Source: Promethearchaeota archaeon (GTDB taxonomy: Archaea > Asgardarchaeota > Thorarchaeia > Thorarchaeales > Thorarchaeaceae). Taken from it: 59,495 nt of DNA. Positions 1-59,495 of this stretch are shown one piece after another; the first letter of the stretch is position 1, and every line of letters begins with the position of its first letter. The position numbers and the translations under genes were made by a program. The stretch spans positions 1-59,495 of the forward strand of contig JBHLPF010000022.1 in NCBI GenBank assembly GCA_048939765.1, given 5' to 3'. The notes under the pieces were generated by a model. It did not search any database, was not told the DNA's origin, and was given only the letters and a program-made list of their open reading frames with translations.

Positions 1-376
1 TGAAGGCTTCTCTCTGGGCAGAGGTCAAGACAGTTGCCACAGTCTGAATTACAATCTTCCGGTCCCAAGGATTGAGAGATCCGGAAACCGCAAGCAATCG
101 TTGAACAGCCTCATGGGTACCAAGAGAGGCCAAGACCTTGATTCCAGTGAACCAACACTCTTGGTCCCCACAACTAACCAAGTATTCACAAAATGAGAGC
201 AATCCAGGGTCCTTTCTTCGAGCCAGCTCAACCAGTGCTGGTTCCCTGAGCAGTAAATGCAAATCGGAGTTCTTTGCTGTGTCCCAGAGACTCTCAGCGG
301 AAGTGTTTGAAAATGGAAGAGGCGTTGGATATTGCTCTGCTTGTGAAGTAACCAGGACGAGACTATCTTCCCTCAT
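1..376 (-). CDS. Hypothetical alpha-helical (HEAT-repeat-like) protein, truncated by the left window edge; absent from the ORF track
   Basis: Hand translation from ATG at 376 stays open to the edge: MREDSLVLVTSQAEQYPTPLPF...LREPALVELARRKDPGLLSFCEYL...GIKVLASLGTHEAVQRLL... The spacing of the amphipathic helices is HEAT-like. Confidence 0.7.
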   Translation of the reverse strand, partial: MREDSLVLVTSQAEQYPTPLPFSNTSAESLWDTAKNSDLHLLLREPALVELARRKDPGLLSFCEYLVSCGDQECWFTGIKVLASLGTHEAVQRLLAVSGSLNPWDRKIVIQTVATVLTSAQREAF

Positions 377-434
377 GCTAGTCTGTTGTTCTCTCTTTCT
401 TTTAAGGTCGTAAAATCCTATATCCATAAGTAGG

Positions 435-2573
435 ATGAGTCCCAGTCAGCTAATGACAATGTCACGCAGAGCTACAGTTACATTGGAATGGTTGAGAAAA
501 GGGAGACCCCTCGACGACTCAACGATAATTGGATATCTCATGCGTGACTCTGTCAATACGGAAATCGGTGCGAAACTGAAATCCCTTGGAGGGAAGAAAG
601 GAGAAAGGAATTACAGAGATAGCCTCGTAAAATGGCAGTCCAACTTGGTGCTGATTCCCAGCCTATTCGAACGAGAGTTCAACCTTCCTGCACAAAGGGA
701 GAAGCCAATGGCATACAAGGAGATCGATGATGTTTTGAGCTGCTCACTAGTTCATCAAGAGGTTTCTAGACTTGACACTCCACTTATGCCCTCTGGCGAG
801 TCCTTGGAAGAGCAAATCAATTCATTGCTGCCTAAGTGTCTGAATAAGACCCTCAGCAAAAGAGCCAAGAAATCGGAGTATCTGTCCGAGAAGCGCGAAT
901 CGCTAGTCTATTTCCTCAGTCGAATTGCTATGGATTCCATGCCTAGCATTAGAGGATGGCCATTGGTACCAGTAGGTCTCAATAGTTTGTCAGCTGCGCT
1001 ATTCACGCTTCAATTCATTTCTCAAGCCGCACAAACTCAAATTCCATGGCTGGTGCTTATTTGGAAATATGAAATCGAGAGGTATCGAAATGAGCTATTG
1101 CTTGACCTCTTGGGGTCACTTTCGCATCAAATAACCGTGAAAGAAACAAGAGCAAAGATTGAACATATGAGTAGGGAAGTCAGGGAGGACTTGGGGGCAA
1201 GAGATCCTATCGTCGGATGGGCTCATGAATGGGAAGATCGACTCAAAGAGTTCAGTCCCAAGATGAAGCTTTTAGACTGCGAAGTAGCTGAAGAAGGAGG
1301 CCAGACCAATCCCGAATATGGTATGGGAAACGAGTCTTATGAGAATGAAATCTCGGATCTCAGGAAGAAATTGAGAGAAGAAATCCAACTAAGGATTCCT
1401 CGAAGCGGAGCTGCTCAGACACCGCAGACGCCACTTCCTCGTAGTATTTGGACTCAACTAAGCATTTCTACGGATGGTCCCCTTCCTTACATGTTCGAGG
1501 AACTCCTAAGTTCTGTCAGAGCTGAGTTGAATGTACTAGGTTTTCGACAATTGACTCAAACATGCGAATATCTATCAGATGTTGAAAAGCCGGGAAAACC
1601 AAGCGGAAGGGAAATTGCAGAAGCAGCCGATGTTGGAGCCAGATCTGCCAAAGTGAATTCGATTGGATTAACTCTCACTGAGAGATACATTCCCTCTTTG
1701 ATGGATTTGGGATTGAGATACAGATACATCTTCACAAGAATGCAGAAATCAGCATTGGACTCCCTTGGATTGGCTGAGCGAATAGCCATCTCAGAATCCA
1801 GCGCATATCAGATTGCAACAAAACATATAGAACCAACGACTTCTCATGGGCCTCAAAGTGAGGACTTGCCGGATGACTCCTTCCAGACAACTGTTGAAAC
1901 CGATATGATTTCGATGCGAATGGACTTGCTTGACGTCAAAGCTGGAAAATGGAAACAGCCGAAAGACATCTTGCTTCAAAAGGAAATCATCTCAAGTCGA
2001 GAAGCTAGGAAGACAAGGCAATGGCTCATTAGAAAGACATCACCACGAGTCAAGTCATACACCATGCCTACACAACGGGAGGTAGACCTTCTCAGTTTGA
2101 TTGGAAATGTAGACGCAAGTGCTAGAGGGATAAGGTGGCTATTCAACTCTATCAAGTTTCCATCAAGAACAGCGGAACATCTCATTGCTAGACTTCTAGG
2201 AAGCAATCGACTTAGGCTTCTCTATCATCCTTCCATAAAATATGCGGGTCTCCCAGAGGGGCTTCTTCTTGCCGCCAAATTCAGGACCGTCAAACGGCTC
2301 GATGAATTCGTTGAAGGATTGGCGGCCCTTTTTCCATTCGTGCATAGTCAATACAGCAGGACAGAGAAGAGCCTTGTTTCTCGAGTACGAATCGCTAGAT
2401 TCTCGAATCCAGAGGGTTTCATTAGAGATGAACTCCAAGAAGAGGATGCACTTAGAGTCATCGGCACAATTTCGAACAATCGAACGTACCACATGTCAGT
2501 GCTGCACAGACTGTATCAATCAAAGAATAAGCCTTGGAAAGACCCCTGGACGCATTCAGAGCCACTGCTCTAG
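435..2573 (+). CDS. Large hypothetical protein; C-terminal half resembles tandem Lrp/AsnC-type wHTH plus alpha/beta modules (putative regulator)
   Basis: 712 aa ORF. Two HTH-plus-linker segments: PSGREIAEAADVG...YIPSLMDLGLRYRYIF and FPSRTAEHLIARLLGSNRL...YHPSIKYAGLPEGLLL. The N-terminal ~340 aa are unassigned. Confidence 0.5.
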   Translation: MSPSQLMTMSRRATVTLEWLRKGRPLDDSTIIGYLMRDSVNTEIGAKLKSLGGKKGERNYRDSLVKWQSNLVLIPSLFEREFNLPAQREKPMAYKEIDDVLSCSLVHQEVSRLDTPLMPSGESLEEQINSLLPKCLNKTLSKRAKKSEYLSEKRESLVYFLSRIAMDSMPSIRGWPLVPVGLNSLSAALFTLQFISQAAQTQIPWLVLIWKYEIERYRNELLLDLLGSLSHQITVKETRAKIEHMSREVREDLGARDPIVGWAHEWEDRLKEFSPKMKLLDCEVAEEGGQTNPEYGMGNESYENEISDLRKKLREEIQLRIPRSGAAQTPQTPLPRSIWTQLSISTDGPLPYMFEELLSSVRAELNVLGFRQLTQTCEYLSDVEKPGKPSGREIAEAADVGARSAKVNSIGLTLTERYIPSLMDLGLRYRYIFTRMQKSALDSLGLAERIAISESSAYQIATKHIEPTTSHGPQSEDLPDDSFQTTVETDMISMRMDLLDVKAGKWKQPKDILLQKEIISSREARKTRQWLIRKTSPRVKSYTMPTQREVDLLSLIGNVDASARGIRWLFNSIKFPSRTAEHLIARLLGSNRLRLLYHPSIKYAGLPEGLLLAAKFRTVKRLDEFVEGLAALFPFVHSQYSRTEKSLVSRVRIARFSNPEGFIRDELQEEDALRVIGTISNNRTYHMSVLHRLYQSKNKPWKDPWTHSEPLL

Positions 2574-3548
2574 AGTCTCCTGATGAGTGCCAAATTGTTT
2601 CCACAACCTCATAAACTGAAGCTTAATCTGTTCTGCACGCTCTTCGACCATGAATATCGTCAACAACTCCATTAGCTTGGAAACTAATGGCGGATTAAGA
2701 TTGAGGATAATTCCATTTGTAGAAATGTAATTAGCCTCATCGAATGCCACTCTGCCATTCATAAACTCCCCACGTTCAATTGAGCCATAGCCTCGCGCTT
2801 TGAGCAATGATTCCAAACTCCCATGCCGCTGAAGGAGAAATATACCCTTCCTGGGGCCGATACCTTTCACTCCTTGCTTGTGAAAATCACATCCGCATAC
2901 CATAGCAAGATCCCTTAGACGCTCAATATCGAGCCCTGTGGTGTGTTCTAAATCAGCTAGTGTTGCTCTAAGTATCAGTCCTTTGGACAGCTGCAATTGC
3001 TTTGTCACATGGGGGCTACCAAATAGAAGTGCATCTGAGTCATTTGAAACAACCGTGTGTACTAGTCCGTCCCTGCATAGAGCAGCGGAAAACATCTCAG
3101 CCTCTGATGGCGCAGAGATTGCAGGCACACCTAAAACGCGGGCGAGTTCGCGTGTATGCTCCATAGCAAAGTACATTCTGAGAGAAGGGCTCTTCCTTAG
3201 TGGGTTGGCGATCTCCTCATCAAAGGGATCCCGAGTTTCTTTGAATTGCTCGTAGAAGGATTGTGCAGTGAGAATGAGTTCAGGATTTGGAGACCTCTTC
3301 ATACACTCAGGTGGACCGTCATAGACTAGGACAGGTAGCAGTGCGTTCTTCATGCACATTCTGACCAAGCTCAAAGTCATTCCTGCATGTTGAAGAGGAA
3401 TTCTACCGCTATCTCTTTTTGATGGCGGAATGACACTCACACGACGCGTTAAGTAGTTGGGCATATCTATCGCTATACTGCCAGGGGTCACTTCTTTCGC
3501 TTTGACCCAAACCCATGGGACTAGATTGCTCCAACCTGTCACACCCAT
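2556..3548 (-). CDS. FEN1/XPG-family structure-specific 5' nuclease paralogue with C-terminal PCNA-interacting (PIP) box
   Basis: Start MGVTGW at 3548 follows a GGTGA RBS. Catalytic acidic motifs IAID, VYDG, SEAE, SNDSDALLFG and GCDF; H3TH motif GVKGIGPRKG; C-terminal QETLEQWL PIP box. Confidence 0.9.
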   Translation of the reverse strand: MGVTGWSNLVPWVWVKAKEVTPGSIAIDMPNYLTRRVSVIPPSKRDSGRIPLQHAGMTLSLVRMCMKNALLPVLVYDGPPECMKRSPNPELILTAQSFYEQFKETRDPFDEEIANPLRKSPSLRMYFAMEHTRELARVLGVPAISAPSEAEMFSAALCRDGLVHTVVSNDSDALLFGSPHVTKQLQLSKGLILRATLADLEHTTGLDIERLRDLAMVCGCDFHKQGVKGIGPRKGIFLLQRHGSLESLLKARGYGSIERGEFMNGRVAFDEANYISTNGIILNLNPPLVSKLMELLTIFMVEERAEQIKLQFMRLWKQFGTHQETLEQWL

Positions 3549-3561
3549 ATATACATCACCA

Positions 3562-4287
3562 CTATCTGAAGGCCTGCAGACCATCTTTTGCTTCCATGAG
3601 AATCAGTGCCTGAGGTTCGGAAACTGCTGTACTCCGCTCGACCAAAACACGAATCAGATTCTTCCCTACGTCCAATCGATCAACTCTGACAACTGAGTCA
3701 ACAGCATGAGCAAGAACATTGCCACCAATGGGCGTGGGTCGACCTAAACTCCAGCTTCTTGAAGAATGGTCTGTCATCAGAAGATGAGCCCCAATATCAT
3801 TGACAAGCTCTCTCAAGACTTCAAGACAGTGGAAAAGCTCTCTTTGCCTTCCTGCGCTTCCTGGAGCACCTGAAAGATTCAGTACCCCCGTCAGACTATC
3901 TAGCACTATTACAGACACACAGCCCAAGTCGGGAATGGTTTTGCCAAGTTTCTCCAGGTCTGAAAGACTCAATACTCTTCCAACAACAACGCGACTGAGA
4001 ATCTTTGACACTTTGTTCTTGGAGATACACATCACTCGAGCCAATGTGGGACTGTAATTAGAACCTGAATCAATATAGACGGCATGTCCAGTATCAAGTT
4101 CAGCTGCGGCAATCGCTATGGCGTGAGCAAGCAACGTTAAGGGAGATCGCTCAGGGCCGTGAAGGAGACTCAATTGCTCCGGTACTAGAATGCCTCCGAG
4201 CAAGTCATCAAGTTGCCTCGGAGTAAGCGAGATTGTGGATTGTGTTTCGAAATCTAATGAATCAAGTGGCATTCGCAAGGGTGTCAT
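3562..4287 (-). CDS. RecA/Rad51-fold paralogue with inactivated Walker A
   Basis: LDDLLGG, degenerate P-loop HGPERSPLT (no GK), VYIDSG, Walker B VIVLDS and Rad51-type PIGGNVLAH. GGAGG RBS upstream. Confidence 0.85.
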   Translation of the reverse strand: MTPLRMPLDSLDFETQSTISLTPRQLDDLLGGILVPEQLSLLHGPERSPLTLLAHAIAIAAAELDTGHAVYIDSGSNYSPTLARVMCISKNKVSKILSRVVVGRVLSLSDLEKLGKTIPDLGCVSVIVLDSLTGVLNLSGAPGSAGRQRELFHCLEVLRELVNDIGAHLLMTDHSSRSWSLGRPTPIGGNVLAHAVDSVVRVDRLDVGKNLIRVLVERSTAVSEPQALILMEAKDGLQAFR

Positions 4288-5209
4288 TGACCTCCTTTAG
4301 GGTGGCATACCTGTGAAGTAATAGCGCATTGGCTAGTTCACCATCAGGAACTCTTTGAGAAACTAGACCGGGTGCTGCTGATTCAGGATAGATGATTCTA
4401 GGACCGGTCTTGCTTGGGAAAACAATCATGCGAGAGGGGAGGCTCCGTATCAGGTAATTGACGGCATCTTGATCAGTAGCTATGCAGTATTCAGCCATCG
4501 AAAGACCGTTTCTTTCATCAATAAGAGGGACCTTGAGTATTGCCTCCCGCAAGAGTGGTGAAACGTCACCCTTGATTATGATATTTGCTCTCAAGAGAAT
4601 ATCTCCGATCTGGGTCAAATTTACCCTCACAGAGTTTGCATCAATGAAGAGTGCGTCGCATTCATTGAAGTGAGTCAGTGAGATTGGTAGAAGCGGTCGG
4701 TCTCTCATCAGCGAGATGACCTTCTCCCGGCTTTCAGGAGTGAGCAGTACAACGTGATGTGATACATCCATGCTTATTACTGGACCGGACACTCTTGGGT
4801 CTCTGCTCAGCCGAGATATTGATGAGTCAGTAGACATCGATGCCATCCATTCTTTCAGGTTATTTGAGTCATACATCACTGAGCATCCAATAATCGTTAA
4901 TGCAGCACCTAAAAGAGAGGAAACCATCCCATAAGGCAATAGTCCAACGAATGCTACCACGGCAAGATATCCAGAGGATGCATAAGCAAGTATACCTAGA
5001 ATCGCAGAAAGTGTGTGTTTGGCGAATAGTCGTTTCAGCTGAATCAATGCCAATGTTGTGGCAACGGCAATAATCAAGGGAATGATGTTGCCGCTTCTAA
5101 AGGATATAACGACAAGTGCTACGGATGAGAGCAATTGGGCACCACCTGCCAAGGCAACAGCTCCTGCTATAGCCAATCCTATGATTTTCAGAATTCCTTT
5201 TCCAAACAA
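4262..5209 (-). CDS. Membrane protein with about 4 N-terminal TM helices and a soluble C-terminal domain, function unknown
   Basis: Four hydrophobic segments in the first ~115 aa. Likely TTG start at 5209 behind a GGAG RBS (ORF track starts at 5251). Confidence 0.75.
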   Translation of the reverse strand: MFGKGILKIIGLAIAGAVALAGGAQLLSSVALVVISFRSGNIIPLIIAVATTLALIQLKRLFAKHTLSAILGILAYASSGYLAVVAFVGLLPYGMVSSLLGAALTIIGCSVMYDSNNLKEWMASMSTDSSISRLSRDPRVSGPVISMDVSHHVVLLTPESREKVISLMRDRPLLPISLTHFNECDALFIDANSVRVNLTQIGDILLRANIIIKGDVSPLLREAILKVPLIDERNGLSMAEYCIATDQDAVNYLIRSLPSRMIVFPSKTGPRIIYPESAAPGLVSQRVPDGELANALLLHRYATLKEVNDTLANAT

Positions 5210-5874
5210 TTCGAGACCACTCCTTGCTGACGCGAAAGAAACAGTTGGCAAGCTCCGTTTTGCAGGACCTGCAGCTGCGCAATTTCGAAATTATTGCCAG
5301 ACTCTACAAAGGAAACGGAAGACGATTTGCGGGAAATATGCCTGCATACCTTGATGGTACTATCTGCCCATTTTGCTATTTCATTTGAAAACACTGGAAG
5401 ATTACCAGTTTCCGGATGGAATCTCATCTCACTAACAACAATGATGTCTATACCTCTTTCCAAGGACAATGCTCCCAAGGTTGGTAGCGCCTCCTCAATT
5501 AGCTCCTGCCCCCATAGGAGGGGATCAGTCCTAGACATGTCAAGCACCCTAGTAATGGGATCAATGACAATTAGAGACGTGTCTGGCGTTATCGCAATGG
5601 GCAGTCGTAACACGGCATCTAATGCCTGTTTGTGACCCTTTGTCATCATAACAGACACATTACTCTCCACTCCACTGAGATGCTTGATTGTTGCCTTCAG
5701 ATGAGGTATGAATCGTTTCTTTGAGTCGGCATTTATCCATTCCACGCGGGATGTCCGAGATGCATCAGCTGCGATAGCCGTCGCCAGCAGCGTTTTGCCG
5801 GAGCCTGCAGGTCCTATGACATGGATAATTCCTCCGAGCTCCAATAATGCGCGAAGGCTGTATTCACGAGTCAG
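5188..5874 (-). CDS. RadB-like short RecA-fold ATPase
   Basis: Walker A GPAGSGKT, WINAD, Walker B LIVIDP, IVVSE; no N-terminal HhH domain. Start uncertain: an in-frame CTG at 5874 lies just downstream of GGAGG, while the ORF track gives 5958. Confidence 0.8.
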   Translation of the reverse strand: MTREYSLRALLELGGIIHVIGPAGSGKTLLATAIAADASRTSRVEWINADSKKRFIPHLKATIKHLSGVESNVSVMMTKGHKQALDAVLRLPIAITPDTSLIVIDPITRVLDMSRTDPLLWGQELIEEALPTLGALSLERGIDIIVVSEMRFHPETGNLPVFSNEIAKWADSTIKVCRHISRKSSSVSFVESGNNFEIAQLQVLQNGACQLFLSRQQGVVSNCLEKEF

Positions 5875-7477
5875 AAGAGCTACCCTCCTCGAAGTCGCCC
5901 TGAGAAGATTGAACAAGATTTGTTGGCTCCTTACTTGCTGTGCTCGCAGCAACAACATCAGCCCCAGTGCGAATCTCTTCCTGAAACGCAGATTCGCCTA
6001 TTGTTACAGCGTTTATTACTGGGATTTCAACACCTTGAGATTTCATTGATGAGTGTAACATTGCATCAAGGAGATTTTGATCGAGCTCCTCATTCATCGA
6101 TGAATCGACTTTTTCAGCTCTTTCGGTGTTAGATGTTTCCGATGGAGGTTTTGTGTCAATCTCGTCAGGTTCAGCTAATGATCTGTCAATGGCATCAATC
6201 GTTCTCTTCATTGCTCTATTGTTGATCTTGTCATCAATCGTATCCTTGATATCAGGTCGAAGAGCTCCAGCGTTGTACAGTGCGTAGCTCAGATTGCCTA
6301 CATGTTCTATCATATCCTCGAAACTGAGAGGGGATGTGATATGAGCCGTAAGCGCAACATATGATAATGCTAATGATTCCTTTTCCACTTCAACTCCAAG
6401 AGCATCAAATAGACCTAGGAATCTTGATAGACCTTCATCTCCAACTCTTGGCGAATTCCCTTCCTCATTCCTGAGTGGAGCCAATCTTACGCATTCATCC
6501 AGAATGACACAAGCTGTTGCAATAGATTCTTGTAAGGCGCCAGCTTCGATAGTGTTTGCAAGATTTGCCAGTAGAGGGGATACAACAAAGCTGATGTCGC
6601 CTAATATTCGAAGATTGTCCTCGTTGGACTCTATGGACTGGTGAAGTCTTGTGGTGTCCCCAAGGGTTGAAAGAACCGCCTCTTCATTTCGCAAACACTT
6701 CTCAAATTCTCTCAAGTTGCCCTTGGAGCTTGAAAGCAGCCAGAGACCTGTTAGTAGTGACACCACCACCGTTATGAATGATAGGAGAGTTGAGCCAGAT
6801 TCAGAGAGCAAGATAATAGCTGTCGAGCCAACACCAATTGTACAAGCAGTCAAAGCCAATACTCCGGCCCATCCTCTCTTTATGCTGCGCTCCAACCAAT
6901 ACCACTTCTTCTGGCCGACCGCATGCTTGAGTTCAGGTAAGGATGATCGTGCATCACTTCTTCTTGCAAGGGCGAATTCCTCAATGGTCACTACTCTTCC
7001 TGAGTCAGTTAGCCAAGACAGATCCATTGAGGGCTTCACAGTCCTAGTCACAACATAGACCGTCCTCGTTGGATGAATCAACGAGACCTTCCTGCCTTTG
7101 CTTCCTCGTAGCATGAGCAGTGACACAGAATCCATAGGAGTTTTCAACTCCCTTCGTTCAAGATAGTCTCCTAATCCAACGTCATGCAAGACAGTTTCTA
7201 ACCCTCGATTGACACTCTCCAAAAGCGCGGCTCTCATGGCCAAGCCACTTTTGCCGAAACGGGCTGTCCTCAGGTCCAGAACGTAAACCAATTCTACATG
7301 GACACCTCGTGTTCCAGGGATGGGTTCCAAGTGTACAGCACTAATTAGTCCGTTTGGATACTCACATGTAAAATGGCCTGAAGCTCTGAGTACATCAATA
7401 AGATCACCACTTGGTCGTTCAGTTTCATTCCCAATACCTGCATTGGGTCGTGTGTTTTCGCGACTTGATATTGCCAC
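5864..7477 (-). CDS. Membrane-anchored protein (central TM hairpin, helical domain, acidic tail), function unknown
   Basis: 537 aa with two hydrophobic helices around aa 203-250 and an acidic low-complexity C-terminus. GTG start after GGAGGTG. Confidence 0.75.
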   Translation of the reverse strand: MAISSRENTRPNAGIGNETERPSGDLIDVLRASGHFTCEYPNGLISAVHLEPIPGTRGVHVELVYVLDLRTARFGKSGLAMRAALLESVNRGLETVLHDVGLGDYLERRELKTPMDSVSLLMLRGSKGRKVSLIHPTRTVYVVTRTVKPSMDLSWLTDSGRVVTIEEFALARRSDARSSLPELKHAVGQKKWYWLERSIKRGWAGVLALTACTIGVGSTAIILLSESGSTLLSFITVVVSLLTGLWLLSSSKGNLREFEKCLRNEEAVLSTLGDTTRLHQSIESNEDNLRILGDISFVVSPLLANLANTIEAGALQESIATACVILDECVRLAPLRNEEGNSPRVGDEGLSRFLGLFDALGVEVEKESLALSYVALTAHITSPLSFEDMIEHVGNLSYALYNAGALRPDIKDTIDDKINNRAMKRTIDAIDRSLAEPDEIDTKPPSETSNTERAEKVDSSMNEELDQNLLDAMLHSSMKSQGVEIPVINAVTIGESAFQEEIRTGADVVAASTASKEPTNLVQSSQGDFEEGSSSDS

Positions 7478-7478
7478 C

Positions 7479-9686
7479 TCAATCTACACCTCCAAGACTC
7501 TGTTTCTTGCTTTTCGCAAGTCTTGTTTCTAGTCCTTCCATCAACCTCTGTGAAACCGCAATTGGCTGTTTCAAACCGCCTACTTCTGCGACGGCCACCA
7601 CTGCATAGAGCAACCAATGAGCGGCTTCTAGGAGTCCATAGGCATCACCCAGATGAAAGCCGGAACTCCGAGCCAACTCCTCAAGAGGAATGTCAGTTGT
7701 AGCTGCAGCAGCGATTAGATGTTCAAAAGTATCCTCCAGTGAAGTTCCTGATTCGATTGAGACCAGATGCTTCAAGAGCCATAGTAGCGTTGTACTCTCC
7801 TCAATCCTCGGTAAGAGCGCCAATAGCTCACGAATTGTTGGAATGCTGAGATAAAGCCGGTTTACAATCCTACCCAATCGTGTAGGCTTTAGCTTTCCAT
7901 CTATTCCGCCCTCGATAAGGCCCAGCCTGATGAGAAGCTCACTTGGACTCAGCTCGCTCAACGCGACTGGTATCACGTAATCTGCAAGATTGCCTAGCTC
8001 TCTTGCTGCATACAGTCCTAACGCAACCAAGTGAGGACATAGAACTCCATGGTTATCAATAGGTCTAGAGCATGAGCACTGCGGACCTTCCACGACACCC
8101 TCGGCAGAGAGACGAGCCGAGTACCTGCAGGTATAGTGCCCGTCCTCCCATGCCGCTACGATGCCACCAATAACACTATCATTTGTTTCTCTAAGGCTAA
8201 CGCTCCCCAGAAGCCCCAGTCGGGCTGGGCGAACAGTGTCTGACGTCGCATGCTTCTCAATTGCTGATTCTGCACTTATTTCGCCCAGCTGAAGAACCCG
8301 CATGGGAGAGTTTGCATCTCTAAGTCCGGTGAACATCAGGTAGGAATCTCCTAGGAATCCATCTGCAACATCGTCCAATGTTGCTTCGTCTAAGGCGTCT
8401 AGGGCAACTAACAGTTGCTCACTCAATGTCGCTGATTCACCCAGTCTGCTAATTACCCGGTCATATTTGGGAAAGATGATCTTGGTTGATGAATCAGCAT
8501 CTTGTGAGGAGAGAAAGTATCGCTTCTCTACTTCTTCAGCTTCTCCGGAGCTTCCGACAAGAATAATCCCAAATCCGGCCTTATCATAGCCAGGCCGACC
8601 AGCTCGACCTAGCATTTGATGTACGGAGTTCGCCGGAAGCATTGCTCGGTGATTTCCCGGAAACCGCACATTGGTAAGAACAACTGTTCTTGCAGGGAGA
8701 TCCATTCCAGCCGCAAGTGTTGTTGTGGCACAAATGAGTCGTACTTTCCCCCGGAGAAACAATTCCTCCACGAGTCGCCGTGCCCGAATTCCTAGGCCTG
8801 CATGGTGATATGCCGTTCCGTCATGAAGAAGGGTCCTCAGTTCTGGTGGCATATTGACATTCCAATTCTCAATTGACTCAAGCTCCTTGTCGAGGTCTTC
8901 CTTCTCAGTTCTAGTGTTATGCCGTCCAACATCCCCTGAAAGACGCATAGCCTGTGATTCAGCCTCACGTCTCGTCCGATGAAATACAATTGCTTGGCCA
9001 TCGCCTTGCACTGTTGTCATAACCAGCTGACGAAGGGCCCGCTCCTTGTGCTTGGAAGGAATAACACGATAGACCAAAGGCACAGGACGATCTTCTGATT
9101 CAACAAGAACGCAGCCAAGCCACTCAGCAAGCTCATCCGGAGAGCCAACTGTCGCTGAAAGCCCAATCAACTGCAAGCCTTCAATCAATCGCTTGAACCT
9201 TATTATGATAGATTCAAGACGAGCGCCCCTTCCAAAATCTGAAATTGTCTGGATCTCGTCTATGACCAAGGAGCCAATGGAATCTAGCCAAGCTGTCTTT
9301 CGTCTCAGCAAAGAATCCGCTCTCTCGTATGTTGTCACAACGACATCATACTCCGAAAGGTCCCCACCATCATTCGAAAAATCCCCTGTACTCACACCAA
9401 TCCGTAGGCCTAGAGGCTCATACCTGTCTATCAGAAGTCCATACACCTGCACAGCGAGTGCCTTTAGCGGAACCAGATAGATTCCTTTCTTTCCAGTTAG
9501 TGCCGCTCGTAAGAGAGCCATCTCACCTACCAATGTCTTACCAGAGCCTGTTGGACTGCAGACCATAATACTTGCGCCATCAAGAAGACCGCGGTCAATC
9601 GACACTTTCTGAATCCCTCTCGGCGTCAATCCCAGTTGATGGAGAAGCCTGTGAACTTGTTCCTGGACATCAGCTACAACGATCAT
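7479..9686 (-). CDS. Ski2-like/Hel308-family SF2 helicase with inserted SWIM zinc finger
   Basis: SPTGSGKT, LVPLKALA, TTYER, DEIQ, GLSAT, YHHAGL, CATTTLAAGMDLPA, QMLGRAGRPGYD; SWIM signature CSC-x10-CPH at 8031-8078. Confidence 0.92.
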   Translation of the reverse strand: MIVVADVQEQVHRLLHQLGLTPRGIQKVSIDRGLLDGASIMVCSPTGSGKTLVGEMALLRAALTGKKGIYLVPLKALAVQVYGLLIDRYEPLGLRIGVSTGDFSNDGGDLSEYDVVVTTYERADSLLRRKTAWLDSIGSLVIDEIQTISDFGRGARLESIIIRFKRLIEGLQLIGLSATVGSPDELAEWLGCVLVESEDRPVPLVYRVIPSKHKERALRQLVMTTVQGDGQAIVFHRTRREAESQAMRLSGDVGRHNTRTEKEDLDKELESIENWNVNMPPELRTLLHDGTAYHHAGLGIRARRLVEELFLRGKVRLICATTTLAAGMDLPARTVVLTNVRFPGNHRAMLPANSVHQMLGRAGRPGYDKAGFGIILVGSSGEAEEVEKRYFLSSQDADSSTKIIFPKYDRVISRLGESATLSEQLLVALDALDEATLDDVADGFLGDSYLMFTGLRDANSPMRVLQLGEISAESAIEKHATSDTVRPARLGLLGSVSLRETNDSVIGGIVAAWEDGHYTCRYSARLSAEGVVEGPQCSCSRPIDNHGVLCPHLVALGLYAARELGNLADYVIPVALSELSPSELLIRLGLIEGGIDGKLKPTRLGRIVNRLYLSIPTIRELLALLPRIEESTTLLWLLKHLVSIESGTSLEDTFEHLIAAAATTDIPLEELARSSGFHLGDAYGLLEAAHWLLYAVVAVAEVGGLKQPIAVSQRLMEGLETRLAKSKKQSLGGVD

Positions 9687-12040
9687 CTTTCTGCTTCATC
9701 TCTCTGTGCAACTTGATGAAGGGCCATGCTGCCTTTCATGGTGATTCGGTAGTTCGTATACGAAACCGCCCCATGGACCTCATGACCCCTGAGTATCATA
9801 CCCGACTTTTCCAGCCTGGCCAGCACTCCACTGATGTCAGGGTCTCCTTTCACATCTCCTGAAAGGAGAAACTTTCGCATTGCTTCCTCTGTTAGTGGCT
9901 CATACCTCTCAAGTAGTCTAAGCATCTTGATGGCGGTATCCCTCTGTCCACCTGCGACTCTATCAATCAATGAATCGCCAAAAGCCACTCCCTCGTTGGG
10001 AGGCCCCCGAGGAATGATATCAGATATCCGTGTTTCGAGCTCCTCAGGACTAAGCCCGGAAAGAGGGGCGGTTTCATCCAACTCAACTGGCATGCATGTT
10101 TCGCCCTGATTCCTGACCAGAAGCACGACTCCGTTGGGCATAACTCTTAGATATGATGTTTCTCTGGATGATTGACGGGCTTTGCTATGGATACCAGATG
10201 AAACGACACTGATACCAAGCAATTCAACAGCAGTCTTTAAGTCCGGACTCTCACGAAGTCGGTGAGTGATGCAAGAGCTCAGTTTACCAATTGCACCAGG
10301 AGCCATGTCTACTGGATGGTCCAGAGCAACAATTGTGGGACCTCTCTGCAACATGTCCCGAAGCATCATCTCGCTCCATGAATCCCTCTTCATATATCGA
10401 CGGTTTCGAATCCTCATGTTCTCTGCATTCTCGAGAATGATAGTGAGATCCTGATCCTCTTGGAGCCCTGAAAGCTTGATGCACACGAGATCAAAGGCGA
10501 ATTTCTCCATGGGCAGATATCCTTGAGATAGCACCAGCACCCCGAGCTTGGTCTGAGCCAAATCACGCATGGAGATTGTCTGAGATCCATAGAAGGAACG
10601 CGATGCAGTTCCTTGGTGTAGAGATCTTATTGCCTCATAGCCTGACATGCTTTTATCAGATGGCTTCCGTTCGTTAGGCTCATCCACCTCTGAATAGGCA
10701 TTCATGACATCTGGAGTCTGGGTCAGTTGAACATCAGCCACCGTTGTATTGCCTAAGGCGATAGCACGATTGATTGCTAGTTCTAAGTCAGTTGCACCGC
10801 GAAGGTCAGTGCCAGCAATTACCTCTAGAGCAGTCATCAATTTGGACACATAGATATGTCTCGGAAGCCCTTCCGCGTCCATAGGATTTAGTACCAGATC
10901 TCTCCCAAGCTCAAATGATACTGCACCTTCAGAAAGGGATGCGAAATTCTTGGCATCACGTTCACTACTCACAATAATGACCCGCTTTCCATGTGACAGT
11001 AGCTGTTTCACGATCAAGGTGAGGGTATGTCTTCGCTCTTCTAAAGTCCCGCCGCAGACTAACAGTCCTGATCGGATATCATCGTGTGATAGACCAGTAG
11101 CAGGTCCGGGTCGAAGAGTTTCTGGATTTATCACGCGGCCTATGTAATAATCTCCTGCTCTGGGCTTTATGGGTGCAAGGAACTCACCTGGAACATTCGA
11201 CCCAATCTCAGATGCAAGCTCACTAGGAATCTGTATCAGCCACTCTGAGAGTTCGGTTCCAGCGGCATAGAATAATGGAAGCCTAGGGGTCATGTTCATC
11301 ACCCGCATATACGAAGCTAAAGATTTGGGCTTTATCTTAGACCAGTTTCCATCCGGAACTGCTGCCTTAATCGATGACTCGAATCTTTGAACCTGATCGA
11401 TATCCTGCGAGTGCCCCATAATCGAGACCCGGACCGACCAAAGGCCTCCGCGCCTGGTCATATAGGCATCCAATCCGCCGCTTGAAAGATAGTTCAAGTA
11501 TCCATCCAATCGCGAAGAAAGACGCTCTTCCTCCACGATGGATGAGAATTCTTCTGGCCTTGCTATCACTGATAGACAGAATCCCTTTGAGCTATCGATG
11601 GCTCTAACGAGTGCACTCACATTTCCCACCAATAGAGGGCCAGCCAATGGCAGCTGCAATCCTATCACGTTGCGATTGCCGGATGGCGTTTTACACTGAA
11701 CGACATCGTGTTCTCCGTTCACTGCGAAGGAAGTATCACTCTCGGGAACACGAACCCATTCTGATTCTTGCAGGGAGCGAACTTCTTGTGAGGCCCTCAG
11801 TTTGGGGACTAATATCGTAGCAAGAAGACTAGCAAGGGAAACCAGAGCAAGACTCAATGGCAATGCCGCAAGAATGACTGCTACGGTGATTGCTGTGATT
11901 GCATCACGACCGTGGGATGGTTTCACTCTTCTGTCATCCCATTGAAGTTCAATCCCACCACTCACAGTCATGGTGGGCTGAGTGATCTCCTTCAGTGGAT
12001 CAACTTCGGGCTCGGTACCGAGAATCAGACGCTTACCCAA
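9683..12040 (-). CDS. Membrane-anchored HerA/VirB4/CedB-like P-loop protein with degenerate ATPase motifs and C-terminal wHTH
   Basis: N-terminal TM segment. Family hallmarks appear in order: YYIGRV, LLVCGGTLEERR (Walker A position), LVLNPMD, IILENAEN (Walker B position), ALDHPVDM...CITHRL, YLRVMPNGVVLLV. wHTH ends YRITMKG. Confidence 0.7.
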   Translation of the reverse strand: MGKRLILGTEPEVDPLKEITQPTMTVSGGIELQWDDRRVKPSHGRDAITAITVAVILAALPLSLALVSLASLLATILVPKLRASQEVRSLQESEWVRVPESDTSFAVNGEHDVVQCKTPSGNRNVIGLQLPLAGPLLVGNVSALVRAIDSSKGFCLSVIARPEEFSSIVEEERLSSRLDGYLNYLSSGGLDAYMTRRGGLWSVRVSIMGHSQDIDQVQRFESSIKAAVPDGNWSKIKPKSLASYMRVMNMTPRLPLFYAAGTELSEWLIQIPSELASEIGSNVPGEFLAPIKPRAGDYYIGRVINPETLRPGPATGLSHDDIRSGLLVCGGTLEERRHTLTLIVKQLLSHGKRVIIVSSERDAKNFASLSEGAVSFELGRDLVLNPMDAEGLPRHIYVSKLMTALEVIAGTDLRGATDLELAINRAIALGNTTVADVQLTQTPDVMNAYSEVDEPNERKPSDKSMSGYEAIRSLHQGTASRSFYGSQTISMRDLAQTKLGVLVLSQGYLPMEKFAFDLVCIKLSGLQEDQDLTIILENAENMRIRNRRYMKRDSWSEMMLRDMLQRGPTIVALDHPVDMAPGAIGKLSSCITHRLRESPDLKTAVELLGISVVSSGIHSKARQSSRETSYLRVMPNGVVLLVRNQGETCMPVELDETAPLSGLSPEELETRISDIIPRGPPNEGVAFGDSLIDRVAGGQRDTAIKMLRLLERYEPLTEEAMRKFLLSGDVKGDPDISGVLARLEKSGMILRGHEVHGAVSYTNYRITMKGSMALHQVAQRDEAER

Positions 12041-12335
12041 CAGAAGCCCCTCCTGTGGTTGAAATGGATCTTATCTGGCGTCGCAACATGTCAAGCACGC
12101 GTTGCAATCGTTCCGCGTATACGGCGTCTGATCCTGACACGAGGAGCAAATTCTCTCCAACAAGAAGAATCTCTGGCATGTTTCCAAGATCTGATGATCC
12201 ATGAGCAACTAGTGTCGGGTTTTTTGTCAGCACTAGCCAGTTATAGCTATGGCCTATCTCAAGTGAATGCATCACTGCTTCGTGTGTCACGCCAAATGGA
12301 AGCTCGATGGCTATCCTATCACCTGACTTGAGCAT
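12033..12335 (-). CDS. Small hypothetical alpha/beta protein
   Basis: About 100 aa, overlapping both neighbours; ATG at 12335 after GGAGGTG. Confidence 0.7.
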   Translation of the reverse strand: MLKSGDRIAIELPFGVTHEAVMHSLEIGHSYNWLVLTKNPTLVAHGSSDLGNMPEILLVGENLLLVSGSDAVYAERLQRVLDMLRRQIRSISTTGGASVG

Positions 12336-12918
12336 ATGGCTCAACACCTCCAGAGGTCACCATCAATAGATCATCCAATCCTGCTAGATCAATAGGCATG
12401 TGAGGATAGGCGGCTCTCATTGAACTCTCAAGGACTGCTGCGTCAGTGACAATTTCATCTGCAATCGAAGATGCCCTCTTTATCCCATCTAAGAACCGAA
12501 TGCCTCTTCGCGCAACAAGCATCCCCGCACGGGTGATACCATCTCCTGCGGGTCTGCAGAGAAAGAACCGAACTTCTCCATTCTTCTTCCCATCATATCG
12601 CGCATGAAGAGCTCGAAGCACCTTGGATGCTGAATGGCTAAGGTCTAGTCCGATGGGAACGCTTGTCATCAATCGTCCTGCTAAGACCTCCAGCGTAAAT
12701 GGCCGAAGAATGGCAAGGACACCTCGCTGATCATCCCAAACAATGAGAGGTTGTTGATTGTTCCTCCAACTCAGAGCCAAGAGTCCTGCAGATACTATAG
12801 TGATTAAGGATAGAAGAACGTCCATATTTCCCCAAGACACCCAGATTCCAAGAATTGCACCAAGTATCAATGTGCCAAGGCCAATCCATCTAATCTCCCA
12901 TCGCTCGTACCATGCCAA
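12319..12918 (-). CDS. Membrane protein (N-terminal TM hairpin), apparently paralogous to the N-terminal region of the 785 aa HerA/VirB4-like protein
   Basis: Two TM helices at aa 10-52; LESSMRAAYP matches FESSIKAAVP in the 785 aa protein. Confidence 0.7.
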   Translation of the reverse strand: MAWYERWEIRWIGLGTLILGAILGIWVSWGNMDVLLSLITIVSAGLLALSWRNNQQPLIVWDDQRGVLAILRPFTLEVLAGRLMTSVPIGLDLSHSASKVLRALHARYDGKKNGEVRFFLCRPAGDGITRAGMLVARRGIRFLDGIKRASSIADEIVTDAAVLESSMRAAYPHMPIDLAGLDDLLMVTSGGVEPYAQVR

Positions 12919-12919
12919 T

Positions 12920-14875
12920 TCAACTTCCCTCCCTCAATGCTATGAACTGTGAAATCGCAGCCTTCAGCTCAGCAACATCCCCAAAGGGCCAGATATCAGC
13001 TACCATGTCATCACCAAACACCCGGACATGCTTGAGAAAACGCTTGTCTAGAAGAACGACAATACCCCAGTCCTCAGGCGCTCTTCTGAGTCGACCAAGA
13101 ACTTGGGCGACCTGACGAATGGATGGGACCAGCGCTCCGTAATAGTATCCGGCTCCTTCTCCAAATCTGCCATCATAGAACTCTTGCAGTGCTCTTTGGT
13201 AGCTTGTGGGAGGGGAGAATGGAATCCCGACTCCAATGATTAAATCTATCATACTGGAGCCGCCTTTCACCAGATCGACCCCCTCTGAGTATTTCCCTCC
13301 GAAGACACAGAAGATGGCGTGAGGACCAATTTCCAAGGCTTCTGCAACGGTTTCGATGCGGTCGCCTCTCTCTTCAACGAGAGTTCCGCGATATCCCGAG
13401 TCAATGCCGTAGCTCAAGACTTCATGGAGAATCTTGTAGCTTGGAAACGCAATAAGGGCGCTCTTATTTGCTGGAACCGTTGTGAGTACGGTGTTTATTC
13501 TATCAGCAAGTGCACGCCAGAGGTCGGGACCTCTTGCCTGATACTTGGTTGTGTGCTCTCTGTCGATGAGCACAAGTCTGGTAGATCGGGGATATGGACT
13601 TGCTAAGTCCTCCGTTATGGCACCCCCAACGCCCAATAGTCTTGCGTAATGGTCAAGGGGTCTCAGAGTTCCAGACATCAGGAGCGCGGATCTTGCGCCC
13701 CTAAGGACAGGTGCAGAAAGACCAGATGCGTTTAGGGGCCGAATCATCAGCGTTGCTCTCGAAGCGGTTAGCGCTTCCTCCCAGGATCGTTTCACATTGA
13801 GCGTCACATGCCATCCTTCGCTTCTGGTAGATAGATGGGCCACAAAGAGGAACTCGACAAGTCTGTCCAGTGGTGTTTCCATTGAAACAGCCACCTCGGG
13901 GTCACCGATGTTGGGGCTAGTAGTTTCATGCATAAGCCGCAAATCCGACTCTTCTATGAATCTAGGAGCCACATCCCACTTGGCTAGTGTACGCTCTGAT
14001 CTTCTATTCATACCGTCAAGGTTGAGCATCATTGTTTCGTAGAGGAAGTCCACAGCCTCTCCAATCCAACTGATGCTGGTTTCCTTGACAATCTCCGACT
14101 TATGATCCCTTAACCATCGGAGGTCTTCACCATTCAGCCTGGCTGTTTCCGAGTCAAGCGCATGATCTGACAGGTTGTGGGCTTCATCAACAAGCAAATC
14201 AACATCATGGAGTGAGAGTCCCAATGATGATAGAAGAGCCTCGCGCACCCTTGACCTGAACATGTAGCTATATGGTCCAATTATGACCTTACTCTGTCTC
14301 GCGCACCAACGCATCACCTCATACGGGCACACGCCCTCCGTGGTGCAGAGGTCTTCCACTCGCTCACGTGTCACAACGCCCGTGTTTAGTAAGTCCTCAA
14401 CACGTTCTCTAACCCACTCCCTGATGACACTTCGACCATCGCCTGAGCTTTTTCTATAGACATTGTGGTAATATGTACATTGCCCAGTCTTAATCATCGA
14501 TGCGCAGGCTCGCATGAAGCCTGTAGATGTGTCGGAGTCAATCTCGCTTCGAATTGGACACATATGGATTCTCGAAACCATAGTGGTGGCCGTAAGTTCA
14601 GGCATCAGTGCCCTAAGGACATCAAGTTCAATCTCGAATACCCTTGACTGACTATGAGTTCGTGTCAGTACAATCAATCTTGAGCTAGCGTCACTGCCCC
14701 TTGCAGCAAGATATCCTGATAGAACTGCCACCGTCTTTCCGACGCCACAATCAGCGGAGAGTAATCCCACTGTCTTGGATGAAAAGACTTCTGCAGCAAA
14801 CCGTACAGCCTTGTCTTGATGCAATCTAGGTGTATAGGGAAACCACATGAGAGGATCAGTAACTGCAGTACTCAA
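12920..14875 (-). CDS. XPD/Rad3/DinG-family Fe-S cluster 5'-3' DNA helicase
   Basis: ADCGVGKT, LTRTHSQ, four Fe-S cysteines (HMCP, RACA, GQCTYY, GVCPYE), VDEAHNL, MSGTL, AFPSY, GGKYSEGVD, GIPF, QVLGRLRRAPEDWGIVVLLDKRF. Confidence 0.95.
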   Translation of the reverse strand: MSTAVTDPLMWFPYTPRLHQDKAVRFAAEVFSSKTVGLLSADCGVGKTVAVLSGYLAARGSDASSRLIVLTRTHSQSRVFEIELDVLRALMPELTATTMVSRIHMCPIRSEIDSDTSTGFMRACASMIKTGQCTYYHNVYRKSSGDGRSVIREWVRERVEDLLNTGVVTRERVEDLCTTEGVCPYEVMRWCARQSKVIIGPYSYMFRSRVREALLSSLGLSLHDVDLLVDEAHNLSDHALDSETARLNGEDLRWLRDHKSEIVKETSISWIGEAVDFLYETMMLNLDGMNRRSERTLAKWDVAPRFIEESDLRLMHETTSPNIGDPEVAVSMETPLDRLVEFLFVAHLSTRSEGWHVTLNVKRSWEEALTASRATLMIRPLNASGLSAPVLRGARSALLMSGTLRPLDHYARLLGVGGAITEDLASPYPRSTRLVLIDREHTTKYQARGPDLWRALADRINTVLTTVPANKSALIAFPSYKILHEVLSYGIDSGYRGTLVEERGDRIETVAEALEIGPHAIFCVFGGKYSEGVDLVKGGSSMIDLIIGVGIPFSPPTSYQRALQEFYDGRFGEGAGYYYGALVPSIRQVAQVLGRLRRAPEDWGIVVLLDKRFLKHVRVFGDDMVADIWPFGDVAELKAAISQFIALREGS

Positions 14876-15498
14876 GTATTAGCCTCCAGATGTAGACAGG
14901 ACTCGCTCGTGTGGATTCTGAACCGCAGAGAGAAGTACTTTCGTAGAAGCTGATGGAACTGCCACATCAATGAAGGCGATTTGTATCCTATTTCCTTGTT
15001 TGCCATTCGCTCCACGATTTCTGGATTGAACCCTTTCTGACGAGCAATCTTCCAGAACCAGGCTTCCACCTCTCGCCTAGTGGAGCATATGTGACTCACT
15101 GAGCTCTCTATAAGGTTAGTAAGAGATCGTACAGCCTCCTTAGGCTTGCTGGGCAACTGTGAAACTCTTACTCCTGTTGGTAGATAGACGGCAATTCCCT
15201 CAGCGCTGTCCAGATATATCTCATGAGGGACCCCCTTTGTCCCCCTCAATGTTTCAAGGAGAGAAAGCAGCCTCGGAAGTTGCGGCAACGCCGGTTTGTT
15301 GAGGTCAGGGTCTCTCCAATCAACCCTAGTGACGACGTGAATTTCAGGATCTGGAGCTGCACATTTCTCTAGGACTGTTACTCGATGTGATGTTTCTCTC
15401 ATGAGGAGATTCACAAGATTGATCATTGTGTAGTTCGCGACAGTCGGAGGAGTTCGCGGAACCCAGACATAGTTGCTCTCCGATTCGCTACCTGCCAA
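14872..15498 (-). CDS. Hypothetical protein (208 aa)
   Basis: TTG start 1 nt after the upstream stop, behind GGAGGTG; TTGA overlap with the XPD-like gene. Confidence 0.75.
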   Translation of the reverse strand: MAGSESESNYVWVPRTPPTVANYTMINLVNLLMRETSHRVTVLEKCAAPDPEIHVVTRVDWRDPDLNKPALPQLPRLLSLLETLRGTKGVPHEIYLDSAEGIAVYLPTGVRVSQLPSKPKEAVRSLTNLIESSVSHICSTRREVEAWFWKIARQKGFNPEIVERMANKEIGYKSPSLMWQFHQLLRKYFSLRFRIHTSESCLHLEANT

Positions 15499-15499
15499 C

Positions 15500-15943
15500 C
15501 TACCACACCTCCATTGGAATGGTGACTAGTCCACCATTCTTGATTACTTCACCCTCCGAAACGAGAGAGTCAAGGAATGTCATTGCACGAGAGATATCGA
15601 TACCAGCATCGCTGCATTCTCTCATGACGTCTTCAATCGATACCGGTCGGCCTCGATTTAGATCAACTAGCGCTTCGATGATGTAGTAGACACGCCTCTT
15701 AATGCCCAGTCCCCTTCCTCCACTCCGGGGCTTGGCATTCTGCCGCGACTCTATCACAAGCTCACGGACACTCGACTGCGCTTCCTGAACTGTTACCGCA
15801 TAGATTGTTCCAGGAACATGAAGGATCAGACTTCTGCATAGACTGCATCTCGACTCCTCTTGCTCATTCTCGACTAGTGCGTATCCGATATTTGTGCAAC
15901 TGGGACACTGGTAGACTCTGAACATCCCTCGTTCCGAGGTCAC
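15500..15943 (-). CDS. Zn-ribbon plus C-terminal winged-helix protein (DUF1922/DUF5817-like architecture), putative DNA binder
   Basis: CPSC...CSLC; C-terminal wHTH VSIEDVMRECSDAGIDISRAMTFLDSLVSEGEV; GTGA overlap with the RadA-like gene. Confidence 0.75.
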   Translation of the reverse strand: MTSERGMFRVYQCPSCTNIGYALVENEQEESRCSLCRSLILHVPGTIYAVTVQEAQSSVRELVIESRQNAKPRSGGRGLGIKRRVYYIIEALVDLNRGRPVSIEDVMRECSDAGIDISRAMTFLDSLVSEGEVIKNGGLVTIPMEVW

Positions 15944-17007
15944 CCAGCCTCACCTGCCTTAGCTCGCGGCGCCTCAGCCTCCTCGAGTTCAATCTCAGTC
16001 TCCTCTTCAGTTACGCCTTGCTTCTCAAAGTAGTCAAGAATCCCTGGCTCCTTCTCCTTCTTGCTCTTGGAGTCCTGGTACATCCCACCCCAGCCTACAA
16101 CCATTTCTACGTCGAACTCGGGAAGCCCCGCATTGTCTATCAGTTGGATCTTTCGTTTATCGTCCTTTGTCCTGCGTGTGTAGAATCTGTAATCACTGGC
16201 ATGCGATAGTATGTGGCCACCGATTGGAGCATTATCATACCCACCGTAGGTGCTTATCTTGGACATCACTTGATTAGTGTAGATGAATATGGCATCCGTG
16301 GCCTTGGCGGTTCTCCTCATCTGATTTAGGAGCGCATTCATCTCCTGCTGACGGATTCTGAGGGACTCCAGACCTGTGTACTCAGCCCGAAAGAGTCCCG
16401 TGAACGAGTCTACGACTACGAGAACGTAGTCTTGCTCGCTGCAGAGCTGGGGAATGGACTCGAATATCTCCTGAATTTGATCAGATAGGAAGACCTCTGC
16501 CCGTCCTATGTTTCCCAGTGTGATGTCAGGATCAAGAGCCCATCGAATTGCATTGGCTCTAATAGTGTAGGGCTTGAACGATGACTCGCTGTCCAGCCAC
16601 AACACTCTGCCTTCGAGACCCCCTTGGTCTCTCGGGAGTTGTGCTCGCACTGCCAAATGCGCACTGAATTGTGTCTTCCCCCCTCTTGCAGGACCATAGC
16701 ATTCAACGATAGATCCAACTTCGATTCCTCCAAAGAGCGCTTCATCCATTTTTTCTATGCCGGTCTTTAAGCGGGACTTTGACTCCATCTCTTTCTCCAC
16801 CTCGAGGCCAGACTTGAAGCCGTGCATTCCAAGGAGAATCCTGGCATTTCGGATGATCTTCTCGATTGTGCCTTCACCCAGCTTTGTCTTTTTTTGAAGT
16901 TCAACAGGGTTTTGAACGGCCAGCAACTCAGCCGTTGTGACAAATGCCTCCCTCAGCTTCTTTGCCGCAGCTGGTCCGACGCCAGTCACTCCCTCCAACT
17001 CAGTCAT
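15940..17007 (-). CDS. radA: RadA/Rad51-family recombinase (divergent full-length paralogue)
   Basis: N-terminal HhH (GVTGVGPAAAKKL), Walker A GPARGGKT, WLDSESSF, Walker B VVVDS, LFRAEY, RQQ, TNQV, PIGGHILSHAS, acidic tail. Confidence 0.9.
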   Translation of the reverse strand: MTELEGVTGVGPAAAKKLREAFVTTAELLAVQNPVELQKKTKLGEGTIEKIIRNARILLGMHGFKSGLEVEKEMESKSRLKTGIEKMDEALFGGIEVGSIVECYGPARGGKTQFSAHLAVRAQLPRDQGGLEGRVLWLDSESSFKPYTIRANAIRWALDPDITLGNIGRAEVFLSDQIQEIFESIPQLCSEQDYVLVVVDSFTGLFRAEYTGLESLRIRQQEMNALLNQMRRTAKATDAIFIYTNQVMSKISTYGGYDNAPIGGHILSHASDYRFYTRRTKDDKRKIQLIDNAGLPEFDVEMVVGWGGMYQDSKSKKEKEPGILDYFEKQGVTEEETEIELEEAEAPRAKAGEAG

Positions 17008-17471
17008 ACCAAAGCCTCCTCAACAATTGTGTCAGACAAGGGCCCATGGATTGGAACGAGTCTGAGAAACGATGGAATCTCATCCAGAGGGACCACTATC
17101 TCACCGCTAGACACATACACATGACCGGGCGATAGCAAGCGGGCCACATCTTTCTGACGGGCCAATGGCACTTTGAAGTAGAGACCTTCAGGGCAGAATT
17201 CGCCTGTTACACTCACAAACCCTCCCAGTGCGTCATATGCAGATCCTATTGCACCATCTCCAAACGTGGGGCTTGTGCCTGGTTCTGCTGGTTCAATGTT
17301 GCCATGATGAAGTAATAGTTCTAAAAGATCTTCAATAAACGGCCCCCATAGCCACTTCGGACTACGATGACTATTGATTTCAAGTCCTGCAGCTGCCCCC
17401 GCGAGCCATGCCGCGCTGGGCAAATCCACAGGAGAAATCGCATGCCTCTTCAATACTTCATCTGCGAGCAT
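17004..17471 (-). CDS. Hypothetical protein (155 aa)
   Basis: TAATG overlap with the upstream gene and ATGA overlap with the RadA-like gene; GGAGG RBS. Confidence 0.75.
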   Translation of the reverse strand: MLADEVLKRHAISPVDLPSAAWLAGAAAGLEINSHRSPKWLWGPFIEDLLELLLHHGNIEPAEPGTSPTFGDGAIGSAYDALGGFVSVTGEFCPEGLYFKVPLARQKDVARLLSPGHVYVSSGEIVVPLDEIPSFLRLVPIHGPLSDTIVEEALV

Positions 17472-18220
17472 TAAATTGGAACCTCCTCTCCGATCCTGAT
17501 TCCACTGACAACCTCGGGGAGTGCCTTCAGTTCATTCAGCCACTCTTTCAAGCCAACAACCATCGGGTCGATCAGCTGACCATTGCCAAGGACTGAACTC
17601 ATCAGAGCATTTGATGCGAGAACGATTCTCTCCAGGCATATTGCACGATCAGCGTAGGACATTGGAGTGTGCCAAGGCATCGTGATATAGCCCGACTCTC
17701 CTGCCAAGAATTCGCGTATGTCTGTATTCCAGTCACCTATAACGGGGTCTCTCTTCAGAGTCCCCAACAGAACGTCGACCCAAGACTCCCATTTCTTCAT
17801 GAAGTTGTAGATTGAAGTTGATAGAGTCCTAAGAGACCCATCCCTGCGATTTGACTGTCCCTCAAACACCAAGATCAGGCGTGTGACATCATCGCTGGCA
17901 ATCGCACTGACCGCGAGTCCTTTGTTATATGATGAGGCCATGAGAGAGATAGCTGGGACAAGTCCAAGAATGTCACAAGGCAAGTACCTACCTGGAATGT
18001 CCTCCTCGAAGCGATCAAATGTCGATAGAATATCACTACGAAGTCCGATGACCAAGATGAGCCAAGCATCACGCTCTGAACCCAGGTATCTAATTCGTGC
18101 CTTGATGATGTTTCTGTCACGATTGTTGAACATGACCTGCAGAGGTAAGCTCACATCAACTAATCCTCTGCTTTTCCTTTCACATGCATTTGACAGCTGC
18201 TCTTGAAGTCGTGTGATCAT
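17471..18220 (-). CDS. Hypothetical protein (249 aa), first gene of the 15-gene operon
   Basis: Open frame coupled to the next gene; GGTG upstream of the ATG. Confidence 0.75.
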   Translation of the reverse strand: MITRLQEQLSNACERKSRGLVDVSLPLQVMFNNRDRNIIKARIRYLGSERDAWLILVIGLRSDILSTFDRFEEDIPGRYLPCDILGLVPAISLMASSYNKGLAVSAIASDDVTRLILVFEGQSNRRDGSLRTLSTSIYNFMKKWESWVDVLLGTLKRDPVIGDWNTDIREFLAGESGYITMPWHTPMSYADRAICLERIVLASNALMSSVLGNGQLIDPMVVGLKEWLNELKALPEVVSGIRIGEEVPI

Positions 18221-18307
18221 TACATCAACACCATGACGGAATCATCTGCTCTACGCTAGTTCAGATTATCTTAATGGCATGAGAGAAGCTCATTGCCCTT
18301 TGTGGGA

Positions 18308-18316
18308 GATATAAAG
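18308..18316 (-). promoter_or_regulatory. Candidate archaeal TATA box for the minus-strand operon
   Basis: Minus strand reads CTTTATATC, about 90 nt upstream of ATG 18220, in an AT-rich divergent intergenic region. Confidence 0.4.
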
Positions 18317-18526
18317 AGCTAAAACTCACCCCCTCTATTTTTTGAGGCCTTATTGATTCAAATTACAGAATATAACTACTTGTTCTCTCCTATTATATAA
18401 CAGAATTGTGAGATTCATGCAGTCAGACTGAGTTTGTTATGGATCTTGCAATGTACTGGCTGCAGCTAGATGATAGTAGAGTAAATATGTGGTTAGTTAG
18501 CAGAATGCAAAGAGGAGGTAGGAAAG

Positions 18527-20116
18527 TTGGAAGAACCTGAGAGAGAAATGGCTTCTTCAAGAACTATGGTTCTAGCCAGATTATCAGAAATTTATCCCAC
18601 ATTGATAATTTTCATACTGGCCGCAGTTATCACATCACTCTCAGTGGTCCACTATGTGTCAACGCTTCTAAGATGGACACATATAGGCTTCACCTTGGAC
18701 GATTCATGGATTCATGTGCAATATGCTAGGACGGTCTATGAGGGTCGACCTTGGCAGTATGCGCCTGGAATTCCAAGCACTGGATCAACAAGTCCACTAT
18801 GGTCAGTCATCCTCTCCTCCATCTTTTTCATAACGCATGAACCGGATGGGGTGGTTTGGGGGACCATAATAATCTCCACGATATTCTATATCCTATGTTC
18901 ATTCCTCATCGGTATGCTTGCGCGTAAATATACTGGGAGCCTAGCCTGGGCCATTCCCGCGATTCTAGGATTTGTCATGGTTCCCAAGAGCTCGTGGTTG
19001 ATGTTATCAGGAATGGAATTCCCAGTCTTTATGTTCATGATTCTCTTGAGTTTTGTCCTACTAGAGAAACCAGGATGGAAGAATGATTTACTCTTGGGTG
19101 TCATTGGCGGTCTTGTTTTTTTGGCCAGACCAGAAGGCTCCTTTATTGTAGCTATCACATTTCCATTTCGTCTTCTTAGGGTGATGAAACACGGAGAACT
19201 TGATAGAAGGAGGATACTCTCGATCATTGGTATGGGTGCAATTGCATTACTTGTTGTTGCCCCTTGGCTCCTTCACTGCCTGTCTGTCACAGGACACCCA
19301 CTTCCCGATACATTCTATGTAAAACTGCATCAATCGACTCCGGAAGAGTTAGGCCTTTGGTATTCGTGGTGGACAGTCTTTCTTATGCAGCTACCATTTC
19401 TCTCAATAGGCCTCATCCTCGGCCCATATCTGCTATTCAGAGCGAGGTCCCCTTCAGCCGCCATATGGGTCTTTGTGGTCGTCCTTATTTTGATCTATCA
19501 AGAAACAGCAGCTGTCCAGGCACTGATAAACAACACTCGATATCTCGTGCCCCTATTTGATTTGCTATTGCTTCTAACAATTGTTGGAATAGGTATCATA
19601 TTTGAGAGAACTTCAAGGGAAACAGACAGTTCTACTGTTAAGAGGCTATTCAGGTATTTTGGCGTTGCCATTGCTTTGTTCCTTCTAATTCCAAGTATCC
19701 CATGGTACATGGAACAGGCAGATCTCTATGGCAATTCGGTGAAGAACATCAATGAACAGCAGGTAGTCATCGGTAAGTGGATCAATGAGAACATTCCAGA
19801 GGGAGAAATCATCGCGATTGTTGATGCTGGCGCATTGGCATTTTTTGGGAATCGAACCACAATCGACTTAGTGGGTCTTACAACCCCTGACATGGTTCAT
19901 CTTAATCTCACGGTCCGTGAAAAAATGATTTACATAAGAGACCTAGGCTGCAACTATATCGTTACTTTCAATCGATGGTTCTGGCCTTTGCAACAAGTAC
20001 TGATTTATGGATGGAGAATATTGTTCACAGTTCACCTTCATGACAATGTAATATCTGGTGCTGATACCAAGTCAGTATATTTCATAAATTGGAGTTTGAC
20101 CTCATTGGCACCTTGA
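18527..20116 (+). CDS. Polytopic membrane protein, GT-C-fold (ArnT/PMT-like) glycosyltransferase candidate
   Basis: More than 10 TM helices; DDSWIH..YAR acidic motif in the first loop, GSTSPLW, SGME, RPEG, RYLVP, DAGA..FF, DLVGL. Confidence 0.65.
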   Translation: MEEPEREMASSRTMVLARLSEIYPTLIIFILAAVITSLSVVHYVSTLLRWTHIGFTLDDSWIHVQYARTVYEGRPWQYAPGIPSTGSTSPLWSVILSSIFFITHEPDGVVWGTIIISTIFYILCSFLIGMLARKYTGSLAWAIPAILGFVMVPKSSWLMLSGMEFPVFMFMILLSFVLLEKPGWKNDLLLGVIGGLVFLARPEGSFIVAITFPFRLLRVMKHGELDRRRILSIIGMGAIALLVVAPWLLHCLSVTGHPLPDTFYVKLHQSTPEELGLWYSWWTVFLMQLPFLSIGLILGPYLLFRARSPSAAIWVFVVVLILIYQETAAVQALINNTRYLVPLFDLLLLLTIVGIGIIFERTSRETDSSTVKRLFRYFGVAIALFLLIPSIPWYMEQADLYGNSVKNINEQQVVIGKWINENIPEGEIIAIVDAGALAFFGNRTTIDLVGLTTPDMVHLNLTVREKMIYIRDLGCNYIVTFNRWFWPLQQVLIYGWRILFTVHLHDNVISGADTKSVYFINWSLTSLAP

Positions 20117-20402
20117 AGATTCAAAGTAATGAGATTTCAAAATCTGTATCAGGAGTTTTATAATGATGGCTATATTACACAATTCCATCATGTGATTCGA
20201 TTATCATATTGCCCCTTTTTTCGAATTAGAAGCTATAATATACATAAAACAATCGCGGAAACAAACATAACCAACTATTATAAATTAACTGCGCTATGTC
20301 TGTTTTAAGCATCTCAGGCAATAGCACTTCACATCCTCTGTATATGTCTATTCTAACAGTCAGAGATTGAGCAATCTCTAGCTGTTGGAGGCATGAAAGC
20401 GG

Positions 20403-21959
20403 ATGTCAATCATGAGTTATTTGTTCAGAAAAATAGCAGCAAGAAGACAAAGGGAAATCGATTACATCCTGAACCATTCTGTCGAAGTAATGGACGAAAA
20501 GCTCACATCCATTTTAAAGCATCAGCAGGATACTGTTATAGGTAGAAAGTATGGCTTTGATACGATTCGAAATCCTGAGGAGTATAGAGAGAGAGTTCCG
20601 CTTTTTGATTATTACTCTCTTGAACCTTTGATAAAGAAGGTATACGAGAATCCAATGGGGAAGATTCTGACTTCCGACCCGGTATTCTGGTATCTTCAGA
20701 CTTCAGGTTCATCAGGTGAACCAAAAAAGCTACCCATCACTGAGAGAGGCTACAAAGACTATGGGACTGGCAGCACGTTGCTATGGATGGCATATGTGAA
20801 TCAGAACCCTGACAACGCAAAAGTGCTCGATGGCACAATGCTGATGTTTGGTGCGGCCGCAGAGATGGACAGGATAAATGGGATTCCGCTGGGCTACGCG
20901 AGTGGTGTAAGTCCTCGCATGGCGAATCCAATATTCAAACGTCTCCTGAAACCGGGAGAAGATGTGTTCAACATCATGGATATGGACCAGAAGCTGAAGA
21001 TCTATGCAGAGTACGCCGTGAAGCATGATATCACAGCTTTGATTGGAATAACCACCCTCTGTCTCGCCTTTGTGAGAAGAATGCAAGATGAATATGGGCC
21101 ATGGTTGGTGGACAGACTGAAGGGAACAAAGTATGAAGAGAGAGTCCGCCGAGTCATGGATGATGATGGAATACTTGACCTGAATGAGCTGTGGCCGAAT
21201 TTGCGACAGTTGATAGCTGGAGGAATTGATACCGACCCCTACCGTGATTGGATGAAGAGGACTCTCCCAAACATGCAGTTCTGTGAGGTGTACTCCAGTT
21301 CAGAGGGCTGGTATGCGAGCCAGATGTTTGAGGAGCCAGGTGTGCAAATTCTTCCCAATATCAACTATCTCGAGTTCATCCCGGAACATGAGGCGGAAAA
21401 GGATGCACCAGAAACCATTCCACTGTCCGACGTGAAGAAGGGGCACAGGTATGAAATGGTTCTCACGAACTTGGGAGGATACTATCGCTACCGCCTAGGC
21501 GATATGATGACTTTCACAAGCGTGAATCCATACACCGTCCGGCATATTGGTCGAAAGGGAAGAATCTCAAACCTCTCAGGGGAGAAGATAAGTGACTCTC
21601 ACGTAATCAAATCAATGGCTGCGGCTTGCGGCAAGACTTGTGCCGAGCTTATTGATTACTCAGTCGTGGGACAAGTTGGTCAAGAAACTGGTCAGGGCTA
21701 CTATACAGTTGCCGCATTGTTCAGAAATGATGAAGTAGATGTAGTTGAGTTTGTGAATGCGTTTGAAGACCACATGAAGTCAATCAATGAGGAGTTCAGA
21801 GTCGTCCGAGAGATGGGCGGAATTGGCCCGACTATCTTAAGGAGGCTGAGAGCTTCACCAGTTGAAGAGAAAATCAGGATGACAGGAAGCATTCAAGTAA
21901 AACCAATACCGCTTACAATGGACGCTGGTGTCCTAGATCTCTGTGAAGAAGCCGCCTGA
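20403..21959 (+). CDS. GH3-family (auxin-responsive GH3-like) acyl-adenylating enzyme
   Basis: QTSGSSGEPKKLP, YSSSEG, YLEFIP, GGYYRYRLGD, GEK motifs. Confidence 0.9.
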   Translation: MSIMSYLFRKIAARRQREIDYILNHSVEVMDEKLTSILKHQQDTVIGRKYGFDTIRNPEEYRERVPLFDYYSLEPLIKKVYENPMGKILTSDPVFWYLQTSGSSGEPKKLPITERGYKDYGTGSTLLWMAYVNQNPDNAKVLDGTMLMFGAAAEMDRINGIPLGYASGVSPRMANPIFKRLLKPGEDVFNIMDMDQKLKIYAEYAVKHDITALIGITTLCLAFVRRMQDEYGPWLVDRLKGTKYEERVRRVMDDDGILDLNELWPNLRQLIAGGIDTDPYRDWMKRTLPNMQFCEVYSSSEGWYASQMFEEPGVQILPNINYLEFIPEHEAEKDAPETIPLSDVKKGHRYEMVLTNLGGYYRYRLGDMMTFTSVNPYTVRHIGRKGRISNLSGEKISDSHVIKSMAAACGKTCAELIDYSVVGQVGQETGQGYYTVAALFRNDEVDVVEFVNAFEDHMKSINEEFRVVREMGGIGPTILRRLRASPVEEKIRMTGSIQVKPIPLTMDAGVLDLCEEAA

Positions 21960-21967
21960 AACATCAA

Positions 21968-21992
21968 GGAGTCAGGTACAATTCCTGACTCC
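21968..21992 (+). terminator. Perfect 9-bp inverted repeat after the GH3 gene
   Basis: GGAGTCAGG-tacaatt-CCTGACTCC, 8 nt after the stop codon and followed by a T-run. Confidence 0.55.
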
Positions 21993-22143
21993 ATCATGCT
22001 ATTTTTCCTGATATCAAGCCACCAATTCCATTAATTCCTGAGAAATACCTAAATTGATGTATGGCAAATCAGTCCTGTAATAGAGAACCTGCATAGACAC
22101 GCAACTATGGCGCTGAAAATGGCTAGGTAGAGGGTTAACCTAT

Positions 22144-23223
22144 ATGGTGCGCGTCGCTCACATCTCAGATTCGCATTTGGGATGCTCACAGTTCCAGCTT
22201 TTTGAGCGTAAGGAAGATGCACGCAAATGTTTCAAGAAAGCCATTGATATGGCAATGAGACATTCACCTGATATCTTGGTCCACACGGGGGACCTTTTTG
22301 ATAGTCCATATCCTTCATGGGATGATGCAAATTTCACTTTGGATCTATTCAAGAAGTTGAAGGAGAAGGTCTTCACAATCGTCCTTCAAGGGAATCATGA
22401 TCTCCCATATGGCTACCGGCGCACTCAGAGTCCTGTGCTAGCGCTGCAGAATGCAGGATTCATTATCTCCACAGGCTCTGAAACACATCTCTCAATGACT
22501 GAGAAGTTTGATGGTGAATTAGTGGACATTCATATGATATCTTGGACCCGTCCACGAGAACTCCAAGGTGTCATTGAGTACATACCAGCCTCAGATAACA
22601 CCTCACTGCTATTTGCTCATGATATCCCCAGTCCTCGGGATCTTGTACCTCCTCATTTTGATTATGTAGGTATTGGCCATAAACACAACTTCTGGCTTGA
22701 TGAGGATCTAGACATGGGTCGGCCCGGTTCGACTTGCGTAGTAGATTGGCGTCGCGAACAGGGTGGGAAGAAGAAGCTAATTGTCGCAGATGTGAGTGTC
22801 ACAGGAAACGAGTATACAACCGAAACGCTGAATGATGTGAGAGAATTCAAGTATCTAACGGGAATCAACATAACAGGGATGGGCTCAGCTGAGGCTGAAG
22901 AGGCAATGCGCAATCGCCTAGAGGCGCTATCGCCAAAGAAGGGCAAACCGATCATAATCATGGAGGTTGACGGCATCATCGACTCTGAAACTGAGAATGA
23001 GCTGAACCGTGCAGACCTCTTGAAATATGGTGAGGAATTACTAAAGCCGCTGTTCTTTCATATTGAACCCAAATGGAGCTCGCTAGGACCCAGAGCCATC
23101 AAACTATCTGAGCCACTGAATATAGAGAAGTCTATCGAAGACTATGTCAAACAGACTGGCGAAGGTGATCTTGCCAAGTTGCTTGGAGGACTCACGAGAA
23201 TCATTGGGAGTGAAGCAGAATGA
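22144..23223 (+). CDS. mre11: Mre11/SbcD-family metallophosphoesterase nuclease
   Basis: HISDSHLG, GDLFD, GNHD, FAH, GHKH, PGS motifs and a capping domain; ATGA overlap with the Rad50-like gene. Confidence 0.85.
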   Translation: MVRVAHISDSHLGCSQFQLFERKEDARKCFKKAIDMAMRHSPDILVHTGDLFDSPYPSWDDANFTLDLFKKLKEKVFTIVLQGNHDLPYGYRRTQSPVLALQNAGFIISTGSETHLSMTEKFDGELVDIHMISWTRPRELQGVIEYIPASDNTSLLFAHDIPSPRDLVPPHFDYVGIGHKHNFWLDEDLDMGRPGSTCVVDWRREQGGKKKLIVADVSVTGNEYTTETLNDVREFKYLTGINITGMGSAEAEEAMRNRLEALSPKKGKPIIIMEVDGIIDSETENELNRADLLKYGEELLKPLFFHIEPKWSSLGPRAIKLSEPLNIEKSIEDYVKQTGEGDLAKLLGGLTRIIGSEAE

Positions 23224-24509
23224 TAAAGAAAATCACCCTCAGAGATTTCAAAGTCTTTCATAATCAAACCTTCAGTCTAATGCCTGGCACAACTACCATC
23301 GTAGGACCCAATGGTTCAGGAAAGACTTCTATCTTGGAAGCAATTGAATTCGCTTTGTTCAGGCAAATCACTAGAAAGGAGAAGACAATCAAGGGGATTG
23401 AGGAACTCATTCGACATGGACGGAAGAAAGCTACCATAGAGCTTGAGTTCGTTGCACCCACAAACCGACGGACCTACCGTGTCGTCAGAGTAATCCACCC
23501 GAAACGAACTAGTGCAGACCTATACACAGAGAAGGAAAAGGACCCGGTCGAAAGCGGAGCAAAACGAGTTGATGCCGGAATAATCTCCTTGCTGGGAATG
23601 GACCGACACGCCTTTGCAGCATTAACATATGTCAGGCAGGGAGAGATCGATTTGCTATCAAGGCTATCTCCTAAGGACAGACAGGAAAATCTCTATGACA
23701 TGATGGGGCTGGGAGTATACAGCAAGACTGAGGGGAAGGTCCAGAAACATCTGAGTGAAATGAAGAAAGAGATTGATTCCATTGAGGAGAATCGTGCCCG
23801 ACTGATAGAGATACAAAATCGACTTCCAACTACTGAAGAGGTTGATAATGCCATTGCATCCTTGGATGCTTTAAGAGAAAGCGCGGGTGATACAGATACC
23901 ATCGAGCCTTTGGAAACCTTGGTGCAGAAGGTGAGAAACTCAGTCGCCAAGGTAGAGGAGGAGTTAGCCTCCCCCGAACTGACAGAAAGAAAGGAAGAGC
24001 TTGAGGAAGACACGAGCATTGCAAATCACTTGAAGCAATTGCTGGGCTCTATTCCTGGAGTTGCAGAGGAACAGCTCAGACCACACATCAGACATGAGGC
24101 GAGAGATATATTTCTCAGGATATTTGGAGACCGATATGGCGACTTTGTCATTGATGACGGCTATGATGTTGCCCTGTACAACTTGCGAGGCAATCGTGTA
24201 TCTCTCAGGGCGGCATCAGGTGGAGAGGACGTGTGTGTCAATTTCGCTCTTCGGGTAGCAGTCAACACTGCTCTGCAGAAGCATACCATTGCAGGACCGG
24301 CACCAGGAATGATAATCCTGGATGAACCGGGTGCAGGTCTGGATGCACAAAGACGACGATGGCTTCCAGAAGCTGTGCAGGGGCTTGATTCCGTTGAGCA
24401 AGTCATAGTGGTGACCCATATGGAAGAGCTAAAGGAGTCTGCCGATCGGGTGATTTCACTTACGCCCCAAGGAAAAGGGCGTCAGCCCCTCGTTGATGTG
24501 AGTGAATAG
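23220..24509 (+). CDS. Rad50/SbcC-like SMC-family ATPase with very short coiled coil and no zinc hook
   Basis: GPNGSGKT, Q-loop YVRQGEI, signature ASGGE, Walker B/D-loop IILDEPGAGLD, VVTH; only 429 aa and no CxxC. Confidence 0.88.
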   Translation: MIKKITLRDFKVFHNQTFSLMPGTTTIVGPNGSGKTSILEAIEFALFRQITRKEKTIKGIEELIRHGRKKATIELEFVAPTNRRTYRVVRVIHPKRTSADLYTEKEKDPVESGAKRVDAGIISLLGMDRHAFAALTYVRQGEIDLLSRLSPKDRQENLYDMMGLGVYSKTEGKVQKHLSEMKKEIDSIEENRARLIEIQNRLPTTEEVDNAIASLDALRESAGDTDTIEPLETLVQKVRNSVAKVEEELASPELTERKEELEEDTSIANHLKQLLGSIPGVAEEQLRPHIRHEARDIFLRIFGDRYGDFVIDDGYDVALYNLRGNRVSLRAASGGEDVCVNFALRVAVNTALQKHTIAGPAPGMIILDEPGAGLDAQRRRWLPEAVQGLDSVEQVIVVTHMEELKESADRVISLTPQGKGRQPLVDVSE

Positions 24510-24516
24510 GACTTGT

Positions 24517-25707
24517 TCAGTCTATATCAAATATAGTGCTTCGGATATCAGTGACATCTGCTTCTTGTGAAACAAGTTGTCGTATTCGCATTGCGACCTT
24601 CCTACTGCCCAATGATATTCCTCCAACGACCTTGTTGTCTTTGGTCACGACTTTGTAGTAGGTGCCATTACTCCGATCAACAGAGACGATTTGCTCAAAC
24701 TCCGGAGTTTCGACATGAACCTTACCAACAGAAGTTAGGTCTATGCCTGCGACCTTCAGTGTGTTAGCCGGATTGAAGCTCTCGAACCGGGCACTGCCAT
24801 GATCAATCATGTTTCGTGCGGCTATCCTCGAGGTTTCCAAAGCCCATGGGATGATTCCATACCATTCGCCATCGCATTCCGCGCAATCGCCAGCAGCATA
24901 GATTCTGGGAGAAGAGGTCTGCATATATCTATCAACCTCGATTCCTCGACGAATTGTGAGATTCGATTTGCGGGCTAGCTCAACATTCGATCGAACGCCT
25001 GTTGCAATGACAACGAGGTCCCCATCAATTGAGTCGCCAGCTGATGAAATGACACCAGCAGCCGCATCATCACCGAGAATGCCCTTGCATGTGAAGCCCA
25101 TTAGAGATGTTATACCCATCTTGTCCAAGTGCATTCGAAGAATCTCGCTGGCACCGCCATCCAGCTGAATCGGAAGAAGCCGATCCACGTTAGTAACGAC
25201 AATTGGGTCACCGCCAATCCCCTTAATCCCAGCTGCTAGCTCTATCCCCAAAATGCCGCCACCAACAATTATCTCTCGCCCAGCACCAGCGACGGCGTCC
25301 TTGATATCAATTGCATCATCAAAAGTCCGTAAGACATGCACGTTCTTTTTGTCAAGGCCTTCGAATGGTGGAACAAAGGGATAACTACCCACCGCGATCA
25401 ACAAAGAATCATATCCTGTGAATATCTTGGACGGAGTAGTCAGGGAGCGAATTCCTGCATCGATATGTGTCACAGGCGTAGCCAAGTGGAGAGTGACAGC
25501 TTGATCCTCATACCAATCCCTGTCGTAGCGGACGACTTCTTTTTGAGTCCGTTTTCCTCCTACATATTCCATAAGGTTTGGTTTCGGATAGTAGGCATAG
25601 CGCTCATCGCTGAACACTTCGATTTCTATGTCACTATCCAGGCTCTTTAGCTCACGAATAGCTGACGTCGCAGCAACGCCATTGCCTATGATTCCTACTC
25701 TGGTCAT
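24517..25707 (-). CDS. FAD/NAD(P)-dependent oxidoreductase (NADH:rubredoxin reductase/NirB N-terminal type)
   Basis: IIGNGVAA, IIVGGGILGIELA, ATGVRSN, IYAAGDCAE, LKVAGIDLTSVG. Confidence 0.9.
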   Translation of the reverse strand: MTRVGIIGNGVAATSAIRELKSLDSDIEIEVFSDERYAYYPKPNLMEYVGGKRTQKEVVRYDRDWYEDQAVTLHLATPVTHIDAGIRSLTTPSKIFTGYDSLLIAVGSYPFVPPFEGLDKKNVHVLRTFDDAIDIKDAVAGAGREIIVGGGILGIELAAGIKGIGGDPIVVTNVDRLLPIQLDGGASEILRMHLDKMGITSLMGFTCKGILGDDAAAGVISSAGDSIDGDLVVIATGVRSNVELARKSNLTIRRGIEVDRYMQTSSPRIYAAGDCAECDGEWYGIIPWALETSRIAARNMIDHGSARFESFNPANTLKVAGIDLTSVGKVHVETPEFEQIVSVDRSNGTYYKVVTKDNKVVGGISLGSRKVAMRIRQLVSQEADVTDIRSTIFDID

Positions 25708-25908
25708 CTCAATCGCAGATAGCTGTCCCGGGCTGATGCTATATGAACTTGACCCTATGGTGACTACAACAGATCTAGAGAAGAGGCTTTACCAGCAGAT
25801 ACATGAGAATCCGGACAATTCTATTTGACTTGCATTACACCTTAGTCAAACATCTCCATTGGAGCTGCTGGAAGCCTTTCACAGAGCAGATATTGCAGTA
25901 GACACTAG

Positions 25909-35637: not shown

Positions 35638-37466
35638 TCAACTGTGAGTGTCTTTGACAGATTCCTTGGTAAATCAGGATTTATCCCTAGATCAACAGAG
35701 AGGAAGTAGCTCAGTAGTTGTAGTGGAATCACATCCAGAATTGGATTTAGGAAGAGATTGGACTTGGGAACCATCATGTAATCTGTATCTGAATCAACAT
35801 AATGTCTGAGCTTGTCCTCATATTCCCCGACAATGATAGTTCTTCCTCCCCGAACTCTAACTTCGCTCAAGTGATTAATCACCATCCAGCTGTCCTCGCG
35901 TGTTGTGACAAAAATCACAGGATATCCCTTCTGAACAATGCTCAGTGGACCATGTTTGAATTCACTGGAATACATTCCTTCACAGTGGTTATACACAATC
36001 TCCTTGATTTTCAGCGCGCCTTCCCGAGCCACACCATCCGTAAACCCGTATCCCAAGCAGTACAAATCTTTGATACCGATCAAAGTTCTTGCAAGGGTTC
36101 TTGCCTGGATACTGGTCCGGTTGATAGTGTCCTGAGTAAGTTGAGGCAAGTCATTGGATAGAGTGCTGATGCAGGCTTTGGCCTCAGAAGGATCGAGTGT
36201 CCCGTTTCTTTCACCAAGACGAGCAGCAAGATATGCAAGAATGATATTCTGCGAGTAATATGTCTTAGTCGCAGGAACACTCACCTCATATCCACACGCC
36301 ATAGGAATGTAGGCATTGGCTCCAAACATCAAGGTGCTTCCAATTACATTGACAATGCCTAGAGTCTTCCCCGCAGTTTGCTCCCTAGTGAGATTTAGTA
36401 CGTTGAGGATGTCCTTGGTCTCTCCTGATTGAGATATTAGAATGGACAAGCAATCATCAGTCAATGTGTTTCCGTACATCGGAATGAATTGCCCGCCGAT
36501 TGCCGGTATCAAGGGAATCCCGGCATATTTGCTGAAATAGTAAGCCCCCACAATTCCAGCATGGTAGGAGGTCCCACAAGCTACCAGGTAGTGCCTAGAG
36601 GCTTCTTCAATCATCCTGAGCCATTGATCAGCTTGAGACCCTTGTAGAAGTCCGATTACATCGCCTGCTACCTTGGGCTGCTCATTGATTTCCTTGAGCA
36701 TGAAGTGAGGATATCCGCCCTTCTCTGCAGCACGTGCATCGACCATGCTTGTCTCAGGTTCCCTAACTAGACGTTTGCCGTCTTCGATTCGAAAGACTTC
36801 AACATCATTAGGCGTAAGCCTAACCATCTCTCCGTCCTGAAGATACACCACGCTATTTGTGAGCGGAAGGATTGATGGCAAGTCGCTTGAAACAATAGTG
36901 TCCTCTTCTGCTATTCCGGCGACAAGAGATGAGCCCATCTTCACCGCATAAATCTCACGCAGATCAGCCCTACCAACCGCATAGGAATAAGCACCCTTGA
37001 GGTCATCTGTTGATAGGCGTACAGCTTCAAACATATCCCCGGTTTGTTCATAATATTTATCGACAGCATGGACACATAACTCTCCATCATTCTCAGATCG
37101 AACGACATGTCCAGCGTCGACCAGCTCTTGCCGATACTCAACATAGTTGTGAAGGTTTCCATTGTGGGCCCCAAACAGAATCTCGTCACAAGCATAGTGT
37201 GGCTGGGCATTGATCTTTGTAGGAGCACCATAAGTCGCCCATCTCAGCTGAGAGATTCCCCGGTCTCCGGGCATCCTTGATAGGCTGAGGAGTCTATTCA
37301 CCTCGTCAATTGTTCCAACATCTTTCCTTAGATCAACTCTCCCATGGTGGACCGCCGCAATGCCCACCGAATCGTATCCTCGGTAGGTCAATTTCCTGCT
37401 ACACTCGACCAGAATCTCGCCAATGTTATTGCGATTCATGCTGACAATGCCGGTTATTCCGCACAA
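35634..37466 (-). CDS. glmS: Glutamine-fructose-6-phosphate aminotransferase (isomerising)
   Basis: TTG start at 37466 gives N-terminal MCGI; YRGYDSVG, RWAT, HNG, CGTSYHA, SQSGET, EGALKIKE, EFKHGP, PRNLSKTLTVD. Confidence 0.95.
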   Translation of the reverse strand: MCGITGIVSMNRNNIGEILVECSRKLTYRGYDSVGIAAVHHGRVDLRKDVGTIDEVNRLLSLSRMPGDRGISQLRWATYGAPTKINAQPHYACDEILFGAHNGNLHNYVEYRQELVDAGHVVRSENDGELCVHAVDKYYEQTGDMFEAVRLSTDDLKGAYSYAVGRADLREIYAVKMGSSLVAGIAEEDTIVSSDLPSILPLTNSVVYLQDGEMVRLTPNDVEVFRIEDGKRLVREPETSMVDARAAEKGGYPHFMLKEINEQPKVAGDVIGLLQGSQADQWLRMIEEASRHYLVACGTSYHAGIVGAYYFSKYAGIPLIPAIGGQFIPMYGNTLTDDCLSILISQSGETKDILNVLNLTREQTAGKTLGIVNVIGSTLMFGANAYIPMACGYEVSVPATKTYYSQNIILAYLAARLGERNGTLDPSEAKACISTLSNDLPQLTQDTINRTSIQARTLARTLIGIKDLYCLGYGFTDGVAREGALKIKEIVYNHCEGMYSSEFKHGPLSIVQKGYPVIFVTTREDSWMVINHLSEVRVRGGRTIIVGEYEDKLRHYVDSDTDYMMVPKSNLFLNPILDVIPLQLLSYFLSVDLGINPDLPRNLSKTLTVD

Positions 37467-37633
37467 GGTATACCCTCGCTGGTGACACAGATAGTGGTGC
37501 ACCCGGTGATGGCTTAATTAAGGATTCTGCATGTTGGATATATGTACGAATTAAGGCGACAGACAGATGTTGTCGAAGCCCTTTTATCACCCTTCTTTCA
37601 TGATTCTTAGGGAGCAGGACGAGAGGTTTAAAG

Positions 37634-38335
37634 ATGGGACGGCAGAAACGCATGGCATTGCTTCTCCATCCGTTCCGAAGAGACCTTTACCAGGTTCTTT
37701 GTGAGAATCCAGGCACCTATTTGCTAGAGCTAGTTGAGATGCTCGAATCGCCTCTTGGCACTCTTACTTGGCATCTCAGAATTCTTGAACGCGAAGGTCT
37801 CGTCAAATCAATCAAGTTTGCTGGGAAGCGCCTCTATTATCCAAAAATGCTTAGGTCTAGAGAAGCAGAGATGGCATATCTCACAATGCGAAGTGAAACC
37901 GCTCAGAAAATCTTCGCATTTATAGTCAACAACCCTGGATGCTATCAGGAGCAAATGGCAGAGAGTCTTGGGGTTCATCACGACACCGTCAGATGGCATG
38001 TGTCGAGAATGGAAGAGGTCGGGCTTTGCAGAGTCGAAAAAGAAGGCAGAAAGAAGAAGCACTACCTTGACGAACTGGGCCAAGCACTTATGGAGGGCAG
38101 TCTGAATACAATCTCAGAAACGTTTGTCATGTTCCTCCTGGAGAAACTTGAGGATGGCTGCTTAAATCCAGAAATTCGTGAATCAGCAGACGACCATGTC
38201 ACAATCCGAATTGATTGCCCTGAGAGAGGAAAGGACTGCTTCATCACAATCAATCTTAGAGAGTGGGACTTCCAGTTCTTTGACGATGATGAGATGACCG
38301 AAGCAGAAATCTCTATTGAAAAAGCCAAAGCATAG
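37634..38335 (+). CDS. Tandem winged-HTH (ArsR/HTH_24-like) transcriptional regulator
   Basis: Two repeats: ENPG...GTLTWHLRILEREGLV and NNPG...DTVRWHVSRMEEVGL. Confidence 0.85.
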   Translation: MGRQKRMALLLHPFRRDLYQVLCENPGTYLLELVEMLESPLGTLTWHLRILEREGLVKSIKFAGKRLYYPKMLRSREAEMAYLTMRSETAQKIFAFIVNNPGCYQEQMAESLGVHHDTVRWHVSRMEEVGLCRVEKEGRKKKHYLDELGQALMEGSLNTISETFVMFLLEKLEDGCLNPEIRESADDHVTIRIDCPERGKDCFITINLREWDFQFFDDDEMTEAEISIEKAKA

Positions 38336-38337
38336 GT

Positions 38338-39054
38338 TTAGGACAGACCGTCCACGATATTTCTCACTTTCGATGCCAATTCAGCTGGATTCTGGTCACG
38401 GCAAGCCACAAGCAAGAGACGATTCTCGTCGACTCGCACGACCATCAGCTCAGTTGTTCCTGCTGCAAATGAAATATACTCTGTCTGTTCTGAGAATGTC
38501 AACCCGTTCGCAAAAATCGAACTGGCGAGCCCAGCAAGCTCTATCGTGTTCTCAAAACCAACCGATCCTAGTGGAAGGCCTTCCTCTGTGAGCAGCATTG
38601 TCTGAGTTATTTCGGGCAGCTCCTCAACAATCCGCCCCAATGTAGTCTGTTGTCCAAAAGTGCTAGTTGAGCCCATAACGAGCTCCATTCTTGTCGCTAG
38701 AGATTGGAGAGTTGGCAAAATCTTGTTCAAATCCAAACCCGCATCATTAGCCTTCGAGATAATTACTACCAATAGGTAATTCGGCTGGAGAATTGTGACA
38801 ATACGCTCAATAGCTGTTGAGTGAACAAGGTGTGCAGGGCTGGATGAGCCGATGGAGTCCAGTGCTGTAGCTCCGGCCCATACAAGTGCAGCTGCAACCG
38901 TGGAGATGATCTTCGAGTCCATCTCATTTTCTCGGCAGACTGATGCGACAACAACACCTTCTTTGGTGGAGAGGACAACATGCGTCACTGACTTGTGAAT
39001 CTCAAGGGTTTCTTCAAGAAGCGTAGCCACTTCAGCAAGCGTTCTCTGGGCCAT
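38338..39054 (-). CDS. Tandem (double) Roadblock/LC7 domain protein
   Basis: Two units: HVVLSTKEGVVVAS...ISTVAAAL and TMLLTEEGLPLGS...LAGLASSIF; likely start ATG 39054. Confidence 0.8.
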   Translation of the reverse strand: MAQRTLAEVATLLEETLEIHKSVTHVVLSTKEGVVVASVCRENEMDSKIISTVAAALVWAGATALDSIGSSSPAHLVHSTAIERIVTILQPNYLLVVIISKANDAGLDLNKILPTLQSLATRMELVMGSTSTFGQQTTLGRIVEELPEITQTMLLTEEGLPLGSVGFENTIELAGLASSIFANGLTFSEQTEYISFAAGTTELMVVRVDENRLLLVACRDQNPAELASKVRNIVDGLS

Positions 39055-39130
39055 TTTCTTCATCTCACGAATCTCTGGTCTTTGATAGCATTTATTGCAG
39101 TTATAAATATCCATTGCTCTCATTGATAGG

Positions 39131-39751
39131 GTGATGAATATGAATATAGAGGAATTTGTTGCGCTGGCTATGAAGGGCGAGGTTCTCAAGAATCTCGATA
39201 GAACTGGGTGGATTCTCGCGGGAGTTGATAAAAGTCAGAACGAGTCTGTGGCCGAGCATTCATTTGGAACAACGTTGATTTCACTTCTCCTCGCGAGGCA
39301 GTGTGAGCAAGATGGCTTCAAGATAGATATTGGCAGAGTCCTGACCATGGCAGTCCTGCATGATCTTGCTGAGTCGGAAACATCGGATGTAGTCATTGAT
39401 CGAGATGTGCCTGACAGTCATGTGCAGTTGAGAAACAAAATAGAAGCCGAAACCAAGGCGATGTCAGAAATCTTAGGGCCCCTGGGCAATTTGGGAGAAT
39501 TGCTACTCGACCGTTGGGATGAGATTCAGAATCAAACCACTCTTGAAGCGCGAGTTGTTGCCTCCAGTGATATAATAGACATGCTCATCCATGCTGTGGC
39601 ACTTGAAAGGTCGGGCGTAGTACCAAGCAGCCTTGCAGGCTTCTTCGAATCTGCCCGACCGCGGCTAGAGAAATTGGATATTGCAACAGCTGTCAATATC
39701 TACAAGACATTATACAGGGAACATGAGAACCACCTTGAGAGTGAGATTTAG
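39131..39751 (+). CDS. HD-domain hydrolase (YfbR/HDDC2-like 5'-deoxynucleotidase)
   Basis: LKNLDRTGW, ESVAEHSF, MAVLHDLAE, EARVV..SD. Confidence 0.88.
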   Translation: MMNMNIEEFVALAMKGEVLKNLDRTGWILAGVDKSQNESVAEHSFGTTLISLLLARQCEQDGFKIDIGRVLTMAVLHDLAESETSDVVIDRDVPDSHVQLRNKIEAETKAMSEILGPLGNLGELLLDRWDEIQNQTTLEARVVASSDIIDMLIHAVALERSGVVPSSLAGFFESARPRLEKLDIATAVNIYKTLYREHENHLESEI

Positions 39752-39752
39752 C

Positions 39753-40376
39753 CTAGAGTGGTTCATCCCGTCTTCGGGCCGCTGCAATGATTCTTGCTAC
39801 ACGAATAGGTTCTGGTATCCTACCATCTAGTGTGAATTGATCCACGAGCTTGCGGGCCCTATCAAGTGTGATTCCAGATGTGGTCAGGAACACAGAGTGA
39901 CCGGTCTTCAGAGTGACTTCTTTCCTCTGACCCCCTCCATCCATGAGGGTGACTCTACTCTGCCAATCATTTGGGAAATATTCGCGGAAGTACTTCTCAA
40001 TGCCCTCAGAGGGATTGTAGGAGAGACATACGACGGGTACTCCTGTGGCCTTGTATAAACTCATTGAATCGACGACATTGAACCAGGATATGATGCAGCC
40101 CCCAAGCAACCATACTCTGATATCTTCTCTTGCCAATCGTGAATACATGGCAATTAGCTTCTCGGTCGCGTCTGTGCCTCCCACCTCCGGCTCACAGAAT
40201 CCGATTCCATCAATCCGCATGTCGCCCCTCATCACGACCCCAACAGCTATGCTCTTTTCATCATCACGTTTGAAGCTCTCTGATACACCTATTACCCTTA
40301 CACCCTTTTTCCACTCACGAGGAGACTCGTGTTCGATATCCGAATTGATTTCAAGCGTATCAAACATATCAATCAC
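39753..40376 (-). CDS. DUF99 family (endonuclease V-like) protein
   Basis: GVVMRGDMRIDG, GGTDAT, ISWFNVVD, GRIPEPIRVA. Confidence 0.85.
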   Translation of the reverse strand: MIDMFDTLEINSDIEHESPREWKKGVRVIGVSESFKRDDEKSIAVGVVMRGDMRIDGIGFCEPEVGGTDATEKLIAMYSRLAREDIRVWLLGGCIISWFNVVDSMSLYKATGVPVVCLSYNPSEGIEKYFREYFPNDWQSRVTLMDGGGQRKEVTLKTGHSVFLTTSGITLDRARKLVDQFTLDGRIPEPIRVARIIAAARRRDEPL

Positions 40377-40534
40377 CTACCAAACAGAGAATTCAAATCC
40401 ACAACCAAATATTGCTCTTCAATAGGCAGATGGAGGCCGCTTTGATTTGTACGACCAAGATATGTTATCAAACTTTATTAATGCGCATATACTTCTCAGT
40501 GCCGTTAGTACCTTACGTGTGGAGTGAGGCCTTC

Positions 40535-40918
40535 ATGTTTGACCCAGCATTCGAAGAGCTACAGGGGAAGCTTCGGCAAATCATGGAAGAGGCGACCTCA
40601 CTTGCCACTGGCGTAAAAGCATGGATGCTGCTTTCAAAGGAGGGTCTACCTATTGCATCTGCGGTCCCGCATGGACTAGAGGAAGCAGAAATAGCAGCAA
40701 TGGCCGCCTCAATCCTAGGTGTAGCAGATCTCGCGGCAGAACGAATGGAGCAAGGAATGCTTGAAGAGGTTCTCCTCACGAATCAGAAAGGCCTCATGAT
40801 TATGAAAAGCGCTGGAGAAAAGGCAATTCTTGTCTTGGCTGCAGCAAAAAGCATGAAAACAGGTTTGCTTGTCTATGCAGCAAAAACAGCCTGTGACAGC
40901 ATCGCACCTCTGCTCTAA
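40535..40918 (+). CDS. Roadblock/LC7 (MglB-like) domain protein
   Basis: LLSKEGLPIAS, IAAMAASIL, AGEKAILV, GLL; ATG 40535 after GGAGTGAGG. Confidence 0.9.
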   Translation: MFDPAFEELQGKLRQIMEEATSLATGVKAWMLLSKEGLPIASAVPHGLEEAEIAAMAASILGVADLAAERMEQGMLEEVLLTNQKGLMIMKSAGEKAILVLAAAKSMKTGLLVYAAKTACDSIAPLL

Positions 40919-40920
40919 TT

Positions 40921-42921
40921 TTAGGTTATGCCAACCAGCCAATATGCTATCTGAAGTATGAATAGGTCATTTTCTTCAGATTGATAGTATCCTTTCACTC
41001 CCCAATTGTCAAACAGAAAATTGGTTCCTGAAACAATCATTCTAGCATTGTCAAGCCCTTCTAAAGCAGCCATGACTGTTCGGTTCTCAGTCTGGAGTGC
41101 ACCTTCACCGTCAAGGTATGTTATCTCGACCTGTGCCAGACAAGATGCGTTCCCGGTGAAATTTACCGAACATCCTACAAAATCAAACGACCCGATTCCG
41201 CTGGTTGTAGTGTGGTTCATGAGGTCTGTGACTAGAAGAGTGGATGAGATTCCATTGGCCTCAATTGTTACTTCTGGAATTTGGTCATAGTTGAGTGAAA
41301 AGCCGAAGAGTAACAGCAACTCATTAGTCGAATTCAGATTAAGACTTCTATTCCCCATTCCAGCCACCAGAATGCTCCCTCCGGATTCCCAATAGGCGAG
41401 ATATGCATTTTTCTGAGCTTGAGAGTAGCTGTGTATGCTGGCTATCTCAACCTCCCCATTTCTATAGACGGAACCCCACGCGCACGGATCCAAAATGAAA
41501 ATCGCATCATAACGACCAAGGTTCTCCACTGTTATCTGAGACTCATATCGGAGTTCCTCGATAGCAATTCCAGCGCTTGATAGCAGTGAATACATTTCGC
41601 GGAATTGGCCGTATATCGAGTCCCTTACCCATGGAGAATGACTGATATCAAATGCAACCATAGCAAGCGGAGTTGCGGCATCAAAGGTCATGTCAGCTCG
41701 ATGATAACCATAGGTAGACGAATAAAGCATTACAGTCAAATTCAAGCTGTCTTGGGACTCATTTGTCTGGACGTAAATCGAGATTTGAAATGACCCAGTT
41801 TGATTCAGCTCGAACATCGATGGTCCATGAACCCAATCTGCGGCAGATCCCAAATAGGATATCCTAAACGAGGCGTTACTGCTACAGAATACGGAGTAAG
41901 TGATGATTGTGGATGAGTTGACAAACCATCGCTCAAAACTATATGGTCCGGTCCCTGGAGTCAAAGCAGCGACAAGAGGAAGCTCGTTCTTCTTATTGGC
42001 GTCAGAAACATAATTCATGGCACCCCTTGTATTCAGAAGGCCCGCTCCAACTTCCCATGATTCAGATGATAGATGTGTTGCACTTGAAATCAAAGCTGCC
42101 TTTATCATTCCAGGAGTCCATGACCATTCATTATCCTGGCAATACTCGATTATTCCTGCAGCAGCGGAGGCCACTTGAGGAGCAGCGAAACTAGTGCCAA
42201 AGACGCCACTAGCTCCATTAGTAGAATAGAATCCAAATGCCACGATATCGGGTTTCACGGTCCTGTTTCTCAACGGTCCTCGTGCAGAGAAATCGTAGGG
42301 GTTCCCTTCATCATCAACTGCACCAACAGCAATGACTTCAGGGTAGACTGCAGGTGACTCAACCGAAGTGCCAGCAATTCCGCCTTGTCCATTATTCCCT
42401 GCAGCCGCAACAATCGTAACACCATGATCGTAAGCCCATTCAACTGCTTTTCGGAGTGTCCCTTGGATGAAAGGGTATGTGCCGATGCTTAGATTGATTA
42501 CATCACATTCTGCTTCCTCAACTGCCCAATAGATGGCTGCGACAATGGATTCCACAGTTGCAGTATTGTTACTTGTAACAACTTTGGCATTCACAATTGC
42601 CGCATTCGGTGCATCACGGGCGACTATCCTAGCGACGTATGTGCCATGTGGAGCGTTGAGTGGCAGACTGTCCGTCGTTGAATTCAAATCCACTGGATAA
42701 CCATATGACGTGTTGATGAAACTCTTCTCAAGTACCAGCCTAGCGGCCAGGGAATAATCTTTGTTGATGCCTGAATCAATAACGCAGACCCTGACCTGCA
42801 GCTCAGGTGATTCTGTGGATCGAGGAACCATCACTATTGTGGCAAAAGCAGCAACAAATATGACTGAGACGACAAGAAGCGCTGTGCCTCTTCGAAAGCG
42901 AGGCTCGCTGGCATGCTCCAT
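40921..42921 (-). CDS. Membrane-anchored S8 subtilase with C-terminal GATase-like domain (site-1 protease-like architecture)
   Basis: Catalytic triad VIDSG, HGTYVA and GTSFAAP; oxyanion AAAGN; N-terminal TM anchor; C-terminal VAFDISH...FREMYSLL...GGSILV domain. Confidence 0.88.
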   Translation of the reverse strand: MEHASEPRFRRGTALLVVSVIFVAAFATIVMVPRSTESPELQVRVCVIDSGINKDYSLAARLVLEKSFINTSYGYPVDLNSTTDSLPLNAPHGTYVARIVARDAPNAAIVNAKVVTSNNTATVESIVAAIYWAVEEAECDVINLSIGTYPFIQGTLRKAVEWAYDHGVTIVAAAGNNGQGGIAGTSVESPAVYPEVIAVGAVDDEGNPYDFSARGPLRNRTVKPDIVAFGFYSTNGASGVFGTSFAAPQVASAAAGIIEYCQDNEWSWTPGMIKAALISSATHLSSESWEVGAGLLNTRGAMNYVSDANKKNELPLVAALTPGTGPYSFERWFVNSSTIITYSVFCSSNASFRISYLGSAADWVHGPSMFELNQTGSFQISIYVQTNESQDSLNLTVMLYSSTYGYHRADMTFDAATPLAMVAFDISHSPWVRDSIYGQFREMYSLLSSAGIAIEELRYESQITVENLGRYDAIFILDPCAWGSVYRNGEVEIASIHSYSQAQKNAYLAYWESGGSILVAGMGNRSLNLNSTNELLLLFGFSLNYDQIPEVTIEANGISSTLLVTDLMNHTTTSGIGSFDFVGCSVNFTGNASCLAQVEITYLDGEGALQTENRTVMAALEGLDNARMIVSGTNFLFDNWGVKGYYQSEENDLFILQIAYWLVGIT

Positions 42922-43070
42922 TGATCATCACCAATCATTAATCATATGGTCTTTGAGTTGACCACCAGCTATGGAGCCTCCTGATAAAATCTATTGGACT
43001 CAGCAATCAGAATGTCGCACAAGCAAATCCTTATCTCAGGTCGGAAGATGACTCAGTTGGTGCACACCAC

Positions 43071-43874
43071 TTGGCTATAGACGACCCTGACACTTTCGAA
43101 ATGCAGGAATATGCAGGAATTGACATCTTCGAGCCAGGATCAGTGATTGAGCGTGAGGTTGACTGGAACAAATTATTCCACATTCTTCTTCTGACAGGTG
43201 CCGCTTTCGGCATAACTGTGGGACTGACGGCCATTCTAATGATCCCGCTCATGGCATCAGGCCTAATTATCGTTGACCTCGTTACTGGCAGCATCTTCCT
43301 TGATCCTATAGCAGTGCTTGTCATAACCTTCGCTGAAATCGGATTCATTGTTCCGCCAATTTGGTATGTCAGAAGGAATGGGTTGAAGCTCAGCTCTCTT
43401 GGTATTAAGAACATGACTTCGCTGAAAGACGCCATTCTAGGAATAGCCATGGGAGCAGCAATGCTCCTAGCCAATCTTCTGGTAACTATGCTCATTGGCA
43501 TTGCATTTGATTTGCCAGACACAGGTATTGGCTTCTTTGAGATAGATGGTGTATTAGATGTCATCCTCTGGGTAATCCTCATGTTTGCCGTGGTTGGTTT
43601 CAGCGAGGAACTTCTTTTCAGAGGATTCTTGCAGAGAAGAATGGAGATGTATTTCATTCAGCGGAGGACAAGCCCCGGTCTTTACGCCTTGATTATCACA
43701 AGCTTCATCTTCGCTGCGATTCACTTGGACATTTTCGGAATGCCAACTAGATTCGTGCTGGGACTCATATTGGGATATCTCGCTCAGAAACGTAACTATT
43801 CAATATTGGCTCCTAGTGTGGCTCACGGATTCAATAATGCGGCAGTAGTTGTCTTGGTATTCCTAGGATTCTAG
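43071..43874 (+). CDS. CPBP (Abi/type II CAAX) intramembrane metalloprotease
   Basis: EELLFRG, FAAIH, HGFNN. Confidence 0.92.
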   Translation: MAIDDPDTFEMQEYAGIDIFEPGSVIEREVDWNKLFHILLLTGAAFGITVGLTAILMIPLMASGLIIVDLVTGSIFLDPIAVLVITFAEIGFIVPPIWYVRRNGLKLSSLGIKNMTSLKDAILGIAMGAAMLLANLLVTMLIGIAFDLPDTGIGFFEIDGVLDVILWVILMFAVVGFSEELLFRGFLQRRMEMYFIQRRTSPGLYALIITSFIFAAIHLDIFGMPTRFVLGLILGYLAQKRNYSILAPSVAHGFNNAAVVVLVFLGF

Positions 43875-45044
43875 CTATGCAAGACTTGTCCGCCTCGCAA
43901 AAATACCCCAAGCCAAGACAATTAGAACTGCAGAGAAAATCAGTATCTTGACTATTTCGTTGGTGAATGAGAACAAGTCTACTCCCTTGAATGCAGTATC
44001 AATCATCATGACTCTGCCGAGGTTAAGTGGGAACCATTCATCTATTATTCCAACATCAATGAATCCAGTTCCGACAATCATTGATGCAAAGAGGAGGAAG
44101 AGGAAGGACTGGTTTGCCTGCAGACGCGTCGTTACGACGGTCGAGATAACCACTCCCAAGGCTGCCCCAGACAGGGCTAGTAACCACAGGACTGCATTGA
44201 GAGTGAGATAGTCAGTATTTGGTATAATGCCAAACATGCCCATCCACATTATTAGCAGAAATTGAATCTGGATTAAGCCCACCGCGAAGTAGGCTAGAGT
44301 CTTGGCGAGTACCGCCTCCATCTTGGTTGCGGGAGTCAGCAGCATTCGATTTAGAGGGATATCTCCTACGATCGCCTGTGCGGCCGTAGCAGAGGTGGCG
44401 ATGAAGACCGCAAAAACCACCATGAAAGCGCCAAATGTAGCTGCAGTGTAATTTCCTGTCGGTTCGAATTCCCGCACTGTCTCAACATTTACCTCATGCC
44501 TAATCCAACCATGGTCATATCTAAAATGAGATACCACCTCGCTAAATGCGCCAAATACTGTAGACTGACTCATAATATTGGTGCTCGAGATATGAATCGA
44601 AACAAATGCAGGAATATCACCGGTGATGTTGCCTTCAAATCCATAAGGAATCACTGCATATGCATCAACGCGATCATAGTACAACTCGGTCAATGCCGCC
44701 TGTTCATCCGGGAATATCTCGACAATGAAATCCGGGCTATATTGAAGATACCATGTGAAGTTCAGTGAGAGATCCTCGCCCGGAAACGTATCAGTTGGAT
44801 CTAAATCCACTACACCAAGAGTCAGTGCATCCTGGCTTTTCTCCCCATATTCAGTTGACGTGTAACTTACTTGACCTGTGTTTATTGCTCCGTACATCGT
44901 GAGCATAATCATCCCTGGTAGTGCGAAGATTAGAAGAAGTGCGAATTTATCATTGATAATCAGTCTAAGCTCCTTTCGAAACATGGAATATATTCGCCAG
45001 AGCTTTGTGTTCTTCTTCGTTCCCTTCTCGGTCACACGGCTCAC
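43875..45044 (-). CDS. ABC-2 type permease with extracellular domain
   Basis: KELRL, GVVDLD, RMLLTP...VLAK; 6 TM helices. Confidence 0.85.
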   Translation of the reverse strand: MSRVTEKGTKKNTKLWRIYSMFRKELRLIINDKFALLLIFALPGMIMLTMYGAINTGQVSYTSTEYGEKSQDALTLGVVDLDPTDTFPGEDLSLNFTWYLQYSPDFIVEIFPDEQAALTELYYDRVDAYAVIPYGFEGNITGDIPAFVSIHISSTNIMSQSTVFGAFSEVVSHFRYDHGWIRHEVNVETVREFEPTGNYTAATFGAFMVVFAVFIATSATAAQAIVGDIPLNRMLLTPATKMEAVLAKTLAYFAVGLIQIQFLLIMWMGMFGIIPNTDYLTLNAVLWLLALSGAALGVVISTVVTTRLQANQSFLFLLFASMIVGTGFIDVGIIDEWFPLNLGRVMMIDTAFKGVDLFSFTNEIVKILIFSAVLIVLAWGIFARRTSLA

Positions 45045-45071
45045 CAGAGATTATGATTCATGAGAAGAATG

Positions 45072-46004
45072 TCACCTTTTATGCGTTTTCGGCTTACCTT
45101 GAGACGGCATGAGTCCGAGAACATAGGCTGACATCAATAAATAGAGAATTGAAGACCCATCCCGGCCCCATTCTGTTGATTTCTCGATGACTTGGGTCTT
45201 GGTCATTCTAACTCCATTGTTGTAAAGAGCGCCCAGGATATTTTGAATGACGAGGTCGCCATAAGGAAAGATGGTTAGGTCACCAAATCCCGCGACCATG
45301 GCAGCTTGAACGGTCCATTCTCCAATTCCGCGAATAGGACTTAGAGTCTGCATCATCTCTGGGAATGTCATCAGCGATAGAGATTCCAAATCCAATTTGC
45401 CATTCACAACAAGTGAACAGAGCCTGTACACATACTCTGTCCTATATCCAATTCCAAATTTACCTAGTCCGTCTACACCGCAATCCATGATATCTTCAGG
45501 AGTGGGAAAGGAATACAGCTTGACACCCTCGAAGACACGTTTCCTTGATAGGCCTAGAATCATCTTCCTTGTAACGATATTTGCTGAGCGATAAGAGATC
45601 TGTTGCTGAATGATGGTCTTCACTAGTGCCTCATAAAGCGACTCTGCAACATACGGACGTATGCCCTTTACGCTTGCCACAAATCGCTTCAGGTTCGGAT
45701 CGCTCTTCATTAGTGACAGGGCGGAGTCCATACTCTTGTCAAGTCCGAGGATTCTCCTTGAGAGCAGTCGGACATCCTTGATGGTTGCGGAATTCGCGGG
45801 AAACACAATTTCGAGTGCTCGCCCAGGTCCATTCTGTCTAAAAATCAAAGGGATGAGCTTTCCCCCGATTTCAAAGACACGACCAAAGCAATCTGGACCG
45901 GTCACCTCCGGAACAGGTTGAATATCAGGATAGATCCAAGAATGAACTGATTTAAGAAGGTCATAATTGCGGGGCACTTTGAGTTCAAGCAGCAAATGAA
46001 TCAA
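45072..46004 (-). CDS. alkA: AlkA-family HhH-GPD DNA glycosylase
   Basis: EALVKTIIQQQIS, FPTPE, IRGIGEWT (HhH), FPYGD. Confidence 0.85.
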   Translation of the reverse strand: MIHLLLELKVPRNYDLLKSVHSWIYPDIQPVPEVTGPDCFGRVFEIGGKLIPLIFRQNGPGRALEIVFPANSATIKDVRLLSRRILGLDKSMDSALSLMKSDPNLKRFVASVKGIRPYVAESLYEALVKTIIQQQISYRSANIVTRKMILGLSRKRVFEGVKLYSFPTPEDIMDCGVDGLGKFGIGYRTEYVYRLCSLVVNGKLDLESLSLMTFPEMMQTLSPIRGIGEWTVQAAMVAGFGDLTIFPYGDLVIQNILGALYNNGVRMTKTQVIEKSTEWGRDGSSILYLLMSAYVLGLMPSQGKPKTHKR

Positions 46005-46131
46005 CCAACTTTATGAAATCGCTCCGAACCCCTATGAAAGACTATTGCTGAAACGTCATCATTATATCAGAATCGTACGTGGCCCATAAGAGGCGATTGA
46101 GATAAGCTCTAAGGACATTCTGATTCGATTT

Positions 46132-46443
46132 TTGGGATTGGTTTTCGCAACCGCACTACTGAATATAGGACTCTATGTAGTTCTGTGGGTAGCAGCCCCA
46201 CTTGTTTCAGGTGTCGTCTGTGGTTACTTCATGCTCAGTCCGAAGTGCGGTGCAATTGGGGGCTTCCTTGGTTCAGTTGTTGCAACTACTCCGCTTCTCT
46301 TCTTTCTAGAATCACTTTCCTCATCCGGAGCAGACGTCCTCTCGATATTCATAGCATCCATTATTCTATCTATGATTGGTGCATTGGGCGGGTGCATTGG
46401 TGGAATCATGGGATTGAGAACACAGAAGCATACACAGGGCTAG
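46132..46443 (+). CDS. Small Gly-rich membrane protein (DUF5518-like)
   Basis: 3-4 TM helices with GAIGG and GALGGCIGG motifs. Confidence 0.65.
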   Translation: MGLVFATALLNIGLYVVLWVAAPLVSGVVCGYFMLSPKCGAIGGFLGSVVATTPLLFFLESLSSSGADVLSIFIASIILSMIGALGGCIGGIMGLRTQKHTQG

Positions 46444-46445
46444 CT

Positions 46446-47618
46446 CTACGTATCTACGATGAGTCGACCAGGGGTATAATCTGCAGCTGGGCCGACGGTG
46501 GTTCTTCGAAGGGGATTACCAAACACAACCCATTCCGTCGCAGACAATCCATTGTCCGATGTTATCTCAAAAGTATCCCCGTTTCTAACTGCAGATATCT
46601 CTCTCTTCACATTCTCATCCAAGTTCTCAAAGATTGCCCTGTCAACATTTACCTTGACTTGACCAATGAGCTCATATGTATCCAGAAGGTCGAGAAAGCC
46701 AAACTTCCAGCCGTCTGCATAAGCACAGAGTTTCCAATCGTCAAAAGGTTCCAAATTGTTCATCGTGTCCAATGTTGCACCGATGTAGCAAGCACCCTGA
46801 TCGAGGAATGCCTTCAGAAGAGGTCCTTCCATCGCAGTGCTGCAGGCTTCCGAGTAAATTACAGGATACCCTTCAAATTTGATAGAGGATGCTTGCTGAT
46901 AATCGAGAATTACTGCATTGTGTGATGCCCACTTCTCAGGAGTGCCATGTATCCTGGTATCAAACATGCCATCTGAGAATTGAAGTATGAATTCACTAAC
47001 TGATAGCAATTTCTTGTCTTTCTCTGAGAACTTCCTCAAGACATCTACGTCAAAGCCAAGCTGCTTTAATCCCTCTACATGGCGAGTAGACCGCCCGGGC
47101 TGGGAATCAAACACTATTGCGATGTTGCTATCAATAATCATTGGGTCCAAATGATACAACACGGTTTCCAGCGGCCCGAAGATTCTACCGACTGGAGTGT
47201 CAGGAATGCCATCGCCATCTACATCCTGAATAAACCAGTCAGTAAATCCATAGGACCCCTGATATTCGATTTGAGTCGCCGGTAGTTCCTTGTTTGTTCC
47301 AATCAGCAACACCCCGGCATGCTTTCCCACTTCGAAGCAATCCTTGACTGTTTTGTCTGTCAATACCCATGATCTGCCTGGTTCGATCACGAAGTCAGCG
47401 CCTATTTCTCGTGCCTTTGCCCGATATGCATCGGCCTTGTCGTCTCCCACCTTCCCACATACAATAAGCAATTTGCTTAGTGTATCTCTCGGTGTCCTAC
47501 CAACCTCAAAGACTAGATCTTTGTCTTTTCGCTTTTTTTCCCCTATCCGACGAACCTCATTTATTATCCCTGGACGATGACGGCGGCGTGGTTGATTTAT
47601 TATTGAGTTCATCCTCAC
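46446..47618 (-). CDS. C25 (gingipain)-like cysteine peptidase without signal peptide
   Basis: VLLIG, TDW...DVDGDGIPDTPVGRI, HG (catalytic His), SEACST (catalytic Cys), YIGAT, FGNP. Confidence 0.65.
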   Translation of the reverse strand: MRMNSIINQPRRRHRPGIINEVRRIGEKKRKDKDLVFEVGRTPRDTLSKLLIVCGKVGDDKADAYRAKAREIGADFVIEPGRSWVLTDKTVKDCFEVGKHAGVLLIGTNKELPATQIEYQGSYGFTDWFIQDVDGDGIPDTPVGRIFGPLETVLYHLDPMIIDSNIAIVFDSQPGRSTRHVEGLKQLGFDVDVLRKFSEKDKKLLSVSEFILQFSDGMFDTRIHGTPEKWASHNAVILDYQQASSIKFEGYPVIYSEACSTAMEGPLLKAFLDQGACYIGATLDTMNNLEPFDDWKLCAYADGWKFGFLDLLDTYELIGQVKVNVDRAIFENLDENVKREISAVRNGDTFEITSDNGLSATEWVVFGNPLRRTTVGPAADYTPGRLIVDT

Positions 47619-47742
47619 TCATCCCACTCAGACGAACATGGAGATAATACCCTTTCTACTGCATCCCCTCAGGATAATCCACTATATTCTAATACATGAG
47701 TAAAGGGTTGATTACACTAGCCTAAAGGAGGTCAGAAAGCTT

Positions 47743-48396
47743 TTGGACTCCGATATCAAAGTAGTATGCCTTGATCTTGATGGTGTTCTCTTTGATGGGC
47801 CAAGTGCTGTTCAACCAATCACAAAGGAGCTTGGAATTGAAGACCAGTTCATGGCTATCTACGCGAAGCAGGGAGAAAACCGTCGGACCATGGCTGAGGC
47901 CATAAGAGAAGGAACCAAGATATGGATAGGAGTGCCAACAGATGGTACTCTAGACCCGCTTGTCGAAAGGCTGCCGCTTATGAACGGCGCCGAGGAAACT
48001 GTCGCAGCATTGAAAGGCTGGGGCTATATCGTGGGATGCATCTCAAGTGGTGCGAGCCAATTCTTCATGAAGCCCTTTGGGAAGAGGCTCAATTTAGATT
48101 TCGCATATTCCAATATCCTTGGAGAGAAGAATGGGATTCATGACGGCGAGGTTCATTATATCATGGAGGGGCCGCAGAAGGCTGAGAGGATGTCTGAGTA
48201 TCTGGAAGAAAATGGCTTTACATCCAAGAACCTTGCCAGCGTGGGCGACGGCGAAAATGACATCCCATTGTTTCAGATTTCCAACCTGAGCATTGCTTTT
48301 AATCCAATGACTGAAAATGTCACTAGGGCCGCTAGCCTGACTATTCGATCCAAGGACCTCAGGTCTATTCTTCCTCATTTCATTCCAGATACTTAG
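47743..48396 (+). CDS. HAD-superfamily phosphatase, phosphoserine phosphatase (SerB)-like
   Basis: LDLDGVL, ISSG, K, VGDGENDIP, IAFNP. Confidence 0.85.
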   Translation: MDSDIKVVCLDLDGVLFDGPSAVQPITKELGIEDQFMAIYAKQGENRRTMAEAIREGTKIWIGVPTDGTLDPLVERLPLMNGAEETVAALKGWGYIVGCISSGASQFFMKPFGKRLNLDFAYSNILGEKNGIHDGEVHYIMEGPQKAERMSEYLEENGFTSKNLASVGDGENDIPLFQISNLSIAFNPMTENVTRAASLTIRSKDLRSILPHFIPDT

Positions 48397-49538
48397 GCAA
48401 GAATGTTCGTTAAAGTTTCTAATATGTGAGATTGATCTTGCTCAGTCACACCTGGATGAACTGGAATCTCAATGTGCGTTTCACCTACGTTTTCGGCATT
48501 CTGAAATGTCATGGAAGAGTAGTCGGGATAATTGACACAACGAGACCACCGCCAACTGAAGATATTCTGATATGTTCTCTGCTTGTGACAGGGTAAGGCA
48601 TAGACAGTACGAGCTCCTATATTCGCGTCGCGAAGACGCTGAAGGATTTCATCTCGAGAGAGATTCTTGACGAAGAAGCGAGGAGCATATACATGATAGC
48701 CTGATTCCATTCCAGGCAAGGTGATTTGTGGTTGGACCTCAGGAAAGCCCGAGAAGAACTTGTCATATTTGCTAGCCGTTTCTTGCCTCTTTCTGACCAC
48801 TTCCGGCATACGTTTCAATTGTACTCTTCCTAGTGCTGCCACCATATCCAGCATTCTATTGTTATATCCAACGCGATGATGATTATAGCCGCCCTCGGGA
48901 CCCCGCCCATGATTCTTTATCATTAGACATCGTTCCATGAGTTCCTCGTCATCTGTAATGATCATGCCTCCTTCGCCTGTCATCAAATTCTTGGTGGCAT
49001 AGAATGAGTATGTACCAATGTGTCCAATTGATCCTACCATTTTGCCATTCACAGTGGCTCCATGTGCCTGACAAGCATCCTCGATAACTAGGAGGTCATG
49101 CTTCTCAGCAATCTCCATGATTTGATCCATCTCGCATGGCATTCCAAAGATATGAACTGGCATAATTGCTCGAGTCTTCTTTGTAATTGCCTCTTCAATG
49201 AGGTCTGGATTGATATTATAAGTGTCAAATTTCACATCAACAAAGACAGGAACGGCACCGATCATGAGAATAGAGTTGGCTGACGCGATGAAGGTGAATG
49301 GAGTAGTGATGACTTCATCCCCTGGTTGAAGGTCTAAAGCCTCAAGTGCGGTGGAGAGAGCTGTTGTTCCATTACTAGTTACAGTGGCATACTTTGTCCC
49401 AACATAGTCTGCAAACTCTCTTTCAAACTCCCGGGAAACCTTGCCCTCTGCCAGCATACCGGATTCGAGGACATTCTTCACAGCTTCAATCTCTTCTTCA
49501 TCGATTATCGGTTTTGCTGTAGGAATCATCAAAGCCAC
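48393..49538 (-). CDS. DegT/DnrJ/EryC1/StrS PLP-dependent aminotransferase
   Basis: SNGTTAL, TPFTFIAS, EDACQAHGA, SFYATKNLMTGEGG. Confidence 0.95.
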   Translation of the reverse strand: MALMIPTAKPIIDEEEIEAVKNVLESGMLAEGKVSREFEREFADYVGTKYATVTSNGTTALSTALEALDLQPGDEVITTPFTFIASANSILMIGAVPVFVDVKFDTYNINPDLIEEAITKKTRAIMPVHIFGMPCEMDQIMEIAEKHDLLVIEDACQAHGATVNGKMVGSIGHIGTYSFYATKNLMTGEGGMIITDDEELMERCLMIKNHGRGPEGGYNHHRVGYNNRMLDMVAALGRVQLKRMPEVVRKRQETASKYDKFFSGFPEVQPQITLPGMESGYHVYAPRFFVKNLSRDEILQRLRDANIGARTVYALPCHKQRTYQNIFSWRWSRCVNYPDYSSMTFQNAENVGETHIEIPVHPGVTEQDQSHILETLTNILA

Positions 49539-49578
49539 AATAGGAAGAAATTATGCCATCGTTAAAATGATTGTCTCA

Positions 49579-50109
49579 TTACCCGGATTCTTCAGCTTCT
49601 AGGATAGCCCTCTCATGCTTTATCCTTCGATTCTCCACAAATCCCACGCCACCTACTGTGAAACCCATTATGGCGAGTGCAACTAGCATAAACCAGAGAT
49701 TCCCCAAGTAGAAGATAATTGCAAGACAGAAGCCACTAAGAAATCCTGTAATTGCTCTAACGAAATTCGTAGTCTTTCGTGGAGTCAGTCTTTGACTAAC
49801 CCAATCAACAACAGTTGCAAATCCCACTGCCATTGATATCATGAACCAGAACCAGTCTGGCTCCAGAACGGACCTGAAAAAGAACAACACAATCAGCCCT
49901 AATCCTAGCCCCCCGTAGATACCCGAACACCTACCACAGAAGTATACTGATCGACCTCTATAGGAAACTCTTAGACAGTGCCCATACTGTGATGGAGGAT
50001 GATGAGAGAGAAGCATACTTAGGGTATCAAGTATCCCTCCACTATCAAATGAAGCTGGATCAAAATCCAACTCATCAGGTCGGACTGGCGCGTCTTGTTC
50101 CGCGGTCAC
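49579..50109 (-). CDS. DUF2085-like membrane protein
   Basis: SHH...CGRCSGIYGG, DW..Q, RAITGFLSG; TM helices. Confidence 0.75.
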   Translation of the reverse strand: MTAEQDAPVRPDELDFDPASFDSGGILDTLSMLLSHHPPSQYGHCLRVSYRGRSVYFCGRCSGIYGGLGLGLIVLFFFRSVLEPDWFWFMISMAVGFATVVDWVSQRLTPRKTTNFVRAITGFLSGFCLAIIFYLGNLWFMLVALAIMGFTVGGVGFVENRRIKHERAILEAEESG

Positions 50110-50179
50110 AGAATTTCCTCAATGCCAATGCGCAAGATACGACTTATCTCTGTTTGCCTAACGCAATCAACACATTGAG

Positions 50180-52171
50180 TCATGATTGGAAGAATGCAAA
50201 CTCCTCCAATGCATTCCTTGCAGAATTGACAGCCTCGCCATATGGGACGTTTTCAATTGGTTCTGATGCAATTGCATCTACGATTTCTCGGATTCGGTTG
50301 CTGGCATTATTGCCTTTTACAATACTTGGGAAGTAGGCAGCAACAACTAGAGCCTCAACAAGAGTTTCATGCCAAAGCTGGAACCGAGTTAAATCAGAGG
50401 ATGCTCTTAAGCGTGTTAGAACATCGCAGAGGGTAGAAAACAATGTCAAATCCAATTTCCTGGGAATTGGAATCATACCTAAATTGTTGGGTAGGAGATT
50501 GACAGTCAAACATGCATTATTCGTCAATACAGTCTTGAAGAACCATGATATCAGGTTCGAGTTTAACAACACACAGATTGCCTTCAGCACATCTTCATTA
50601 GCATCAGCCAAGTATGTCGTTGAGTTGAGGACCAGAAAGCGTCCGGAATCATAGAAAGCTATGGGATGCTCCGAGTTTTGCTGCACTACAATCTTGGGGA
50701 TTTGCTGCAAGTCTCTTCGGCCGGGTTTCGCCAATCTGGTGATGTCATGGTTCAAACATACGTTGCCATTGATGGCATATTTCGCGATATCCCTTCCTCG
50801 AAGCAGAGGTTTCCAGTTGCCTCCCAGCTCTGTTACCGCAGATATGAACTCTCGATTGCATCCTGTTTCAATCCCACGCTTTATAGTCACGATGCTCTTT
50901 AGCTTCGGCAAGTTGGACATAAGCTGCAGGTAGCGTATAACATCTGAATTGATACCCAGAAGATACCGATGATTCCAATCTGAGATCAGACTGCAATAGT
51001 TTTCTCGGTCAATAGATGATATTTCATAGCACCGATTAGAATTGGGATTATATCGCGAAAGGGCAACTGTGCGAGGAACAGCTCTAAATCCCTTTTGTAG
51101 GATAATGAATGCAGTTTCAGCTGTCACCCCACGAAAAATACCTGAACCACAATCTGATAGATGAATGAGGCTGTGAGATTCCGCAATTGACTTTCTGAGT
51201 CTTCTGAAAGTGTCAAGGGTTAGAAGATTCTTATGAATCAAATAGCCAAGGATTCCATTTTGCTTCAGTTGGGCCAAAGATGCCTGGACAAAGAGAGCAT
51301 GCGTGTTGTACTCTCTTGTGGTATCATATCGCGCCTTGACAGTCTTATTAAACTCAGTTTCATCAGATGCGAGTCTCATATACGGCGGATTTCCTATCAC
51401 GATGTCGTATTTCTGGGCGAGAACATCTGATGCAAGTGTATCTGTAACTCTGAGATTAAGTTTCGGGACTGATGAATGATTAGTGCCTTTTAGAGCGTAT
51501 TCAGCGAGCCAAAGCTGCGCCTCGGCAATCATAATGGCATCTTCATCAACATCATGGCCAAAGAGGGAATTCCTTAGCAAATAGGATGCTATGGAAACGA
51601 GCTTGCTGGTATCTACCTTAATGCCGTCCAAGACGATCTTCTCTGATCTTGCTGAGATTCTACTGAGAATCTCCTCAAGCATAGCAAAGAGAAATGTCCC
51701 ACTTCCACATGCATTGTCCAGAATTCTGAGACCAACCAGTCTGGAGACGTTCGATATGCCCTCTCTTGATTCGAAAGCATCAAGGGCGAGTCTGCATATA
51801 GTTCGTGCAAGATTGTATGGTGTGTAATAGATGCCCCGGTTTTTCCTCCGCCTCTGGCTTTTGAATGACTCAAACAATCTGCCGAGAATCAAAATCCTAG
51901 TGTCAAGTAGTGCTTTATCATCCTTGGATTTCAAGTTGAGAGCCGGGAAGGGCTCAGCAGATTTTGCTATCCGCCTAGAACGCAAATCAGTAAATAAGCC
52001 GAGATGCATACAGTCAGGAGGTGTCGGGAGCTGCTCGAATTCTTCATGGATAACCTCGAGTATGCGAATGAAGACTTGACGGAGAATCTGGATATCTGTA
52101 ACAGCATCCAAGTCATCTCTTAGCTGAACTAGTTGGCGGATAGTCTTCTGCATACTTGATCCAGTAGCCAT
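50180..52171 (-). CDS. N6-adenine DNA methyltransferase (gamma class, Eco57I/TaqI-like) with C-terminal TRD
   Basis: GIYYTP, ILDNACGSGTFL, IVIGNPPY, PLLRGRDI, KIVV, LLNSNL. Confidence 0.9.
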   Translation of the reverse strand: MATGSSMQKTIRQLVQLRDDLDAVTDIQILRQVFIRILEVIHEEFEQLPTPPDCMHLGLFTDLRSRRIAKSAEPFPALNLKSKDDKALLDTRILILGRLFESFKSQRRRKNRGIYYTPYNLARTICRLALDAFESREGISNVSRLVGLRILDNACGSGTFLFAMLEEILSRISARSEKIVLDGIKVDTSKLVSIASYLLRNSLFGHDVDEDAIMIAEAQLWLAEYALKGTNHSSVPKLNLRVTDTLASDVLAQKYDIVIGNPPYMRLASDETEFNKTVKARYDTTREYNTHALFVQASLAQLKQNGILGYLIHKNLLTLDTFRRLRKSIAESHSLIHLSDCGSGIFRGVTAETAFIILQKGFRAVPRTVALSRYNPNSNRCYEISSIDRENYCSLISDWNHRYLLGINSDVIRYLQLMSNLPKLKSIVTIKRGIETGCNREFISAVTELGGNWKPLLRGRDIAKYAINGNVCLNHDITRLAKPGRRDLQQIPKIVVQQNSEHPIAFYDSGRFLVLNSTTYLADANEDVLKAICVLLNSNLISWFFKTVLTNNACLTVNLLPNNLGMIPIPRKLDLTLFSTLCDVLTRLRASSDLTRFQLWHETLVEALVVAAYFPSIVKGNNASNRIREIVDAIASEPIENVPYGEAVNSARNALEEFAFFQS

Positions 52172-52387
52172 TTCTGAACCTCAGGCTAATCTCTCATAGA
52201 AACAATCCGCAAGATGTGTCTTTCGAATTCTAGTCTTGAGATTCCCATAATGCAAGATTAAGATTTTAGCTTCTGTTAAAGCCCTCCGATATGCATCATA
52301 TAACAGGACGAGAAGGACAGCATTAAAATGGTGGATTCATCGTGTTAGGACCAATTTAACATTCGATATGATGGACGCTGATAGAAA

Positions 52388-52879
52388 ATGGCCAATTTAC
52401 TGTTAGTCGATATGGACAAATGTACTGGCTGCAAGCAATGTTCTCTGGCTTGTTCTCTGACGAAGGAAGGCCTCTTCGATCCAAATAGAGGGAGAATAAA
52501 GATCTACAAGAAGGAGGACATCGCTCTCGGCATTCAGTTTCTCTGTGAACAGTGTGATGCTCATCCATGTGTAGATTCATGTCCTGAAAAGGCGTTGTCT
52601 AGAGATGAGGAGACCGGCATTATCACCGTAGACAATGGCAAGTGCACGGGGCATGCCAAATGTGTGGAAGCCTGTCCCTACCATGCGATTAGGCTTCATC
52701 CAGAGAATAACAAAGCGATTATTTGTGACATCTGTGGTGGAGACCCGTATTGTGCAAAACACTGTGTTCCCGGTGCGATTCAGTGGATAAAGGCTACAGA
52801 TGATCTGTTGAAACAGAAGAAGAAACTGCGGTCAGCCAGGATGGCCATGTATCGTGACCTGAAGAAGGAGGCTGCGTAG
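52388..52879 (+). CDS. 4Fe-4S ferredoxin-type subunit (AOR-associated)
   Basis: CTGCKQCSLAC, CEQC...CVDSCP, CTGHAKCVEACP, CDICGGDPYC..HC. Confidence 0.92.
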   Translation: MANLLLVDMDKCTGCKQCSLACSLTKEGLFDPNRGRIKIYKKEDIALGIQFLCEQCDAHPCVDSCPEKALSRDEETGIITVDNGKCTGHAKCVEACPYHAIRLHPENNKAIICDICGGDPYCAKHCVPGAIQWIKATDDLLKQKKKLRSARMAMYRDLKKEAA

Positions 52880-52880
52880 C

Positions 52881-54800
52881 ATGTATGGACATCAAGGAAA
52901 GATACTACACGTCGACCTATCAAGCGGAAAGATTTGGAAAGAAGACATTCCAGAGGAGTGGAAACGACTGTACGTTGGTTCCAGAGGAATAAACGCCAGA
53001 ATCCTTTGGGACTACTGTAGGGACCCCGAAATTACTTGGGATGATCCAAGGAACATCATCATCTATGCCCCTGGAGTCTGCACTGGTACAACTGCCCCAG
53101 CATCTGGACGGACTTCCGTCACTACGGTAGGCTGTACAACTGGGCTCTACCTGAAGAGCAACACGGGCGGCCATTGGGGAGCGGAGTTGAAGTTCGCAGG
53201 CTATGATCATCTTGTGGTTCATGGTGTAGCTGACAAACCCTCGTACATATGGATCAATGATGATCACGTGGAGATTAAAGACGCAAAAGAACTCTGGGGG
53301 AAGGACATCATTGAGACCGACACCTTGCTGAAGAAGTGGCACGGGGATGATTCGAAGGGCCTCTATATCGGTCCCGCCGGAGAGAATCTTGTGCGCGCCG
53401 CTTCTATTCAGTGCTCGCTATACCATGCAGCAGGCAGAGGCGGCGGTGCCGCAGTAATGGCTAAGAAAAACCTGAAAGCAGTAGCTGTCAAGGGAACCAA
53501 GCCCGTTAAGGTAAAAGATCCAAAGAAGTTCGCAGAAGTTGCCAAGGAGATGAGAGAAAACCTACGCAATGACAGCGGGGCTGTCGGCCTTCATGACTTT
53601 GGTACTGCGGGGTCGATTGCAGCAGTCAATGAGCTGCATGCATTCCCTGGGAAGAATTGGCAGACTGGGTACACTGAAAATGCTCATCCAATAACTGGCC
53701 AAGCATTAGTTGAGAAGGGATATCTCAAAAGACGGGTTGCATGCTTTGGCTGCACAATTGGTTGTCATCGATACTCTGTCATTGACGAAGGTCCAAACGC
53801 TGGTATCGCAAGCGGAGGTCCAGAATACGAAACCTTTGGAGCCCTTGGCAACGGTCCTGGAATCATTGACACAGAAGGTGTTCTTCTGCTCAATGAGATG
53901 TGTAACCGTCTAGGATTGGATACAATCACCGCAGGTACTGTATCTCAGTGGGCCATTGAGAGCTACCTGCGGGGAGTCCTCACAAAGGAAGACACAGACG
54001 GTCTTGAGCTTGACTGGGGCAAGCTCGATGAGACTCTAAAGACAGTTGAGGCATTGGCGCTGCGAAAAGGCAAGCTTGGGAACCTCCTTGGAGATGGCCT
54101 CAAGATAGCTACTAAGAAGGTCGGTCACGACTCTTACAAGTGGGCCATCATGAACAAGAAGGGTCTCGAGCAGTCCAATGTCGAAACAAGGTCTGCAAAG
54201 GCATATGCATTAGCCTTTGCCGTCAACCCACGAGGAAATGATCATCTCATGACGGAAACCTTCGCGGAATTCGGAGCTAGCCCTGAGGCGGTCGAAGTCA
54301 TCGAGAAGGTGACAGGTGATAAGAAATGGGCGTCACCTCACTTCACGGAGTTTCGAGCGGAAATTGTTCGATGGCATGAAGACTGCTATGAGATAACGGA
54401 GGCTTTGGGATTCTGTGTATTCACCTCTACAGCCGCATTTGGAGTCAATCCCGACAATATGGCACGGCTGTATGGAGCAGCAACAGGCATCTCCTTGACT
54501 GAGGATGAGATGATGAACACTGGCCGCAGGGTTGTGACACTCGAGAAGGCGTTCAATGTGACTCGTGGAGCCACCAGGGAGCATGATAATCTGCCCTGGA
54601 GGCTAATGAATGAGGGAGCCGCGAGTGGTCCACTCAAGGGCGAGATGAATTCCCAGGAAGAGTTGGATGGCATGCTCGACAGGTATTATGCGCTCCACGA
54701 ATGGGATCCCAAGACAAGTTGGCCCAAGAGAGAGACCTACGAGAAGCTGGGACTCAAGGACGTAGCAGACTATCTAGAGAGCATTGGCAAGTTGCCCTAG
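52881..54800 (+). CDS. Tungsten aldehyde:ferredoxin oxidoreductase family protein
   Basis: VDLSSG, SNTGG.WG..LKFAGYD, IGPAGEN, AGRGG, CFGCTIGC, EYET, GLDTI. Confidence 0.93.
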   Translation: MYGHQGKILHVDLSSGKIWKEDIPEEWKRLYVGSRGINARILWDYCRDPEITWDDPRNIIIYAPGVCTGTTAPASGRTSVTTVGCTTGLYLKSNTGGHWGAELKFAGYDHLVVHGVADKPSYIWINDDHVEIKDAKELWGKDIIETDTLLKKWHGDDSKGLYIGPAGENLVRAASIQCSLYHAAGRGGGAAVMAKKNLKAVAVKGTKPVKVKDPKKFAEVAKEMRENLRNDSGAVGLHDFGTAGSIAAVNELHAFPGKNWQTGYTENAHPITGQALVEKGYLKRRVACFGCTIGCHRYSVIDEGPNAGIASGGPEYETFGALGNGPGIIDTEGVLLLNEMCNRLGLDTITAGTVSQWAIESYLRGVLTKEDTDGLELDWGKLDETLKTVEALALRKGKLGNLLGDGLKIATKKVGHDSYKWAIMNKKGLEQSNVETRSAKAYALAFAVNPRGNDHLMTETFAEFGASPEAVEVIEKVTGDKKWASPHFTEFRAEIVRWHEDCYEITEALGFCVFTSTAAFGVNPDNMARLYGAATGISLTEDEMMNTGRRVVTLEKAFNVTRGATREHDNLPWRLMNEGAASGPLKGEMNSQEELDGMLDRYYALHEWDPKTSWPKRETYEKLGLKDVADYLESIGKLP

Positions 54801-54803
54801 AAT

Positions 54804-54822
54804 AGGGGGAGTTCTTCCCCCT
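54804..54822 (+). terminator. Hairpin after the AOR gene
   Basis: AGGGGGA-gttct-TCCCCCT followed by a pyrimidine/T-rich run. Confidence 0.5.
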
Positions 54823-54855
54823 TCTCTCTTGTTTTGAAAGAAATGGTGAGATGTC

Positions 54856-55869
54856 ATGAAAGGCTACAAGGAATTTGGAATGGCTATGACAGGTGTTTTC
54901 CCCGTGAGGGAAGGTGTTGAACTGGCGAAAGCGACAGAGGCTGTGGGACTAGGATCGGTCTGGTTCGCAGAGGACTACTTCTTCAGAGGCGGGATTCCAT
55001 ACATGGCTGCAGGATCTATGGCAACCGAGAAGATACGAATTGGACTGGGTGTTGTCAATCCCTATTCACGCCACCCAGCGTTGACAGCAATGGAATTCGC
55101 TACAATAGATGAGATGTGCAACAAACGTGCTGTCTTTGGTCTGGGATCAGGAGTACCCTTCTGGATGGATCAAATGGCACTCTGGGATAAGAAACCAATC
55201 TCGAGGACCAAGGAGAGTATCGAGGTCATAAGGAAGATAATGACTGGAGAGAGTATTACTCACAAGGGGAAATACTTCGAAACTAAAGATGTGAAGCTGA
55301 TTTTCGAACCTGTCAGAAAAAGAGTCCCAATCTATCTTGCGTTCGAAGGAAAGCAGGGAATGAAACTCGCAGGAGAGATTGGGGACGGAGCTATAATGTC
55401 AATCTTCTGCACTCCAGGCTATACAAAGTTTGCTTGGGAAAGAGTTGAAGCAGGTGCTAAAGAAGCAGGGAAATCCCTGGATAGCTTCGAGATGGTGGGT
55501 TATCTCCCAGTCGTGGTCGATGATGACTTGGATAAAGCCTACAACACCGTCAGAGAGTTTTCAAAGTTATACTTGCCTCATTCTCAGGCAGGAGGTCCTC
55601 TGATGGAACATGCAGGAGTTCGACCTGAAGATACGATGGCGTTTAGTGAGGCTGCAGAGAAAGGTGACGATGCTAAGCTTGGAGAATTAATTACTGACAA
55701 GATGCTGCAAGAGCTTTGCGTGGTGGGAGATGTTGAGTCATGTATCAAGCAGATACAAGATATGATCGATGCCGGAGCCAATACTCCTGTGGCATTTCCA
55801 GTTCCAGGCACCAATCCAATTGAAACAGCCAAGTTGATTGGAAAAGAGATTGCGCCGCACCTCGGATAG
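54856..55869 (+). CDS. LLM-class (probably F420-dependent, Mer-like) oxidoreductase
   Basis: VWFAED, GLGVVNPYSRHP, GLGSG, PIYLA, LAGEIGDG. Confidence 0.88.
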   Translation: MKGYKEFGMAMTGVFPVREGVELAKATEAVGLGSVWFAEDYFFRGGIPYMAAGSMATEKIRIGLGVVNPYSRHPALTAMEFATIDEMCNKRAVFGLGSGVPFWMDQMALWDKKPISRTKESIEVIRKIMTGESITHKGKYFETKDVKLIFEPVRKRVPIYLAFEGKQGMKLAGEIGDGAIMSIFCTPGYTKFAWERVEAGAKEAGKSLDSFEMVGYLPVVVDDDLDKAYNTVREFSKLYLPHSQAGGPLMEHAGVRPEDTMAFSEAAEKGDDAKLGELITDKMLQELCVVGDVESCIKQIQDMIDAGANTPVAFPVPGTNPIETAKLIGKEIAPHLG

Positions 55870-55890
55870 CCAACTGCATGCGGTGAGAAT

Positions 55891-57135
55891 ATGCACGAAC
55901 CATGTGAACCCTTCTGTCTAGATGTAGATGGAGAACCGGACTTAACCCCTGAAATTCGAAGGAAGAATCGAGTTGTAGGATACATCACGACGTTTCTCGT
56001 CGTATTCGTACTCGGGACGACAGAGATCTTTGCATCCTGGTATGTAAATCGACTTGGGGGAACATTAGTAGAATCAGGAATCGCTTTTGGAATGTTTGGA
56101 TTCGTCTACATGTTTTCACCCGCAATTGGCGGCCGCGTTTCGGATCGGATTGGAAGGAAGAAGACGCTTTTGGTTTCCTCAGGAGCCTACATTGGAGTCA
56201 TTCTTCTTTATCTTCTTCCTCTAATTCAACCTATACATTTGATAGCAATACGAACGGTGGAGGGCTTTGTCTATGGATTCATAGCTCCAACCATTGAAGG
56301 AATGGTTGCAGAGCTTGAGCCGGAATCACAGGTGGCAACTCTTGGCAATTTCTCAACGGCATGGAGTGCGTCAATGATTCTTCCGCCTATGATCATTGCG
56401 TATCTCGCTGGAATCTACGGTGACCTCTCCAGTATCTATGTGATCCTAGCTATTGAGATATTCTCATTAGCAATTATCGCATTATTCCTTCAAGCGTATA
56501 AGAGAAGGCCAGAATCAGAAGAGATTGAGAATCTACATGCAACTGACTTCCCGACTCAAGGAGAAAAGGCTAGCAAGACATCACCCCTATTCATTACATC
56601 TTATCTCTCTGTGATGTTATGGGGTGTAGTATCGACTGTGATTCTGGCATTATTCCCATCGTACATTGAGAATCTCGTTCTCTTGGGATATCCCTTTGCC
56701 ACTGAAGATTTCGGAAACCTGCTTCTGATATGGAACGTTGTTCGAACTGTTGGATTCATTGCGATCGCCAGAATGCCTGGTGAATACATGAAGACAGTCA
56801 TCCTTCTTGGAGCAGTCTTGTCGGCAAGCTCCGGCTTCCTTTTGTTCTCATTCATAGACATCTGGGTATTTGCGATTGCAATGGTACTCTCTGGATTGGG
56901 AGTGGGCTTTAACTATCTGGGCGCCCTATATCTGGTCGTTTCAGCGACAGATTTGGAGAAAGGTGCTCATGCTGGACTTGTCGAGAGCATGGGAGGTGTT
57001 GGACTCTTTCTGGGTCCCATCATTGGAGGCTGGGTGACGGGCTTTGGTCTCACATTTCCGTATCTCATGTACGCAGTCTTGGCAGTAGTAATCTTGGTGA
57101 TGATGATGGTTCTGCTGAAAAGAGACAAGACCTAG
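55891..57135 (+). CDS. MFS transporter
   Basis: Motif A GRVSDRIGRK; 12 TM helices. Confidence 0.92.
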   Translation: MHEPCEPFCLDVDGEPDLTPEIRRKNRVVGYITTFLVVFVLGTTEIFASWYVNRLGGTLVESGIAFGMFGFVYMFSPAIGGRVSDRIGRKKTLLVSSGAYIGVILLYLLPLIQPIHLIAIRTVEGFVYGFIAPTIEGMVAELEPESQVATLGNFSTAWSASMILPPMIIAYLAGIYGDLSSIYVILAIEIFSLAIIALFLQAYKRRPESEEIENLHATDFPTQGEKASKTSPLFITSYLSVMLWGVVSTVILALFPSYIENLVLLGYPFATEDFGNLLLIWNVVRTVGFIAIARMPGEYMKTVILLGAVLSASSGFLLFSFIDIWVFAIAMVLSGLGVGFNYLGALYLVVSATDLEKGAHAGLVESMGGVGLFLGPIIGGWVTGFGLTFPYLMYAVLAVVILVMMMVLLKRDKT

Positions 57136-57150
57136 TGATATGCATGCACA

Positions 57151-57918
57151 TCATTCAGACTTTAGCACGTCGTCGAAGGCACCTTTGATATCAGGGATTT
57201 CTGTGATACCTTTTCGTGGGGGACTTGGATAGGCGATCTTGCTATGCGTCAGACCAGTTTCAACGAGTGTACGCGCCATTTGAATTGCTATCACCCATGG
57301 GTCCAAGACAGGAACGCCGGTTTCCTTCATGATAGGCTCGAGATCAACCTCATGAGAAAGTGCTGTGCATCCGAGGACAATCACATCTGCCCCATCCTCT
57401 TCGATAACCCTCTTACACATCTTAAGCAGTTCTTCCTGCGTATGTCTTGGGTTCTTGGAAATGTCTAGAACAGGCATTGTTAGATACCGAACACTCGCAC
57501 AGAATGACTCGAGACCCTCTTTCCGGACGCCTTCTTGCATGCATCTCAAAAGCGACTGGCCTTGAACTGCGATTATGCTGAATTTCGTTCCTAGAGTAAG
57601 TGCGACGTGGAGGGCTGAGTTTCGTGGAGCAACAACGGGCACTTGACAGACTTCTCTTGCTGCATCAAGAATGGGATCACAGGCACAATCTATTACAATT
57701 GCATCGCAACCATCTTTCTCAGCTTTCACAATCTGCTCCAGAATAAATGGTGCATTATATGCCTCATCAACATGCGATTCAACACTATGAGTGCCAAACT
57801 TTGGAGTGTAGTTTAGAATCTCGTAGCCCTCTGGAGTATGCAGTTTGATGAAATCACGCTTTCTTTCATCGACCCACCAATCAGTCCCAGTAGCACCAAT
57901 AAGCCCAATTCGCTTCAT
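57151..57918 (-). CDS. Asp/Glu/hydantoin racemase family protein
   Basis: AIVIDCACDP and IVLGCTAL catalytic Cys pair, GVPVLDP; start ATG 57918. Confidence 0.9.
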   Translation of the reverse strand: MKRIGLIGATGTDWWVDERKRDFIKLHTPEGYEILNYTPKFGTHSVESHVDEAYNAPFILEQIVKAEKDGCDAIVIDCACDPILDAAREVCQVPVVAPRNSALHVALTLGTKFSIIAVQGQSLLRCMQEGVRKEGLESFCASVRYLTMPVLDISKNPRHTQEELLKMCKRVIEEDGADVIVLGCTALSHEVDLEPIMKETGVPVLDPWVIAIQMARTLVETGLTHSKIAYPSPPRKGITEIPDIKGAFDDVLKSE

Positions 57919-58164
57919 AACATTAATCCATCCAATTTGCTCATGTTCTATTCGAATTGAAATGGAGTTCATCAAGATGGGGCAAATACCCTCTTTTCCT
58001 CAATAACGGAACTCCAATGCATGAATGAAATCCGGCAATTTAAGTCTAGCATTCAATACTTAACGATTCTCAAATAGATAGCGATTCTCTAGGATTCTGG
58101 ACAGAGTGGACAAATTCTCTGAAGAAGTGCATTGTTTCAGAAGATTGCTATCGTATCATAAGGA

Positions 58165-58437
58165 TTAGATGTCTGCGCCACACTGTGCACACTTGGACAT
58201 TCCCTGCTCGTTTTTGTGACCACAATAGGGACAGACCACTAACACTCGTTCGACTATCCGCTCCCGCTCCATGATTTTCTCAGGCGTGGAAACCCGCTCT
58301 ATTGTGTGGACCTCTCTGAGAACCTGCTGGTTGCCTCCTCTCTTCCGGAAACGATAGCAGCAATAGCAGGAGATGATAAGTATCGCGAGAAAGGCCAAGA
58401 AAAATTCAAGCACAACCGGAATACCCATTTGTAGCAT
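58165..58437 (-). CDS. Small membrane-anchored zinc-ribbon protein
   Basis: N-terminal TM helix, Cys-rich juxtamembrane segment, C-terminal CPYCG...CAQCGA. Confidence 0.8.
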   Translation of the reverse strand: MLQMGIPVVLEFFLAFLAILIISCYCCYRFRKRGGNQQVLREVHTIERVSTPEKIMERERIVERVLVVCPYCGHKNEQGMSKCAQCGADI

Positions 58438-58619
58438 CTAGGAACTCTCCCAAATGATGCACATACGAAACTCACATTTATCTCTATTCAGCATCATTCT
58501 ATCTCAATCCTGGAACTCCAAGAGCATGATACTCACATATGCAAGTTGATTGCTGACTCAACATTCTCTTTTGGCTGCGCGTCCTGGCGCTTGATATAGG
58601 ATTGAGGTGGGGAGGACGA

Positions 58620-58775
58620 TTGAAGAAAAACGCGATATTCGCATTGGCTTCATTCCTGGCACTGCTGTTCACAGTGGTTGTAGGTCTAGCGTTCAATCTT
58701 AGATTAGGCATTGAAACTTCTGATCTAGATGACCTCAAACGTATACTCAGAATTACTAACATAATAGACACATAA
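58620..58775 (+). CDS. Small 51 aa signal-anchor protein (below the ORF-track cutoff)
   Basis: GGAGG RBS, then TTG: MKKNAIFALASFLALLFTVVVGLAFNLRLGIETSDLDDLKRILRITNIIDT*. Confidence 0.55.
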   Translation: MKKNAIFALASFLALLFTVVVGLAFNLRLGIETSDLDDLKRILRITNIIDT

Positions 58776-58913
58776 AAGAATATTCTCACAATATGCCTCT
58801 TTGGCGTGCTATTGGTTGAAATCGGACTATGAGGGGATTGAAATACTAACGCCCTGTCACCTTATTGATACGACTTATCTAAGGTTAAACCTCAAGAAAA
58901 AGTAACCCTCACT

Positions 58914-59495
58914 TCATCTCAAGTTCCCGATAATTTCTTCCATTGGCCTATACTCAAGCTCAGGATGCCCATAGCGCTCAGGGTGAAACGCCTTCCGACC
59001 AATCTCCGTACCGCCAGCATATCTCAACCTTTCATGCGCTGGAGATGCTGTCACAACTACTTCCATCCTCTCTTTGAGGTTGGCACTCATCACTCCATGT
59101 CCAGTGTCAGGATAATGCATGCAAATAAGATCAGGGAACATCACTACAGGTTTCCCATCGCTCATTGCCATCATGTACTCGTTCTTCACGACAACTTCGA
59201 ATTTGCCCTTCAAGTCCTCAGGCTTGATTCTCACAACTACATGCCAATGGCCTGCTCGATCTTCACCTTTCACTTCCTCGATCTTGCCCTGAGTGAGCCT
59301 TTGACCGCCCATAGTATCCAAGAATGCATCAATTGGATCCTTTTTGTTCTCGTTCGCATCTCGTACAGCTTCACCAAGCTGGATGGATTTTGAAATGCTA
59401 TCTGGAATCACCGACTTTTTCAACTGTGCACCAGTCTGATGATAGTGATTGTTTGCTCCAGCACCGCCATCATTGACAACAGCAAATCTTCCAAT
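58914..59495 (-). CDS. DUF917-family protein, C-terminal part (5' end lies beyond the window)
   Basis: Frame is open to the right edge; GKI..V, KNEYM and FPDLIC motifs are typical of DUF917. Confidence 0.75.
   Translation of the reverse strand: MGRFAVVNDGGAGANNHYHQTGAQLKKSVIPDSISKSIQLGEAVRDANENKKDPIDAFLDTMGGQRLTQGKIEEVKGEDRAGHWHVVVRIKPEDLKGKFEVVVKNEYMMAMSDGKPVVMFPDLICMHYPDTGHGVMSANLKERMEVVVTASPAHERLRYAGGTEIGRKAFHPERYGHPELEYRPMEEIIGNLR

Follow-up and report, generated by a model that had tools for sequence, protein, structure and literature searches.

The DNA analysed here is a stretch of 59,495 nt (the window) from a Thorarchaeota (Asgard archaea) MAG. By ORF calling, 15 ORFs were found on the minus strand between positions 2556 and 18220 (Table 1). 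Between g1 and g11, the ten junctions measure +1 to -29 nt; with the ORFs called at their longest length, the four that follow are overlaps of 23-95 nt. The start codon of g12 is uncertain because its ORF overlaps g11 by 95 nt, and the true start of g15 is likely the MGV codon at 3548. Upstream of the operon, TTTATAT lies at 18309-18315 on the minus strand, ~90 nt upstream of the g1 start codon, and a GGTG resembling a ribosome binding site immediately precedes this codon in most orthologues. The 712-aa gene on the opposite strand to g15 has counterparts of 23-33% identity in most loci of the family and had no family match in profile searches including PADLOC and PHROGs. No published description of the operon was found in the literature.

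Table 1. Features of the operon and its flanks, with positions counted in the window.
Feature	Position	Strand	Description	Basis
g1	17471..18220	-	249-aa soluble protein, no family; first gene of the operon	ORF
g2	17004..17471	-	155-aa soluble protein, no family found	ORF, Pfam/NCBIfam searches
g3	15940..17007	-	full-length RadA paralogue: HhH N-domain, RecA core, acidic tail	Rad51 Pfam, 187 bits
g4	15500..15943	-	147-aa Zn-ribbon protein	two CxxC pairs
g5	14872..15498	-	208-aa soluble protein, no family found	ORF, profile searches
g6	12920..14875	-	XPD/Rad3-type Fe-S helicase paralogue	DEAD_2 and Helicase_C_2 domains
g7	12319..12918	-	199-aa protein, N-terminal two-helix membrane hairpin	hydropathy
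g8	12033..12347	-	104-aa protein, no family found	ORF, profile searches
g9	9683..12040	-	785-aa membrane-anchored VirB4/HerA-fold protein, dead P-loop, C-terminal winged helix	AF2 model
g10	7479..9686	-	Hel308-type SF2 helicase paralogue, divergent C-terminal half with SWIM zinc finger	Hel308 NCBIfam
g11	5864..7477	-	537-aa protein, central membrane hairpin	hydropathy, AF2 model
g12	5188..5958	-	short RecA-fold ATPase, Walker A and B intact	motifs and profile matches
g13	4262..5251	-	329-aa protein, hydrophobic N-terminal region and ~200-aa soluble domain, no family	hydropathy
g14	3562..4287	-	RadB-like RecA-fold protein, degenerate Walker A	Rad51 Pfam, E 6e-10
g15	2556..3584	-	FEN1/XPG-family nuclease paralogue, PIP-like C-terminus	TIGR03674, 116 bits
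712-aa gene	435..2573	+	convergent, no family assigned; kept neighbour, possibly part of the system	directly downstream of g15
upstream intergenic region	18221..18526	-	presumed promoter and 5' leader of the operon	inference from sequence

The order g1-g15 was the same in all 27 same-family loci that were fetched, as far as the contig or the fetched stretch reaches, at protein identities of 25-76% and across genera; such a recurrent 15-gene order is far beyond chance. Both flanking genes were likewise kept in the family loci examined, in most loci for the 712-aa downstream neighbour. Since the order and both flanks are kept, the operon is chromosomal and vertically inherited. When the 712-aa neighbour and the nine operon proteins that are uncharacterised were scanned with PHROGs and PADLOC, a single weak match was obtained, and PADLOC returned nothing beyond a weak LmuB match to g4. 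The description of the locus in the first-pass annotation, which had been made from the sequence alone and proposed a co-oriented run of 15 overlapping or abutting genes that is chromosomal rather than mobile and whose synteny should be followed in relatives, was thus confirmed. The dN/dS values for g7-g9 were 0.05-0.21 (g7, 0.07-0.21; g8, 0.15-0.19; g9, 0.05-0.12). No g9 was found in some family genomes that are fairly complete, and a 92% complete genome of the family (G011) yielded neither g9 nor g10, so that the system is either dispensable or was missed in those assemblies. The operon is presumably co-transcribed, and its products would assemble.

Four genes of the operon encode relatives of recombination enzymes. 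With 243 bits, g3 stays below the 361-bit cut-off of TIGR02236, and 27 sequences share its Walker A motif (GxxxxGKT), Walker B motif and F-x-x-G motif for polymerisation. Across 28 sequences, g6 keeps Walker A, DEAH and four Cys, and its nearest solved relatives are archaeal XPD proteins. The Hel308 NCBIfam model is matched only at positions 10-419 of 704 by g10, whose helicase motifs and SWIM motif (CxCx13CxH) are conserved in 26 sequences. The TIGR03674 score of g15 is also under its cut-off (352 bits), and all acidic active-site motifs as well as the C-terminal QxxLxx[WF][ILV] are conserved in 22 sequences. Canonical copies of all four enzymes are located on other contigs (RadA, 465 bits; FEN1, 441; Hel308, 619; XPD, 317, on contig C93), and a separate canonical herA-nurA pair is present elsewhere in the genome. 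In the trees, the canonical Asgard clades of RadA (95/98), Hel308 (98/98) and FEN1 (100/99) exclude g3, g10 and g15, respectively; g15 belongs to a separate clade, and g10 groups with SWIM-bearing paralogues from other Asgard lineages. All four enzymes are thus paralogues of ancient origin, and their catalytic motifs are intact.

The RecA fold occurs three times in the operon, as the full recombinase g3, the short and predicted-active g12 and the short and predicted-inactive g14. In hhalign comparisons with g3, g12 reached a probability of 97.7% and g14 of 99%. At the Walker A position of g14, HGPERxPLT is found and GK[ST] is missing, with Walker B retained (25 sequences); g14 is therefore predicted to be inactive as an ATPase. 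Domain matches and conserved motifs agree with the earlier assignment of RadA, XPD, Hel308-SWIM, two short RecA-fold proteins and FEN1 with a PIP-like tail. The suspicion that these are extra paralogues rather than the housekeeping copies, forming clades of their own, was upheld by the canonical copies and, for g3, g10 and g15, by the trees.

The proposed hub among the membrane proteins is g9. The best structural match to its AF2 model (pLDDT 72.6) came from VirB4/TrwK/TrbE (PDB 4ag5, 7o43, 8rtd), which is of similar size (~800 aa) and serves bacterial type IV secretion as its ATPase at the inner membrane. The VirB4 C-terminal domain 4ag5 was matched with Z 28.9 and an rmsd of 2.8 A over 323 residues, HerA 4d2i with Z 24.9, and full-length TrwK aligns to residues 102-674 of the model. 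At the Walker A position, GG(T)xxxR replaces GxxGxGK[ST] in 29 orthologues, and the Lys is absent in every orthologue. Among the best 150 related clusters (50% identity), the dead P-loop is common to ~125, and live GxTGxGKT relatives first appear at about rank 128. These data show that g9 combines a VirB4 fold with a membrane hairpin at the N-terminus, a P-loop that has been rewritten and a winged helix at the C-terminus. Owing to the loss of the Walker A Lys across its family, g9 cannot be a translocation motor and is predicted to be non-hydrolysing; the conserved Arg at the position of the Lys might still permit nucleotide binding. In contrast to VirB4, both the P-loop and Walker B of g9 are dead, it carries its own membrane hairpin and the added winged helix, and it has no recognised VirB3, B6, B8 or B10 neighbours, its modelled partner being a Hel308-type helicase. 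The ATPase core of g9 falls into the same FtsK-HerA superfamily as HerA-NurA, Sir2-HerA and DUF4297-HerA, in which a ring platform bears a nucleic-acid enzyme; a ring is likewise conceivable for the operon machine. Unlike in these complexes, the modelled partner of g9 is a helicase and not a nuclease, and in comparison with HerA-NurA, encoded separately in this genome, g9 has a membrane anchor and a predicted lack of catalytic activity.

Hydrophobic segments were found in all four proteins for which a membrane location had been claimed, with 199, 785, 537 and 329 aa (the last having been estimated at ~315 aa). In g7 they span residues 12-28 and 34-50 with a loop of 5-7 residues, and its soluble domain is related to the N-domain of g9. 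The model of g11 (pLDDT 79.1, pTM 0.70) has an alpha/beta domain at the N-terminus and a helical bundle at the C-terminus, as well as an acidic tail, without a convincing fold match in PDB or Atlas; K- and R-rich stretches flank its hairpin on both sides, and a homologue exists in the sister family. For g13, hydropathy indicated about four TM segments (three to five). The membrane proteins look like hairpin anchors: loops in g7, g9 and g11 comprise 2-11 residues with K/R-rich flanks on both sides. Such short loops leave little or no ectodomain, and the flanks place the soluble domains of these three proteins on one side, presumably the cytoplasmic one, according to crude hydropathy and a positive-inside reading.

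Among the soluble proteins, g1 (orthologues in 23 loci) had no match in Pfam, NCBIfam, PADLOC, PHROGs or PDB profiles, and orthologues of g2 were found in 22 loci. The Zn-ribbon part of the earlier assignment of g4 holds, since 26 of 28 orthologues retain both CxxC pairs; apart from weak LmuB (PADLOC), g4 had no family match. An orthologue of g5 is retained in the sister family (L036).

Modelling of pairwise complexes, as recommended in the first-pass annotation, covered residues 286-785 of g9 with residues 396-735 of g10. The ipSAE values were 0.63, 0.63 and 0.71, and the best control reached 0.02 (margin, +0.61); of the solved complexes, 58 of 80 attained the mark, as did 2 of 110 mismatched pairs. 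At least 26% of the contacts were common to the three runs, and the pLDDT of the partner was at least 71. Invariant g9 residues at the interface are F483, Y484, G485, L709, Y713, L716, E754 and T767. In the model of this one pairwise interface, the winged helix and the invariant FYG patch of g9 clasp the SWIM-bearing C-terminal half of g10, and g9 is proposed to be the hub of a complex.

Other Asgard families possess a smaller module of a TM partner, a dead ATPase, a SWIM-Hel308 and a RecA-like protein. The TM partner, which matches HMMs of both g7 and g9, and the dead ATPase were close to SWIM-Hel308 in all five short-form loci that were fetched. Homologues of g12 adjoin the module in such families, a g12-like protein being nearby in three of the five loci, and RadA, FEN1 or XPD paralogues lie near several of them.

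The operon thus joins a second recombination set, catalytically intact by its motifs, to membrane-anchored proteins around an ATP-dead VirB4 relative, and its products may carry out recombination on the inner side of the cell membrane. A dedicated homologous-recombination and DNA-processing machine tethered at the cytoplasmic face of the membrane is judged somewhat likelier to be the right reading than a wrong one. In such a machine g9, which is presumably passive, would form a membrane platform, possibly a ring, together with its paralogue and partner g7 and with g11 and g13, which are held by hairpins, and would recruit g10 as the 3'-5' helicase. DNA would be opened or resected by g10 and by g6, the Fe-S helicase of 5'-3' polarity, g12 and g14 would act as Rad51-paralogue-like mediators loading the recombinase g3, and g15, as a PCNA-binding FEN1 paralogue, would trim the flaps that strand invasion and synthesis leave. 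Such a machine would have no translocation motor of its own, and it could act either on incoming DNA or on membrane-held chromosomal DNA.

DNA uptake or cell-to-cell exchange deserves comparison with Ced of Sulfolobales (CedA, A1, A2, B, D, E) and Ted of Thermoproteales, which import DNA by domesticated type IV secretion (PMC9905601, PMC11868833). By description, the operon resembles them as a chromosomal archaeal system with a membrane-anchored VirB4-family protein; a functional link to homologous recombination exists in both, and a split or duplication of the VirB4 N-domain, known from CedB/CedD, is seen here as g7 and the N-domain of g9 and in other Asgard lineages as the separate TM partner. 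A T4SS-derived conduit handing incoming ssDNA to helicases and recombinase for integration would suit g9, VirB4-like in its N- and C-terminal domains and anchored like CedB/CedD and TedB (PMC9905601, PMC11868833), as well as a dedicated recombinase set next to membrane machinery and a module widespread in Asgard archaea. However, the sole motor-like protein lacks the Walker A Lys across its family, the loops that g7, g9 and g11 present outside the membrane are only a few residues long, and profile searches of the operon proteins, with fold searches for g11, recognised no VirB6/CedA-like channel, VirB2/pilin-like (CedA1/TedC), VirD4-like, ComEC or DprA family. The recombination enzymes lie inside the operon, which is not so in Ced/Ted. 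Of the import or exchange function suggested earlier, and of the proposed kinship with known DNA-transfer families, the VirB4/HerA/CedB-like fold of one membrane protein was upheld, and no live motor, recognisable channel, pilin or ectodomain was found; we regard uptake as unlikely.

Archaeal operons often mix functions, and a damage-inducible regulon of spare repair enzymes and unrelated membrane proteins, grouped for regulatory convenience and forming no physical membrane machine, would accommodate the eight of 15 proteins without known function (g1, g2, g4, g5, g7, g8, g11 and g13) and the single modelled interface. It is quite improbable in view of the strict gene order kept at such low identities across genera, the dead ATPase and SWIM-Hel308 staying together in distant Asgard families despite rearrangement, and a g9-g10 model that beats its controls via invariant g9 residues. 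Least of all do we expect an anti-virus or anti-plasmid defence, in which a HerA-like scaffold, helicases and nuclease destroy invading DNA at its entry point. HerA-fold scaffolds of Sir2-HerA, DUF4297-HerA and TdpAB complexes are among the structural neighbours of g9, Hachiman HamB (Hel308-like) is a distant match of g10, and g11 has a sub-threshold SLATT_2 match (E 0.0047). Against these stand the PADLOC result, blank except for g4, and vertical inheritance with the same flanks across genera instead of the patchy islands typical of defence systems; repair or recombination, and not degradation, is suggested by a full recombinase that has its polymerisation motif, by two proteins resembling Rad51 paralogues and by a flap nuclease that binds PCNA.

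For the membrane-tethered recombination machine, we know of no hub of the g9 type in eukaryotes. By sequence comparison, g10 is closer to Hel308 than to ASCC3 and Brr2, g6 closer to archaeal XPD than to Rad3, CHL1 and FANCJ, and g15 closer to FEN1 than to Rad2, EXO1 and GEN1, and none of the three has a specific affinity to eukaryote-only paralogues. The same enzyme families are combined in the eukaryotic HELQ and RAD51-paralogue (BCDX2) axis with FANCJ/RTEL1 and FEN1/EXO1, the shared set being Hel308-type and XPD-type helicases, a RecA-family recombinase with short paralogues, one of them ATPase-dead, and an XPG-family nuclease that binds PCNA.

ORF calling recovered 15 consecutive reading frames on one strand, here named g1 to g15 in the order of transcription. 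The distances between neighbouring genes are +1 to -29 nt at junctions 1 to 10, and the last four junctions are overlaps of 23-95 nt, figures that rest on longest-ORF starts. Six of the 15 proteins were assigned by Pfam and NCBIfam, the remaining nine fell into no family of these collections, and four carry membrane segments (see table). The account of a 15-gene operon given in the first-pass annotation was accurate, since its ORFs, families and membrane segments were all recovered. PDB sequence-profile searches with g1, g5 and g11 returned nothing credible, and Pfam scans of the orthologue sets of g1, g5 and g13 gave single stray matches only. The Atlas feature search with g5 returned only unnamed fungal clusters at a score of 0.92, which is within the chance range, as shuffled sequences sometimes reach such values. 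By eye, a comparison of the regions upstream of g1 in 24 loci revealed no common promoter or operator motif except a ribosome-binding-like GGTG, which most orthologues have 5-10 nt ahead of the start of g1 and which implies that g1 is leadered and Shine-Dalgarno-dependent.

Features of the operon and of related loci with their coordinates (G, genome, G000 being that of the window; C, contig; L, fetched locus)
Feature	Coordinates	Description	Operon copy (bits)	Canonical copy (bits)	Basis
Operon g1 to g15	2556-18220 (minus strand)	15 consecutive ORFs			ORF calling
g3		full-length RadA-like; HHH_5 and Rad51 domains	243 (242.8)	465 (contig C85)	Pfam; scores, TIGR02236
g6		XPD/Rad3-type helicase	87 + 69	317	Pfam/NCBIfam
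g7		199 aa, membrane segments			hydropathy
g9		785 aa, membrane segments			hydropathy
g10		N-terminal half of Hel308	282	619	Pfam/NCBIfam
g11		537 aa, membrane segments			hydropathy
g12, g14		short RecA-fold proteins			Pfam/NCBIfam
g13		329 aa, membrane segments			hydropathy
g15		FEN1/XPG nuclease	about 115-116	441	Pfam/NCBIfam; scores, TIGR03674
GGTG ahead of g1	18221-18235	ribosome-binding-like			comparison of 24 loci
Gene between operon and GH3 neighbour	18527-20116 (+)	529-aa polytopic membrane protein			
Canonical XPD gene	G000:C93:1949-5293	adjoins a RadB-like gene			
Partial operon of a single-scaffold congener	G004, L095 (C1:1482000-1501900)	g10 (partial) to g15			
g10 orthologue	G022, L065:10271-12451	one in-frame stop codon			
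Long g9-family protein	L045 = G239:C30:770-4552	1230-1340-aa class			
Loose island	G160:C11:597000-633000 (L042, L092, L093, L103, L107)	about 35 kb			

Higher-scoring canonical RadA, FEN1, Hel308 and XPD are located elsewhere in the same genome (3.37 Mb, 88.5% complete), which also encodes a canonical herA-nurA pair and is a Thorarchaeota MAG, judging by the organisms named for close homologues. The operon copies g3, g15 and g6 stay below the cut-offs of TIGR02236 (equivalog; 361), TIGR03674 (116 bits against 352) and TIGR00604 (158.8 against 246.95), respectively, and g3 barely clears the looser model NF003301 (267 against 259). For g10, only positions 10-419 of the 704 of the Hel308 equivalog NF040935 were aligned; a full-length match that takes in the winged-helix, ratchet and HhH domains was not obtained, and its C-terminal half is divergent and holds the SWIM finger. 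Maximum-likelihood trees of RadA, Hel308 and FEN1 included canonical as well as module-linked sequences taken from five further Asgard genomes; they were midpoint-rooted and the paralogue branches are long. The canonical RadA clade (95/98) leaves out the g3 clade (100/99), the canonical FEN1 clade (100/99) leaves out the g15 clade (100/99), and the canonical Hel308 clade (98/98) leaves out g10 and, likewise, the SWIM-bearing paralogues from other Asgard lineages. The earlier proposal that the operon enzymes are extra paralogues was thereby borne out by the canonical copies elsewhere and by the separation of g3, g10 and g15 in the trees. We read these three as old duplications or old acquisitions, to which the trees assign no date. 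A special kinship with the eukaryote-only Mer3/HFM1-like, FANCJ/RTEL1 and EXO1/GEN1 proteins was dropped, as PDB rankings favour archaeal prototypes.

Motif conservation was scored across 22-28 orthologues per enzyme. Conserved were Walker A, Walker B and the polymerisation motif of g3 (27 sequences), which also has an HhH N-domain; Walker A, DEAH and the four Fe-S cysteines of g6; helicase motifs I, II and VI and the SWIM finger CxCx13CxH of g10; Walker A and B of g12; and every acidic nuclease motif of g15 together with a C-terminal PIP-like QxxLxx[WF][ILV]. Judged by these motifs, g3, g6, g10, g12 and g15 look active. The Walker A of g14 is degenerate yet conserved. As g3, g12 and g14 are mutually related (hhalign probability 95-99%), their motif states point to one recombinase with two short paralogues, of which g12 is live as an ATPase and g14 dead. 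The sub-cut-off score, the separate clade and the retained acidic and PIP-like motifs together define g15, on sequence grounds, as a FEN1 family member by fold and chemistry and not as the housekeeping orthologue.

The largest of the four membrane proteins, g9, has an N-terminal hydrophobic hairpin and is the proposed hub. The best structural match of its AlphaFold model (pLDDT 72.6) was the C-terminal domain of VirB4 (4ag5; Z 28.9, rmsd 2.8 A over 323 residues), followed by HerA (Z 24.9), DndH-C and TrwB. Full-length TrwK/VirB4 aligns with model residues 102-674, so that the N-domain is VirB4-like as well. In all 29 orthologues Walker B is altered and the Walker A site reads GG(T)xxxR instead of GxxGxGK[ST], a replacement also present in shorter Asgard forms and about 125 related clusters. 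The g9 profile was searched exhaustively against 1.84 billion cluster representatives and gave 139 clusters at E <= 1e-30; the Walker A lysine is absent from about 125 of the best 150 clusters, and a normal GxTGxGKT with hhhhEEAH first turns up at about rank 128. Family members have sizes of about 520, about 780 and about 1270 aa. In a 1230-1340-aa class (L045; proteins P0230-P0311), presumably Loki-type, the dead VirB4/HerA-like domain occupies the middle of the protein (about 530-1110), its Walker A site reading TNGTxxSRE, and the neighbours of the L045-type protein (510 and 1590 aa) matched none of the operon HMMs.

A complex of g9 residues 286-785 and g10 residues 396-735 was modelled. The runs reached ipSAE values of 0.63, 0.63 and 0.71 against 0.02 for the best control. 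For comparison, 58 of 80 solved complexes and 2 of 110 mismatched pairs attain that mark. The contact sets of the runs overlap by 26% or more, and partner pLDDT was at least 71. Confident contacts involve a winged helix (709-769) and a patch (475-486) of g9, with F483, Y484, G485, L709, Y713, L716, E754 and T767 invariant in 25 orthologues, and residues 497-532 and 616-649 of g10, which flank the SWIM finger. The model supports, but does not prove, binding of g10 by g9, and suggests that the winged helix of g9 is a protein-docking element and not a DNA reader.

In order to assess conservation, 28 related loci were fetched, 27 from the family of the window and one from a sister family. The conservation of gene order, which the first-pass annotation had raised as a question, was found in all 27 family loci wherever the contig or fetched stretch extends (25-76% identity), and more distant Asgard families show a smaller module. 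The single sister-family genome keeps g3-g6 and g9-g11, with a FEN1 paralogue farther along the same contig. Upstream of the operon lies, in most genera, a divergent GH3-family gene, and downstream a convergent 712-aa gene of no known family. The conservation of both flanks across genera argues against a mobile element, and this origin was rejected in favour of the chromosomal one assumed earlier. Between the operon and its GH3 neighbour the window contains an additional gene, whose 529-aa product belongs to no Pfam family; a tblastn search of the flanks fetched upstream in other genera, where GH3 lies within about 1 kb of g1, gave no match to it, so it looks like a genus-specific insertion.

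The dN/dS values of g7, g8 and g9 against four congeners were 0.05-0.21. The g9 profile detected members in 53 of 85 family genomes, many misses being incomplete assemblies, and at least one 92% complete genome (G011) contained only the canonical Hel308. In the genus of the window the count was low, at 5 of 16 genomes; frequent loss was discarded as an explanation, since assembly artefacts account for at least part of this figure: in G004, an apparent g9 miss, a partial g10 and the genes up to g15 adjoin a gap of 400 N. There the g10 frame matches only from residue 116 and is followed by g11-g15, and no genes of the upstream half were detected, which suggests an assembly gap or join. The in-frame stop codon in the g10 orthologue of G022 could be a sequencing error or mark a pseudogene.

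In the other Asgard families, a g9 form of about 520 aa is always preceded by a 250-357-aa protein with a clear hydrophobic anchor in most cases. The GGxW-containing domain of this partner is matched by the g7 HMM as well as by that of the g9 N-domain; thus Thorarchaeota g9 is a fusion and g7 a retained partner paralogue. A SWIM-Hel308 paralogue was present in all five short-form loci and a g12-like protein close by in three, and several of these loci have paralogues of RadA, FEN1 or XPD at distances from a few to about 30 kb. The link between dead ATPase, SWIM-Hel308 and recombination paralogues therefore extends beyond Thorarchaeota. A 5.8-Mb Asgard genome of another family (G160) has a loose island with a FEN1 paralogue, the TM partner and dead ATPase, SWIM-Hel308, a g12-like protein, two RadA paralogues and an XPD-like protein, the same gene families as in the Thorarchaeota operon, but dispersed.

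Among described systems, Ced and Ted come closest (PMC9905601, PMC11868833). With these the operon shares a membrane-anchored VirB4-family protein, g9, as judged from fold match and hairpin, but not the intact Walker A/B of their VirB4-like NTPase. No match to the polytopic VirB6-like channel (CedA/CedE/TedA) was obtained for g7, g11 and g13 in sequence-family searches, nor a VirB6-like structural match for the g11 model, and no small two-TM ORF resembling the VirB2-like pilin (CedA1/TedC; conjugative-type pilus) was recognised in the operon. Family searches of the operon, with g7 and g13 covered by sequence only, likewise gave nothing resembling ComEC or DprA. The g11 model is confident (pLDDT 79.1, pTM 0.70). 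It has an alpha/beta domain at the N-terminus, a long hairpin of helices in which both hydrophobic segments lie, and a helical bundle at the C-terminus, with an acidic tail that is disordered. Foldseek retrieved nothing at E <= 0.001; VIA-wide matches (Z up to 11) covered only the helical hairpin 186-284, of a generic coiled-hairpin kind, the Atlas shape search returned small unnamed proteins with TM-scores <= 0.53, and the Atlas feature search nothing. In g7, g9 and g11 two hydrophobic helices are linked by 2-11 residues with Lys/Arg on both flanks, and we read all three as hairpin anchors with both soluble parts cytoplasmic; g7 also has a soluble domain (150 aa) that is related to the N-domain of g9, and g13 has three to five hydrophobic segments by hydropathy.

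The most economical reading of the operon is a membrane-tethered recombination and DNA-processing complex, with the source of the DNA unspecified, and we lean slightly towards accepting it. A VirB4-derived, catalytically silent platform would then hold the recombination complex at the inner membrane face. That the same complex specifically receives imported DNA in a Ced/Ted-like manner, as proposed in the first-pass annotation, is rather unlikely: a membrane-anchored VirB4 fold is present, but the Walker A lysine is lost, and the operon is without a recognised motor, channel, pilin, ComEC, DprA or any surface part. Co-regulation of the genes without a physical machine is regarded as decidedly unlikely. 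A defence system is very improbable, as inheritance is vertical, a complete recombinase set is present, and PADLOC-DB matches are lacking in nine of ten proteins scanned, the sole one being a weak LmuB on the zinc motif of g4; the scan of the same ten proteins against PHROGs gave no match.

Among known prokaryotes, the Asgard archaea are most closely related to eukaryotes. The locus touches on the open question of the origin of recombination, of its regulation with the help of paralogues and of sex-like DNA exchange. An Asgard-wide membrane-anchored apparatus for DNA exchange and recombination, in which a dead-VirB4 hub handles DNA from another cell, is quite unlikely in our estimation. Besides this hub it would comprise a recombinase of its own, mediators resembling Rad51 paralogues, a pair of helicases with opposite polarity and a flap nuclease linked to PCNA, and donor DNA would arrive by contact, fusion or vesicles and then be recombined. 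If true, it would be a prokaryotic forerunner of the envelope-tethered, paralogue-assisted recombination of eukaryotic meiosis. In Thorarchaeota, and in simpler form in other Asgard archaea, purifying selection maintains a second recombination toolkit of ancient origin, which is made up of RadA, XPD, Hel308, FEN1 and two short RecA-fold paralogues and is tied to membrane proteins via an inactivated VirB4-like hub. A real machine would be a new cellular system with testable parts, namely the g9-g10 interaction, loading of g3 by g12/g14 and binding of PCNA by g15, and in g9 it offers a defined and conserved case in which a motor protein has become a scaffold.

A full-text search of one literature library found no published description of the operon. 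Second RadA clades have been reported in Heimdall-, Njord-, Gerd- and Loki-type genomes by a search for Asgard RadA duplications (PMC12722695), on which the operon bears and in the text of which a search found no mention of Thorarchaeota. The homologue search with g3 returned only Thorarchaeota paralogues. Outside the operon, the canonical XPD gene is adjacent to a RadB-like gene, so the pairing of XPD with a RecA-fold protein exists there too.

Follow-up and report, generated by a model that had tools for sequence, protein, structure and literature searches.

Two Short Rad51-Group Paralogues, One with a Degenerate ATP Site, Flank a Membrane Protein Gene in a Conserved Gene Row of Thorarchaeota

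Eukaryotic recombination and its control depend centrally on RAD51 paralogues that pair live with dead ATP sites. Of the archaeal paralogues, to our knowledge only RadB and a few crenarchaeal ones have been studied. Thorarchaeota are among the closest archaeal relatives of eukaryotes, and in a contig of 59,495 nucleotides from a member of the Thorarchaeaceae (hereafter the window) a first-pass annotation pointed to two truncated Rad51 paralogues, one of them with a dead P-loop, on either side of a gene for a protein with four transmembrane (TM) helices. The locus raises the question of whether these proteins support a recombinase at the membrane, as was then suggested, or whether RecA-like proteins serve a different kind of machinery here.

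All three genes, designated A, B, and C, are intact ORFs on the minus strand. Gene A (3562..4287) encodes a RadA/Rad51-core paralogue of 241 aa, a predicted pseudo-ATPase without HhH N-domain. Gene B (4262..5209) encodes a protein of 315 aa whose four predicted TM helices are joined through a disordered linker to a conserved C-terminal alpha/beta domain; its ORF reaches 5251, and homologues as well as the database gene call place the start at TTG 5209. Gene C (5188..5916) encodes a RadB-like short RecA-fold ATPase of 242 aa. Its ORF reaches 5958 and the true start is uncertain, with the nearest annotated homologues beginning at the equivalent of TTG 5916. The span initially given for the trio (3562-5874) contains real genes, but its upper end cuts C short, as the start lies nearer 5916. 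Neighbouring genes of the unit share 53, 22, and 26 nt, and each start is preceded at 4-10 nt by an AAGGAG ribosome site. A scan for bacterial-type promoters and terminators, whose models are not informative for archaea, returned nothing on the coding strand.

The neighbouring minus-strand genes encode further DNA-related and membrane proteins. Directly upstream lies D (5864..7477), a membrane protein of 537 aa for which family models gave nothing above threshold, followed by a Hel308-like Ski2 helicase (7479..9686). The N-terminal half of this helicase scores 285-334 bits against Hel308 models, and its SWIM-type CxCx10CxH motif (8031-8078) is invariant in 15 orthologues. Downstream, a divergent FEN-1-like nuclease (2556..3548) begins MGV... 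at ATG 3548; homologue alignments begin at residue 13 of its long ORF, and it reaches 116 bits against TIGR03674 (below cut-off) and 65.8 bits against XPG_I. The operon of A, B, and C also includes RadA2 (15940..17007), a full-length second RadA with an intact ATP site, which scores 186.8 bits against PF08423 and has an HHH_5 match. As part of an overall explanation that we hold tentatively, C, B, and A would be translated together as one unit of a recombination operon that is specific to Thorarchaeota and associated with the membrane.

Protein A matches the Pfam Rad51 family (PF08423) with 39.2 bits (cut-off 22) over profile positions 8-229 of 244. A profile of the A family finds P. furiosus RadA with 62.8 bits and DMC1/RAD51 with 48-60 bits. 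Against the RadB model TIGR02237, A scores 49.5 bits, which is below the cut-off of 172.4, although RadB is still its best-ranked NCBIfam model. The best sequence matches of A are RadA-type proteins. With archaeal RadA and RadA2 it has Walker B, L1 RQ(R/Q), and P(I/V)GG(N/H)(V/I)LAH in common; in contrast to them, A lacks HhH, FxxA, the P-loop Lys, and the catalytic Glu, and TNQ reads TDH. The Pfam search returned no HHH_5 domain in A or C, and both begin past the linker when compared to RadA and RadA2. Neither protein therefore has the HhH N-domain and the FxxA polymerisation motif by which we define a full-length recombinase, in line with the original description of both as paralogues without the N-terminal domain.

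Nucleotide binding by A itself appears to be lost. At the P-loop position, as aligned with RadA, RadA2, and RadB, A reads GPERSPLT (residues 44-51; 4135..4158), and all 34 aligned A orthologues show G-x-[ED/..][RK]-x-[P/L]-[LMI]-[TS] without GK. The catalytic Glu of DTE is likewise gone, with A reading DSG and all 34 orthologues carrying equivalents. A thus has neither Walker A GxxxxGK[ST] nor the DTE glutamate, the two features by which we define a recombinase as catalytically active. Other elements are strongly retained. Invariant among the 34 sequences are D130 of Walker B and P186, G188, G189, and H194 of PIGGNVLAH (residues 186-194; 3706..3732), the RadA/Rad51 motif after loop L2, whose aligned counterpart in the RadA of this genome is PVGGHVLAH; the L1-like RQR is also strictly conserved. 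In Rad51-type filaments, the His of GGNVLAH-type motifs faces the ATP of the neighbouring protomer. The dN/dS values of A, B, and C (0.13-0.25) indicate purifying selection and, together with intact ORFs in 44 genomes, rule out that A is a pseudogene. Judged from its sequence, A is a RadA-lineage derivative whose own site is no longer able to bind or hydrolyse ATP, and the early observation that Walker B and GGNVLAH outlived the P-loop is borne out.

Protein C represents the live half of the pair. Its Walker A, GPAGSGKT (residues 35-42; 5791..5814), was located in an alignment of 35 sequences, all of which show GxxGxGK[TS]; G35, G40, and K41 do not vary, and T42 hardly does. The division into one live and one dead P-loop thus extends to the orthologues of both proteins. 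Since a conserved Asp occupies the position of the catalytic Glu and a Glu that of the Gln sensor, hydrolysis by C may be slow. Furthermore, C lacks the recombinase GGxxxAH motif and has RadB's xxW(S/A)D motif where GGxxxAH would be expected.

Family assignment of C relied on profiles and on structure comparison. Its only Pfam/NCBIfam matches are AAA_25 (29.9 bits) and RadB TIGR02237 (E 9e-6; 25.7 bits against a cut-off of 172.4), the latter being the best-ranked NCBIfam model; PF08423 was not matched at E up to 0.1. A small number of C homologues do carry precomputed AAA_25 or KaiC matches. In a search of 1.8 billion representatives, the nearest proteins outside its own family were RadB-like, with 50 of 51 matching the RadB model, and the best relative within the genome is a RadB on contig C93 (67 bits). 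No N-terminal hydrophobic extension was obvious in the five proteins inspected among the longer ones of the representative search. The C profile aligns with RadB of Thermococcus kodakarensis (PDB 2cvf; TIGR02237) over the full length (E 7e-6), and both proteins consist of a short RecA core without HhH N-domain. In the broad sense, C is a RadB-like short paralogue, with a RecA core of ~220-240 aa, no N-domain, and RadB-type nearest relatives. It differs from RadB in the two substituted catalytic positions and in its location between membrane genes, and the RadB-like gene on contig C93 is a separate one of canonical type, with a counterpart in 31/31 family f1 genomes searched.

The AF2 model of C (pLDDT 88) was compared to known structures by VIA and Foldseek. 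VIA gave a Z of 20.3 to DMC1 and to a RAD51C-XRCC3 chain and of 20.0 to an NTD-less BCDX2 chain (8faz_X, 236 residues), followed by RadB (16.8), FlaH/KaiC (15.2-15.5), and Sak4 (12.4). The best 50 Foldseek matches were all Rad51-type, and the leading matches of both tools comprise Dmc1, RAD51C-XRCC3, XRCC2, and RadA. By profile and model-based structure comparison, C belongs to the RadA/RadB/Rad51 group.

To place A and C relative to each other, we used profile alignments and trees. In hhalign, A matched RadA2 with 98.8% (E 6.5e-17) and C matched RadA2 with 95.7%, while A and C matched each other with 95.4-95.7%. In the trees, the A clade (support 100) falls within the RadA-type set (97), the C clade (99-100) falls on the RadB side of a split supported by 97, and RadA2 forms its own clade (100) together with copies from families f2 and f19. 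Because A lies on the RadA side and C on the RadB side, the sequences tell us that they are not a recent duplicate pair. The phylogeny called for at the outset, as carried out here with RadA-type and RadB-type proteins, separates the two proteins. With a single KaiC-like sequence as outgroup, the tree by itself has little power to test KaiC affinity. Profile searches speak to this point more directly, as neither A nor C matched PF06745, TIGR0388x, or NF052589 (KaiC/ArlH models) at E up to 0.1; the grouping with KaiC-like ATPases that had been named as grounds for rejecting the initial proposal was not seen.

This bears on a different use of the two proteins. The archaellum offers a precedent: its RecA-fold, KaiC-like protein ArlH/FlaH docks onto both the motor ATPase and the polytopic membrane protein that partners it. 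By analogy, A and C could be assembly or regulatory subunits of a membrane machine, C acting as a nucleotide switch and A as a structural copy, and they would then bind B, D, or the VirB4-like protein encoded nearby instead of a recombinase filament. Like A and C, the ArlH/FlaH and KaiC-type proteins are RecA-fold proteins of ~230 aa, and those of ArlH/FlaH type act on membrane machines. The genes of A and C are interleaved with membrane genes and do not lie beside RadA2, C no longer carries catalytic Glu, Gln sensor, or GGxxxAH, and FlaH/KaiC are still clear structural matches to C. However, these matches are ~5 Z units below the Rad51-type chains, which reach 19-20, sequence and structure alike rank Rad51, RadA, and RadB above KaiC/FlaH, and the strict L1-like RQR and PIGGNVLAH of A are hard to explain without a DNA or filament interface. 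We consider a membrane-machine role of this kind rather unlikely, even with the genomic contexts described below in its favour.

The position of gene B between the two paralogue genes is what suggests a tie to the membrane. In its AF2 model (pLDDT 82), long hydrophobic helices at 3-38, 43-61, 67-89, and 95-113 are followed by an alpha/beta domain at 151-300, in agreement with the four TM helices noted initially. K+R counts, under the positive-inside rule alone, favour an N-in/C-in topology, which would probably place the alpha/beta domain in the cytoplasm. B belongs to no Pfam or NCBIfam family, and its homologues are found in Thorarchaeota MAG proteins only. In a Foldseek search of the PDB, no match to the fold had an E of 0.001 or lower, and the highest-ranking one was an ESX-3 chain (E 4e-3, TM-score 0.24); ESM Atlas yielded no usable match, and VIA-wide matches were mostly generic helical bundles aligned to the TM part. 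The soluble domain aligned with the N-domain of TrwK/VirB4 (7o42_A) at Z 6.9 over 161 residues (rmsd 4.2), which is within the tool's stated background range. A module common to B and D, F199, or the VirB4-like protein was considered and dropped, as hhalign probabilities were at most 2.5%.

We then compared the locus across genomes. A row of 13 genes, including those for RadA2 and for XPD-like, VirB4-like, SWIM-Hel308-like, and FEN-like proteins, keeps its order in 15 loci, all of them from other genomes within a single GTDB family. The order C-B-A was found in 15/15 fetched loci, with D colinear in all 15 and full RadA2 present in 13/15. Given translational coupling, the conserved flanking of a four-TM protein by A and C, and the nearby second RadA, the link between membrane and recombinase that had been proposed is reasonable. 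A orthologues of at least 245 bits occur in GTDB family f1 only, and the range of A and C is limited to one archaeal order. A literature search found no publication describing the operon or the A/C pair.

One further origin for such a row would be a mobile element or an island of anti-virus defence genes, in which the RecA-like proteins would act as sensor or effector ATPases. The row was not found in 12 of 60 sampled f1 genomes, and the Hel308-like protein matches generic defence-system helicase models. In these 12 genomes, four of which are at least 90% complete, A, C, and the VirB4-like gene are jointly absent, which also supports their coupling in one operon. Against this, gene order and flanks are constant across genera, the row being bordered by the same GH3-family gene and 712-aa ORF, which suggests vertical inheritance. 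PADLOC gave no meaningful match for A, B, C, D, the VirB4-like protein, or RadA2 (C had two P-loop-only matches with E above 1e-4), and there are no tRNA genes in the window. Judged from gene order, PADLOC matches, and tRNA genes, a defence or mobile-element origin of the trio is highly improbable.

A reduced version of the row is found in a congener (G058), where Hel308L-D-C-B-A-FEN is kept and the 20 kb examined yielded neither E785 nor an XPD-like gene nor a RadA2 of operon type. As this sub-module persists there with no RadA2 seen in the stretch examined, A and C may not depend on RadA2, and the persistence also suits the membrane-machine role. The same is true of family f8, where a short RecA-like gene adjoins genes for a TM-plus-soluble-domain protein, a Hel308-like protein, and a VirB4-like protein in split form. 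The 294-aa membrane neighbour in f8 has no detectable similarity to B.

The composition of the stable sub-module also suits yet another function. C, with or without A, could be a stand-alone single-strand annealing or ssDNA-binding protein like phage Sak4, working with the Hel308-like and FEN-like enzymes and without a RadA filament. Sak4 has been presented as a RadB-like annealase (PMC5928155), which parallels the RadB-like short proteins nearest to C, and Hel308 and HELQ are known to anneal DNA (PMC13623763). However, Sak4 is a far weaker structural match to C than the Rad51-type proteins (Z ~20), full RadA2 is present in most loci, and the conserved pairing of C with a pseudo-ATPase and a membrane protein would be left unexplained. 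We regard an annealase function as very improbable.

Taken together, A, B, and C probably form a membrane-tethered recombination helper module, based on the combined analysis of sequence, models, and gene context. As an explanation of the whole locus, we tentatively propose that A and C, held at the membrane, serve a RadA-type filament as accessory or end-cap subunits that do not allow extension. Neither has the N-terminal domain on which the next protomer would rely to lengthen the filament, and subunits that cannot be extended could act at filament ends or as accessories. RadA2 of the operon would be the likeliest client recombinase. C would provide nucleotide-dependent binding and A would be a nucleotide-independent terminal subunit, while B would anchor both at the membrane beside the VirB4-like, membrane, and SWIM-Hel308-like proteins, where ssDNA may be handled. 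Every contact between these proteins is inferred, as are the binding of DNA and the role as cap or mediator. A similar role has been proposed for NTD-less RadB, Rad55, and XRCC2, which would cap filaments through being unable to accept another protomer (PMC7618403).

Several observations fit this capping proposal less well. Without GGxxxAH, catalytic Glu, and Gln sensor, C may not behave like a filament subunit; the soluble domain of B has no recognisable partner-binding fold; and the sub-module of the congener lacks a RadA2 in the fetched region. In a mirror-tree test of 11 operon proteins, A and C showed no signal of co-variation (partial r 0.10) and A and B gave a partial r of 0.44, with eight genomes being too few for either value to be weighed.

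It is tempting to compare the trio to eukaryotic paralogue complexes. BCDX2, XRCC3-RAD51C-RAD51D-XRCC2, Rad55-Rad57, and Csm2-Psy3 with Shu2 likewise mix ATP-competent and ATP-inactive RecA cores. We know of no membrane protein between subunits of these eukaryotic complexes. A and C are moreover confined to archaea, and their likeness to the complexes, as seen here, is one of ATP-site states and structural matches. The Hel308 orthologue HELQ binds BCDX2 (PMC13623763), and Shu2 provides the eukaryotic paralogues with a link to a SWIM zinc finger (PMC5727457); in the locus described here, by contrast, the SWIM motif is located inside the Hel308-like helicase and not in a separate subunit.

A more far-reaching version of the capping proposal builds on these parallels. 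An asymmetric complex of live C and dead A, tethered by B, would load or cap RadA2 on ssDNA delivered by an apparatus of VirB4-like, membrane, and surface proteins, in partnership with the Hel308-like helicase and its SWIM motif. Such a complex would be the Asgard equivalent of the eukaryotic RAD51 paralogue/HELQ/SWIM (Shu) network, to which it might even be related by descent, and it would be coupled to intercellular DNA exchange. We consider this extended scenario improbable. We know of no RadA paralogues in the Ced DNA-import system of Thermoproteota. What Ced has in common with the locus is context alone, i.e., chromosomal VirB4-type and membrane protein genes handling cellular DNA (PMC9905601), and the general searches with B brought up no similarity to a Ced component. 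If the proteins of the trio do assemble, the control of a recombinase filament by a pseudo-ATPase paralogue could be studied in a simple model of two subunits. The module would be the first of its kind tethered to a membrane, with a bearing on intercellular DNA exchange in Asgard archaea.

The history of the degenerate site can be followed into the sister family f2, in which FEN, A-like, B-like, and C-like genes occur in the same order. The C-like protein and C form one weakly supported clade in the best tree (support 42), and a 404-aa protein of f2 is similar to B in its N-terminal four-TM part only (80.7%, E 1.3e-5). The A-like protein falls into the A clade of the best tree, with weak support (59), and has an intact GGPGTGKT and DTE. 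Because the positional counterpart in the sister family has an intact P-loop, the loss of the ATP site of A can be placed, on sequence grounds, probably in the Thorarchaeaceae stem. The ATP site of a RadA-derived subunit would thus have disappeared on a single branch that can be identified. Selection has kept the subunit since, and its gene is always accompanied by those for a membrane protein, a RadB-like ATPase, and a SWIM-containing Hel308-like helicase, with a second RadA in most loci. The P-loop loss can be compared directly with the intact counterpart in f2.

The genes of A (a paralogue of the RadA/Rad51 core; 3562-4287), B (a 4-TM membrane protein; 4262-5209), and C (a RadB-like short ATPase; 5188-5916) lie in a co-oriented row on the minus strand at 2556-18220 of the window, in a thorarchaeotal (Asgard) genome of 3.37 Mb (108 contigs, 88.5% complete). 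From 2556, the row comprises an FEN-1-like nuclease, A, B, C, the membrane protein D, a Hel308-like helicase, a VirB4-like protein of 785 aa that belongs to no Pfam family, a 199-aa protein, an XPD-like helicase, a 208-aa protein, RadA2 (a second RadA of full length; 15940-17007, minus strand), and two small ORFs. Each of C, B, and A begins before the gene ahead of it has ended, overlapping its 3' end by 53, 22, and 26 nt, respectively, with AAGGAG 4-10 nt ahead of each start. The FEN-like gene starts at ATG 3548 (MGV...), 13 nt beyond the stop of A. TTG 5209 was set as the start of B by 38 homologues and the database gene call; TTG 5916 of C, which follows the closest annotated homologues, is less certain, and the first 17 residues are unconserved with low pLDDT. 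Homologues with names are nearly all assigned to 'Candidatus Thorarchaeota'. The plus strand at 22144-24509, a few kb from the row, encodes an Mre11-like phosphoesterase and, after it, a short Rad50/SbcC-like ATPase (429 aa). No tRNA gene was found in the whole 59.5-kb window, including 57151-59495.

Protein A was matched by the Pfam family Rad51 (39.2 bits; cut-off 22), and its top NCBIfam models were RadB and RadA, both far under their equivalog cut-offs. A profile built from 34 A orthologues ranked P. furiosus RadA (62.8 bits), DMC1, and RAD51 ahead of RadB (37 bits), with no KaiC among its matches at E up to 0.001. Inside its own genome, A is most similar to the canonical RadA (58 bits), followed by RadA2 (54 bits; hhalign 98.8%, E 6.5e-17). 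All 34 orthologues lack the Gly-Lys pair at the P-loop position (consensus hGPERxPLT), and DTE and TNQ are changed to DSG and TDH. Invariant residues include Walker B D130, R149 of an L1-like GRQR, and P186, G188, G189, and H194 of PIGGNVLAH. In alignment with RadA and RadA2, A begins shortly before the core, and both the HhH domain and the FxxA motif are absent. The dN/dS of 0.13-0.25 against three congeners marks A as a maintained pseudo-ATPase under selection, not a gene in decay.

In Pfam, protein C was recognised only by generic P-loop families (AAA_25, 29.9 bits); of the NCBIfam models, RadB fits best (E 9e-6). The profile of C aligned along the whole length of T. kodakarensis RadB (E 7e-6), followed by RAD51D, XRCC3, and RadA. 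Searched against 1.84 billion representatives, the profile recovered 40 proteins of its own family at E of 1e-30 or below and then a gap, beyond which lie proteins of ~230 aa; 50 of 51 of those scanned matched the RadB model. In its own genome, C is most similar to the product of a RadB-like gene (contig C93, 67 bits), which has a counterpart in 31/31 Thorarchaeaceae genomes searched. C retains GxxGSGKT and Walker B D119, and carries a conserved Asp at the catalytic Glu position of recombinases, SExR in place of TNQ, and the RadB-like xxW(A/S)D in place of GGxxxAH. With the AF2 model of C (pLDDT 88, pTM 0.85), the best 50 Foldseek matches were all Rad51-type, and VIA-wide comparison gave DMC1 and a RAD51C-XRCC3 chain (Z 20.3 each), an NTD-less BCDX2 chain (8faz_X; 20.0), Rad51 (19.5), RecA (18.5), and RadB (16.8). 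The first-pass annotation had called both proteins truncated Rad51 paralogues. Grouping with KaiC-like ATPases, which would speak against this, was not seen for C in sequence, profile, or structure, nor for A in sequence or profile.

A and C are homologous (hhalign 95.4-95.7%, E about 1e-8), yet, judged from the trees, they did not arise as sister duplicates. In both quick maximum-likelihood trees (81 rows, one KaiC-like outgroup, SH-aLRT support only), the A clade (support 100) fell inside a set (97) with canonical RadA, RadA2, and short Asgard RadA paralogues, and the C clade (99-100) fell beyond a split (97), together with RadB and RadB-like proteins. The exact placement of either clade is tentative, given their long branches. 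The sister family, represented by a single genome (G016), has the same order of FEN-like, 223-aa A-like, 404-aa B-like, and 226-aa C-like genes and, farther along, D-like, Hel308-like, VirB4-like, XPD-like, G208-like (208-aa protein), and RadA2-like genes. The N-terminal 4-TM part of its B-like protein is homologous to B (80.7%, E 1.3e-5). Its A-like protein has GGPGTGKT, DTE, and TNQ all intact and is sister to the A clade in the best tree (weak support, 59), so A most probably lost its P-loop on the Thorarchaeaceae stem. The C clade was joined by the C-like protein of G016 and a short RecA-like protein from another Asgard family (f8; weak support, 42), whose gene adjoins a TM-plus-soluble-domain gene, a Hel308-like gene, and a split VirB4-like gene.

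No Pfam or NCBIfam family was found for B, and its homologues are exclusively proteins of Thorarchaeota MAGs. The AF2 model (pLDDT 82) contains four long hydrophobic helices (3-38, 43-61, 67-89, and 95-113), a disordered linker (127-146), and a well-modelled alpha/beta domain (151-300), for which structure searches returned no assignable fold. Over 39 homologues, K+R counts were 4.8 at the N-terminus, loop 2, and post-TM4 versus 1.0 in loops 1 and 3, a pattern in favour of an N-in/C-in topology, in which the soluble domain would be cytoplasmic. The dN/dS of B is 0.20-0.23.

Within Thorarchaeaceae, C-B-A-FEN was found in 15/15 loci fetched from other genomes, and the 13-gene order from I249 (the end opposite FEN) to FEN was colinear in 13; the other two are a contig ending early and a variant congener. 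In this congener (G058; single 2.58-Mb contig), Hel308-like-D-C-B-A-FEN is kept and the upstream half is exchanged for 814-aa and 1232-aa ORFs without Pfam match and a 265-aa Rad51-family ORF on the opposite strand; the 20 kb fetched at this locus (L029), which contain 400 N, hold no XPD-like, VirB4-like, or operon-type RadA2 gene. Of 60 sampled family genomes, 44 carry A-type orthologues (at least 245 bits against the A profile, or divided between contig ends), whereas about 190 other Asgard genomes yielded none (best score 84 bits); C is present in 45 of the 60. A, C, and the 785-aa protein are jointly absent from 12 genomes, consistent with loss of the row as one unit; four of these are 90-92% complete, and incomplete assembly may explain the rest.

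The most economical reading is that C would act as a nucleotide-dependent and A as a nucleotide-independent accessory subunit of a RadA-type filament, with RadA2 as the likeliest client recombinase, and that B would anchor both at the membrane within a larger DNA-handling apparatus. RadB, Rad55, and XRCC2, which lack the N-domain, are proposed to cap recombinase filaments, since no additional protomer can join onto them (PMC7618403). The BCDX2 paralogue complex is bound by HELQ (PMC13623763), and in the Shu complex Rad51 paralogues are combined with a SWIM protein (PMC5727457). The Hel308-like helicase (7479-9686, minus strand) carries a SWIM-type CxCx10CxH (8031-8078), invariant in 15/15 orthologues; the Pfam SWIM model gave no match at E up to 0.1. 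As the main rival, A and C could serve the membrane machine itself as subunits for its assembly or regulation, in the manner of ArlH; in the VIA-wide comparison with the C model, FlaH and KaiC reached Z 15.2-15.5, below all the matches listed above. We found no paper on the A, B, or C families or on the operon. Two RadA clades are recognised in a 2025 preprint that treats Asgard RadA after removal of divergent and RadB-like sequences and leaves Thorarchaeota unmentioned (10.1101/2025.05.23.655837). The present analysis contributes the separate RadA-side (A) and RadB-side (C) origins, the probable placing of the P-loop loss of A on the Thorarchaeaceae stem, the models of B and C, and the selection and co-absence data.

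RadA2 has the polymerisation motif FxxG (GFKSG) versus FxxA (GFETA) in canonical RadA. RadA2-type genes (clade support 99-100) also occur in G016 (L082, contig C1, 22745-23803) and in a further Asgard family, f19 (G094, L083, 4223-5290), and their clade may correspond to the second one of the preprint. Genes for giant proteins that look like surface proteins are inserted within or beside the related clusters: a 2599-aa protein in G016 (L081, 4591-12390) that combines a prenyltransferase-like alpha-alpha toroid with numerous Ig-like, filamin, and macroglobulin domains, and a 1081-aa protein with the same toroid domain in G066 of f8 (L088, 16283-19528), directly upstream of a short RecA-like gene. 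The split VirB4-like genes of G066 and G103, which represent two Asgard families other than Thorarchaeaceae, are followed by a gene for a NifH/MinD-like P-loop protein (GKGGIGKST; G066, L088, 8800-9729; G103, L087, 6299-7189). Finally, the second of two adjacent KaiC-type matches in G000 (L042, contig C49, 9193-9831) has two in-frame TGA codons, and in-frame TGA or TAG codons are also listed for several RadB-like matches in related genomes; these may reflect match overhang, frameshifts, or recoding.

What the first reader, a model, noticed from the sequence alone, without database searches (positions are those of the whole stretch)
9683..12040. Catalytically dead, membrane-anchored HerA/VirB4/CedB-like pseudo-translocase with C-terminal wHTH
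The order and spacing of HerA/VirB4 motifs is kept, but each catalytic element is altered. Walker A G-T-G-S-G-K-T reads GGTLEERR (~11030-11053), Walker B hhhhDEAH reads IILENAEN (~10415-10438), and the TQxP motif reads DHP. The TM anchor resembles CedB, and the extra wHTH suggests DNA binding. Inference: it is a scaffold or DNA-conducting ring whose motor role has passed to the two flanking helicases, or an inactive subunit of a hetero-hexamer with an active HerA/VirB4 encoded elsewhere.
Basis: partly seen in the sequence, partly recalled or inferred. Interest (0 to 1): 0.85.

Follow-up and report, generated by a model that had tools for sequence, protein, structure and literature searches.

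The report
ATP-dead VirB4-like membrane protein, Thorarchaeota
This intact, strongly conserved gene of an Asgard archaeon (Thorarchaeota) encodes a membrane-anchored protein with the fold of VirB4, the motor of DNA-transfer machines. Its ATP-splitting residues are replaced in every relative and it carries an added DNA-binding tail, so it is probably a passive docking hub that holds a spare set of recombination enzymes and DNA at the membrane.

Summary
ORF 9683-12040 (-) encodes 785 aa with no Pfam, NCBIfam, PADLOC or PDB sequence match.

- **Fold:** the AlphaFold2 model matches VirB4 (4ag6: Z 27.9, rmsd 2.8 Å, 323 residues), then DndH-C, HerA and TrwB. The N-domain folded alone hits only the TrwK/VirB4 N-domain.
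- **Motifs:** G330-G-x4-R336 replaces GxxxxGK[ST], and invariant Arg336 takes the lysine's place. hhhh[D/E]537 lacks the catalytic Glu. D-H-P replaces TQxP.
- **Not decay:** no orthologue among more than 117 proteins in about 45 species has GK[ST]. dN/dS is 0.10-0.12.
- **Distribution:** R336 and D537 are also kept in distant relatives from other Asgard families. There the gene is split into a membrane-anchor + N-domain gene and a C-domain + winged-helix gene.
- **Context:** a Hel308 paralogue lies within about 8 kb in 10 of 14 loci sampled outside the orthologue family. RadA and FEN1 are often there too. Here the gene overlaps its neighbours inside a 15-gene operon of paralogous RadA, XPD, Hel308 and FEN1 plus membrane proteins.

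Best reading: a non-catalytic VirB4/CedD-type hub. The ring form and "motor passed to helicases" are inference.

The scan found orthologues before in other Thorarchaeota genomes, with the same reading.

The parts
9683..12040 (-). Whole gene, 785 aa: VirB4-like pseudo-ATPase with membrane anchor and winged-helix tail
   Evidence: ORF list and translation. 117 full-length homologues at 38-92% identity. dN/dS 0.10-0.12.
11921..12040 (-). Conserved N-terminal peptide (residues 1-40; G8, P11, D14, P15, W34, R37), predicted disordered
   Evidence: Alignment A1. pLDDT below 50. Function unknown.
11792..11911 (-). Hydrophobic hairpin / membrane anchor (residues 44-83), basic residues on both flanks
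   Evidence: Kyte-Doolittle scan of the window protein and 8 relatives. Helices 43-59 and 61-92 in the model.
11273..11755 (-). N-domain (residues 96-256), alpha/beta, VirB4-N-domain-like
   Evidence: Folded alone, pLDDT 82. Foldseek top 10 are all TrwK/VirB4 (best E 4.8e-4, TMq 0.57; next unrelated E > 0.1). VIA wide search top hit is TrwK 212-373, Z 6.4, 143 of 161 residues.
11156..11272 (-). Most conserved segment: linker residues 257-295 (FYAxGxELSEWLVQ..SELASEVGSNVPGEFIAPIR), disordered in the monomer model
   Evidence: Invariant W267, Q270, E274, L275, E278, G280, P284, F287, I291. dN/dS 0-0.08. P284/E286/F287/P290 kept in distant Asgard relatives. In split forms it is the N-terminus of the C-domain protein.
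10046..11155 (-). P-loop-fold C-domain (residues 296-665), VirB4/HerA type
   Evidence: VIA-align: 4ag6 VirB4 Z 27.9/2.8 Å/323 aa; DndH-C 24.8; HerA 4d2i 24.1; TrwB 19.8; FtsK 17.8. Foldseek E 7e-12 to TrwK.
11030..11053 (-). Walker A place: G330-G-T-L-E-E-R336-R337. G330, G331 and R336 are invariant. No GK[S/T].
10415..10447 (-). Walker B place: strand LTIIL then E537 (D/E in all), N538 in place of the catalytic Glu
   Evidence: Strand 532-537 in the model.
10313..10321 (-). D574-H575-P576 at the place of the HerA TQxP motif (P576 invariant)
10139..10189 (-). Invariant basic/Ser-rich loop HSKARxSSRESSxLRVM (residues 618-634), low confidence in the model
   Evidence: K620, R622, S624, R626, E627, S629, L631, M634 invariant. 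R622 and L631 kept in distant relatives. Role unknown: DNA contact or inter-subunit contact is inference.
9686..9973 (-). C-terminal winged helix-turn-helix (residues 690-785), the most constrained domain
   Evidence: H-H-H-E-E-H topology. dN/dS 0.03-0.07. wHTH Pfam hits in relatives. Weak BlaI-like PDB hit, E 0.13.
12319..12918 (-). Upstream 199-aa protein: membrane hairpin plus soluble domain, possible stand-alone copy of the anchor + N-domain module
   Evidence: Hydropathy. Shares only the C-terminal YPH..GG stretch with split N-domain proteins (hhalign E 4.6e-4). Not significant against A1.
12033..12347 (-). Upstream 104-aa soluble protein, overlaps the target start by 8 nt
   Evidence: Conserved position in L006, L007 and L009.
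7479..9686 (-). Downstream Hel308-like helicase paralogue (735 aa), ATGA overlap with the target stop
   Evidence: Pfam DEAD/Helicase_C; NCBIfam Hel308 at 285 bits over the core only. Canonical Hel308 elsewhere in the genome at 619 bits. Linked to relatives of the target in 10 of 14 loci sampled outside the orthologue family.

Best explanation
The gene encodes a non-catalytic, membrane-anchored member of the VirB4/HerA branch of the FtsK-HerA superfamily. Its layout is hydrophobic hairpin, VirB4-type N-domain, conserved linker, VirB4-type P-loop-fold domain and winged helix.

The nucleotide pocket has been rebuilt. Arg stands at the Walker A lysine position, there is no Mg-binding Ser/Thr, and there is no catalytic Glu. 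The protein is therefore not expected to hydrolyse ATP.

It most likely acts as a structural hub. It would hold DNA through the winged helix and basic loops. It would also hold partner proteins at the cytoplasmic face of the membrane: above all the Hel308 paralogue encoded next to it, plus the small proteins encoded just upstream. Any DNA movement would be driven by the SF2 helicases of the operon.

Shown here: the fold, the motif replacement, the selection, the synteny and the split/fused forms. Inferred: lack of ATPase activity, oligomeric state, DNA binding, partner contacts and the role of the whole operon.
For: - Fold: (C-domain Z 27.9 to VirB4 4ag6). (N-domain top hits are TrwK/VirB4 only).
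- Motifs: invariant G330, G331, R336, D/E537, P576 and no GK[ST] in 33 aligned orthologues or in the orthologues among 142 profile hits. Only the three weakest hits (P0241, P0244, P0252) have GxxGxGK[ST], and they are DUF87/HerA proteins.
- Selection: dN/dS 0.10-0.12 overall, 0.08 in the P-loop domain, 0.03-0.07 in the winged helix.
- Distribution: 45 species loci, nearly all Thorarchaeota. Present in 53 of 85 genomes of the same family and 1 of 1 of the sister family. Single copy in this genome.
- Synteny: the same 15-gene order at 45% and 38% identity and in a more distant lineage.
- Helicase link: the gene overlaps the Hel308 paralogue by ATGA. A Hel308 paralogue lies within about 8 kb of the relatives in 10 of 14 loci sampled outside the orthologue family, with RadA in 4 and FEN1 in 2.
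- The operon's RadA, XPD, FEN1 and Hel308 are all second, divergent copies.
- Established knowledge: Walker A Lys and Ser/Thr and the Walker B catalytic Glu are needed for hydrolysis in P-loop ATPases. CedB/CedD share the TM + N-domain + VirB4-like layout (PMC11868833).
Against: - No experiment exists. Arg at the lysine position and a conserved acidic residue at the Walker B position could still bind a nucleotide or another anion.
- No model of a ring or of any partner contact was obtained.
- The N-domain match is weak (VIA Z 6.4).
- The winged helix in this protein itself is supported by topology and by relatives, not by a significant sequence hit.
- One distant lineage pairs the protein with an intact HerA/TraG-like ATPase. 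A hetero-complex with a motor encoded elsewhere is therefore not excluded; this genome has five DUF87 genes.
Confidence: 0.55

Rival explanations
1. It is the inactive, regulatory or structural subunit of a mixed assembly with an active HerA/VirB4-type ATPase encoded elsewhere in the genome. This would resemble the two VirB4 layers of type IV secretion systems, or the proposed CedB/CedD pairing.
For: In a distant relative's locus (L010) the degenerate + winged-helix protein is followed directly by a 794-aa protein with intact GIPKTGKS and LEEAH and weak HerA_C/TraG hits. This genome has five DUF87-type genes on other contigs. PMC11868833 proposes that CedB and CedD act together as VirB4.
Against: No HerA/VirB4-type ATPase lies in the 15-gene operon here, in its orthologous copies, or in 13 of the 14 other loci sampled. 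The consistently linked motor is a Hel308 paralogue.
Confidence: 0.12
2. The remodelled pocket still binds a nucleotide or another phosphate ligand without turnover, or with very slow turnover. The protein would then be a ligand-controlled switch rather than a passive scaffold.
For: R336 at the Walker A lysine position and D/E537 at the Walker B Asp position are kept in 23 and 21 of 25 distant Asgard relatives. G330, NPxDxE 385-390 and P576 are kept as well. That is a constrained pocket rather than an eroded one. The P-loop domain has dN/dS 0.08.
Against: The Gly before the lysine position and the Ser/Thr after it are variable. The model shortens the loop to three residues between strand 326-329 and helix 333-349. 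R336 and D537 could simply form a structural salt bridge.
Confidence: 0.15
3. It is a membrane-tethered transcription regulator that controls the operon through its winged helix. The pseudo-ATPase domain would serve only as a sensor or oligomerisation module.
For: The winged helix is the most constrained domain (dN/dS 0.03-0.07). Its weak hits are to repressor-type families: PadR, MarR, HTH_24/IclR and BlaI-like.
Against: A 785-aa VirB4-type two-domain body plus membrane anchor is far more than a regulator needs. The tight translational coupling inside the operon and the conserved split pair beside Hel308 across Asgard lineages suggest a stoichiometric machine part. No repeated operator was sought or found.
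Confidence: 0.07
4. It is a decaying copy of a once active HerA/VirB4 gene.
For: Loss of the canonical Walker motifs.
Against: It is full-length and without stops in about 45 species. dN/dS is 0.10-0.12. The replacement residues are themselves invariant.
Confidence: 0.01

Closest known systems
VirB4 / TrwK / TrbE, the inner-membrane ATPase of type IV secretion (PDB 4ag5/4ag6, 7o42, 7o43, 8rtd)
   Same: Best structural match for the C-domain (Z 27.9, rmsd 2.8 Å, 323 residues). It is also the only specific match for the N-domain. Same N-domain + C-domain order. It sits at the membrane, where VirB4 binds the small hairpin protein VirB3, which is fused to VirB4 in some systems (own knowledge).
   Different: No Walker A GK[ST] and no catalytic Glu. 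No match to the VirB4 Pfam models. An added C-terminal winged helix. No VirB2, VirB6 or VirB8-type genes were recognised nearby. The context is recombination enzymes, not a conjugative element.
CedB / CedD (Sulfolobales Ced) and TedB (Thermoproteales Ted), the VirB4-like ATPases of archaeal DNA import (PMC9905601, PMC11868833)
   Same: Archaeal and chromosomal. TM + N-domain + HerA/VirB4-like C-domain layout. Linked functionally to homologous recombination of imported DNA. Ted loci also carry HerA and Rad50 genes.
   Different: CedB and TedB are thought to power transport. No sequence similarity was detectable here. No CedA/VirB6-like channel or CedA1/VirB2-like pilin was identified in this operon. 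The winged helix is absent from the described Ced proteins.
HerA (HerA-NurA end-resection motor; PDB 4d2i, 9x1m; Pfam DUF87)
   Same: Same P-loop fold (Z 24.1). The only active ATPases reached by the sequence profile are DUF87/HerA proteins (E about 1e-4). Archaeal recombination context.
   Different: The N-domain is not a HAS barrel. No NurA partner. No DUF87 hit. Motifs are replaced. Membrane-anchored.
FtsK (membrane anchor, motor, gamma winged helix)
   Same: Same overall logic: a membrane anchor, then an FtsK/HerA-fold domain, then a C-terminal winged helix, which in FtsK reads DNA polarity.
   Different: Weaker fold match (Z 17.8, about 205 residues). Different N-domain. FtsK is an active pump.
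Degenerate FtsK-like domains of EssC/EccC (type VII secretion)
   Same: A precedent (own knowledge) for FtsK/HerA-fold domains that have lost catalysis and serve as regulatory or docking modules in a membrane machine.
   Different: Those domains sit in one chain with an active domain. Here no active domain of the fold is in the protein or the operon.

Membership tests
FtsK-HerA superfamily (fold level) | RecA-like P-loop core with the superfamily's strand order and C-terminal elements | tested here: met
   Residues 290-660 align to VirB4, DndH-C, HerA, TrwB and FtsK with Z 17.8-27.9. Foldseek E down to 7e-12.
VirB4 (type IV secretion ATPase) | C-terminal domain of VirB4 type | tested here: met
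   4ag6_A Z 27.9, rmsd 2.8 Å, 323 of 373 residues. This is the top of 998 chains.
VirB4 (type IV secretion ATPase) | VirB4-type N-terminal domain | tested here: inconclusive
   With the domain folded alone, the Foldseek top 10 are all TrwK (E 4.8e-4 to 0.08; unrelated hits E > 0.1). The VIA wide search ranks TrwK 212-373 first, with 143 of 161 residues aligned. Its Z of 6.4 is within the range of chance folds.
VirB4 (type IV secretion ATPase) | Walker A GxxGxGK[ST] | tested here: not met
   G330-G-T-L-E-E-R-R. Arg is invariant at the Lys position and the Ser/Thr position is variable.
VirB4 (type IV secretion ATPase) | Walker B hhhhDE with catalytic Glu | tested here: not met
   LTIILE537-N. 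The acidic residue is kept and the next position is N/G/D/T/S.
VirB4 (type IV secretion ATPase) | Match to curated sequence models (CagE_TrbE_VirB, AAA_10, DUF87) | tested here: not met
   0 Pfam, NCBIfam or PADLOC families for the protein. None of these models appears among 33 members at E up to 1.
VirB4 (type IV secretion ATPase) | Encoded with VirB6-like channel and VirB2-like pilin genes | tested here: inconclusive
   No such Pfam hit in the operon. The four membrane proteins (199, 537, 329 aa and the target) were not folded. The tight gene packing leaves no room for an extra small two-helix pilin gene.
CedB/CedD (Ced DNA import) | TM segment + N-domain + HerA/VirB4-like C-domain in one chain | tested here: met
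   The layout is as described in PMC11868833.
CedB/CedD (Ced DNA import) | Sequence relationship to CedB/CedD and co-occurrence with CedA/CedA1 | not tested
HerA | N-terminal HAS barrel and DUF87 central domain | tested here: not met
   The N-domain is an alpha/beta domain whose only specific match is the VirB4 N-domain. No DUF87 hit. hhalign to this genome's own HerA-like proteins gives probability 0.1-1.5%.
HerA | Paired with NurA nuclease | tested here: not met
   No NurA family hit among the 15 operon proteins.
Winged helix-turn-helix DNA-binding domains | Three helices followed by a beta hairpin wing | tested here: met
   H700-713, H718-727, H736-745, E749-756, E759-766, then H768-784, at pLDDT 66-85.
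Winged helix-turn-helix DNA-binding domains | Significant sequence match to a wHTH family | tested here: inconclusive
   The window protein has none. Family members give PadR 0.11, MarR 0.21 and HTH_66 0.027. Distant relatives give HTH_24 at 29.4 bits, above the cut-off (P0161), and HTH_34 at 2.5e-4. The domain profile against PDB is best to BlaI-like 2g9w, E 0.13.

The most novel reading that the evidence does not exclude
The Asgard-wide pair (anchor + N-domain, degenerate VirB4-like C-domain + winged helix) with its Hel308, RadA and FEN1 paralogues may be a domesticated, pilus-less descendant of a type IV / Ced-like DNA transfer apparatus. In it the VirB4 body would have become a passive membrane portal. 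SF2 helicases would pull DNA in or hand it over, and a dedicated RadA paralogue would recombine it. [quoted passage not shown]
Probability: 0.15. Interest if true: 0.9.

Novelty: new variant of a known kind. Interest (0 to 1): 0.66.

Why it matters
Asgard archaea are the closest known relatives of eukaryotes, and how they exchange and recombine DNA is unknown. This protein family has no annotation, no Pfam model and no solved structure. Yet it is conserved across Thorarchaeia, and in split form across several other Asgard families.

It is always found with spare copies of recombination enzymes. A published study notes a second RadA clade in some Asgard lineages (PMC12722695), but it says nothing of gene neighbourhoods or operons.

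Assigning the protein to the VirB4/CedD fold gives a concrete, testable entry point into a probable membrane-bound DNA-handling machine. The constrained Arg-for-Lys pocket is also a clean natural case of a secretion-type motor turned into a non-motor part.

Tried and rejected
- **Sequence searches, no result:** Pfam, NCBIfam and PADLOC gave no family for the protein. phmmer and profile hmmsearch against PDB gave only chance hits.
- **hhalign to own HerA-like proteins:** A1 against two of this genome's own HerA-like proteins gave probability 0.1% and 1.5%. The second aligned the correct C-terminal elements but was not significant.
- **199-aa family:** hhalign against A1 was not significant. Against split N-domain proteins only the last 36-44 residues aligned (E 0.028 and 4.6e-4). 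The paralogy of the 199-aa protein therefore stays a lead.
- **Complex prediction:** two copies of residues 250-670 gave no answer (score 0.00, controls not run). This is neither support nor evidence against a ring.
- **ESM Atlas:** no usable hit and no model for the 329-aa membrane protein or for the winged-helix part.
- **Literature:** searches on Asgard with VirB4, HerA, Hel308, RadA and FtsK-HerA found no description of this family.
- **Readings rejected:** a defence-system reading (no PADLOC hit; stable chromosomal synteny with the flanking GH3 gene). A mobile-element reading, for the same reason. A pseudogene reading.
Full report
**The gene.** The finding's coordinates match an ORF on the minus strand, 9683-12040, of 785 codons. 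It starts at a TTG preceded by GGAGGGG. It overlaps the stop of the upstream 104-aa gene by 8 nt. Its TGA overlaps the ATG of the downstream helicase gene (ATGA). The conserved N-terminus MGKRLILG... in homologues confirms the start. It is gene 9 of 15 co-directional, overlapping genes from 18220 down to 2556.

**No sequence-level annotation.** Pfam, NCBIfam and PADLOC return nothing. PDB sequence searches with the protein or its family profile return only chance hits. A search of 5.8 billion proteins finds 117 homologues at 38-92% identity. Nearly all are about 785 aa, all are called 'hypothetical', and almost all come from Thorarchaeota.

**Fold.**
- An AlphaFold2 model built on 33 homologues has mean pLDDT 72.6, with the core at 85-95.
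- By Foldseek it matches full-length TrwK/VirB4 of plasmid R388 best (E 7e-12, about 600 columns), then HerA, TdpA, DndH-C and TrwB.
- Re-alignment with VIA-align gives, for residues 290-660: VirB4 of T. pseudethanolicus Z 27.9 (rmsd 2.8 Å, 323 residues), DndH-C 24.8, HerA 24.1, TrwB about 19.8 and FtsK 17.8.
- I folded the N-domain (residues 96-256) alone on a 32-sequence alignment made from fetched loci (pLDDT 82).
- For this domain, Foldseek's ten best hits are all TrwK/VirB4 chains (E 4.8e-4 upward), and unrelated ferredoxin-like folds start at E > 0.1.
- An independent all-against-representatives search ranks TrwK residues 212-373 first, with 143 of 161 residues aligned. Its Z of 6.4 would not be convincing on its own.
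- Together the protein has the two-domain body of VirB4 rather than the HAS-barrel + core of HerA.

**Motifs.** When the family profile is searched against 1.84 billion representatives, the only hits with canonical motifs are the three weakest (E 6e-5 to 6e-4). They are bona fide DUF87/HerA proteins. Their alignment to the profile gives three equivalences:
- G-S-T-G-T-G-K-T lies on G330-G-T-L-E-E-R336-R337.
- IIEEA lies on ILE537-N-A.
- SQSP lies on D-H-P576.

In the 33-sequence alignment G330, G331, R336 and P576 are invariant and position 537 is always D or E. The Gly before the lysine position, the Ser/Thr after it and the catalytic Glu position all vary. By established knowledge of P-loop NTPases, this combination should abolish Mg-ATP hydrolysis. 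That is an inference, not a measurement.

**Not decay.**
- Against three orthologues at 88-90% identity, Nei-Gojobori dN/dS is 0.10-0.12 overall. It is 0.08 for the P-loop domain, 0.03-0.07 for the C-terminal domain and 0-0.08 for the linker 257-295.
- A scan of one genome per species found 45 loci, nearly all Thorarchaeota.
- A six-frame scan of 400 Asgard genomes found the orthologue without internal stops in 53 of 85 genomes of the same family and in the single genome of the sister family.
- It is single-copy in this genome.

**A wider, older family.**
- The profile also reaches proteins of 500-570, 770-980 and about 1260 residues. Those with names or placed genomes are from other Asgard lineages. 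Nearly all carry G-[GS]-[TSD]-x3-R or NGTxxxRE instead of a Walker A.
- In 25 such relatives R336 is kept in 23 and D537 in 21. G330, NPxDxE (385-390), K522, P576, R622 and the PxEFxxP of the linker are kept too. The pocket is remodelled and constrained, not eroded.
- In these lineages the protein is split. An upstream gene of 250-325 aa encodes a hydrophobic hairpin and a domain that matches the N-domain of the Thorarchaeota profile (hmmsearch 1e-5 to 3e-9; hhalign E 3e-4 and 6e-4).
- The next gene encodes the linker, the C-domain and the winged helix. The 785-aa protein is thus a fusion of two adjacent genes, or the others are splits. The junction lies near residue 257, where the model has its disordered linker.

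**Membrane anchor and tail.**
- Residues 44-83 are a 40-residue hydrophobic stretch with a central Pro and basic residues on both sides. Eight relatives checked have it too, and three of the split N-domain proteins checked carry a similar N-terminal hairpin. The charge pattern suggests a hairpin with both ends in the cytoplasm; this is inference.
- Residues 690-785 have helix-helix-helix-strand-strand-helix topology.
- The window protein gives no significant wHTH hit. Relatives do: HTH_24 above the Pfam cut-off in P0161, HTH_34/PadR in P0149, and weaker hits in two more.
- The domain profile's best PDB hit is a BlaI-like repressor at E 0.13.

**Context.**
- The operon order is: 249 aa, 155 aa, RadA-like, Zn-ribbon/wHTH 147 aa, 208 aa, XPD-like, 199 aa (membrane), 104 aa, the target, Hel308-like, 537 aa (membrane), a 256-aa RecA/KaiC-like ATPase, 329 aa (four membrane helices), a 241-aa RadA paralogue, and FEN1/XPG-like.
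- The same order is kept in genomes whose orthologue is 45% and 38% identical and in a still more distant lineage.
- The genome has better-scoring canonical RadA, XPD, FEN1 and Hel308 genes elsewhere. The operon therefore carries a spare, divergent set.
- I sampled 14 loci outside the orthologue family, most of them in other Asgard families (two are metagenome contigs without a name). A Hel308 paralogue lies within about 8 kb in 10, a full RadA in 4 (small RadA-like genes in 3 more) and FEN1 in 2. Hel308 is the most constant companion.
- In one locus (L010) the neighbour is instead a 794-aa protein with intact GIPKTGKS and LEEAH and weak HerA_C/TraG hits.

**Reading.**
- The protein is best described as a non-catalytic VirB4/CedD-type protein with an added winged helix.
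- Its nearest functional analogues are the VirB4-like ATPases of the archaeal Ced and Ted DNA-import systems. These are domesticated type IV secretion systems tied to recombination (PMC9905601). Their CedB/CedD proteins have the same TM + N-domain + ATPase layout (PMC11868833).
- Membership in VirB4 as an enzyme family fails on the Walker motifs and on the sequence models, and no VirB6- or VirB2-like gene was recognised.
- I therefore file it as a new variant. It is most probably a docking hub that holds DNA and the Hel308 paralogue at the membrane, with any translocation done by the helicases.
- Rivals are a partner of an active HerA-type ATPase encoded elsewhere, a nucleotide-binding switch, and a membrane-tethered regulator.
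- A test of self-association by complex prediction gave no answer, and expression data could not be obtained.

**Earlier notes of this scan.** After my own analysis I looked these up. Orthologues in four other Thorarchaeota genomes and split relatives in other Asgard genomes had been followed up before, with the same conclusions. I could only partly support the proposed paralogy of the 199-aa protein.

Noticed in passing
window 12319-12918 (-): The 199-aa membrane protein shares a C-terminal 'ESS..YPH....GG' stretch with the stand-alone anchor + N-domain proteins of other Asgard lineages. It has the same hairpin-then-soluble-domain layout. It may be a second, unfused copy of the target's N-terminal module. 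hhalign supports only the last 36-44 residues (E 4.6e-4 and 0.028).
   Followed up: partly
window 2556-18220 (-); genome contigs C85, C93, C35, C37: All four recognisable repair enzymes of the operon (RadA, XPD, FEN1, Hel308) are divergent second copies. Canonical, better-scoring genes lie on other contigs.
   Followed up: yes
window 12920-14875 (-): The XPD-like helicase scores higher against the PADLOC model of the type IV-A CRISPR-associated DinG (247 bits, full length) than against the NCBIfam rad3 model (159 bits).
   Followed up: no
genome contig C93:1949-5119: A 240-aa RadA paralogue and the better-scoring XPD gene lie about 2 kb apart on the same strand. This could be a second small recombination cluster.
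   Followed up: no
L010:6449-14931: In a distant metagenomic relative the degenerate + winged-helix protein (847 aa) sits in a different six-gene cluster. The cluster has a CxxCxxCC-domain protein and, directly downstream, an intact HerA/TraG-like ATPase (794 aa).
   Followed up: partly
L011:10001-13786 and about 40 profile hits of 1230-1340 aa: A family of about 1260-residue proteins carries the same degenerate core (LLITNGTxxxRE, xNQxHYLH) in its second half. In L011 it lies near a Hel308-like helicase and an HhH protein. The N-terminal 500 residues are unexplored.
   Followed up: no
window 20403-21959 (+): A GH3-family (acyl-acid amido synthetase-like) gene lies next to the operon head, with one intervening gene here. 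It is also found next to the operon head in two distant Thorarchaeota lineages (L007, L009). This argues for vertical inheritance of the whole region.
   Followed up: partly
window 22144-24509 (+): There is an adjacent pair: a calcineurin-like phosphoesterase (359 aa) and an SMC_N/AAA_23/SbcC-Walker-B ATPase of only 429 aa. This looks like an Mre11/Rad50- or SbcCD-like pair with a very short coiled coil.
   Followed up: no
L046 (MAXT01000013.1, 2130 bp): A 2.1-kb contig filed under a Desulfuromonadales bacterium MAG encodes a 47%-identical orthologue. This is most likely a binning contaminant from a Thorarchaeote.
   Followed up: no
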